54,298 nucleotides of DNA from Hydrurus foetidus (lineage: Eukaryota): NCBI GenBank assembly GCA_900617105.1, contig UYFQ01000148.1, positions 1-54,298 of the forward strand, written 5' to 3'. Numbering within the stretch: position 1 is the stretch's first letter; every line of letters starts with the position of its first letter. Shown here piece after piece: positions 1 through 54,298 of this stretch. The notes under the pieces were generated by a model. It did no database searches, was not told where the DNA came from, and was given only the letters and a program-made list of their open reading frames with translations. Made by a program: the position numbers and the translations under genes.

Positions 1-3000
1 GCTATACGTGATGTAGATATCCCAAGTGGGAGTAGCAACCTAGCGGTACGTTCGACACTCGATGAACCGTTAGTGTCCGCTGCCCGGGTTTGTCGCTCAT
101 GCGGAAACCCTGCACATATTCTATCAGATTGTACAGTCATGTACTATTCCGATACCAACAACGATCACGGCTGTAACTGGTCTGATTCGTTTGTGGGTAA
201 GGCATGGCTGGCACAAGGCGAAGTTATGTGGCAGGAGAGACTCATCCTACCTGGGTTCGAAACCAGGGAGAGATTCCACCCTGCAGGGGCACCCCCTTAC
301 TTGATGTGCAACAACAAGAAGCACAAGGGTAACCAGGGTGGAGGTAAAGGGTCTAACCCAAATCAGGGGAACCAGAACCAAGGTTCTGGAAACCGCGGGA
401 ATCAAAACCAAGGTAACCAGAACCAAGGTTACGGTAACCAAAACCAAAACCGCAACCAAGGAAACTCCGGTCCTGCGGGTAACCAAGGTGGTGGCAGAGG
501 GTACCAAGGGAGAAACCCTCGAGGGGGTAGATACAACCCGCCCCACGGGGATAACAACGCGAGCGCCGGCTCTGCAAACCAACAAGGTACATATGATCAT
601 GATGTCGATTCATCTGATATCACTGACATAGAGCATTCAGTATCATGCATTACTGCATCTACCATTTCAGCAATTATTCCCGATGAATTTTTGCATGATC
701 CATCAATTCTACCTTCTGACCATCTCAACGTAACGGTTTTGGTACAGGATAAGGATAAGGAGCGCCAATCTAGCGTACGACGCATTGTGGGCAAGGCCGT
801 ACTCGATACCGCCAATTACTCCGAGGATTTTATTTCTTTCACTATGATTGATAAATTGAATGCTAAACATAACTGTTATACAGCTTCTAAAGCCATTACT
901 GTTTGCTCTGGTCTCGATGGCCAGTGCTATATAAATAACGAAATGATTGATTTAATTCTTAAATTTCATTCTTATGACGGCGAATGTCATACCATCCCTT
1001 TAACGATGCGGGTTAATAGGAACACAGACATTGAACTTTTATTAAGTCGAAAAACTGTAAATAAATATGATTTTATGTCATTAACACCTTTCGCTTTTGG
1101 CATTTCTCCCGAGCTTAGTGCCGAGAACAAAAGGAAGCGTGATGCTCGTTGGCTCGAGTTTGAAGAAAGGGAAGCGATAGCCAAGCTTGACCCACTTCAC
1201 TGGCACAAATACACCAGACGTGTGATATCTGAGGGTTTCATACCCGAAGAACCGGAAGTAGAGTCGATTACACCAACATACGATATGTTAAAGGGTATCA
1301 CAAAAGCAAAACTTTCGGATCGGAAAGAACCATACGGTCTATGCCCAAAGCCAACACCTAAGAAGGCCATTCTGCACGCACCTCTAACCAAGGAAGTCGT
1401 AGGGTCAGGTTGTCATACAACGTTCACGTGTAACGTTACCCAGGATGGTACCAAGGGAGTAGCTACCCAAAGTCCATGTGGTGATGTGGGTTGTGAGCGA
1501 CTGGACAGTGTCTCGACTGTACTCGCGAAACGTACGGGTGATACCCCGCACCTAGATGGTGACTCGATTCCCATCCTCACACATACCTCTGGGGACACTG
1601 TTACATCAGACTATGACGCGGAAGCCATATGGCCAAGCGGTGTCGCACTCTCCGTTGACGAGATTGACGATGATAAAACTGATACCTTCGCACCTTTCTT
1701 GCGTGACAAGACGTGCCGGAATGTACCGCCCAATGGGCCGGATGATTTCTTGTCTCAGATTCATTTTGAAGGAGATGAAAGCCTTCAAAAGGATCTCCGT
1801 ACTCTCTGTTCTGAATTCGCTGATATATTCAGTGATAAGCTAGCTCCGCAAGCTGCTGACCTCAAGCCGTTTGAGATAAACCTGCCACGGCAGAAATGGG
1901 AGGTTCCATCGAACCACGCACCAGTGCGACCCCAATCCTCTAAAAAGGAACATTATCTCCGCACTTCTATCGAAGAGATGTTGGAAGATGGTGTGATCGA
2001 GAGGTCGAACGCTGCATACTACAGTCATCCTGTAATGGTAAATAAGACAGCCGATACATATCGAACCTGCATCGATTATCGAGCACTCAATGAATGCATT
2101 GAGCCGGCCTCCTTTCCACTACCAAATATCAAACACCTCTTTGAGAGGATCGGTAATCGAAAACCGGATATTTATGGGGTGATGGATTTAACCGCGGGTT
2201 ACCATCAAGCTCCCTTATATACACCCCACCGAATCTATACGGCATTTATATGTTTCATGGGGGTGTTTCAATTCACAAGATTGCCTTTTGGCCCTTGTCG
2301 TGCCCCCTCTTACTTTCAAGAGCAGATGGTGACAACGGTCCTTCACGGTCTCATATACAGCTGTTGCGAGATGTATCTCGACGATTGCATTGTATATGGC
2401 CGGGGCGAAGCAGAGTTTCTTTGAACTTGAGGAAAGTCTTTGAGAGATTTAGACTTAAAAATCTTAAACTCAAAGCAAAGAAATGCCGATTCGGTCTTAA
2501 ACGTATCGAATACGTTGGACGAGTCATCGACAAAGATGGTTTATCCATGTCAAGAAAAGATTGAGACAGTACTCAACTTTCCACTTCCAAAAGAAGTTAC
2601 GGCATTACGGGGATTCCTTGGCTTAGCCAATTATTTCCGTCAATTCGTTCCTTTTCACTCAGAAATGGTAAAACCACTTCACATGATGGTGGACCCAAAG
2701 GCGGTTAAACGCTCTCCAATTTTTGGACCCTCGAGGGGACAAACGCATTCAATGAGACAAAGATCGCGGTATCTCGTTGTCCATTGATGTATTTCATCGA
2801 TGAAACCTCACCCATCAGATTATATACTGATGCATCTGATTATGGAATCGGTGGTGTATTATTCCAAGTCATTAATGACGAATGGAAACCAATCGCTTTT
2901 ATTAGCAAATCTCTATCTGCATCTCAGATTAATTGGTCAACAATACAAAAGGAGGCTTACGCTATCTTTTATTGCTGCCAACAATTGGATTACCTTATCC

Positions 3001-4576
3001 GAGATAGGAAATTCACTATTCATACTGATCATATGAATTTGACATATATGAAACAAAACCCTACTTCGATGGTAGCACGGTGGTTCATTGCAATGCAAGA
3101 ACTCGATTTCACCGTTCATTTTGTTAAAGGATCGGATAACGAATTAGCCGATGCGCTGTCACGTTTATGTCCAAATCTTACTGAAATTGCTCTACCGTTG
3201 ACAATTGTCAGAGATGTTTGTTCATCATCATCTTCATCTTCTTCCACAAGTGTGGCGGCTTTAACGGTTATCGAACCGGCCACAGATGAACAAATACTTC
3301 ATATTCAAATGTGCCACAATGCAATTGTTGGTCACAACGGTGTCGACCGAACCCTCACTCGACTTTACAGTCTAAACCAAGTGTGGAAAAATATGAAACA
3401 GCACGTACGTTCATACATACGAAACTGTCCTTGTTGTCAAAAACTAAGTGCGGTTGATGCGAAAATCAATGCGGCCCATTTTTCAACTTCTACTCACGCA
3501 ATTTTCGATACGTTGAATATTGACTATGTGGGTCCTTTCCCCGATAAGGGGTATATTCTCGTCATAATTGACACCTTCTCCAGATGGACAGAAATGTTCT
3601 GGTGTAAGGACGCTACTGCCGAATCTGCAGCGGAGAATTTATTAACACATTTTGGTCGATTTGGTTCGCCAAACATGATAAGATCGGATCGTGGATCCCA
3701 TTTCGCTAATGATCTCATAAAAGAGTTCTTAGATCTTACGGGTACGCCCCATAACCTCACTCTAGCTTACTCCTCTCAGGAGAATGCAATTGTTGAACGA
3801 GTCAATAAAGAGATAAATAGACATTTAAAAGGACTGGTGTTCGATACACCGTCTCTTGTCCATTATGCAAAATGCATTCCGTTCGTACAACGAATTATAA
3901 ATAGTTCAGTTAATAAACGTACGGGTGCAAGTCCAGCATCTATCCTATTCGCGGATAAACTTGATTTGAATCGAGGGATTTTAACACCTCATTTGTTACC
4001 GATGGTATCATCTTCAAATTCAACATACATTGCTGATTTAATCGAAATACAGGACAAAGTCCTCGATGCAGCAATCGACTCACTTCAAAAATGTGATGAA
4101 AAACACAAAAAGTCGACATCCGGTTTGACAGTGTTCCCTATAGGGTCGTATGTCTTGGTAAAACAAGAACACCCTCCAACTCGATTACACACTAAATGGA
4201 AAGGCCTTTCCGTGTTGTATCCTTTGAAGGATCCGAGTATGTTCTCGCGAACTTAATTACACATAAACACAATAGTGTACATGTAACGAATCTTAAAATA
4301 TTCAATTATGACCCTTCGATGGGCTTACCTGCTGATACAGCACGTCGCGATTACATGGAGTATTTCGTTGAGAAAGTTCTTAATCACTCGGGTGATAAAA
4401 AGAAACCGACTACGATGTCGTTCCATGTGAAATGGCTCAACTATGATGACTCACATAATACATGGGAGCCTTGGAAGAATCTCCGGCTCTGTGATGCACT
4501 CCATGTATACCTGAGGAACAATAACATGTCGCGTTTTGTTCCCAGAAATATTGAGAGATCAACCACCGAGGTTTGA
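1..4576 (+). pseudogene. gag-pol polyprotein with about 4 frameshifts (near 2420, 2555, 2720, 4200)
   Basis: CCHC knuckle CRSCGNPAHILSDC; protease VLDTA; RT DLTAGYHQ/LPFG/YLDD; RNase H YTDASDYG...QKEAYAI...TDH...ADALSR; integrase HHCC plus IDY/SDRGSHF/ERVN; WKGPF; chromodomain VKWLNYDDSHNTWEP. Confidence 0.92.
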
Positions 4577-4690
4577 GCTCAAACGTAATATCTTTTGAAG
4601 ATTTTTTGGCCTAATTTTTGCCCTCACGAGGGATTTTTAGGGTTTTTTAGTCAGTAAAAATCTGACATAATTACGTTTGACCCTCGTACA
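1..4690 (+). mobile_element. Ty3/gypsy chromodomain-bearing LTR retrotransposon, copy 1 (5' end outside the window; no PPT or 3' LTR seen)
   Basis: Domain order gag-PR-RT-RH-INT-chromodomain. Similarity to copy 2 (50304-54298) continues into the 3' UTR and stops at about 4690. Confidence 0.93.
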
Positions 4691-5011
4691 ACAGAACGAT
4701 TCTGGTCAAATGCCTACTTTTTTCAGAGCTTCGTTCAGGCAACACCAACATTTAAGACGGCTATAGGACAAAGCACACTCCTTAATAAAGTCGCAGTATC
4801 CCGATTTCAGGGAAATGATCGAACTGACATCAAGCAACTGCTGTAAGTCCTCCTTCCGCTTTACAAAGATTTACAAAGAAACTTTACCTCTTTGCTAATT
4901 TACACGTCCGTTGAAATGTAGGCGCTCAATTCGAGCTGGCGATAGCGTCCCAGATGCCAGAGTATCGCAGCTTAAAATTGGCAATGAAGTTGTGCGGGTG
5001 CTGAAGCTCAG

Positions 5012-5220
5012 TGCTGACTATCTGGTACAATTGTAGAAACTTATGATAGAAAATGTACATACTGTAACTCTGAGTAAACTAGTATATCTTAGATACCATC
5101 GAATCAACTGCAACGCAATGCTGACTATCTGGTGCAGTTGAAGAAACTTATGATGAATATGTACATACTGTAACGCTGAGTAAACTATTACATCTTATAT
5201 ACCATCGAATCAACTGCAAT
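5012..5220. repeat. Imperfect 107-bp tandem duplication
   Basis: tgctgactatctggt...ccatcgaatcaactgcaa starts at both 5012 and 5119. Confidence 0.85.
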
Positions 5221-8066
5221 GCAGGAATTGGTTGACAACTATTTAAAGAATTCCAATATGAACAAATTAAAAAGACGGTTCGCTCATTATTGTCTGAAAG
5301 TCAATAAAAATTACAAAGAGTTCTTGTGGCGCCTTGCCGACAAAGATATTCCGGATGATTGGCAAAAGGCAACAACATACAATAAAAGAATCTCAGCTGC
5401 AAGAAAAAAAGCGCGGCTTCAAAAACTACACGTAAGTGATTGTTACAAGATACATATCCCAAAACACCAATAATTGTTGCATAATTACTAGGATGTGGAA
5501 GACGAAGACGTCCAAAGCAATAAAAAGCTAATTAAAACTGCGCAGGTAATATTAAAACGCAAATTATGTAGATGTATAAACAATTAACATTAGATCGTTT
5601 CAAATTTCATACAGATCCAAAAAAAAAAGTCTACCCCGCAGCCAAATACGAAAAAATCAACAAAAAATGGAAAACATGTAAGATAAAATTATTCCTATGC
5701 ATCAACAAGTTTCGATATACTTAACCAATGTCGCATATATAAACAGCAGAATAATAACATAACATCGGAAGAACAAGAAATAGTGGACTTTTCGCAAGAG
5801 GAAGAAGAGGAGGAAGAGGACTTAAGTCAAGATGAAGTAGAGGAAGAAGTAGACTTATGTCAAAATAACGACGAACCTCACGTCGCGGAAATTGAGGTAA
5901 AAAAAATTGAATGCTATCTTAGACATACTCATTTATTATGGACATCAAATTGCATAATAGGAGAATACCACACAGCATCAAAATAATATACGCACTGTGT
6001 GTCTAAATATGAAATGTATTACAATAATGCATTAAACACAGAAATGTCAAGGTTCAGTGGATATACGTGAGAATGTGCAACAAGAACAAATAAGTCAAGC
6101 AAATAATGACTCATCGGTAAGTAAATAACATAACCAAATTATGCAATACTGTTGAACTAAAATTTGGATTTGTAATCTATAAATTATTAGGCTACAAATA
6201 ATAATCCATGGATTAGTATATTTACACAAAAATACGAGCACTTAGCATCACACATGCGGAACAAACTTAAAGATTTAATTGATCGCTGCTTTCAAGATAT
6301 AGTGGAAACATCTGAAAGTGGCGATACAAGCAATGCACAGAACAATAATTCAAATACTACATTAAATAATAACATACAAAATATAACAGCAAGATGCTCA
6401 GAAACAGATAGCAATGAGAATAGTTCTACTCTAATACATCCTACATCACAAGAATCGCAGAATATAAATACGCTAGGGCATAATTCATCTAATAATGTAT
6501 CGGGCGGTAATATTCAAGAAATTACAGAAATATTTATTCCAATTGAACATACTGGTATAAATGTGATGAAGGACACCGACACTTCTCTTGAGGATACAAC
6601 ATCTATTGGCATTTTACAAAATATGAATATTAATACGCTACAACAACGATTGCAGGATAATGTACCGGATAATAATAATCCACAAGAAACGCATGAAATT
6701 ATACCAATACAACAAACAATAATTAATGTTATGAATGACACCGTATTTACTCCACAGAATATCACATCTATTGAAATTATACCAATTATAAATCCACAAA
6801 TAAATATCATGGCGGACAACACATCTACGCATGAAGATCTAACATCAGTTCAACATCCAAGACCTAATATTGTAACACAAATGACACAAACAACACCACT
6901 ACCAAAAACATTAACAACAAAAACAAATACAAACTCTAGAACTGGTAAACATTCAAACGCAAAGAAGAAAAATCAAACTACAGAGCCGCAAAATAATACT
7001 CAAAAGCCGCAAAATAAAATTACAGTGCAAAATCGTAAACGAACAAAAGTACCATATACGCCATACGAAATCACCATAACAGAAAGGGACAGAGTTAATT
7101 GTACAATCTCACAGGAAACATTTTTCAGTTCTGCAGAACAACCTTGAATAGGACGTGGTCAAAACACAACTCCAATATGTAGAATACGAGAAATAGAAGA
7201 ACTGACAAGTGATGAGATTGATTTACATACAAATCATTTAAATGACAAAATCAGACAATGCAAAAATACAAACGTTATTATATTAAATGTGGATTTTTAT
7301 ATTATGGCACTAAGGTATATTGTACAAGAGGAGGACGAATTTAATGCAGCACCATTTGCAACGCCAAATGATGATATGACACAATATGGTGAACTAGTAG
7401 AAAAAAGACCACTACTTGAACCATACAATAAGCAAAATGAAATTAGATACACAACACTTGTTGAAAGTTTTCCAACCGCAGATGACTTTAAAAACTTTCA
7501 GAAGGTATGTTGCAACATAATTACACATACAAATATATATATTTCACCAACTATACTAACAAATACATGTGCGCACATAATCACAGATATGTTTTCCAAT
7601 ACAAACAGCTGGCCATTGGATGCTTATTGTAGTTTCCATAAAACACAGACTTATATTAATGTGCGATAGCATCGCTGAATCATTAATCCCAGAAAGATGT
7701 ATTGAGGATACAGTATCCTTTCTCAGATATTACTACCCCGAAATACAAGAAACACAATGGAGATATGATACCTTACATAAGGGTGACAGATTTCAAAACG
7801 TTAACTTGAACAAAGACTGCGGCTTTCACATATTAAACTTTATTCATGCGGCAATTAAAAATGTAAGAATTCCACAATTACATGAAACCTTTAATGCATT
7901 CAAAGCACGTACTGAAAAACTGTTAAAAGAATTACAAAATCCCGCAAATACTCAGTCAACATCTTCCTCGAGCGCGATAAACACAGAACTGACACAAACA
8001 CATTCACCACAAGAACAATCCGAAAATACGCAACAAACACAGCCGGAAATTACGCCACAAGAATAA
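5219..8066 (+). CDS. AT-rich multi-exon gene (possibly degenerate) ending in a Ulp1/SENP-type (C48) cysteine protease domain; exon boundaries approximate
   Basis: Splicing intron 7505-7586 (AAG|GTATGT...CACAG) gives FQK-ICFPIQTAGHWMLIVV...MCDSI...FQNVNLNKDCGFHIL, the H-D-Q-C order of Ulp1 proteases. Upstream exons are K/E-rich and N/T/Q-rich with short GT-AG introns. There is an in-frame TGA at 7145-7147. Confidence 0.6.
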
Positions 8067-8677
8067 CATGACCCACATGACAATCGAAAAAGATTCATAA
8101 ATAGAACACTTGGTGACATCTCATATTAGTAGAAATGTATATACAAATCCGATTGCTAACATTTAAATTGTTTTGTAACTAACATATTATTATAATTTGA
8201 ATAGCCGTCAAATGTCAATTCTTCTGCCATGTTTAATGCAAGTAAAGAGGATTATAACACCAGACAGAAAGCCAGACAGATCATTATATTGACAAAGAAA
8301 TTGCCAACGGAAATTCGTAACTCCTCAGGCATAAAATCTGGCGAACAGTGATAGTAAAGTCGGAACAAGCATACCCAGATCAAAAATTTCAATTGCAAGG
8401 AACCAAACATTTTTTTATTTTATACGCATTTTGCATCCGAATTGTTTTCGTGGGTACACAAGAAACGACTGGATTAACATATGCGGATAAGTTTAAACAA
8501 CACCTGACACATCTCATCGGATATCCCAAATCTCTAGTTAACGCAAATATTCATGAAGTCAGTAACCGAAAATCGTAAATGACAAATAAACACTAAACTA
8601 CATTAATATAATGTACATTTATATTGAAATGCAACCTTAGCAAAATAAATATAAACTTTAGATATAATACAACATCG

Positions 8678-8935
8678 TGTATACAGTATATTTTACAGTA
8701 TATACAATATACAGTATAAAGTATATATACAAGACACAATATACTATACAATCAGTTGATACTTTTGATTGATAATGTTGCTTATGTCCGAAACAGAGTA
8801 TTCGTATCCATTCATACATGCACAATAATAAATATACAGTATACAATATATAGAATATATACAGTATACAATATATAGAATATGTTGTATACAGCATATA
8901 TACAGAATACAGTATACGTATTAAACGGTATACAC
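8678..8935. repeat. Degenerate TATACAG/TATACAA low-complexity repeat
   Basis: Repeated tatacagta / tatacaata units in very AT-rich sequence. Confidence 0.7.
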
Positions 8936-9216
8936 GTAAAACATTTTATTTTGTATTTTATCCCCCACCTGGCACGTTGATACGCGCCCCCCCACAATAG
9001 CTAGGGCGGTTTCAGGGGCGGAAAAAAAGCCGGATTGAGGATTTCTAGGGGCGGTTGTGTCAGACCCTAGTTTGCGCAAATACTCTAATATTTTATATTT
9101 TAAGAGTCGCCGGCCCTAAGTGGGGTGTTTGTTGACTGTGGAAAAAGTTCGTAGGATTTTTCGTGGGTCGTTTTAGATTAATTTTTAAGATTTGTTTAGG
9201 AATTTTTTGCACAATC

Positions 9217-10577
9217 TTATAACCGACCGAAGGTCGGTATATTTAGAACCGTACATGTACGTACAACTATTTTGATGGATCTCTACAGGCGGGGCTCCAA
9301 ATCGTCGATATGAATTCATACTCGAAAGGTGGCTTCATCACAACCACTTCTCACAAATTTTCGACGTTGTTGGATATCCCAGGTAACTCTAGCAGCCTCT
9401 TTGCATCCCGATTGTTGTGCATTTCTAAAACTAGAAAAATTGAAGATAGCAATTTCCTGTAATCTGTGTCTCTGAAAATTCAGTTTCACGTAGAATGCCT
9501 CTCAGGAAGCGTCGTCTACAGGACATGGCAGTGCCCAAAACGAGCAAGGAGCATTAAGTGCTTCCTCATCAGGTATGATTCTCAAGTTTCATCCCTGCAA
9601 CCTCCTCAATTCTTTATCTCATGGTCGAAATATGACCATTTTACGATGCATCCTCTGAAAAATCACTCTACAAGTACTCTCAAGAAACTGATAGTGCCCT
9701 CCAAAACAAAATTTGACCTTCAAAACCACTCTAAAATGTGTTTATTACTGTAGGTGCAGAACACGGATGCTAGCCGAGCTGTAATGCTCCTTCCAGCCGT
9801 GGGGAGCAGAGGGTTTGGAGTGCATCAGGTAAGATATTCCTGGAGATACTTGATTTTGAATTCACTCCAGCTCTGATTTCGTTTCTGAAAATTGATCTGA
9901 TCTTTAAATATACCTGACAATCCAGGATCGAAATCGTGGAGCCATCGGAGCTGCATCTGAAAAGTCAGTTTCGGAGAGCAGAGGGTTTCGAGCACCTCAG
10001 GTGAGAAAATCCTGGAGAAATCTGATTTTGAATTCATTTCAACTCCGATTTCGCTTCTAAAAATTGATCTGATCTTCAAATATACCTGACAATCCAGGAT
10101 CGAAATCGTGGAGCAATTGGAGCTATATTCCAAAATTCAGTTTCGGAGAGGAGAGGCACTGCTGTAGATGCAAAATATTAGATAACATATTCTGTATGTA
10201 AATACGCTGGCATGTTAACACTCCAGCGATATTTGAATTCATATAATTTAGATATAAATTCTATTCATGCTTTGAATTATTTAAAGATAATAAAAGGAGT
10301 GGCAGCCCAGGCACTTCAGCTTTCACGAAATAGATCCTCTGGGGAGTGTTCTGCGGGTTCAGTTGCAGTGATAATTTGTTGCAAAACATAGTCATGAGTA
10401 GTCTGAGAGTAGTAGCTATTTCTGAAATGAAGCGGAAGGGCTTCTCAGGAAAGAATTCTTAGGAGATTTCTCGTCAAAACTATCTATTCAGTACAGTACA
10501 AATCATACAGTATAACTACACCGCAAAGCCTACGGCAGTTACGGTCGGTTCTTTATGCACAGCATACACCGTTATTT
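9217..10577 (+). mobile_element. Probable non-autonomous Helentron/DINE-1-like element
   Basis: 5' hairpin TTATAACCGACC-GAA-GGTCGGTATA; subterminal IR AACCGACCG (9221-9229) / CGGTCGGTT (10542-10550); 3' stem-loop TATGC-ACA-GCATA followed by TTATTT; no coding capacity. Confidence 0.55.
9804..10150. repeat. 172-bp tandem duplication inside the putative Helentron
   Basis: gagcagagggttt at 9804 and 9976; tatacctgacaatccaggatcgaaatcgtggagc at 9909 and 10081. Confidence 0.9.
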
Positions 10578-11778
10578 CACAAAAGATCTTAAAAACAGGA
10601 GACTATCTACTGAAGATACGGGATTACTCATCCAATCCAACTCTGGCCAATCGAAACTCTACTCACTGAGCACAAATATATAACAAGCAAGCGTAGGAGC
10701 GGATTGCTGGCGTCGCGTCTCCGAAATTCCGCCTTCATCTAGTGCTGACGCATGAAGGCCGAGCGCGCTTTTCATCTTTTGGCTTCTGGCGGATGAAATT
10801 CGAAGCGCTTGAGGTCGATGATAGAGGCATTCCGAGATAGGAGTCATTTGTATCGCACACGGTCCAATCAGAGGTACCAATCGCTGATCTTCAGTCTCAA
10901 AATCATCCTCGATTCTTTTGCCTGTGATTGACGCTCAATATTCCTCACTGATTGATGCTAAATTTTGGCCAACGTCATGATTCGAGCAGGGCTCACGTGG
11001 CGATGAGGGTATGATCTCTTGATTCCCGAAATGCTGGCTTCCTCGCGGCGGTAATATTTGGCACGAATTTCGCTGAGGTAGACCATCGGGATCGAAATTT
11101 CTGCCCTCCGCGGCGTTCAGTTCTTGATTCCGCTAATATCGTTGAAATCTTCTTCAAATCTGTCTACAGATCACGAGGCTGCGGAATTTATCGGCTGCGC
11201 GTCGCCCAGCAACCTTGAGTGAACCTTTTAGAGTTCTTTATCGTTTGCAGTGCATTTACTTTTATTTACGTAGAATGAATTTACAGGGAAAACTCTGCCA
11301 TTTTGAACTCGGTGAACCTAAATAATTAAAATGAGGTAAGTATCTAAATCTCTCTGATCATACAGGAGGATCATACAGGAAGCGGTACAGGAGGATCATC
11401 CTTTCCACGAATGCTGCTGTTCCAAATGAACAACTCGACATCCATTTCAGCCTCTTCCTTAGAGTTCCATAGGCGGGCAGGTTTCAGAGAAGTGAAGCCA
11501 CTTCGTTGCCGAACTTTGGCATAAAATGTCCACTTCCTGTTCTGCTCTGAGAAGGACGATGCCATATAAAAAATTTGATCCACCAGAAGTTTCTGAGTTT
11601 TCCGAGAAATACGCTGCTTTAAAAAAATCAATGTTGAGAACACAGTCACTTTGAAGTTTAGCTAATAGCTGCATCTTCTCTCGTCCGCAGTAGACGCCTG
11701 TAGCTGATTCAAATCCTGGACAATTTTGAAATTCGAAAAATAATTGAGATTTGAAAATTGGAGACTGTGAGATGCAAC

Positions 11779-11959
11779 TTAGAGGATGCCGATGCGGCAG
11801 TATAGGTTCTCTGGAGCGGCAAGGAGCAAGGACCGCTGACCGGAGCGAAGAAGCAATTGCCTGCGAGACAAGCTTGTCAATTACTCTTTCACTCGACACA
11901 TTACTCGCATAAATATTCGATTTCGCGAGCTTAAAAGAAATACCTTTGCTTTTTCATCA
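11779..11959 (+). repeat. Split direct repeat A1 (181 bp)
   Basis: Identical by eye to 17770-17950; ends on the A of the ORF1 ATG. Confidence 0.95.
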
Positions 11960-13560
11960 TGGAGGCAGCGTCATCAGTAGTCGAGTCGGGAGTGCATCTC
12001 CCAGCATATGAATTGATCTCTGGAGATCTGCTAAGACAAATTGAGCACGCTTCATCAGTAGTGACAACTTCAACGGACGAACTGGGTGAATTTTACGCTA
12101 TGGCGATGGCCGTCTCAGTCACCGCAACGTTGGTGGTAGACAGTTCGATAATCATCGTTCCTTTATCTCCTCCGGGAGATAATGAACAGATCGACTTCAC
12201 CTTTTTGGCCGGCAGCAAATCGATGTTCGTCAAGCTGCACGATACGCCGCAACCGAGGATGACCTACGGGCATGTTGCATCATATTCCGCTGGAACGGTC
12301 GTCAAGCCCTTTCAAGTAGGAACACTGGTCAAATTCGCGTCTCCGATCAACTTCGTAGTCGCAAAACAACGACTCGTAATGGCTATCAGTAATGCAGCGG
12401 GAGCAGAAATTGATTTGCGATCGGAGACGGTGCAGCCGGGAATCAAACGGGCGTGCATACGACAACTGGAAACGGGGGGCGAGTTGGTCGAGGATGCCGG
12501 AGAGAAACTCAAAGGTACGTTTACATACCTGTTGGATCTCGATGGGGTAAAGCATATGACCAGAAACAAGACGGAAATACCGCAGAGGGAAAGAGACCTT
12601 TACTTTCTATTCCGCGCTATGGACAACAGAAGATGGGACTACAGCATAAGCACGGACTTGGTGCTACAAACAGAACAGTACCGAAGTATGGTGTGTGAAC
12701 AGGGCGATACCCAGTCTGAGGATAGGCATATGGCCTTCGAGTCGTGCGGCCTTATCAGCCGGGTTCAGAAACTTCGACTCTTTCAAGAAAAAGATAAACT
12801 GAAACTGCTTCTAACTGGTTCAGTCTTGGTTGAATGCACCACGGATCCTACCCTCACTTTGCAAGACTTTACTATTGAGGAAAAGATATCTAATAAGACA
12901 ACTGCTTGCCCAAGCAACAACATTGGTATAATCCAGGCGATTAAAAACTTTCAGATTGTAATGCAGATTATTTTCTCGGATGCTTTTGCACAGTGTCTGA
13001 GCATTTTCATCGACAAACTGGAAGGAGTTTCCCGACCTATGGAGGTGGTTGCGGCGGACTTCCTGAGATACTCCATCGAGTTAACTCTGAGAAAATTCTT
13101 CAGAGTGGTTAGGTCTGTTAAGTCTACGGCATTTCCGGATTATTCCCTACATACCCCGGAGCTTTGCGCGATGTTTTTGACTGCGCTCTTTGGGAAGTTG
13201 GTGGTGGATTTATCGGATCCCCCGACCATGATGAGACAAGAAGCATATTATCGCTTTCGATTGGCTAGAAGTAGCGAAATGGCTGTCACAGTTACACCTT
13301 TAAAAACCAAACTCCCTGGCGACAAAACCAAAGAGGAGCCAAAAGCAGCTCAATTGAAGCCCTGCTCAGCGCACTTAGGGTTCCAGCTATCAGCCGTGAG
13401 GAAGGATGGCCGTCCTTACACCTGCAGCCACGGGAAAGACTGCACCTACCGACACATTAGTATCTTAGGGAAGTCGAACCAGAAGCTTATCGACCTCACC
13501 GCGTCTATGCCACCAACAATACGGGCTGAGCTGAGGAAGGCGATTGATGGGCGCAAATGA
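11959..13560 (+). CDS. ORF1, gag-like protein (533 aa) with a C-terminal CCCH-type finger
   Basis: First ORF of the YR element; C-terminal CSAH...CSHGKDCTYRH motif. Confidence 0.8.
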   Translation: MEAASSVVESGVHLPAYELISGDLLRQIEHASSVVTTSTDELGEFYAMAMAVSVTATLVVDSSIIIVPLSPPGDNEQIDFTFLAGSKSMFVKLHDTPQPRMTYGHVASYSAGTVVKPFQVGTLVKFASPINFVVAKQRLVMAISNAAGAEIDLRSETVQPGIKRACIRQLETGGELVEDAGEKLKGTFTYLLDLDGVKHMTRNKTEIPQRERDLYFLFRAMDNRRWDYSISTDLVLQTEQYRSMVCEQGDTQSEDRHMAFESCGLISRVQKLRLFQEKDKLKLLLTGSVLVECTTDPTLTLQDFTIEEKISNKTTACPSNNIGIIQAIKNFQIVMQIIFSDAFAQCLSIFIDKLEGVSRPMEVVAADFLRYSIELTLRKFFRVVRSVKSTAFPDYSLHTPELCAMFLTALFGKLVVDLSDPPTMMRQEAYYRFRLARSSEMAVTVTPLKTKLPGDKTKEEPKAAQLKPCSAHLGFQLSAVRKDGRPYTCSHGKDCTYRHISILGKSNQKLIDLTASMPPTIRAELRKAIDGRK

Positions 13561-14016
13561 CTATCGTATACGCCGGCGGTGCAGTTCGTCGGTAAGTGGA
13601 GAGGCTGACTTGTTTATCCATCGGGTCGATCTTGTGATCGACAGCTTGTCGTGCACTCATGCGTTTGTGTGTTGACTATGAGTGGTACCCGACTCTGCTG
13701 TTCAGCGGGAGCCTCTAAGTTCCTGCTGCCGATACCCCGACAGAACTGATCCTTCTGTTTGACTGAATAACGCTCACGTATGCAGTCATATGTCATAAGG
13801 CTAATGAAACCGGGTAGTCTGACATAACAGACTCCTCTGCATATGCATTAATGCTGTTTATCGTCACATGACACCCTGACTAAAAGGGATTGTTATTATG
13901 TCATGTGACTGTAACGCCGGTATTTTGCACCTGCACATGAGTGCAGTGCTTTGCCGTTTACTCTCCCAGTTGCTAACTGCAGCGACTAATCCACGATACC
14001 CTCGATCTGATATTGA

Positions 14017-16248
14017 GCAGGGTGTGAAGAAAAAAGGTCCGTTTTAGTGGTGGAGGTGAGAAGGGATAAGGAAAGGGAATCACGAAGCATACTTCACACC
14101 GACAGGGGGAAGACGAGTGAGGTTGGGACTAACTATGGAGCTGACTCCAGGGACATCGCCCCAGTGATCAATAAATGGGTAGCAGCGTGCTTCCCCCAGG
14201 GGTCCCAATCAAGCGAGGAGGATCTTCAGGAGTTGGTTCAGGAAGCAGCCGATGCTGCAAGAGATGACTACGATGCGAAATCAGCAGTAGTGTGGGCCGA
14301 GGGATACGAGTTTCCTGCCCGATATCTACAGAGTGATGTGGCATGCCTTAAAGCTGCCCAATTAGATTTCGAGACGATGGTGCGACGTCGATTGAAGATA
14401 CTGTCGCCTGATAGATTAAGCAAGGAAAGGGTTGAGAAGCTGCGACCGGATAACCCGGAGCGTCGGCTCATGTTCGACCTAGTTGTAGGAATGAAAGTCT
14501 TTCGTCCAACTGGCTTCGTTGCGAATGGGTCCTTACCCAGGACGCCTCTACGGAGCACGTACGAAACCGTAGCTCCCGCAGTCAACAAGATGCTGGGTGC
14601 TGTAGTTGAGCAGCGTTTAGCTTTTCTTCTCCCTTTAGAGCTAGCGCAGCAACACGTTCGGGACTTGCACTTGTGCAAAGCCCATTGGACCACAAAAAAG
14701 GGGAAGGCATCAGGCCGACCCCTGGGTGATCTCACTTTCGTAGACGGCACCCCACTGAATACAGATGAGACGGCCGAAGCCGCAATGGAGTATTATGGAA
14801 GGATATCCCATCCAACAATTGAGGACATAGCGAGGATGATTTACGAATTCTGGATCGCTGAAAGCACGCGGGACCCGCGGTTGAGTAGGCAAGACTTGCG
14901 TATCTGGAAAATGGACCTTAAAGGGGCCTACACTCTGCTGTCATTCAGACCAGAGGATGTGGGCCTCTTCGGGATGTTGCTTACTGGCGACCTCGTCTAC
15001 TTTCAACTGGCAGGAATATTCGGCTGGTCAGGCACCCCCGCAGCGTTTCAAGTTGTAACGCGTGCAATATCTTGGGAGCTAAAGCATGCACTGCGGAGCC
15101 GTACCCTAATGTACGTAGACGACATCATCGGTGTCTGTTTTGCAGAGGATGTAGACACGGACCTAAGAAAGACCCGGGATATATGCACGAGCCTGTTGGG
15201 GCCAGGCGCTGTCGCGGACGACAAGACAGAAGTTGGGACACGACTTGATGTCATCGGTTACACGGTGGACTTAGTGACGGAGCGAGTATTGATCGCTCGA
15301 AAGAACTTCCTGACTGCCTTACATGGATTTATCAGCACGGATGTTCATAATAGAATCAACCTCCGCACGGCCCAGCGATTAGCGTCCTGGGGCACAAGAT
15401 ACGGGAAGATATGCAGGGTGATGCGGCCATTTTGTACGGCGCTCAACCGTGCAACTTGGGGACGTACCGATCCTCACGCCCTCTTTTCTATACCCACAGA
15501 GACAATTGTGGCAATACAGTGCTGGAGGGCCATGTTATGTCTCGTCCGGTATCGCGAAACCGAATTCACCAGAACTCTCGAGTCGTTCGCACCAGCAACA
15601 CCAGTGATAATAGTTGAGTTTGACTCTTCCCTGAGCGGAGCTGGGCTGATTTGGTTTCTTAGGCATAACGGCACAGAGGTAGCAATGGGTGTCAGTGCCG
15701 TTGACTTGTCCTTTCTCGCATTCGGAGAGGACTCATCGTTCCAGAATCTGTCCGAGTTTATTGGAGCAATCCTAGCCGTGATCGGACAGATAATGTTAGG
15801 ACTGTCAGGACGCAGCCTAGCCCTCAGAGGAGATAGCGTAACAGCCCTTACATGGGCAATAACAGAGAGACCAAGAGGGTCCATTGTGACGAACGCATCA
15901 ATGGTGTGGATCCTACTCTGCGTCGCCACAGAGATCGATGTAAGAGAAGTCATTCACATCGCTGGGAAGGACAATGGAAAGTGCGACAGATTATCTAGAA
16001 GAGGAGTAGAGCCAAAAATGTCTGTCATGGATGAGGCAGCAGATATGGGAATCACTGGGGCTGCAGTTGTAGAGATCAACGGACAAGAGGCAGTGATCAA
16101 TATTCTACTGATGTGTGACCCTAGAACCGTACTCACGTCAGAGTCAGACTTCGTTGCTTTTTGGACAAAAACAAGGAGCGCCATCAGCAACTTTCTCATC
16201 CTGTATCCCTCATGTAATACTAACCCAAGAGGGTTACAAAAGTACTAA
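14017..16248 (+). CDS. Reverse transcriptase-RNase H (frame open from 14017; true start uncertain, probably spliced)
   Basis: KMDLKGAY, FGWSGTPAAF, YVDD; RNase H EFDSSLSG, NLSEFIG, RGDSVTA, HIAGKDNGKCDRLSR. Confidence 0.93.
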   Translation, partial: AGCEEKRSVLVVEVRRDKERESRSILHTDRGKTSEVGTNYGADSRDIAPVINKWVAACFPQGSQSSEEDLQELVQEAADAARDDYDAKSAVVWAEGYEFPARYLQSDVACLKAAQLDFETMVRRRLKILSPDRLSKERVEKLRPDNPERRLMFDLVVGMKVFRPTGFVANGSLPRTPLRSTYETVAPAVNKMLGAVVEQRLAFLLPLELAQQHVRDLHLCKAHWTTKKGKASGRPLGDLTFVDGTPLNTDETAEAAMEYYGRISHPTIEDIARMIYEFWIAESTRDPRLSRQDLRIWKMDLKGAYTLLSFRPEDVGLFGMLLTGDLVYFQLAGIFGWSGTPAAFQVVTRAISWELKHALRSRTLMYVDDIIGVCFAEDVDTDLRKTRDICTSLLGPGAVADDKTEVGTRLDVIGYTVDLVTERVLIARKNFLTALHGFISTDVHNRINLRTAQRLASWGTRYGKICRVMRPFCTALNRATWGRTDPHALFSIPTETIVAIQCWRAMLCLVRYRETEFTRTLESFAPATPVIIVEFDSSLSGAGLIWFLRHNGTEVAMGVSAVDLSFLAFGEDSSFQNLSEFIGAILAVIGQIMLGLSGRSLALRGDSVTALTWAITERPRGSIVTNASMVWILLCVATEIDVREVIHIAGKDNGKCDRLSRRGVEPKMSVMDEAADMGITGAAVVEINGQEAVINILLMCDPRTVLTSESDFVAFWTKTRSAISNFLILYPSCNTNPRGLQKY

Positions 16249-16302
16249 TTAGAGTTGATCCCTTCATCTCCCCGCGCACTCCTTATATCCGCACAAACAC
16301 AG

Positions 16303-17489
16303 GTGGTAAGGGGCTTATCTCCCTTCAGAGCAAAAAGGACTTGTCGGCATTTATATCAGCGTCAGTGCTACCCAAGACGAACAAGGTGTACGATGGACAT
16401 TTTAAAATGTGGACAGAGTTTGTGAAGAGCGAGGTGGATGGAGATGATCCTTTCCTGAGGAACGTAGCGGAGGAAGAGAAAGCCTCCCTCGTGGGGCTCC
16501 TGATGCTGAGAAGGCATGAAGCCGGACACCGGGGGAAAGCAGCAACGTCCTTTACGGCAGGTGTGCGCTTGAGATTCGCACAGGAAACTCTTGACACTGC
16601 TTTCCTCGAATCGGCGGTGATAGCAACAGCAAGAGCGTCGAGTCGGATGAAGCCGGACGAACTACGGGCTAGGAAGGACAGTGGTCTGCAGAGCACGGTT
16701 AAGTTGCCGATATGCGAGAGCATTCTGACGGGCATGAGGGCGCTAATGTGGGAAGAACGTAAATGGGATGGTGTAGACATGCAGCTGAGAATGACGTACC
16801 TCGGTTGCATGTGGGGTTTTGAAATGGGGGCTAGAGTGTCGGAGTATACCCAGCCGGAGCCAGGAGCGGTTGACCACTGTGTCAGAACTGACGACCTGAC
16901 CTTCACGATCGAGGCGGGAGATCAAACGACAAGGGTGACCGGAAGTGCACTTGCTGCATTAGGGCTGCACCATTCAGCAAAAGGAATGAAACAGATCACT
17001 GAGTGCCGCGTTCGAACAGTGACATCAAAAGGGAAGGTAACGGTCAAGGATAAACTCGTCGCAAGAAGATCACCTGAAGAAGCACTATTCCTGGAAGATA
17101 TCGTGGGATTCCTGGTAAACAGCGGAGCAGCAGGAGAGGAGGAAATGCTGAGCTGCCGAAGACCGGATGGCAGCAGACTTGCACTGAGATCGAGGGCCGT
17201 ACGCGATGAGCTGAAGCGTACGTGCGAGAGAAATGGGCTCCCACCTACCTACTTCAGTTCCCATTCTTTGAGGAAGGGCGCCATCACACACATGCGCGCG
17301 CTAGGGGCAAGCGAGGACGATCGCAGAGACAGAGGAAACTATGCCCCAGGATCGCAAGTGATGAATAACACGTACGACTACGCCACTGGACTTGGGCCCC
17401 TGGCCTCAAACAGCCTTGTGGGAGGGTACAAGCCGAGTCTAAATGATGTGAAGCGCCTGATACCACCTGCCAGACAGGTCAAAAAGTAG
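16303..17489 (+). CDS. Tyrosine recombinase (frame open from 16224; putative splice acceptor at 16302)
   Basis: Catalytic motifs GARVSEY, TSKGK, SHSLRKG, RGNY...NTYDY (R-K-HxxR-Y). Confidence 0.92.
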
Positions 17490-17525
17490 CGACATGGTAC
17501 GGTCAGGTCCCCTCGAGTTAAGGCG

Positions 17526-17769
17526 GGTGAAGTGGAATCTGACCCACGGTCCTCCCCCTGACCGCAAACCCCGATTGCAAATGAAGGCAGCAGGGGCGGG
17601 GGATGGATCGTGAAGCCTATGGCGCGCAAGCGCGACCAAACGTAAGATAACAATACCTCTTATTTCGGAACATGTTTCTCTATATAAACTCTACACAACG
17701 TGCGGAGAACTAGGAGAAATAAATGGGGTATTTTCCCTAAAGGGACAGGGCGCCGATAGTGCAATAGAA
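17526..17769 (+). repeat. Split direct repeat B1 (244 bp)
   Basis: Matches 18037-18280 with one mismatch (17620 T vs 18131 C). Confidence 0.95.
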
Positions 17770-17950
17770 TTAGAGGATGCCGATGCGGCAGTATAGGTTC
17801 TCTGGAGCGGCAAGGAGCAAGGACCGCTGACCGGAGCGAAGAAGCAATTGCCTGCGAGACAAGCTTGTCAATTACTCTTTCACTCGACACATTACTCGCA
17901 TAAATATTCGATTTCGCGAGCTTAAAAGAAATACCTTTGCTTTTTCATCA
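17770..17950 (+). repeat. Split direct repeat A2
   Basis: Copy of A1 abutting B1 (junction AATAGAA|TTAGAGG). Confidence 0.95.
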
Positions 17951-18036
17951 CCCCGTAGCCAACCATTCCTTGTATCTCGTTTTTATATTTAGAATTATAC
18001 ATTTTGTAGTGTTGTCTGACCACTTGCGTGTCAGAT

Positions 18037-18280
18037 GGTGAAGTGGAATCTGACCCACGGTCCTCCCCCTGACCGCAAACCCCGATTGCAAATGAAGGCA
18101 GCAGGGGCGGGGGATGGATCGTGAAGCCTACGGCGCGCAAGCGCGACCAAACGTAAGATAACAATACCTCTTATTTCGGAACATGTTTCTCTATATAAAC
18201 TCTACACAACGTGCGGAGAACTAGGAGAAATAAATGGGGTATTTTCCCTAAAGGGACAGGGCGCCGATAGTGCAATAGAA
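18037..18280 (+). repeat. Split direct repeat B2
   Basis: Copy of B1, separated from A2 by an 86-bp unique spacer. Confidence 0.95.
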
Positions 18281-18518
18281 CCTCTCTAGAGGTAAATTTT
18301 ACGCTGAATAAAACGGTGGAATTCGTTCTGACGGATTCGCTGAAATACGAAACATCGGGCAAAAAGGATATTGGCTGTAAAAGTACGAAAAGCCGTCTTT
18401 TATCCACACTGGCAGGAAACACCCCACTTAGGGCCGGCGACTCTTAAATATATTGATGTTGTCGTTGTCGCACAGTTGTAAAATTGTTGATAGACATCTT
18501 TGAGTAATTGTCGCGGAG

Positions 18519-19294
18519 ATGAACGACCAGCCTACAGAGAGCATCATCGAGGAGAACGGCCCTTTCGCCGGCAATACCAGTGAAATCGTGTTCGCGCAAA
18601 ATCAATCGAACGATGATACTGCTGAAGGTCGAACAGTCGAAAATTTTTCGGAAGACGTAACGAATCAGTTGGTTGAAAGTCTCCTTGGATCCTCTTCAGA
18701 TGCTAACGCAACCAAAAATTATGACTCATACAACAGAATGGAGGGATGTTCGAGCGATGAAGAAAACCAGACTGACAATGATGACGACAACAGTGTCGAG
18801 AAGGAGGAAGATACTACACTGGAGCATCATTATACCGAGCTGCAAAACGACATCCCCGACTTTGGTGAATTCACAGCAGCATCCTTGAACACCTTGGAAA
18901 ATGTAACGATCGATATCAGCGGAACCGATGTGAATCTGGACCATGCTGCCTCTAGTCCTTCAGCAGGATTTGATGATAATCTTCAGGAAACAGGAATAGA
19001 CAGCGACAAAGCTTTGGCGAGTACGAATCATCACATCAATGCACCTAAGTTACATGCATCCCGGATTGGAGTGGAATCACAAAGCAACGATGAATCTCAC
19101 TGTTACGTGAGCATTCCCCCTTTAACTGCAGGTGCGTTAGCGTCGCCATTTCTGTGGGGCAAAATAACTTAATAAGCAAATTCTGAAGCTGCCGCTACGT
19201 ATTCGATGCAGAAAAAATTGCCATTATCAAGCAGGCTATGGAAGGTTTTACTCTTAGGGCGCCAACGAAAGGGAGATTCTCATCTGGCTCCTGA
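18519..19294 (+). CDS. Acidic host protein, possibly MEA1-like; join(18519..19131,19212..19294)
   Basis: ATG-started D/E-rich ORF. An 80-nt GT-AG intron gives the C-terminus IPPLTAEKIAIIKQAMEGFTLRAP, which from memory resembles the MEA1 C-terminal motif. The product call is weak. Confidence 0.45.
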
Positions 19295-20311
19295 CCAACA
19301 GCGACAATTTCTCCACCGTATATCTACTTTATTATTTTGTTTTAGAATCATGTGTACTGTATTTGTCGGGTCTAATTTCGACCACACATTATCTCATCTA
19401 TTCTTTTCTGCTATGGGTTGGGCGCACATCCTACTTCGTCAAGAATTTACATGTCAGTTTGGAATTGCGGATTGATTTAGATAGTCAAGAATCATTTCGG
19501 AAGCAGCGACTTGATTGGATGGTAATCTGTCAGAGCAATGATAGAGACTCCTTATCCCTTACAATAGTAGCGAAAAGCATGACCTACGTGCAGGAGTATA
19601 CAGTATACAGTAAGCCCTCCCAGTGCGGAGAGATGCATAAAATGTAACCCTCCCCAGGGATCTTTGCTGATGGACTTCATCATCATCATCATCATCATCT
19701 TCTTCGTCGGCCTCAGAGTGGCAGCTCGTCTAAATGCGCGAAGCATTTCTGTCAAGACCAGCTCTTGATCTGATCAATTACAGAGCACTTCAGGGGCGTT
19801 GGGCCTCTTTGTCTCCGCTCTGATTTTCTGTGATGGCTCTGAAGAGCAGCTGTGCATAGCAATCTCTGGGAATCAACAATTGTCGTCGCTTCCGACACTA
19901 CGATGAATCCCGAAGGATGTAAATGACTATCGATTTCGGATTGGCGTGGCAGGCGGATGGGTAGGACACTTAACGGCACCAGCCCTAAAGGGTCTATCCA
20001 CTGAACGCTAGATGCCCTCTGCGACTGAGTGTGTCCAGCCACGATGGACGAAAGCATCGATGGTGACAAATGCGTGACGGCATGTTCTTATGTCGATCGA
20101 TTGTAAAGTCAGAACGAGGTCTCCGCTCAGCTGTCCCGCACGATAAGATGTTGTACAGCTCGTTGCAATCTGTCGCTACCACTGCGACAAACGGTAGGTA
20201 GTCTGCGATGCGATGCGGACTGGACAGCATCAGTGGTCCAAAGGGATCATTTGCAGTAGCAGAGGTGGTTCTGGCCGCAGCTGTTGCTGCTCCGTGATAT
20301 GTGTGAGACCT

Positions 20312-23300
20312 TCAGTAGTGACCATTGATGACCACTCTCGAGCTGGTTGACCTCTTCTGGTACACTTCATTTCCAACTCCATGAGAAGCCCACAGCTTGC
20401 GGAGTATTTCGAGTCGTTTCAGGTCCAAGTGAAGGGGCTTGCCTCTGCAATGCCTTTGCATCTCTCCGTAGTCGTCCACGTAAGGGGTAGGAAAGTAGGC
20501 ACACCGGGGACCAATTGATAACAGTACAGTGCAGTCCTAATGCGATATGAGGGCAACGTGATTTTGAAGAGCAGTAGAAAGGCATGAAAACGATGGTACA
20601 GTGAAAATGCGCGGCGATATGAGGAGATGGAAAGAATTACGTTGTGATTCTAAGTTGTTTCACCTGCAGAAGGAACACGATGCCCGCATCTTTGTTACAA
20701 ATCTTAGAGTGAGCAGCGCACTTCCCTCTGCCATTTGCATCCATCACTGCCCCGCATATTAGACACAGTGCGGGAAAAGAGTAGCCCCCCATGGCGGTCA
20801 GTTGGGAGTGCAGCTGGGTGTATGAAGATGGGAGCGGGAAGAGGCGGGGCTTGGAGAGAAAGGGGTACGTCCTCTGCACAGCTCGTTTGAGATGGGGGAG
20901 GTGATTGGTTATTGCCTGTGTAGATTCAACCCCCAGGTCCGCATCACCCCTGTCCGCTGACGTCGCAGCAGCTGCACTCTTTGAATTTATCCGGGAGAAA
21001 AACAGATCGAATGCCCCTGGTTTCAAAGGATCCACCACTGCTTGTGTCTCGGAGGTGTCATTGTCAAGTGCGCGCACCCATCTGGCCGCAGCTGCAGTGA
21101 TTTCGACCCACAGTGCGGTCCGCGCTGTTCCATTAATTTCATCCGTGACGTCCCTCAGTAGAGACTGCAGGCCCACAGCCTCCATGGCAGCGGAGAGTGA
21201 TCCGTCAGAGAGCCGAGAGGAGGAAGAGATGTCCTCTTCTTCCACACTAGGGTGCGGGTATTTGGTCTATTTTTGATTGATGGAGATATTGAAACGCTTA
21301 GCTGACAGATGCATACTCGAGAATCGTATTCAAAGTGATGTGGTTTCAAATGGTGTACCTGTGCCTTGGGTTCCATTACTTGGGGACACAGAATAGCAGT
21401 GAGGTCTGGCCTGCATATCTGCAGCATGTGGGCTACCACCAAGAGGAAGGAGTTCCAGCTCTCCAACACGCCCCTCATAAAGATCTCATCCACAAAAAAG
21501 GGGAATTGTATTCTGCTCCCAAAAGATGGACGAAATCGAAGAACCACTTTCATCACTTCTCGAAAGATGCCAGCCACCGCCCAGTTGTTAAGCTGCAGAT
21601 CATTAGTAGTTGCTGTAGAAAAGTGCGTCGAGTTCACGTTCTCACAGGCCTTGGAAAGATCGTGTTGAGAAGAGTGCGTGATGATGCACTGCATCAGGTG
21701 CGCCAGACACAGCCAGCGCACCGCAGAGGCGGTGGCGCAGGGAACGTCATCAATTAGAGATGTGCCCCTCTGAAATGCAGATGTATCACTGACCGCCTCT
21801 GCCCCGCCTTCTTCCCTCGACATTAGCACCTCCCGGATCATTTCCTTCCTCAGCGCCTCCTGCCGCTCGAAGGAGTAGCCGCTACTCGCACTCGCTGCCA
21901 TCGAGTTCTGCTCTGTCTCCGAAAGAAGCCTCTCCTGCTCCGTCTCTGCGATCACGGAGGGGTGTGCTAATGCCATCAGCAACACGATGCAGTCAAGCAG
22001 AGGACGGGCCAGAAGGGGTAGATGTGGCTTGTCAAGCCAAGAGCTAGAGTCGCATGCTGTGGTGGCCCCCGCCCTATCTGCTTCATCCATCTTGCCACTT
22101 GGCTCTACAGTCATTCCCATCTTCTCCTTCTGCTCTTCACGGTGACTTCTGGATATTTCCTCCATTGCCCTCTGATAGATGTCAATGTCCTCTCTATTAT
22201 GCGATTCCTCTTTGCCTTGCAGACTTGTCTGCAGAGAGCGCAGCACCATGGAATATCCTCTGAAGCACCTCAAGCTGCTGCCGACACCGTTGATCGCTGC
22301 ATCTAGCAGCCTCATCCTCGGAAAGCCCTTCTCAATGCCGACATGCGATGACTCCACTTCATCCATGCTGAATGAGAAAGCTATGCCCGATAAAACTGTC
22401 TCAAGGTGTTTCACCTGCGCTGGTCCGAAGTACAGATGAACAAGCAACCTTTCAACGATATCGCCGCCATCTCTCTTCACTGTAGCGTCATCAAAGTTGC
22501 TCACTTCGCACAAACTGGCTGCACTTTTCAAAATTTTTCTCCGATTATCTTCAAAGTTGTTGTGCCACTCGAGAGAGTCGGTGGCTCCTAGTTTCGGTTC
22601 ACAGAATCCGATCAAGAACCTGCGAGATAGGCGACAACATGAGATAACGAGAAACTGTTCTATGAGTAAGGATCAGTGATAAGAGGATGATCCTTTAAAA
22701 CAGAGTCAGTCTCGTGATGGAGAGCAAGCCGCTCAACTCAACTCAACTCAACTCAACTCAACTCAACTCAATTCCATGCATACGCACCTGGACCAGAACT
22801 CTATAGTTGATTTGTGCCCCTTGTTGCGCATCTGCCTCGTGAGGTGACAAATGAAGATGGTGAGGATCTTCAGTCGGTCCCAGTGACGCAGACCGCTGGT
22901 AAACCCTATATCGCTAGGGATCGTGGACCGGAAAAATTCGTGATTCTCCAGCCCGTAGAAGTCGTTGACGTTCATCTCGACATCGTCATCTATGATGCCA
23001 TCGGCGGTGCCGTGGTTGTCATAGAACGCGTTACCCGCTTCCCCTGCCCCCTCCCAAGACCACTCTCCCTGACCGGTGTAGTCCTCCATATGATCCGGGG
23101 GTATCTCGTCCTCGATGTCTCCGTCCTCCACATCCTCACCCCGATGGACGTCCAGTGCACTTAGATCGCACACGTCACACCAGACATCATCACCCTCGGC
23201 GTCTTCTCCACTCTGTCCGCTCTCCTCGCCCATTACACACACTTCATCATCGTTCGTACCGTGGGACTCTTCATATCGATGGTGAGCCCCTGAATAGGTG

Positions 23301-26300
23301 GAGTCGTAGCCCTCTCTTCCCATTACTTCGTTGTCCGCCTCACCTTGTACACCTTCCTGCTTTTTGATGTTCTCCGTAACTTTACTTGCAGGGACGCTGC
23401 GGCGGTGACGGTGAAAGTTGCTCTTCGATATATTTTCATATTTCTCGTCTGTTCAAAACGAGGAAACGTGATGATTCAGGTAGGTCTCAAAATTAATCTA
23501 AATGAATTCTCGTAAAAGAAAAGTGGTGAGATAATTCACTACTCACAGTACCTGGGTTTGCAGTGCGCGACCTAGCTCTGGCGACCAAGTGAGGCTGACG
23601 TATCCACGTCACCCACTCCGGCAGAGTTTGTTCCACCGAGTTGCTGCTGCTGCTGCTGCTGCTATCAAGTGCAGGGGTGCATCTGTCTACGTCGCTCTTA
23701 CCGCAACTACTGCTGCTGCCAGTGGCTTCGCCTGCTACAGACAAGAGAAGAGAATCCTTCCTACCAGCGGATTGATGGACTGCTTCACGATCATGGGGGC
23801 TGTGTGGCGCACTGTCCTCTCTCCACTTAGAGGCTGCAAGGATCGTCTGCGGTCTGTGGGATTTCTTGGATGAAGAGCTTTCGGGGACATCCACTATGCC
23901 CTCTGTTTTGCGCTTCCTTTCAATGTTGGAGGGAAATTCGAGAGCTGTCAAGACGTCTCGCCTCTCTTCTTCCCCCGTCCTGATGAGACCCTCCCCCACT
24001 ACCACTCCTTGACTAGCATTCTCAGTGCGAGAGAGGAACGCAGGGACAGGGACGGGTGATGGGACAGGGACCAAGAGGTTGCTGAGTCGCTTGCAGAGGG
24101 GGCAGTCGAAGTGTCCCCTGTCCGTGTCGAGCATCATGTCCGTATGCGACTTGTCCCGACCCAGCATGGATGCGTAGTACGAGTCGAAACAGCTGTAGTG
24201 CATCGCTGATAGCGTATACGGACAGAATAAATGTCATTTCAGGCAGTAACGCCGATATTGCGTAGGATACGTGAGGAAAATTCGTCACACATAGCTGTAC
24301 AAAAAAACTCTTCGCACACACACACGCAGGACTCACCATGGCCACAGAAGGACAGGTGTATCTCGCCATCATCGCCATTGCAGCTTTCGAAGTCTAGTGC
24401 CAGTCGGATTGCGGGAGGTCTCGATGGTGACTCGCGCATCGTAGCGTGGGAGCACTGCGAGAAAGCCAGCAAACCGATTTTAGGAGCCTGGCGGCATACT
24501 CCTTTCCCCTGGCAGGGTTCTTCCTCCTCCGCCTGACACACTATGCACACAGTCTTGTTGATCTTCTCGTCTAGAATAGCGCCTTTATCATCGAAGCCCA
24601 TTGCAGTGAGTGACGCGTCTCCACCGATATCATGTAGCCTGACACCGTCACCAACTTGCTCAATATCCTCCTTCCTCCCGTTAATGTTTCCGCTCTCCCA
24701 CTCTGGATCAGCCAGAACGTCATTTCCTTTTTCCTTCTTGTTGGTGTTCTCCTCGTCAGTTATGTGTGCGGTGAACTTGCTCGCTGATGCTTTCATGGCC
24801 TTCATCGCCCTCTCCCTTGCCTTCCTCTTCTTCTCCTCCATGGACACCTCTCGTGACTCCCCTTTATCGAGTCTGCGGGACTGAGAGTAGGATTTGCAAT
24901 AAGGATTGAGGTTCTCGCATCTCAGGAGGATCCATGAGAGCGCACTCTTCTGCACATGTTCGTGGGTCGGGTCAAGCACTTCTTCCAAATCGCTCAAAGC
25001 GCTGCAATTGAAGTAAAAGTGTAAGAGGAGAAGTTGGAGGTTGACAAGGTTGAGGCCAAAGGGGATATCCTAGAGACGACATATTACAGGGCAGTGCCAG
25101 GCAGTGTTCGAAATATCAGCAGCTATGTCTTGGGATAGGTACCATAGAAAGTGAGGCAGAGCAGCAGACGAGGTGGAATCTCTGGTGGTATACGTCACAC
25201 GTGAGCCAGGCTCTTGCAGGAGGAAGGTAGCTAGGGTGGATGTCACATCTGCTGGAGGGCCACTCGATGTATCGAGAAGGCTGCTCACTCTCTCATCATT
25301 GCTCTTCCCTGCACTTGATTTCTTCAGCACAGTGGCTTGGTCTTGGTCCACGAGATGCAGTGCGATGGTCAGCAGGTGCAGTGCCCTGTTGAGAAGGACC
25401 CCTCCACAGTCGAGGTCCCAGGAGCGCACAGCGGCATAGGAGCTGTGTGGGGTCCTCGCAGCAGTGGCACACAGCACGAGGTTCCTCAGCGAGTGCAGTA
25501 GCAAGGGTTCGAACACCATCTGGACCCTCAAGGACGAGAAGGCAGTGTGGCTCATCTGTGGAGGGGGACAGAAGGGTGTGGGTGTGGTGTTCTTCGGCCT
25601 GTCTTCGGCTGCATTCTGATGCATGCGGCGAGTAACATGAGGAGCTGACGGGTCGTAGTGCTTCCACATTTCTTTTTTCAGAACAAAAAATGGTGGCTCC
25701 AGAGCAGAGCTTTTCTTCTTATCTGCAATTTCGTTGACAACTTGTTCTAGCACGACTGGACCTATTTTGGTGAATTCTAATCCGCAGTAGCTAACGTGCT
25801 CGTGCATTTGAGAAAAAGTTGAATGATTCGATTTTTTCCCAGCTAAGAAGTGAATGAGTTCTCGTTTGACAGAGACTATTGCCTGACTCACGGTATCTGA
25901 CGATGGGGGAGGGGGTATTTCCGTGATGATATTGATGAGGAGCAGCAGAGCCTCGTCTGCTAGGGCCGGCAAGAAGGCGATGTCATCGGGAACGCAGTCA
26001 TGAGTGGAGGGCGGAGAGTCAGACAGGAAGGGATGCACGTCGCGGATGTCCTCCTCACCCATGCTGTCTGTGGAGTCGTCAGTGAGTCCTTGCTGCGCTA
26101 TCTCCCTCTCCCTCTCTCCATCCCCTGAGCTTCTTCGCGAGTCCGCATCGCACCAGTGGGCTAGGTAACCCCTTACACCGTACCTCTCAAACACGTGGCA
26201 CACCAGCTTATTCGCACCGTAATTCGATCCGCAGAACTGTATGAGCAGGACGTCCAGGTCTTTCAACACCTTGCAGTACGGCACTTCCATGTAATTAGGC

Positions 26301-29300
26301 AGTTGATCCCTCACAGCCGCACCATTTTTGCGCCACAAACCAGCACGAATCTGTGCGCCTAAAAGCGAGGATCGGATCGGATAGTCAATCAACGCTGCCA
26401 ACTGGTGGGATGAGCCTAGCTTGCGAACAATAATCTCCCTGCTACCAACTAAATCGTTGCTGTTGCTGCTGCTGCTGCTGCCACTGTGTGGAGTGTCATC
26501 AAGGGCGCTATCAGCGTCTGCTATCAGTCGAAGAAAGTTCCTCTGGATGGCGAGCAGAGCGTCTGTGTGTGCGGGGTACTTGCAGGCCTCGCTGATGATG
26601 CTCGAGAGGAACCTATGCAGCGGCAGGTGGAAGCTGAAGGCTGCTGGCAAAGTTGGAAGACATAGAGTGGGGACTAGCGATGTGATGCGTTGGTCTATTC
26701 GCTGTTGAGGGTCGGATAGCATGTCTTCTCGTGAAACATGGCGTGCTTGCCACGCTAGCACTCCGTTTAGAGCAGAGTGCAGCACTGCTGTCATGGACGG
26801 CAAGCTGTTCTCCTCCCAGGTCCCTAACTCATGGAGACCTTGTTTGACAGATGTCCCGCTTACTGTGCCTGATGCTGCAGAGATGTTTTGACCTGAATCA
26901 GCAGCATCCATTACGTTGCAGCTCTTGCAGAAGCTACCGCTGCTGTATATGTGTGCGGCAGCGTTACCATCCGGCTGCATTGCAGTGAGGGACCCATCGT
27001 TGCCCTCAGGTAAGAGTGAGTGCGTTGTAGAGGACGGATCGTCTAACCAGTTGTTCAGCCAGTCAAATAGGTTACCGATGCACAGGTATAAATTGAAAGC
27101 TGTCATCCACTCGACACTGTCGTACATGACGTGTTGCTGAGTTTCTCGACATTGCGGGTGCATGTACTGGAAGCGGTCCAGAATGCGCATGAAGATGGGC
27201 ATCGTGCTTGCTAGGAATCTGCGGGACATGCCGGGGATGGCGAATATCACCTGACGTACATGTACGTGAATCAACATGAGGATGGGAATGGGAATAGATA
27301 TTGCAGGATTAAAGACGCAACTATAACACATGGGAGTAGGGGTCATGAACAGGTACTGCAGGCACAGGTACAGGCATAAATGCTGCGGGGCAAAAGAGCA
27401 GAGGATGGAGTCTTGTGTGCTTCAGGACATCACGCAATACCGCCTGATGAATTCACACTCACTCTCTCTCTCACCTTGAGGTCAGCGAACATGGGGTTGT
27501 ATCTGCGGTGGGTGAGCACCGGATGGTCCAGCAGTCGGGTGGTGCTCTTCGGGCTCTCCTGACTTCTGTATGGTGCCTCATCGCTAGCCGTTCCGTGGCC
27601 TTCGCATGCAGTGGCCAACATGTTTTCTATCGACTTGCAAGCGTTCACGAAAAAGTTGTGGAAGTCGACTATCTCGAGAACGAGGAAGTCGCGGTTGAGA
27701 AATTGCACTGATAGAGAAAAAATGGAATTCTCCGTGGTGCCGTGTCCCAGTCCGTACGTCTTCGTGAAGTGCACATATCCCTCAGCGTAAGCAATGGCGA
27801 GGTTTTTCTTGAACATTTTGTCGGCCATCTGGGAGAGGAAGAGGTTGTGCAGAGGACCAGAGATGGCTTTGGGTAGGTGGTGGAACACTTTCAGTATCCT
27901 GAGTAAGATGCCCACAGAGAGGCTGAGAGATACCATGCGGCACTGTGATTGAGGGAGATGACGGAGTTACATCGTGAAAGCAGTGATTAGAAGTGGAGGT
28001 ACTGAGAGACACCATCTCTGTGTATTCAGGGGGAGTGGAGGGGAGGAATCATCAGGTATCACGAAGCCCATGGATGTCAGGAGGTGAGGAGTATAGGACG
28101 CAAGGTTCTCTCACCATGCCATCGTTGATCTGCGAGAAGTCTGTGAGCCAAGAGAGGGCGATTCTGGCTCTGTCTTCTCTGTTCAGCATGGACTGGCTCA
28201 TGATGCCCACCTTCAGTCCCATGTCTTTTAAGGCTCCTGCAGCTCTCTGCAGCAGCAGAAAACGAGTCATCGCGGGAGTGAGCCTCCTCTTAACTCTCTC
28301 GGTCAGTCGGATGGTCATCCTGTTGCCTGCACTGACGATGGACTGAGGCAGGAGGCTTCGATTCATGATCGGAAGGAAATTGCTAGATCCGATGGTGACG
28401 GTCTCTGCCCTTATCCTGCTGGCCTCCTCTACAGACACGCCGATGGAGAGGAGATCCACGATGATCTTGTCAGAGGTGCTGATGTCATCGTTATGCAGAC
28501 ACAGCACGTCTCCTTCGCTGTCAGATGTCCCGGCAGCAGTGGCGCTGTCCTCATCGTGACTGTCGCTGAAGTCCTCGCTGTTCAGGCCCACGTCAGCTCC
28601 ATCGCCATCACTGTGGCTGATGTCGAGGAGCGCTGCAGCTGTGGTGAGGCTGAAAAAAGGTGCTGCGATAGGGTGTGCTGCAGGCTCCCCTCCCCCTTTC
28701 TCTTTCTCTCCCTCCCGTTTGAGAGTATGAGATTCTGCGAAGCGGTCGAAGAAGTCGATGGAGTCGAAGTCGAAGCAGGCCTTCCTCTCTTCGCAGAACA
28801 AGGCCATCTCATCTGACAAAACACCGAGGATCTGAGTGCCAACAGTTTTGATGTCCGGTGCCACGTGTTCGAGCGGGTCAGCGATGGCCTTACCGTGCTT
28901 GCTGCAGAATCCCTCAGGGGACCACGCGTTCACATCTCCGCAGTCACTATAGGAATCATGACATGTGGAGAGATGTTTGAAGATTATACCCATAGAAGTG
29001 AGACTCCGCATGTGTGAAGAGCATTGGAAGAGTGTACAGGTAGAGTGACATGCTACAAAAATGCTGATCAGCTTATTAAATAATCGCGATTAATTTGTAT
29101 CGTGAATGACAGCGTGAAAGTTGGCAGATCGTCCATTAAGAAGTTGATGCGTTGCACTGACATGCTTGAGTAAGTGTGAGACACTTACCAGCATCCCCCC
29201 ACCTGGGAGTGGTAGAAGTACACGTCGTGGCCCGTGTGGTCCGACCCCTGGAAGCACACGTTGCACAGCACGCAGGTCTCGTCTGCCTGGCAGTCTCTAC

Positions 29301-29974
29301 AGGTCCACACAATATCGTTCCTGATTTCGCAGATATTGGCAGTGAGTGCAAGGAAGCTGAGTGGGTTAAATATTCCAAGATAACCGACTGCAATTTGTGA
29401 GAATGACCTCAAGCACAGATTATTACTTGTGAACATAAAAGCATGCGGAAAGCGTCTCAGAAAGCGCACACCAGCAATTTGGTATGAATACTACATAAAA
29501 GTTTGATGACATTCAAACAGGAAGTACTGAGTTCACTATATATTTGGATGTTGATCCTGCACAAATCTGAGCAGTTGAAAAAATCATAAAATTGGAGAAC
29601 CAGTTGTGAACATCTCCTCTTCCTTATCCCAAATAAAAATTTGCCGCATCGCTCGCTGCAATCGCTCACAAAACTGTAATTGCTTTCTCTAAGTGATTCA
29701 GGAACTACCTTTTAAACTGGTACTGACAAACTTGACGATTTCCTTGGCTGTGCAGCTCATCGAAGAAAAGCGCCGGATCTTTGATATCTTCCTCCCTCCC
29801 CCCAGATATACCGAGAAGAAGAAGTTTGATGAGAAAGTTCTCATCAGCAGCATTTTTTAGCAGGAGGAGATCAGAACATCTCATATAGCTCTGTACTTCA
29901 GCAACTACAGCATTCAGAGCAGGAATTTTAGTAGAGTCTGCCAGCACTGACTGATTTGAAAACGAATTACTCAT
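20312..29974 (-). CDS. UBR1: UBR1/UBR2/PRT6-type E3 ubiquitin ligase (N-recognin), multi-exon
   Basis: UBR box VCQYQFKR|NDIVWTCRDCQADETCVLCNVCF...H..H...GGC|CDCGD...FCSKH; AGLWRKNG; RING-H2 CIVC...CGHAMHYSC...FDCPLCK; C-terminal ALCLICG...FLLQ|DCTVLL...PTPYVDDYGE...RGKPLHL...LWASH in last exon 20536-20312. Confidence 0.92.
22732..22771. repeat. (CAACT)n pentanucleotide microsatellite in a UBR1 intron
   Basis: ctcaactcaactcaa..., about 8 units. Confidence 0.9.
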
Positions 29975-31352
29975 AATATTTCACAATCGGCGAACGTTGG
30001 CTTGGGATAGTCTCCTCCGGTAATTTCAGATTAAATATTAAGAGGAGTTCTGGTCACTTGATTCTGCAGGATACCTACGTTCATGTTGTTTCACACATTT
30101 GGCTTCTGTGTATTTTCAAGTGCAATCGAAATGACGTTGCTTATACTGAGTTTTTCTCTTCTGTGGAAAGTCCTAGAAAAGTGAGGTGCTAGATGGGGTT
30201 GTGCTGCTACTGACGGTCGGGAGTTTGAACCTCCAATTTTCACCCGTCACATTTGGAATTTGAAATGCATTGTTGGGATACACTTTGGAGATACTCGTCA
30301 CAGAGAACGTGATGATCACCCGAATACTAGCCTTCTTCACCTTCAACTGAGATCTCTGCACTACTGCAGATCATCTCAATCTCGGCATCGATAATCGATA
30401 GTGATCTCCGATCTGGGATCATCTTTGTCGAAGATCATTCCTTTTTAAGCGGACAGCGGCTACTTGAGTTTTGAAATGAGCAAGATGATGTCTGTGTAGG
30501 ACATATCCCTTGTAAACAAAATTCATTTTTGGGATCTAACTGGCGAGTAAAAGCTACTAACTTGAAGTAATAGACGAATTTAATCGAACTCTATCCCATT
30601 TCCTGGTTTTGCTTGTAGGGATGGAACGGCAGCTGTCATTTCACATTGCTGACAGTGGGGTATGTTACAGTAGCCTTTGACATCAATCCTGTTAAAGATT
30701 GAATTTTTTTGTAGGCGCACTTCAAAAGATCCATGATGCTTCCAATGACCGCAAAGAGGGCAATTTTTCATAGATCTTTCTGCTACCATACCGTTGGGAG
30801 GTCTTTCTTACCCGACACTTTCTGCACCTTCTGCGCAGTCCTCGAAAGATGCTTCGATGGGCTTGTTACGGAACCGCCGGAGTTCAGTTGCATTCTCTAC
30901 TGTGTTGTAAGTAACATAGGTTTGGAGATGCGAGGAGAAATAAAGGTTTAAGGTCCTTGGAAAAAACCGTGGAATGTCGGAGATTGGCATGGCCAATGGC
31001 CGACATACACCATATTATAGATATATTATACACTTGAAGACGTCTCGCTGGGCGCGGGCCCGTGGCCGGGCCCGATGAGACGGAATCTACCTTCAAAGAT
31101 TCAGCCAAAAAATATAAGAATTTCAGTGGCTGAGAGGTATCTGCGTTTATCTTTATCTAAACGCTGTTTATCGGTGTTTATCATCAGTCCAACGCTGTCA
31201 TCGTCAGAGTCCCACGTCCCGTCCCCTGACATCTCCCCCTCCGCAGCCGTCCCTTTGGGGAACGGCACCGGTCAGCGGCCCTTGCTCCCAGCCGCTCCAG
31301 AGAACCCATGCTACGAGCGGTAACCACTAACAGCGAACCTATACGAAAATTT

Positions 31353-32430
31353 TAGGGCTGGTGTCCAAGTCCGACTTTGTTGCACATTGTGCGACTGTGC
31401 GACCATACGGTGCGACCATGCTGTCGCACAGTCGCACAGTCGCACAAAAGTCGCACAGTCGCACAAAACTCGCACATTTTATCAATTTGAAGACTTTCCT
31501 GGACGATTCACTTCCTCAAACTTTCAGGAATATAGTATGTGCTAAACATGCCTTATTCACAGCTTTTTGATATAATGCAGCGACACTAGCCCTATAATAC
31601 CTAGCCCTCGGAATACCTTATTGGCTGCTGCATTTGATCCTCGTACCAAATCTCTACAGGGATTTGGGATCATGGATAAAACCAAGATTTGGTATGAGAT
31701 AAAGAGAATGATGACATCGATTGCAATTGAAAGGAGCGGGGATGTTGTTGAAGTTGTAGTGCCACTTGCAGTAGTAGATCCGGATGATATATTCTTCGGC
31801 ATTGGTGATAACACTGACAATTCTGTTGATGATAACCCCAACGATGCTGATATAAGGATAAACACAGAATTGGACATTTACAGAAATATGAAGGGATTGA
31901 GTGCCAAGCTATCTGGGGATGTCTTTTCCGATCCACTAAGTTGGTGGCAAATCCACGAGAAAACGTTGCCTTATCTTAGTACCCTAGCGCGCAGGCTTCT
32001 GTGCATACCTGCGACTTCAGCACCATCTGAGCGAGTATTTTTCGTTGCTGGACAAACTATATCCAAATGTCGTACATCTGTACAACCACAGCATGCTTCC
32101 GACCTCATCTTTCTTCATGACAGCTCGAAACTAGCCGAGGAATGTGAGGCAGAGCACAAGAGAAAATTATGATTCCACATCGCTTTTTATCACACATATA
32201 ACATTTAATATTTTTGCCCAAAACTTCTCAATTTTCTATCTATTATACTAAATAATCACACTTTACCATTTTTGAGCCATTTCCGTGTTTTTGAGAGACA
32301 ATGTTCGACTTTCTTGTGCGACTTATAAAATAGCGCTTTTGTGCGACTTTGTCGCACAGTGCGACCGACTCTTTCCTGTCTGTGCGACTGTGCGGTGCGA
32401 CTCTAATTTTTAAGTCGCACACCAGCCCTA
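31353..32430 (+). mobile_element. hAT transposon internal-deletion derivative
   Basis: TIR TAGGGCTGGTGT/ACACCAGCCCTA; 8-bp TSD GAAAATTT (31345-31352 and 32431-32438); many subterminal GTCGCACA/TGTGCGAC motifs. Confidence 0.95.
31621..32172 (+). pseudogene. hAT transposase C-terminal dimerisation-domain fragment
   Basis: AAFDPRTK...DPLSWWQ...LPYLSTLARRLLCIPATSAPSERVF. Confidence 0.9.
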
Positions 32431-33408
32431 GAAAATTTCTAGATACCGATCGATCACGCAACTCCTGGAATTTTTGTGAGCGAGACTTTGGGTCATCACG
32501 CAACTATGATGCTACTTCCTTTTTTATATTAGGTGACGGGTGGGGGGGAAGAAGTCTAAAAAGTTGCGTGATCGAAAAGTATTTCCGCACAAGGCCGGTT
32601 TTTGAAAAGCGCGGTTTTGTGCCGGTTTTGCTTTCGTGCCCCACGATTTGGGTGCAGCGAACGGAAAAGCGACCGTACGAAAGCTGATGTTTTCATTTTC
32701 GGTCGCTTTTTAGCCGGTTTTTCGGTCGCTTTTCGTTCGAAAATTCTCGTATAATTTCGCTGTAAGTTTAGTGGTTACCGCTCGGTAGCATGTGCACGTG
32801 AACGGCTATTTGTGCAAGACCCCTCACTCAAGCGTGGAATTTAAGTAAACGGTGAAAACGGTGCTTTTTAACAAAATCTTCTGTCTACCACCCTCTGTTG
32901 CTACCCTCTGCTACCTACTGCTACCCTCTCCAATCTTCTTCTACCTACCGCTAACTACTGCTGCTGTTGCAAGAGTAGCTACAGCTGCTGCTTCTGCTGT
33001 CGTCTCTCTCCATAGCTGGGTAGCTATAGAGAGTTGTTGTCGCATATTGAAATCGTGCAGTGCACTTTGCTTGCGATGGCATCAATCACGACATTCATCG
33101 AGTGCTATATTGCTCTCCAGCAGAATCGCATGCAACCCCATCTGATTACTCTCATAACATCTAAAGGAAGAATAACGATTTCTCTCAACATTATTCTTTC
33201 CTTTGGTAACATCACCGATGTTAATCTGCTCCTAGAGTATGAAAGGCTGTTGAAATCAAAAAACAACTTTGTATTTACATCTCTTATATCACTAATCTGG
33301 GATAAGACTCCCAGAGGTGTTAAACTGAGGTTGAACTTCGACTTAGATGTGTCAGAGATCCGTTTTCGTCAGCTTCTTGACTACCTAGAGACACCGGCAC
33401 CTCAGATT

Positions 33409-33612
33409 CTAGATAAAGCTGACGAAGGCATCAATGATGAAGCACCTGTTGGTGAAGTTCTAGATGAAGCTGATGACGGCATCAATGATCAACCATCTGT
33501 CGGTGAAGTTCTAAATGAAGCTCATGACGGCATCGACGATGAAGCACCTGTCGGTGAAGTTGTAGATGAAGTTCATGACGGCATCGATGATCAACCACCT
33601 GTCGCTGAAGGA
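33409..33612 (+). repeat. 4 x 51-bp in-frame tandem repeat (17 aa, LDEADDGINDQPSVGEV-like) in an unassigned ORF ending at 33636
   Basis: Units start at 33409, 33460, 33511 and 33562, with alternating DEAP/DQP variants. Confidence 0.85.
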
Positions 33613-34185
33613 AATGTCTCTGTCCCTGAAGGTTGATTCGAGCAACACAACTACAAGCAACCAGAGTTGATTCAATTCAGTCTTTAAAACAGCAGAGCTA
33701 ATTTTGCCAATTTGGCAGAATTGAAGCGGAGGAAACCTCTGAAGTAGTGTCAGCATATCCAGTGCAAAATTATAGCGACAGCAACGGCATATCCATGAAG
33801 ATGAACTCAAAAACTATCAACTAAACTTTTGTATAAGCCAACAGACAGTGAGAGACAACTTCTTTTTTCACGAAGTTTCCAATCGCGATCGAGCTTTGGA
33901 TTGACATTGAACAATGTCTTCGGGAGCATCTCGCCAGAGGAAAACACCTAAGTCGGTGGGTTTCAGTGTTAGTCAAGTTGATCACTTCTGTCTTTCGACG
34001 AGTTTTTGAGATAACTAAGAGCTTGCAACCAAAATAACTTTTGACAACTGGACCTGATAAAGGGAGTGCTCCGGAAACGATTGTGCTACCAACGAGGTCT
34101 GGAGCTCAAGAATTGGCTGATATCTGTCGATAGACAGAAAAGTGATTGTTGATGGAATTCGAAGTCTCTTATATTACCGTGCGAC

Positions 34186-34857
34186 TTACACAAATAGCCG
34201 TTCACGTGCACATGGGTTCTCTGGAGCGGCTGGGAGCAAGGGCCGCTGACCGGTGCCGTTCCCCAAAGGGACGGCTGCGGAGGGGGAGATGTCAGGGGAC
34301 GGGACGTGGGACTCTGATGATGACAGCGTTGGACTGATGTGCAGCGGGGTCGAGTCCCCCTAGCCACTGTAGATTCACACTACTTCTCTCGAATTCATTA
34401 TTTTGCACTTTTTCAAATTATTATTTAGTATTTAGCATGCCTGCTCGTAGTCGATGCTCTACACTGAGAGCGTTGTATCACAACTTTTTGATCAGTCTCA
34501 GTATTCTTAATCTAATGCGTTTTTATTTGCCGTGGCCAACCAATCCTACTATGTATCTAGCGACAGTATAAGATGTTATGTAATGCTATCTGACCACTTG
34601 CGTGCCAGTTAGTGAAGGTAACTCTGACACAGGGTCCGTCCCGGTACCCTAGCTTGGTTCGGCAGTCCGAACAACAGATTGGGTGGACGGGTGAGCTCAA
34701 GTGCGCGAACGCAGCCACTTTGTAAGATAACATTGCATTACATGTACGTTGTGTGTTAGTTGAAGTGTGGACCCAATTTGCAGTGGAGTACCCAGAGGAA
34801 GAGAACACCCCAGGATCATTCCCCCTAAAGGGGCCTATCTCAGACAGCGGAATAGAA
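34186..34857 (+). mobile_element. Solo A-spacer-B module of a related YR-retrotransposon family
   Basis: Starts TTA and has the A stem-loop; TCTGACCACTTGCGTG (34589) matches the spacer at 18015; GTGAAG..TCTGAC..GGTCC, GTAAGATAACA, CCCTAAAGGG and terminal AATAGAA follow in the same order as in B2. Confidence 0.8.
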
Positions 34858-35099
34858 CACACGGTAAATATATTATTCATCCCATCATCTAAACTCTGAC
34901 TTTTGCAGTGGCCTCCGACAGCTACTGTAGAAAAGTGCTTTACGCGGCGAGCATCTTCTGACATATCTGTTCCTCCATGACTCCGCAGCAATGGCAGTGG
35001 CAGTGATGATTTGACTGAGACCTGGGGATATTTTGGAACCGTATTCAAGTTATTTATCAACTGGACATCTTTACAACATTGAAAGCAGACCCGAAAAGA

Positions 35100-38000
35100 A
35101 TGGCTGGACGTGGACGAGGAAAAACATTGCCAGCATGGATGACAAATGGAGATGCAAACCTCTCATCATCGATCCCAGCCATATCGAATGCACCGGCGGT
35201 GGGGCAGTTCAGTGATGCACGAGAATCATACTCAGCTGACCATCCACCACGGGATGCACCAAATATGGGACACTTCCAAACTCCAAACAACAACAGGGAG
35301 CAATATAGCACAGGACCATCTTTTGGAAGTAGAGACATGTTCCCGATGCAACCTAATGTTAGAGACTCAACATCTCATCATGGGCAGAGTGGTCATGGTC
35401 CAGCCCCCCCACAAGGTCCTCCGCCGAGAGCGGCTGGGCGCTACGATATGCCACAAGTAAATTCATCTATTATGCCACCAAGGCCAGCGATGCAAATTAA
35501 TCAAGATTATTCTGCAATTCAAGGCAGCCTTGGTCAATACACAACCCAACCACAGATGAATATCGCATCAGGGATGGGAGCTGGAATCGCGCCAATGATG
35601 GGTTTCCAGCAGCAAATGCAGCATACACAACCCATTCAATTGCAGCATTCACAGCCTCAACAGCAACAACTATTCCAGCAGCCTCACTTACAACCTACCC
35701 ATCAATTTGCTGTTCCGCAGCAACAGCAGCAGCTACATCAGCCTCTACAGAACCCCATAATGAATGCTGGACCTGGAATGGGGTCGGGCATGGGATTAGG
35801 GATGGGAATGGGGATGGGTCTTCAGGGCCTTCAGCAGCCACCCGCCTTCTCGGTGGGGAGGGGAATGCCAGTACAGCTACCGGCTAATGTTGGTCTGGGA
35901 CCTGGTGGGATAGGAATGCCAGGGGCCTTCCCACAGCCCATCGGTAGGGGGTTACCTTTGGCTCTGCCACGGGGACCCGCACCAGCCGTGACTCCTGCAG
36001 CTGTCGGAGATCCCAATAACGAAGTCAGCAGCTGGTCGGAGCATGAGGCGGAGGACAAGCGCAAATACTGGTACAACAGGGTCAACGGTACGAGCACGTA
36101 CGATAAACCGTTCTGTCTTAAGACCCCTGAAGAACGGTCCATACCGCCCTGCAAGTGGAAAGAATACACGGCTACAGACGGTAAGAAGTACTACAGTGAC
36201 GGCAAGGAATCTAGCTGGGCTGTGCCTGAGGAGTTTAGAATATGGAAAGAAAAAATGGATGCTATTGAAAGGAAAAAACAAGCAGCTCTCGTGCCGACCA
36301 GCTCGACAACTAGGGACGTGAACCACACTGTGCTCACTACTGCCACTTCTCAATATGCGGAGACGCACAGTGCTGTACCTTCAGCTGCTGTCGTAAATCT
36401 GTCCACTGCGGTGAGTGTGGTCACCAATGGGAACATCAACGGAAACAACAATAGCAATGGTAACGGCAATGGCAGCAGCGGACAAGGCAGCGCAAACAAC
36501 ATCAGCACGAGTGTGAGTGCGAGCACAACCAGTAGGAAAAGGCCTGTAGAGGAGGAGGAGCAGAGGCCAGCCGTGGTCTATGCCACAGCGGAGGAAGCGG
36601 TGGAGGCTTTCAAAGCGATGCTCACGGACAGAAAGGTCAGCTGGAATCTCTATCCATCCCTCGAACGTGATCCATACCTGATCTCTATCTTCTGTCTTTT
36701 GCTGTTTCTCCTACTTTCTTCCCTTCCTCCCTTTGCCAGGTCTTGACGACTATGAAGATGAAGGAGGTGCAGGATCTGTGTCAGAACGACCACCGCTTCA
36801 ACGCCCTCAAGTCGGGGGGCGAGAAAAAACAAGCACTAGCTGAGTATCAGGTGAGAACTTCCTGCATTGAGACGTTGATGTGAGTGTCTCATAACTGTTG
36901 TGAGGAGATATTGGAGTAGGAAGAGAGAGCGTGGGGAGAGGGAACGGAGTCACTCTATGGGTTAGATTAGATCGAATTGGAAAGGGACATCTTATCACAT
37001 CATTTGGCAACACTAAGTCTCACTGCCTGATTGCGTTACCTCGCCCCGTCATCCCATCCCATCATGGACGCTTAGACCAAGACGCTGAAGCTCGAGAAGG
37101 AGGCGCAGAAATCGAGGGCGAGGAAGAGCAGAGACGCCTTCCTGCTCATGCTCGCTGAGAACACGGGTATCGATGTGCGCACCACATGGCGGGCAGCGAT
37201 TCTGCTGCTGCAAGAGGACAGCAGGTACAAGAACGTGGAGGACCCGCATGACAGGGAAGACCTCTTCAACGACTTCGTGTCGGAGCTGGAGAAGAAGGAG
37301 AGGGAGGACAGGAACAAGCAGAAAGACACCGCACTTAAACTCTTGAGCGCCTTGTACGAAGAGCTGCTGGGCAAATGTGAGTCAAATCTGTCGGTCATAC
37401 CTGCTGTGAGTGCCTTGCTCTCCTTCAATGAACAGATTCATTCTGTGATGAATGAATTTGATTGCTCTGCTCTGCTTTACAGCGCTGCTGCACAGACGGT
37501 CCTCTTGGTCTGACGAGAAGGATGACATTCTGAAGCTGGTTCGTGGCCCAGAATACCGCGCCCTCGACGACATAGAAATTAAGAGGGCGTTTCAAGACTT
37601 CGTGAGCAAGCTGGAGAAGGCGTATAGAGAGGAGGAGAGGCTGAAGAAGCAGGAGTTACAGAAGAAGGTGGACCTGCTCTCCGTCACACTCAAAGCTGCG
37701 TTTGAGAAACTGGGATTCGAGGGTGTCCTCACTCCTGCCTGCAGATGGAAGGACTGGGTCAAGCGACCAGAAGTCACTGACAACGCCTGCTACCAAGAGA
37801 TAGAACTGTTAGTGAATGGTGGAGGAGAGCTTGACAAGGACAGGGAGGGACTTATAGTGGAAGGCACGGAGAGAAGTGAGAGGCTAGAGCGACTGGACAA
37901 AAATGAGATCATTGCGTCCGGCATGTCCAACAGCTCCAGGAATGTGTTCGAGGATGTGGTGAGCAGCATCAAAGCAGGATACAGCAAGGACAGACGGCTA

Positions 38001-39132
38001 ATCAAGGATGTGCTGGAAGAGAGGAAATACGTCATAACTCACGATAGCACGTACGAACAGTACATCGCGCAGCTCTCCTCAGCTGCTGGGGTGTTTCTAG
38101 TCACAGCCTCAACATCAGGCACAGAGAACTGCTCAGATGCAGACATCGCTCATGTTGATAGAACTCGAGAAAGTGGCCGGACTACTGAAAAAATAGAAAA
38201 CGCTGGAAAATCTGATGTGAAATTAGAGAGGAGCACCAGCAAGGGGGACTCAGACACAGGAAAGTCTCTGCAAGCCATTATGGAGCTGAGGCCCAAGAAT
38301 GCATTGGTATACTTCAACGAAATCCATAACGAGGTGCAAGCTGTGTATGACGAGGAGCGAAAGAGAATTAAAAGAAAAGAAGACAAGTTCATCACTCTGT
38401 TGCAGGACTTCTACAACCGATCGGATCACGTTGGCACAGAGTGGGAGGATGCAAAGAAAGAGCTAGGACGATATTCTGAATACGAGAACTTGGCGAGAGC
38501 AGATAGAAAGAGGTTGTTCACCGAGTACATGACGGGGTTGGAGGAGATGATGAAAGTCAAAACGAAGTCCCTGCACGACTCCATGCTGAGCGAAGTGGAG
38601 AGATCTCGAGAACACTCGGAGAAAAAGGCAGAGATGAGTGCAGAAAGACATCCTGAGGCGGAGAAGGAACTAGAGAAAGCACGTGAGGTAGATGACAGAA
38701 GGGACGGTAGGAGGCATAAAGGAGATAGAGAAGGAGAGGACAGGGATAGAGGCAGGGACAGAGATGAACCCGTGAGAGGTAGAAACGACCTCGATGACAG
38801 AGAAGGGGATAGAGATAGAGACAGACACAAGAGTGGTCGCGAGTTTCAGAGCAGCAAAAGGGACAGAGAGGATAACGACGAGGAGGATGGCGAAGAGGAT
38901 GAAGAGGGCCAGGAGGACTCAAAAAAAACAAAAAAACATAAGAAGGAAAAGTCGTCAAAAGACAAAGGAGATAGGGACAGAGACAGAGATAGAAAACACA
39001 AGAAGGTGAGATGTCTAGTCATCATGATATCCTTTGATAGCGAATTTGTCTTTCTGCAATCCCATCTGAAGCGCCATCCCATCTCTTCCCCTCCCTCCTA
39101 CCTGTCCGCAGCACAAGAAGGACGACAAGTGA
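35100..39132 (+). CDS. PRPF40: Pre-mRNA-processing factor 40 (two WW domains, FF repeats, RD-rich tail), multi-exon
   Basis: WSEHEAEDKRKYWYNRVNGTSTYDKP and WKEYTATDGKKYY...SSWAVP; FF repeats (EAFKAML, REDLFNDFV, RKRLFTEY); last exon 39112-39132 HKKDDK*. Confidence 0.9.
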
Positions 39133-40106
39133 CGGCGGTCCAGGACGCGCTTTGTGTCTAATAAGATGCCTGATGAGGCCTTCCACCGACAGCTGTTCAT
39201 CTCAAGTCGCAACCCATGCTACGCCATGCTGTAAGATGCGGTGGTACGAATGTGTTTGGTTTGATTGTGATGTTCACTCTTCTGCCTATTACCGATCACA
39301 TCAACATCATGTGAGCAAGGATGGAAAGTTCTGATAGAGATAATGGAATGGAATAGGATAGGACGGGATGAATCGAGTCTCCTCGCTCCATGGGACTTCT
39401 ACCGGACCCACACCGACCATCCGTCTGTCTTGTCTATCTATCTGTCTGTTTGTTTTGTGGCGAAGGCACTTTATTTTAGCACATGCAAGGCATCACTTGC
39501 CAGTGTCATTCCTTCTGTCGCTCTGCTACGTTCTGCCCTATGCTGAATCGTGTCTCACTTACCGATCCATCCATCCTTATTCTACGATATTATTTCGTTT
39601 ACATAAACCACTTAAAACTTCCCAGCAACGCACTTTATTACTTTTTAAACAACGTAGCAAAGTCAAGGAGTTGAGACCAAGCAGAAATGCTGCCTCATCA
39701 ATTGAGCTGGTTTGTATCTCGCGCGACACTGCATGCATGCATGCATGCATGTATGTATGGATAGAGTGGGAAGGTCAGTCAGTCAGTTCTAATGATCATC
39801 ACTAGTGTCAGTCAGTCTTAGTAATAGGTGTCCTGTCCTGTCCTGTCACCGAGTCCATGACTCGTCGATGCGATGTGCAGTGGGAGCAGTGCATAATGCT
39901 TCACAGCCGACGAAAGGTGAACAGACTTCAACAGGTGCGGCAGACGGATAGACAGTGCGAAGAATGTAGCTCTTCTCTGCTTTCACCACTGTCGCTGCGT
40001 CGTATTCTGTTTTCGTCTTCTCGAAGGCATGACTGTGTGTTTGTCTGCATGTCCGCCCGTATCCATCAGTCTTTCTTTGCAACGATTACTTTTCTGTATC
40101 CATCAG

Positions 40107-42311
40107 TCAGGTGTATTGCGTCCAATCATAGGTGCTCCATGCAGTCGAGAACTCCGCAGCGTTCTTCCTGTCGGCCTCTTCTTGGACAGATTCGTGTCGG
40201 TGACTCCCCTTCCTACCAGCCCTCATATCCTGACATGGCGACAATAGTCAGCAAATGTGAGTTTAGCAATTCTTCGGTGTGAGTGCGTTAGTGCTGTAGG
40301 GACAGTTGAGACCTGGAGGCACACATAGACGGGACAGAGAGAGAGAGAGATGCAAGACAGTAAGTGAGTTGGGTGTGGTTGGTATTTACCAGATCTAACA
40401 TCCCTGCTACCACATCAAGGCAAAAATCTTTTTTTATTTTGCTCGCATCCTCCACAGCGTGGGCCATTCCTATGACGTCAGTTGACTCCTCTTCACCCCA
40501 CTCCACTGCGAGGTACTCCCAGTGGGGGGGCACTCCTCTGCGAAGAGGTCGGGACCGGGTCAAGTCGATGACCTTCCGGTGAGAAGACCACTCCTCGTCA
40601 CTGGAGCTGAACGCCTAACACGAGGAATGTCGAAGTAAGTCAGTGGTCATGTGTTACAGCGAATGAGATACCTCATTACGCACGAGAAGAACCTATTCGA
40701 TTCTCCCGATGCAAGTAGTTGTCAACACTACAGTGGTGAATGATGATATGATAGCAGACGACAGCTCACCTCTCTAAAGCACATCTTCGCCTCCCCTTCT
40801 ATCCCCGAAGGGACTGGCACCACATCGATGCATGCGTGCGGATGTCGTCCGAATTCGAGTGCGCTCTCTAGGAAGAGCACCGCTTGTCCGTTTCGCTCGT
40901 ACATTCTTCGGAGACAGCTCTTGTATCGCGAGATTTCCAAGTCCACTTCCTCCTCGCACTTCAGGAACGAAGAGCTGTGGCTGAGGGGGACGATGACGCA
41001 GTGTCCGCTGACCAAGGAGTGCTGCCCAGCCTTCAACCTCAGCATCGTGTGCTGCGCTGTCGAGACGGTAAGGTAGGGCTTGTACGCAGCGCTCTCCGTG
41101 CAGTGAGGACACCGCCTCAGGACCTCTCGCTCCTTCTCAGTGCGCTTTTCATTTTCGCATGGTGGCTGCTTTCTATTTTTACTTCCTATGCTCTTGAGAG
41201 TCTGTTTTTTACTTCGCTTTCCTTCATCGTTTTCATGCTTATTTTCGAAAAGTTTCATATCGATGTCTTCCTCTTCATCAGCCCCAGTCATGTTTCCATT
41301 ACCAAATGCGCCTGATGTACCGAGCTCCGTCCCCTTATACCGACTTCCTAAACGTAAGACATTGTCGCGAAAGATGTCGTCCATATTTTTACCATCTAAC
41401 TTTTCAGACTTCATGAGTTGATTAATTCCCAAATTATTTGAAGCATGATCCCTTGAAGTGCTTCGAACACCTTTTTTAGCCAGTTCTATGCTTCTGTCGT
41501 GACTGTTGTCATTAACGAGTTTCTTCAGTGCTTTATCGCGGGTGAGCTTTTCGTTCTCGGAAACAATTGCGTGTTCAATATCACGTTCGTCGTCCTCAAT
41601 TATTTGGGATAACGATCTTATTTCAGACTGAGAAACCTTGTCTTTCAATTTTTTTCTGAAGAGAGCTGCTACTGACTGATTGGATGCTACGTTGGCAGCA
41701 ATAGACTCGACTTTCGGGATCTTCGCATTGTGTTCGCGCACAGTTTCATGAATATCTAACTTCGACGTATCTCTACAATGTTCAACCTGGTAAGACTTTC
41801 CCCGATTAAATTCAACATCACTATCGAGCGCATCATGCTCGTATGCCGAGTTATTCATATGATTAGCATTTGGTGGTTCTGATTTCAACGATCCTATTAG
41901 AGTCGAGAAACTTGATTTCTGGCGCAATTGACTGCAACGATTTAAATTCGTGTCGCCCAGTCGCGGTGAGCTTGTTCTCGAATCTCTCATCTCTCCTGAC
42001 GGAGAAAGTTCACTGGCACTGTCTTGCATCGATTTCATCTCATTTTCGTATCTGCGAAAATCTTTGAAGTCACCATCGTCATCATCATTATTATCGCTGT
42101 CATCACTGGATGATGATCCACCCAGATCATCTTTCAAGGTAAGAGATGGGTTTATTTTATCGTCTTTGCGACTTTTCTTCCGTCCTGAAGATTTTTTGCT
42201 CTTATGATCTTTTACTTTTCGTTTCTTTCCACCGTTTCGATCAGACGTAGTTTTGATGGATTCTACTTGCTTGGACCTTGGGATGAAGACAATTCCTTTC
42301 AGCAGGCTCAT
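40107..42311 (-). CDS. CWF19L2: CWF19-like protein 2 (CwfJ C-terminal domains), 3 exons
   Basis: CPHC...GHCVIVPLSH...VLFLES...HACIDVVPVP...FRE|AFSSSDEEWSSHRKVID...GMAHAVE...|...FSTAWSTYDWTQYT*. Confidence 0.9.
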
Positions 42312-42497
42312 CGTGGAAGATCACCTTAGTCACTTGCGCGATCTGAAAGATACCTCCCAAACCCAGATCGAGATTTTTTCGATAGCAGTGGACGGTGTTC
42401 CATGTTTCATGAGACATGACGAGTGATGTTTCGTGACGGAGCTCGCAAGAAGTTTGGAGTTCGAGGCGTTCGAGTTCTGGGTTCCGAGTCGAGTTGG

Positions 42498-42984
42498 TTC
42501 TATTCCTTTGCATTCCGGCCGCTACCCGGTCGAATGATACCGTACCTCCCGGCGAAGGGGTTAGCTTCTCAAACACCCTTAAGACCGGTGAGGTGCACTT
42601 GATAACGGGCTGTTAATTAACCAATGTGAATTACCCTACAAGTGGCGTCACTCGTGCGCCAGCTAGTGCCCACCCACCCTATCCGTGTAGCCGCTGACTC
42701 AGTCGGCTGCGCTGGTATAGGATGGACCGTGGACCCAGAAAAGCCCTTCATCCACAGCTACCTAGGGCGCTCCTGATGGTCATCTCATTCCTGTTGGCCA
42801 TGGTCTCCGCTGCTCATATGTATTTGTCATGAAGTCATGGGATTCCGCCGCTTGCTTCCCCCTGACCCTATGGTCGTCCTTGATGATACTACAGATTTTG
42901 TACGACCCGTTACCGACAGCTCTGACCCAAAGTCCTGTCTTGCTCCCATCTCGCTTGGGGACACTCAGCAGCTCCTCATCGTAA
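42498..42984 (-). mobile_element. Probable solo A-spacer-B module of a third YR-retrotransposon family (5' boundary uncertain, 42984-43022)
   Basis: Minus-strand motifs in order: TGGGAGCAAG (A loop, near 42939-42948), TGAAG..TCTG..CCACGGTCC (42750-42724), long stem, GCCACTTGTA, ATCATTC, terminal GGAATAGAA|C at 42498. Confidence 0.6.
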
Positions 42985-44655
42985 TCGGCTGTCGAAGACT
43001 GTCGATTGGATAATCACGTAAAAAGATTGCGCTTCTCTTAAATTGCATGAGCTTCTTATTTTAATTTGTATTAGTAGCTGTTACTACTTTTACACTGCGA
43101 AAGAGTGGGGGCTAGGGCCCTAGCCATGGAAAACCAAAAGTTACAGAAATCAGACATCATGACGACAGCAAATGAGCAAGATGATATCAGTAAATATGCT
43201 CGCACACGTCTGTATTTAAGAGAAGAAAGTGTAGCTGCCATCGTTGCGCTGCTATGGAAAGTGCCTCTGCCGTTGCTGCTACCGACTGTTACTGCCACCG
43301 ATCAGTTGATATCTAAGCTGGGTTGCCGTTGTTGCTGCCACTGCTGTGTGCCGCTGTAACTGCCGCTGCCACCATGCTGCTGCTGCTGCTGCTGCCTTTA
43401 CCATCGTTACGCTGCTGTGAAAGCTATCGCTACCGTTGCTGTATGCTCTGTGCGCCGTACGATGCGTTGCCCACTGCCTTCTGCCTCACGCAGCCGCGTT
43501 CCAGAGCTGAAGAAGGTCTGCACTGCTCCTTATCGAACAGAACTGACATCATCGACCGCACTTCCTAGTGATCACTGCTCATGCTCTTCACGCCGCGCAA
43601 GACGTTGCCCACTGCCTATCTCTACCTACAGCCTGACTCCCTGTGACTGTGCATCGCCTGCAAAATTTCAGATGCTGTTAATTAATTTACCGAATAGCAA
43701 GCAGGTCAGCATATTGCACACAAAATGGAAGCAATTTTAATTCTTCTCTGAGTCATGGCGCAACCTGAATTCCGATTAAAGTGCTTGATTCTAGCTGAAT
43801 ATGCCAAATAAACCACTGCAGTACTTGGTCGCGCCCTGAATTTCTGATGTAGAGCAAAGCCAGGGAGGACAAAGTTAACAAGGGTAAGAATTTATTTTTT
43901 CACGCAAATAATCGCTACCGACTGTCCGACAATATTACCAAGCACAAACATAGACAAGACTAGCTTCCCGGTGACGACGTGTCTTTCAAAAATGAGCTCC
44001 GTGTCAATTTCTTGATGATCTGTTGCGCTGTTGGTATCCAGCATGCAAGCTGGCGAGTTGGAATTATTGTTTGATTCTCATCAAACTGACGAAAATTGGC
44101 GTACGGCACAGTTCCCGGAAATAAGAATCCGATCGCCGGAAATAAGATCGATTTGCTTCAAAAACGGCTCCGATCCGGATTTATCAGGGGCTAGGGGGTG
44201 CACACCAGAAAAGCACACAAAAAATAGAAAATTATGAGCCCACACACACATTTTTCATTTTTCCGGGGACTTTTCGTGTAGAATAGTCCTGAAAGTGCTA
44301 TTGTTGTACACCCCCCACAGTGGAGAGTTTCAGGGCAGGAATGATCATTTTATTCTGCGGGAGTATTACTATGGCGCGCCATGTCGAACCCCTAGAATTT
44401 TTGCGAAAATGACTTTTTTACCGAAATTTTTTTGCACACGGAATTTTTTTGCATGAATTTTCTTTTGACGAGATTTTCCCAAAAAGTTTCGCTTTTTTTA
44501 TTTTCGTTTTTTATTTTCGTGGCTGTGATCGAAAAATCTAGCCGTTTGCAGTAGTCTTTCTCTCAATCGTCTGTGAATCATGCACCTTTATCTTGGGAGT
44601 AACTCATAGGTCCCAAAGTTGCAGCCGAACTATTGCGGCTAACTCTGATTATCTT

Positions 44656-44991
44656 ATGGGAGGTTGTGTTGTGTCTGATGGGTGCGGTATAAAATGCGCG
44701 CATTTTCGACCAGATGATGATTCAAGTGTGATTTGCGGATATTGCAATCACGACATCTCGGCCCACTCTATCCATGGTTTCATTCAGGATGGGAAAGTTC
44801 AGGTCTTACCCTCGGCTGTAACTGAACCAAATATTGCTCTGCAGGTCCCCAAGGATAGCACCGACGAAGAGAGAAAACAACTCTTCAGGACGAAGCAGAA
44901 AGCCACCGTGAACAACAAGAGAAAAAGTTCTGGAGACCAAATCGATTCGAGGAGATCTGTTGGCGGGCGGAGTACACAGTCTCCACCATGA
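44656..44991 (+). pseudogene. Accessory ORF of the IS3EU-like element with an N-terminal Cys/His cluster (probably truncated)
   Basis: MGGCVVSDGCGIKCAHF...ICGYCNHDISAH. Confidence 0.45.
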
Positions 44992-45234
44992 GCAAGGAAT
45001 ATGATGCTGAAGATGATCATGATGGAGCGTAGAGACCCGGTCCCGCAAACGGACTTTGATCATTTGGAAATGAATGAAAACTGTGAATTCAATTATCACT
45101 TAACAACCTTAGATAGTTTACATCGATTTCTTTCTTAATAGTGTCCTATGGTGAATTCTATGCTAAAAAATGATACTTGTTCACTAGATCAACCAACAGG
45201 TCCCTTAAACCTACCCATATTGGTCAGGCAACTA

Positions 45235-46879
45235 TCAATTTTGTGGAGTCAAAGGGCAGGATATGGGATCGCATGGAACTCGATAGCCTTCGCCGTCTTC
45301 TTCGTCCCCATCACTGTCTCCATCTACTCCGTATACATCTTGGTCAATATCTTCCTCGGGTGGAAATTTGTTAGCACGCAGAGCACGCATTTGTAGAGGT
45401 GACTCATTTCTTTCTGTTGATACAGGATGATTATTCCATGCATTTTTAAATCCATCTAATTCCTCTTTTATTCTAGGTACAAACAAGTAATGCAGAACAA
45501 ATAAGTGCCACTCATCATCTATACTCATACCGCTTTTTTCAAAAGTTTTAAATAATTTCATATAAAACACGATGACTTTACTCTTTACATCCCTCGATAG
45601 ATGCTCAATTCTGTAAATATTTGTAATTTTTTTAAAAACTTAATCACTGAGGCATATTTCAATGATATAGCTTACCGAGTATTAAACTTAGAGGAGCCTG
45701 TAATGTAGGAGCCTCTGTTTGGTCCTCGACGTTGGATCATGTAATCAGCTACAAGCACATTTTCCCCACCTTAATCCCCTCTCACCCTCGAGGGGAGAGT
45801 GAATTCTTCAACTCCCTCCTCGAAAAGAGCTAGAACGGTTTGACTCCGATTGTTATCTTGGATACCAAGGTATATTACAGCCCTATGTACTCGAGACATA
45901 ACGTCAATTTGTTTTTGTACTTATAATATATTCGTAATAACTAAACGAACAGAACATAACGTTGTTCAAGATTTAAAATTCCCCAATTTGCGGTATAAAC
46001 AATTTATTGATGTTACAGTATACAATTAGAAAGAAAATGGAAATGCAGCAAAAAAACTTTTGTATAAGTAAACCCAATTTTTGAAAACTATTGCTAAATA
46101 GCGGCTACAAAAGACACATTTGAATGACAATAAACAGGAACTAAGAATTTACTACTTTCGTACTTTACAATTACATATGGTGAGTTGATAATCTGTAATA
46201 TGGCGGAAATCATTACCTGGTATTGCCGTCGATGCATCCATGAGTAACCAACCGATATCGAGTCAGTTTGTGATGTCCATCCATATGCCAAAGATGGTGC
46301 GGTTCAGCTACATTGTACACACGCCTAGAATTAACATCTTTAAATTAATGATCTCAAAATTTTGTGGTCATAATTGTGTAAGATGTTGAGCATGGTTACC
46401 TGATAATACGTCCATTCAAAAATTCTCCACGCGCGACGACACCATCTTCATCGACACGATGTATGGTGTCACGAAGCTGCTGCCGGGTGAAGAGCATTCT
46501 CGAGCGAGAACGCAAGTCACCCTGTATCATCCTCTCACACCTATCTCGGTTTAAAGATGTACATCGCCTGGCGATATGGTCAGCTTCCTCCTCCTCAAAG
46601 TCCTCGAGGTCCTGGGTTAAAGCAGAGGTAAAAAGGATGCTCAAAATGATGTTTGAAAATCAGATGAAATCAGAATTCTATAAGTAAGAAAATTCTTTCA
46701 AATTTCGCGAGAGCTTTATTACTGTGTCGCTTTAGATTAGTGAGCTGTGGGAAAACAGAATGCATGCAGTGAATTTGTACTCGAAATATTTGCAACCTCT
46801 CAAGAGTCAACTTCATTGAATGAAGCAAAGATTGCTCAAAACATGCTAATCTATCCTCCAATTTACACCTGTTAGCCAT
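45235..46879 (-). pseudogene. Intron-containing integrase-core (DDE) transposase with an in-frame stop
   Basis: RVYNVAEPHHLWHMDGHHKL...[21 protein letters not shown]...[25 protein letters not shown]...WNNH. Confidence 0.85.
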
Positions 46880-47463
46880 TTTTATGCCTTCACTTCAGCA
46901 GGGTCTTCGTCGAGGTCCCGAGATGATGACTTACCTGCGTCCAGTTCAATTCAAGTTGGCAAAGTTGATCAACTTCGCCAGCTGTTGTCTCAAATGGGTG
47001 GCTGCCTCCGTTCATGAGAATTTACCCAAGATTCAGCAACCTCTGTGGTCTCACGGAGAAAAAGTACTGTGAAATTCTTGGTGTAATTGATGCAGCAAAT
47101 CAGGAGCGAAGTTACCTGATGAGCAGCAGTGAAGCTCCTATCTAACTGTCAAGTATCCGTGTAAGGGAACCCTCTCTCAATATTGCGACGTACTGCTGTA
47201 CTGCTGTGAGATGTGAGATGCGAGATGTGAACGGTCATCCTTCTCTCAATCATCTCTCTTCTCTCTCTCGATGATGTCCGATATTTTTCGTTTCAACAAA
47301 AATATCCGGCGTGCAAAAATCATTATTGAAGAAAAAACGTTGTCGAAAAAAATTCGGGGGTTGAGTTTCGATTTCGCAAAAAATCTAGGGGTTCGACATG
47401 GCGCGCCATAATTACACTAAAAACTCCGTATGCTGAAATTGATCCTGGAGAGGTGCGTTTAAA

Positions 47464-47728
47464 TATTGTGCTTTGACTTTTAATCTAGAGCACGCACCCC
47501 CAGCTCTCTGAAATTTATACGCACCCCCACCCAGATATTACTTTTTGGGGGAATTTTAGGCGGAAACCCCCCATTTTTAGGGAGGGACCTTGGACCCTGG
47601 AATTCTGGATGAAAGTAATATGGGGTTTCCGCCTTAAATTCCCCCAAAAAGTTATATCTGGGTGGAGGTGCGTATAAATTTCACGAAGCTGGGGGTGCGT
47701 GCTCCGGATTAAAAGTCAAAGCATAATA
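47464..47728. repeat. Foldback/MITE-like inverted repeat with arms of about 110 bp and a 45-bp loop
   Basis: 47464-47574 is the near-perfect reverse complement of 47620-47728. Confidence 0.9.
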
Positions 47729-47743
47729 GGTCCCCCACTCTAT

Positions 47744-47943
47744 TGTTGATCGCAGCTCGCGAGTCTAACGTGTCAAACGAATGATGCTATTCGACAAGTG
47801 TTGTTCTTAGATTATGATCATATAGTGAAAGCGAATGTCATGATGAGATGCAAGAGAAGCTCTGCTCATCGATGATGATGTTGATTGGATCTTCTGTACG
47901 TATGTACGATATGCCCTGATAACTATACTATCTGTTATCAACA
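47744..47943 (-). repeat. copia 3' LTR (200 bp)
   Basis: TGTTGAT...ATCAACA termini, directly after the purine tract GAGAGGGTG. Confidence 0.8.
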
Positions 47944-50303
47944 CACCCTCTCAATCAATCTTGATCTATTGGTGTGCGGAGTCTATGTGTGGAGGCCTTT
48001 GGCTGGTGGCACTTGAATCAATAGTTTCATCAGTCGTTTGTGTTCGTGTACTGGCAGTGCCTTAGTGAAAAAGTCAGCCACATCACGCGAAACTGCCCTT
48101 GACGTATACGGTCTCGGATCCAATGAAATTTCATGTCGACACTTTTCGTGCGTTTGGGTTTGATTGTGTCTGTAGCGATGCCATGCGCACATTTGTTATC
48201 ACATAAAATGACTGTAGCAGGTTGGGGATATCCTAACGCGTTTAATATATGTCTCAACGAAGCTCCTTCCTGTCCATTAAGAAATAGTGCCGCATATTAA
48301 GCTTCTGCTACGGATGCTACAACTGCAGGAATTATCGAGCTGGTGGCGTGTATGGCTCCGTTAATCGTCGTCGGCTCATCGTGATTTCCAACATAGAATA
48401 TACCCCCTGCTACTGACCGTGCTTCTGGTCGCGATAGATAGGAGGCATCTGATTGAATGTGCAAGGTCATGTCGCACGCATGGTATCGGATGAAATTATT
48501 TGGATATCGCGCACAGTAAGCTATGAGGCGGTGTGCAGCTGTCATAGTATCGTTAGTGGGTTTAGCCTGAAGCGAGGCGAGATGATTGACTACTGTGAGG
48601 ATTGTAATATCGATTCCTCGCGCATAATTTAGCAGGCAACCAATGATTTCTTGCAGTTGACGTACTAATACAGGTATGAGGGGAGGACTGTTGTCGGATG
48701 CTGGCCGCTGGTCTAGGTTACCTTATGATGGCGGTGTATATAGAACAGGCGACGCCGCTCCACTTGTCTGTATTGCAGAGAATCGTTGCAGAACTTTTTC
48801 GATGTATCCCAGCATACTGATGTCGACAGTATGTTTGTCGTGGTCAAATACAATTGAGAATCCGAGGTATTTACTGCCTGTCCAATCGATAGTAATAATA
48901 TAAAGTTTCTGGAGTGTGTCGATCAGATGTTGTGCTCCCGACTTGTTTGAGTACTTAACTCCAAAATCGTCCACGACTGGTGAAAAATCTGTGCCATTGT
49001 CTTCGTGCCGAAAAAGACACGTGGCTTCTGTCTGGTGGTATCCGTGGGTTGCAAGGTGCGTAATGAGACGATTTTGTGCAAACAGTCCAGCTTGCGGTAA
49101 ACCGTACATCCCCTTATTGACTTCAAATAGTATACTACCCTTTTGAGTGTATGATAACAAATTGTTGTTTAATATGATTCCAGACGGGAGAAATTTGGCC
49201 GATATCCTCAAGTATTCTGAGCGGTCGAGTGGTGTGTTTAAGTTGAAGTCTTTGATATCCAGCGTCATGAACCGTTTGTTGTCGGAGGCTACTGATTGAA
49301 TCAGCAGTTTGACTAAAGGCATGGCTGCTGTTCGAGCTGTAGTCGGTCCAGGATAGAGTATTCTATCGCCGCCTATGGTACCACGCACACGGTAAGTAGT
49401 AGATCCATACATGGCTGTCTTTTCTTTTACCTGGGGATTGTAGTAGGTACTTTCTCCCTTGCGCTCGATAGGTTGTTCATAGGGGTAGATTGCTCGAATA
49501 GTATGTGTATCAATCAACCGTTGAATTTCTTCTCCCTCTGCTTGTTGCCATTGTGTCGTATTAGGTCTGGCTTTAGCGGTACGGTACTTGAGAGGCTTCC
49601 CTAATTCATCCAAGTTGAGCGTTGGAGATGTTTGTGAAGCTTGTGCTAATGTCTTTTTTGTGTCTTATCGTGTTACTCTGTCTGTCATTGCAGGGGGCCG
49701 TGTGACAGTGTGTCTGGATCGATTTTGCGCTGATATCAATGTGTTGGGTGCGTTCACTGTTTCTGGGAGTGATGGTGCAATGTCGTGGTTTGTACTAGTT
49801 GGTGCTTGAGGTGTCTCAAGCGTCTGCATGGTGATCGCCTCAATTGCGGGTTGTATTTCGCAATTCGCAGACACCCTCTGTTCTGGCGCTGTGGGTGGAT
49901 TGGTGCAATCGACGATCACCCTCTGTTCTTGCTGTGAATGTAGGTCTACATTGGCTGTGGTAGTCTGAATTAATGCGTTGGTGCATTGAGGGTACATTGC
50001 AGATAGTTGTTGAAGTGCGTCGGTAAGGGTGTTGATCAATTGTCCTGTCGGATGCGATACTCCATCGGCAGTTCTGAACAAACTTTTTGTGGCGTTAGTT
50101 AGGTCATGAGCGGCTGTACAGAACAAGTCGTGAGCTGATGGTCCAGGGAGTTGTAACCCTTTTAGAAATCATGCTAGTGTGTCTGAAATGCGAATGCTAC
50201 GCGTGCTCGTAGTCCATACACGATAGCATCGATAATGAGAGTGTGCCGGACCCAAATAATATCCATGCGTACCATGTGGCGCCCATGATGCTCTTATAGC
50301 AGG
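47744..50303 (-). mobile_element. Ty1/copia retrotransposon, 3' half (diatom CoDi-like), degenerate and cut by gypsy copy 2
   Basis: WAPHGTHGYYLGPAHSHYRCYRV; RT LDIKDF, KGMYGLPQAG, VVDDFGVKY; RNase H SDASYLS, CDNKCA, KRTKSVDMKFHWIRDR, ADFFTKAL; several stops and frameshifts. Confidence 0.92.
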
Positions 50304-50508
50304 TGTAGTCCTGATAGAGAAGAGATCGAAAGACGAGTAGGTGGTAGTTAGTTACGACTATGCTAGAAGCTAGGTTAACTTCTGGAAGTAGGCTGCAGCT
50401 AGCTAGCTAGTCGTGCTAGGGATGTATGTGTACTGTAGGCGGAAGGATCGGTGGATCGTGACGAGGTCCGGTGCGGCCCGTAGGCCCGGTATACCCGGTA
50501 CGACCACA
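50304..50508 (-). repeat. gypsy copy 2 3' LTR (205 bp)
   Basis: TGTGGTC...GACTACA termini, preceded by the PPT AAGTGGGGGAAA; copia coding sequence resumes immediately after. Confidence 0.85.
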
Positions 50509-50835
50509 TTTCCCCCACTTATCTCATTTTTTGAAGAAATCTAATCTATGACGCGGCCACCACGTTCAATACTATAATAACTAATAATAACTACAGAAAG
50601 GAATGGGAAGAAAAATTTATACGAAAAATAAACGAAAAGTATGATAAAAATATATACAAAATGTAAACTGTGGTGGGTCGGTCGACGAGAAAAGTGGTGC
50701 CTAGTACGTAAGTACATGTGCCCGAGGCCTCGATACGTAATTCTGTCAGATTTTTACTGACTAAAACCATAAAACCTCCATAGAGGGAAAATTAGGAAAA
50801 ATCTTCAAAAGATAATACGTTCGAGATCAGTCTCC

Positions 50836-53800
50836 TTAGACTGATGCCTCAAGATTTTTGGGGATAAAATGCTTCATTTTATTGTCCCTCAAGTATTCAT
50901 GGAGTGCTTCACAAAGCCGTAGGTTCTTCCACGGCTCCCATGAATTATGAGTGTCATCGTAATTAAGCCATTTGACTTGGAATGACATTGTCGTTGGTTT
51001 CTTTTTGTCACCTGAGTGGTTAAAGAACCTTTTCCACTACAAATTCCATGTAGTCACGACGAGCAGTGTCAGCAGGTACATCGACCTCTGAATCATAATT
51101 AAAAATTTTCAAATTTTTAATATGCACACTTCGTTCTTTGTGTGTAACAAGGTTTGCAAGGATATACTCGGATCCTGTATAGGAGATGACACGGTACGGG
51201 CCATGCCACGTTGTGTGTAACCGAGTTGGCGGGCGATCCGTGTAACGACATAAAACATATGTCCCTATAGGGAACACTGTCGCACACTTAGCCGATGTCG
51301 CGTGTTTAGCGTCTGCTGACATTAAAGCTTGAATAGCTGAATCGAGGACCTTGTCCTGAACGCTGATCAAGTCCTCAATGTATGTTGATCTAGAATGTGT
51401 ATTCACACTTAAGTGTGGTGTTAAAATACCACGATTCAAGTCAAGCTTGTTTCCGAACAGTAAATGTGCGGGCGCAACTTTTGTGCGTCTATTAACTGAA
51501 CTGTTAATGATACGTTGTACAAATGGGATTGACCTAGCATATCCCTCTAGGGTCTGTTTATCAAAAACAAGACCTCGTAGGTGTCTATTTACCTCTTTGT
51601 TGACTCTCTCAACAATCGCATTTTCCTCTTTCGAGTATGCGAGGGTTAAATTATGTGGCGTACCACAAAGATCTAAAAAATCTTTTATTAAATCATTTGC
51701 GAAATGGGATCCTCGATCCGATCTTATCATGTTTGGCGAGCCGAAGCGGCCAAAATGAGAGAGTAAGCAGTCGGCCGCTGATTTTGCGTCCGCATTTGCA
51801 CACCAAAATAGTTCTGTCCATCGTGTGAACGTGTCGATAATGACAAGGATATAACCTTTGTCTGGGAATGGACCGATATAGTCAACATTCAGCGTATCAA
51901 AGATAGCATAATTCGACGTTGCAAAGTGAGACGCATTGATTTTAGGATCTTTTGCACTCAACTTTTGACAACACGGACAGTTCTGTATGAACGTACGTAC
52001 ATGTTGTTTCATGTTCTTCCATACTTGTTGTAAACTAAACAACCGAGTAAGGGTACGATCTACACCATTGTGACCAACAAACGCATTGTGGCACATCTGA
52101 ATGTATTCTAATTGATCGTCTGACGCTGGGTCAATAGCCGTTAAAGCTGACAAAGTGACTGACGAAGACGAAGTTGGAAGTAATTCCAATTCCGTTGTTC
52201 GTAACGGTAATGCGATTTCTGTCAAGTTAGGACATAATCGCGACAATGCGTCGGCTAAGGCATTTGACGTGCCAGGTACGAAGACAACCGTAAAATGAAG
52301 TTCTTGCATTGCAATGAACCATCTTGCTACCATTGAGGTAGGGTTTTGTTTCATATACGTGATATTCAGATGATCCGTATAGATTGTGAATGTACGGTCT
52401 CTGATTAAATAATCGAGTTGTGTACAACAGTAGAATATAGCATACGCTTCTTTCTGTATAGTTGACCACCTTATTTGTGTTGGTGTCAATGATTTGCTTA
52501 TGAAAGCAATCGGTTGCCAAATGGTATCAACCACTTGGAAAAGGACACCGCCGATTCCAAAATCAGACGCGTCTGTATATAATCGGATATCCAATTTATT
52601 GTCATCAATGAAGTACATTAATGGACAACGAGATATCGCGATCTGTGTATCGTGAAAGCTGTTGGTACTCGCTTGAGTCCATACAACGGCCGAACGTTTC
52701 GGTGCAGAATGATCTATCATATCTTGCATTGGTTTAACCAAAGTAGAATGCATCGGTACAAACTGTCGAAAATAGTTCGCCAGTCCTAAGAATGATCTTA
52801 ACAGTGTTAAGTTCTTAGGTATAGAAAAGTTTAACACTGTTTCTATTTTCTCCTTTGACATGGATAAACCATCTTTGTCAACCACTCTGCCAACGTATTC
52901 AATACGAGGTAAACCAAAGCGGCACTTTTTGGCTTTGAGTCTAAGACCCTTAAGTCTGAATCTTTCAAAGACTTTATTCAAGTTTTTAAGAAACTCTGCT
53001 TCACCCTTGCCATATACTATACAATCGTCGAGATACATCTCGCAACAATGATAGATAAGGCCATAGAGGACCGCCGTTACCATCTGCTCTTGAAAGTAAG
53101 AGGGGGCACGACACGGACCAAAGGGCAGTCTCGTAAACTGAAAAACCCCGCAAAGCATATAAATGCTGTGAATATGCGATGTGCGGGGTGTAACGGTGCC
53201 TGATGGTAACCCGCGGTTAAATCCATCACACCAAAAATATCCGGTTTTTATTACCGATCCTCTCAAAAAGATGTTTGATATTCGGCAGGGGAAAAGAGGC
53301 GGGAGTCAGGCACTTATTAAGTGGCCGGTAATCGATGCAGGTTCGAAATTTACCGGGTGACTTAGTTACGATTACAGGATGACTGTAATAAGCAGCATCT
53401 GACCGCTCTATAACCCCCGACGCAAGCATCTCATCGAGATTCTCCTTAAGAGCAACCTCCTTAGTCGATGACTGGGGACGTACCGGCGTACGGTTTTCGT
53501 CTTTTTCCCACAACTCAAGTGGGATGTTAATCTCAAAAGGTTTGAGTGACGCTGGTTTCTCAGCTAACTGATCACTAAAAATGTCTGAATATTCAGAACA
53601 GAGCTCTCGGAGCTTCCTCTGAAAGCTTTCATCTCCCTCAAAGGTAATCTCGTTGAGGAAATCCTCTGGCCCCTTGGGCAAGTCATCTTGACTAGGTTTC
53701 TCAGCTAAGAAGGGTGCGAACGTGTCTATCTTGCCATCGTCAATCTCGTCAACTGAGAGTGCGACACCACTGGGCCATAAAGGCTCAGTGACATAGTCGG

Positions 53801-54298
53801 GGGTATCAGAATCCCCAAAGGTATGTGTAAGGGTGGGAATCTGGTCGCCACCTAGGTGCGGTGTATCACCCGTACGTTTTGCGAGAATAGGAGTGACACT
53901 ATTCAGTCGCTCACAACTTACATCACCACAGGAATTTTGGGTCGCGACTCCCTCAATATCCTTTTGGGTATCGTTACATGTCGACATTGAATGGACACAG
54001 GAGACGTTGCTCTTCGAAGAAGATTGACCAAGCAAAACGCTCTTCTTATATGGGTACTCTTGTACTCCATATGTAACCCTCTTTTAGAGGAGGTTTACCG
54101 CCTGGATATTTCAGCTTGTCGTAATGAGGCGTGATAGACTCGACTCAGCTGTATCTGGTTCGGCACCCAACGCTATCATTTGACGCGTATACTTATGTTG
54201 ATACATGGGATCAAGTTTCAACAAAGCTTCCTTCTTATCGAAGTCGCGTTTGCGCGCATCGCTTTTCTTTTTGTTCTCCGCGCTAAGTTCTGGGATAT
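50836..54298 (-). pseudogene. pol (RT-RH-INT-chromodomain) with several frameshifts
   Basis: YLDD, YTDASDFG, CHN..GH...CPCC, SDRGSHF, WHGPY, KWLNYDDTHNSWEP; stop TAA at 50838-50836. Confidence 0.9.

Follow-up and report, generated by a model that had tools for sequence, protein, structure and literature searches.

INTRODUCTION

In compact genomes, some retrotransposons insert at defined positions upstream of genes, Tf1 at Pol II promoters and Ty1, Ty3 and TRE5-A at Pol III genes, and our favored explanation of the locus described here resembles these systems. The integrase of Tf1, Ty1 and Ty3 has a known tether. In Trypanosoma cruzi, some of the genes for ribosomal proteins have copies of the element SIRE upstream, from which they take a splice acceptor. 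For TRE5-A, which targets Pol III genes, the accessible part of one source describes integrase- or endonuclease-type insertion with a known tether (PMC5633606).

Site choice by tyrosine recombinase (YR) retrotransposons of the DIRS order is largely open; in print we have found preferences for own copies, for telomere repeats and for endogenous virophages. The first is that of DIRS-1 of Dictyostelium and the second that of TATE of Leishmania; unlike what is described here, no promoter location is reported for either in the accessible parts of the sources (PMC5633606, PMC6681497). DIRS-1 also differs from the present elements in its inverted repeats and its methyltransferase domain, the latter separating DIRS1-like elements from Ngaro (PMC3266345). 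Ngaro elements are defined by split repeats, A1-ORFs-B1-A2-B2 (excerpts of PMC8547959 and PMC3783388). As described in the excerpted text of PMC8547959, the four types of Ngaro in Cafeteria burkhardae share with our elements the A1-ORFs-B1A2B2 layout, a length of about 6.5 kb, a Gag-like ORF1, RT/RNase H, a YR with H-x-x-R and Tyr, and solo AB modules. Their site preferences are family-specific and, unlike the pattern reported below, directed at endogenous virophages and their intergenic DNA, with no distance to host start codons given in that text.

Two further systems are relevant. SIRE is the A2-B2 part of VIPER and, as a solo A-spacer-B unit, is like the module that we describe at 34186-34857, although VIPER belongs to a different clade (PMC6681497, in excerpt). 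CryptonF-1_cRei of Chlamydomonas reinhardtii shares tyrosine-recombinase integration and a gene-proximal bias, its new insertions being enriched in gene-proximal intergenic DNA and 5' UTRs. It differs in that it is a DNA transposon without RT and has a 5-bp target, CAYCG; the available part of the source assigns it neither a fixed orientation nor a fixed distance (bioRxiv 2022.05.23.493040). We have found no report in the literature of a promoter-proximal preference for YR retrotransposons.

RESULTS

An intact Ngaro-type element

We have analyzed a window of 54,298 nucleotides from Hydrurus foetidus (contig UYFQ01000148.1). It contains one intact YR retrotransposon, composed as follows (a slash marks a junction):

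11779..18280, + strand: intact Ngaro-type YR retrotransposon, layout A1-ORF1-RT/RNaseH-YR-B1-A2-spacer-B2
11779..11959, + strand: repeat A1, 100% identical to A2; left junction AAC/TTA
11959..13560, + strand: ORF1, 533 aa, Gag-like by position
14017..16248, + strand: RT/RNase H frame; YVDD read directly; RVT_1 E 0.044, below the Pfam cut-off
16224..17489, + strand: YR frame; PF00589 (Phage_integrase) E 0.0036, below the Pfam cut-off
17526..17769, + strand: repeat B1; internal junction AATAGAA/TTA, without C
17770..17950, + strand: repeat A2, 100% identical to A1
18037..18280, + strand: repeat B2, 99.6% identical to B1; right end AATAGAA/C

The element shows the split direct repeats of Ngaro (A1-ORFs-B1-A2-B2), co-oriented ORF1, RT/RNase H and YR frames in that order, and a YR with H-x-x-R and Tyr; Pfam and NCBIfam profiles revealed no methyltransferase domain in the three frames. 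The Ngaro assignment is thus one of repeat layout, frame order, YR motif and methyltransferase absence. The residues R204, H347, R350 and Y384 were invariant in 66 aligned YR sequences and, judging by the H-x-x-R/Tyr motif, would be catalytic. ORF1 begins on the last base of A1 (11959 being the A of its ATG), gave no match in a Pfam search and is 49% identical to the ORF1 of L021, a locus with the order spacer-B-A-ORF1. With an A pair at 100%, a B pair at 99.6% and open frames, this copy is very young. The clade is both large and intact; of the 7993 candidates that were scored, 231 were relatives with E <= 0.001. A hairpin precedes B2.

Related pieces upstream of host genes

Two further B ends lie upstream of host genes:

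34186..34857, + strand: solo A-spacer-B module (A 34186-34339, B 34611-34857); junctions GAC/TTA (left) and AATAGAA/C (right)
35100..36746, + strand: first coding exon of a PRPF40-like host gene, with a WW domain here and an FF domain in a later exon
42498..43013, - strand: internally deleted YR tail (43013-42783), then B (about 42752-42498) ending AATAGAA/C
40728..42311, - strand: first coding exon of a CWF19L2-like host gene (CwfJ_C_1 domain)

The initial annotation had taken both pieces for relatives of the YR element ends, which the alignments bear out. The B end at 34.6 kb aligned to the B of the intact element with E 1.6e-6. The 42.5-kb B was not significantly similar to either other window B alone (best E 1.6); a profile built without its family matched it at E 1.1e-6, the same profile finding no match on a reversed-window decoy. 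A recombinase remnant (E 0.009) stands directly upstream of this B and no A repeat was found on either side of the piece, so its reading as an A-spacer-B-type end had to be replaced by that of a recombinase tail followed by B. The three window B ends represent three families with little sequence in common.

The PRPF40 start was matched from residue 1 over query residues 1-25 or more in 5 of 88 matches, most of the others being RG-repeat noise. The CWF19L2 start agreed with one close orthologue cluster (1/9 candidates).

The transposon enclosing the intact copy

The intact copy is itself nested in a DNA transposon that reaches almost to the next gene:

9104..18443, unstranded: TIR DNA transposon around the YR element; 27-bp perfect TIR, TTAA at 9100-9103 and 18444-18447
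18519..19172, + strand: first coding exon of gene X, a conserved host gene with 26 homologues and no assigned function

We infer from the sequence that the TIRs at 9104 and 18443 belong to one element, of about 2.84 kb once the YR insert is subtracted; we have looked for an insert-free copy of it and found none. A contig of genome G001 matches its internal part, 9652-10568, at 96% identity. Kolobok elements duplicate TTAA and have the termini 5'-RR and YY-3' (PMC9587614), and the ends found here (TTAA/GA ... TC/TTAA) have this form. No frame exceeding 103 aa lies wholly within 9104-11778 and two frames that were scanned gave no Pfam match; this Kolobok-like transposon is probably non-autonomous.

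The YR element ends 163 bp from the right end of the TTAA transposon, which is itself 76 bp from the gene X ATG. Hence, the 239 bp noted initially between B end and gene X is correct, but 163 of them (18281-18443) are the end of another transposon. The start of gene X is shared with its closest homologues among the 26, which begin at the same Met or carry read-through extensions. Its orthologue P0274 is preceded by the same TIR tip and TTAA, upstream of which the sequence is unrelated (a minimum of 20 changes across 13 codons vs a random mean of 21.9); by this comparison, the orthologous locus seems to bear a different transposon end.

An A-only copy

The fourth insertion retains only A:

31182..32817, - strand: A-only copy in two pieces (32817-32789 and 31310-31182); left junction GTC/TTG
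31311..32788, unstranded: TIR transposon with CATG duplication, which splits the A-only copy and was inserted later
31353-32430, unstranded: hAT element nested in the former; 8-bp duplication GAAAATTT, PF05699
29708..29974, - strand: predicted first coding exon, with predicted start, of a UBR1-like gene
33076..33636, + strand: unproven ORF of 186 aa with three 17-aa repeats

The copy belongs to the family of the A in the 34.2-kb module; a single inversion bounded by these two inverted A copies was ruled out, their outer flanks being different. The A-only copy lies 1.2-1.4 kb (1208 bp) from UBR1. As initially noted, it has the same direction as UBR1, but the insertion point is nearer to ORF 33076, 259 bp upstream of its ATG and facing away from it, so that the direction shared with UBR1 gives no clean support. 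This ORF had no Pfam, NCBIfam or Atlas match, a predicted fold with pLDDT 42.5 and transposon-like codon use (GC3 0.36). If it is a gene, 4/4 insertion points lie 187-259 bp from an ATG.

Insertion junctions and the C rule

The sequence AATAGAAC occurs at 18274, 34851 and 42504 (minus), and once more in the window, at 8100, without B similarity. A C adjoins every outer junction on the host side (3/3 left, 4/4 right) and none of the internal B/A junctions (0/3; 2e-5), and it is because of these 7/7 and 0/3 counts that the sequence specificity of insertion is read as minimal. By inspection, the flanks of the seven outer joins have no common motif beyond C, with both flanks preserved at two sites only. 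DIRS-order integration is expected to recombine at a short shared junction and to leave no ordinary target duplication; the pattern here could be a C/C target or a 1-bp duplication, and no empty insertion site was found for the YR copies. AATAGAA was ruled out as a shared host target, since it is the element's own end and is present at internal junctions (window and L026). From L021, which may represent a circle junction, a tandem or a collapsed assembly, we have used the internal junction only.

On the two sides of the solo module, 34174-34181 and 34860-34867 make up an 8-bp inverted repeat whose center is the insertion (P 0.002 for each random cut). The flanks of the intact copy gave, for comparison, a 4-bp arm only (P 0.24).

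Distance and orientation relative to genes

The three ends in AATAGAA/C had been described as pointing at the next start codon, and we have confirmed this: B lies 239 bp (gene X), 243 bp (PRPF40) and 187 bp (CWF19L2) from the co-oriented ATG, distances that run to predicted start codons, with 1, 3 and 3 upstream ATGs, respectively, in between. They fall within 56 bp of one another, which has P 0.035 for a uniform distribution over 0-500 bp. That 3 of 4 insertions end no more than 250 bp from a co-oriented ATG had P 2.3e-5 for a uniform distribution over the 27.8 kb of upstream non-coding DNA, P 0.003-0.015 for a rank null on which transposon is nearest each gene and 0.04-0.12 for the rank null without orientation, all P values being post hoc, with n = 3/4, on a window chosen for the pattern.

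The youngest copy is found at -239 although it entered a transposon of 2.8 kb, in 12 kb of DNA of about equal neutrality (1-2% by chance); purifying selection does not account for its position. Profiles for A, B, YR, ORF1 and RT found no further YR copies in the 27 kb of distal transposon-rich DNA. For the other TIR elements, 6/8 ends are more than 600 bp from any ATG. Nevertheless, all recognizable transposons of the window sit in three 5' gaps, and gene edges in general attract or keep transposons, since non-YR ends occur 76 bp from gene X and 288 bp from ORF 33076. Targeting of the Pol III type (Ty3, TRE5-A) was ruled out, as the window has 0 tRNA genes and 0 Rfam matches.

Thus, the proposal of insertion 5' of promoters gained from clustering that is unlikely under a uniform null; it is held back by n = 3/4 and by the one junction outside the window (below), which make a tally of 3/4 in the window and 0/1 outside. 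The accompanying proposal of a fixed orientation holds for 3/3 B ends, an outcome of 1 in 8, and the A-only copy may break it, being co-oriented with UBR1 and anti-oriented to the nearer ORF 33076. A fixed orientation is not established.

Searches beyond the window

Among 167 candidate stretches from prokaryote genomes, one (L016, in G001) was a relative of the YR element. G001 carries several eukaryote-type repeat contigs. L016 is 95% identical to the 42.5-kb end, and its B end abuts the B end of another YR element tail-to-tail, with no gene downstream of the junction; it is the sole junction of B with flanking DNA found outside the window. Of 41 AATAGAAC matches in G001 (38 stretches profiled, C519 read), only that of L016 was a B end. 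Samples of 19, 401, 401 and 401 genomes gave nothing outside G001, and two pattern matches with 1 mismatch had no A, B or YR similarity.

A metagenome scan yielded 15 loci, 0/15 with YR, RT, ORF1, A or B similarity; it used the B-end pattern and not the hairpin before B2, which is the better motif. The viral contigs scanned contained no relative, and exact look-ups of junction-spanning frames and window proteins gave no match. A sigma-70 scan, not meaningful for a eukaryote, stayed at chance level.

DISCUSSION

We tentatively favor, at slightly less than an even chance, the explanation that these YR elements prefer promoter-proximal DNA, with a recombinase that needs little more than C and is steered to open DNA upstream of genes. 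Following the published DIRS-order model, the RNA would be copied into a circle whose B/A junction is recombined into the target. The near-absence of a sequence rule suggests to us that the site would be chosen by access to chromatin or by a factor bound at promoters. The solo A-B module, the piece of recombinase plus B and the A-only stub could be what remained after A-by-A or B-by-B recombination and deletion. Some copies go another way, into the ends of other elements. A stricter version would tether this Ngaro clade to Pol II promoters, with insertion in a single orientation between about -190 and -250 bp from the start codon, in any DNA and with only C needed; we consider it unlikely.

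Quite conceivably, if some way below an even chance, there is no targeting: transposons would pile up in 5' gaps, those adjacent to promoters would escape deletion, and the window would have been noticed by chance. The confinement of recognizable transposons to three 5' gaps is compatible with this, as are the non-YR ends 76 and 288 bp from ATGs, the orientation-free rank null, the 1 in 8 for orientation, an L016 that is not gene-linked, and the decayed state of 2/3 ends, which survival at gene edges predicts. It leaves unexplained why a young intact copy lies at -239 (1-2%), why the distances spread over just 56 bp and why YR pieces are absent from the distal 27 kb.

Two other explanations concern the target and the host. 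The recombinase might prefer DNA like its own symmetric site (element ends, short inverted repeats, termini) and have met it near promoters here by chance. L016, inserted at the B end of another YR element, would fit and resembles the insertion of DIRS-1 into its own copies (accessible part of PMC5633606); so would the 8-bp inverted repeat around the solo module and the intact copy's position 163 bp from a TIR end. Given the mere 4-bp arm flanking the intact copy and seven junctions that share nothing beyond C, two of the sites having both flanks, we find this preference improbable. Still less probable is co-option by the host, in which A or B provides a promoter, or B shields the gene from upstream transposons, so that gene-facing copies alone persist. 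All three B ends do face a gene, two of them being directly preceded by an A repeat of the same orientation, and the 42.5-kb piece has kept almost nothing but B. However, the three B ends are of three families that share little sequence, at gene X another transposon end separates B from the gene, the element there is too young for a fixed module, and P0274 has the TIR tip and TTAA with unrelated sequence beyond. The nesting at gene X and the seemingly different end at P0274 likewise weaken the suggestion in the initial annotation that the ends are retained as regulatory modules.

Should the promoter-proximal rule fail, what is left is a young Ngaro of the ordinary kind, whose C rule at the junctions is well defined. 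If it is true, chromatin or a host factor would direct a YR that has almost no sequence requirement, as happens with the integrases of Tf1 and Ty elements, and the tether (ORF1 or the recombinase N-terminus) would be directly testable. An oriented Pol II tether, if true, would make this the first promoter-targeted YR retrotransposon and so a counterpart of Tf1 and Ty3 that works by a recombinase.

Organization of the elements and host genes

The window is eukaryotic, with PRPF40-, CWF19L2- and UBR1-like genes interrupted by introns, and its four host genes are arranged tail-to-tail in two pairs. Every recognisable transposon was confined to three gaps 5' of host genes (1-18518, 29975-35099 and 42312-54298).

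Mobile elements in the window (YR, tyrosine recombinase; A and B, split direct repeats)
1414-4676 and 50735-53993, two related Gypsy-type elements, opposite orientation, 73% identity
5200-8066, AT-rich element with Ulp1 protease frame
9104-18443, TIR transposon, 27-bp perfect inverted repeat, TTAA at 9100-9103 and 18444-18447, GA...TC termini
11779-18280, intact Ngaro-type YR element
31182-32817 (-), A-only YR copy
31311-32788, TIR element, 4-bp CATG duplication, nested 1.08-kb hAT, superfamily unassigned
34186-34857, solo YR module
42498-43013 (-), partial YR copy
44362-47418, element with rva_4 integrase core between 47-bp inverted repeats
47464-47728, foldback, 112-bp arm
48297-50168, Copia-type RT remnant

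The intact element is ordered A1-ORFs-B1-A2-spacer-B2, the Ngaro arrangement in the available parts of PMC8547959 and PMC3783388. Its A repeats (11779-11959 and 17770-17950) were 100% identical and its B repeats (17526-17769 and 18037-18280) 99.6% identical, and it is a very young copy. Three co-directional open frames correspond to ORF1, RT/RNase H (YVDD) and a tyrosine recombinase, in which R204, H347, R350 and Y384 were invariant among 66 sequences; 231 of 7993 scored candidates were relatives of this recombinase, none with an informative name. Judged by anatomy, the elements in the window are new Ngaro members. The RT frame (14017-16248) has ~120 codons without Met, and the YR frame (16224-17489) has its first Met only at residue 62, yet the YR profile match begins at residue 29, splicing being a possible expression route for both.

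The initial annotation took the 34.6-kb and 42.5-kb ends to be YR-related, and this was confirmed. B at 34611-34857 matched B of the intact element (E 1.6e-6) and forms, with A at 34186-34339, a solo A-spacer-B module, the same product as described for Cafeteria Ngaros in the available part of PMC8547959. The B at ~42752-42498 (minus) was not significant against each window B singly (best E 1.6); it gave E 1.1e-6 with a five-sequence profile excluding its own family and E 0.02 with a profile built without any window sequence, while the reversed-window decoy gave zero matches to the B profiles. A deleted recombinase tail (43013-42783; E 0.009, 2098 frame pieces) lies directly upstream, making this a recombinase-plus-B piece, in which a search for repeat A found none. 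The A-only copy was 99% identical to the 34.2-kb A over 129 bp and is interrupted by the CATG-duplicating TIR element carrying the nested hAT; relatives of both occur in G001, a bacterial genome bin. Searches with A, B, ORF1, RT and YR across the window found no further pieces.

A hairpin, TCTGACCACTTGCGTGYCAG, lies immediately 5' of B2 (18015-18035 and 34590-34609 in the window; 1477-1495 in L021, an outside stretch with a related YR element) and is nearly invariant across three families diverged elsewhere. This hairpin, which offers the best probe for finding B2 and solo modules, may act as a signal for priming or packaging.

Distance to start codons

The reported distances from the B ends to the ATGs of gene X (18519), PRPF40 (35100) and CWF19L2 (42311, minus), namely 239, 243 and 187 bp, were recomputed and are correct. 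The gene X frame had 26 homologues, with similarity running out near 19132, where a splice donor is likely; of 88 hits for the PRPF40 N-terminus, five started to align at residue 1; the CWF19L2 start codon agreed with one orthologue cluster. All three gaps contain upstream ATGs. Gene X, which is conserved, has no assigned function (no match in the Pfam and NCBIfam comparison); its region 18519-19172 carries an acidic motif, MEGCSSDEE..TDNDD, invariant in 14 aligned sequences.

The A-only copy is indeed co-oriented with UBR1, but UBR1 lies 1208 bp past the stub, and a nearer frame, ORF 33076 (33076-33636, plus), faces the opposite way. The insertion point is 259 bp upstream of this ORF, which is unproven as a gene, and the copy is directed away from it. 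Hence, the four copies follow either a distance rule in 4/4 and orientation in 3/4, or distance in 3/4 and orientation in 4/4.

The initial annotation overlooked that the intact element is nested within the 9104-18443 TIR transposon, whose two 27-bp TIRs we infer to belong to one element. Its GA...TC termini are those of Kolobok in the available part of PMC9587614, and its interior is repeated in G001 (96% identity); a search for an empty copy without the YR insert found none. The transposon supplies 163 of the 239 bp between B2 and the gene X ATG, its own end lying 76 bp from that ATG. The nesting cuts both ways: B2 does not adjoin host promoter DNA, whereas a young copy sits at a distance like the other two, with a chance of 1-2% for such placement inside DNA that should be indifferent to selection (post hoc, window picked for the pattern).

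Read-through upstream of P0274, an orthologue of gene X, extends just to -138 and showed the same TIR tip and TTAA, where similarity ends; thus, the region upstream of gene X differs among relatives. As window 18428-18455 shares the TIR tip and TTAA position with P0274 and has different DNA behind, the site at -76 may have been struck twice, by two related TTAA transposons.

Junctions and target rule

The left outer junctions were AAC|TTA, GAC|TTA and GTC|TTG, the right ones GAA|C (4/4), and the internal ones GAA|TTA (window and outside stretch L026) and GAG|TTA (L021). Their comparison indicated that AATAGAA is the element's own end and uninformative on targets. C stood at the outer side in 7/7 junctions (P 2e-5, C frequency 0.21), and this amounts to a minimal requirement at the target, either C|C or duplication of 1 bp.

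The only B|flank junction found outside the window was in L016, a G001 stretch with a copy of the 42.5-kb end (95% identity, likewise ending AATAGAA|C); rather than preceding a gene, it abuts the B end of another YR element tail-to-tail. The two ends meet about one base (995-1010, AGAA-G-TTCT), apparently through insertion of one element a few bases within the B end of the other. Short contigs of G001 (C142, C283, C481, C519, C532, C538, C559, C612 and C723) carry window-related eukaryotic transposon DNA; at least nine such contigs in a bacterial bin are bin contamination.

Chance or targeting

The evidence base comprised the window, protein relatives and a few eukaryote-type contigs within G001. 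The observation in the initial annotation largely stood, with promoter targeting as a possible interpretation. All of the following values are post hoc, for a window picked for its pattern: under a uniform null over 27.8 kb, three of four copies within 250 bp and co-oriented gave P 2.3e-5 (1.8e-4 with orientation ignored); a rank null, with 4 YR among 10-14 elements (rough count) and the nearest slot at each of four genes, gave P 0.04-0.12, or 0.003-0.015 with orientation; and the 56-bp distance spread gave P 0.035 within 0-500 bp. For the other TIR elements, 2/8 ends were <=300 bp from an ATG, ORF 33076 included (post hoc).

We tentatively favour that copies were placed via open chromatin or a promoter-bound factor after C-site recombination and later decayed. 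In the published DIRS-order model, as given in the available parts of PMC3266345 and PMC5633606, RNA would be copied into circular DNA and the circle's B|A junction would recombine into the target, here presumably a C site. Open chromatin or a promoter-bound factor would then set the insertion site, and inserted copies would decay into solo and partial forms. Edge survival plus chance, with no targeting, is also quite possible; the rank null without orientation sits near it, and the young nested copy at the shared distance argues the other way. That insertion is both oriented and tethered is unlikely. A recombinase favouring symmetric or self-like sites is improbable. At the solo module, the flanks 34174-34181 and 34860-34867 pair as an 8-bp inverted repeat with the insertion at its centre (P 0.002 per random cut), showing that both flanks were once a single site; the repeat may represent a recombinase-like target or a site for a host factor. 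The arm at the intact copy is only 4 bp. Least probable of all is co-option of the ends by the host, the B2 of the young copy being separated from gene X by transposon DNA.

Retroelements that serve for comparison are Tf1, Ty1 and Ty3, together with the splice-acceptor example of SIRE. The literature searched, with partial coverage, yielded no DIRS-order retrotransposon aimed at Pol II promoters, a weak negative, and in the Cafeteria supplement (PMC8547959) the 30 leading Ngaro rows out of 51 list virophage insertions. The closest precedent for gene-proximal YR insertion, in the available part of bioRxiv 2022.05.23.493040, is CryptonF-1_cRei, so that gene-proximal bias already has a parallel among tyrosine recombinases. 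A fixed distance and orientation, if true, would have no known parallel, and the site preference of these Ngaro elements, if real, would represent a new variation.
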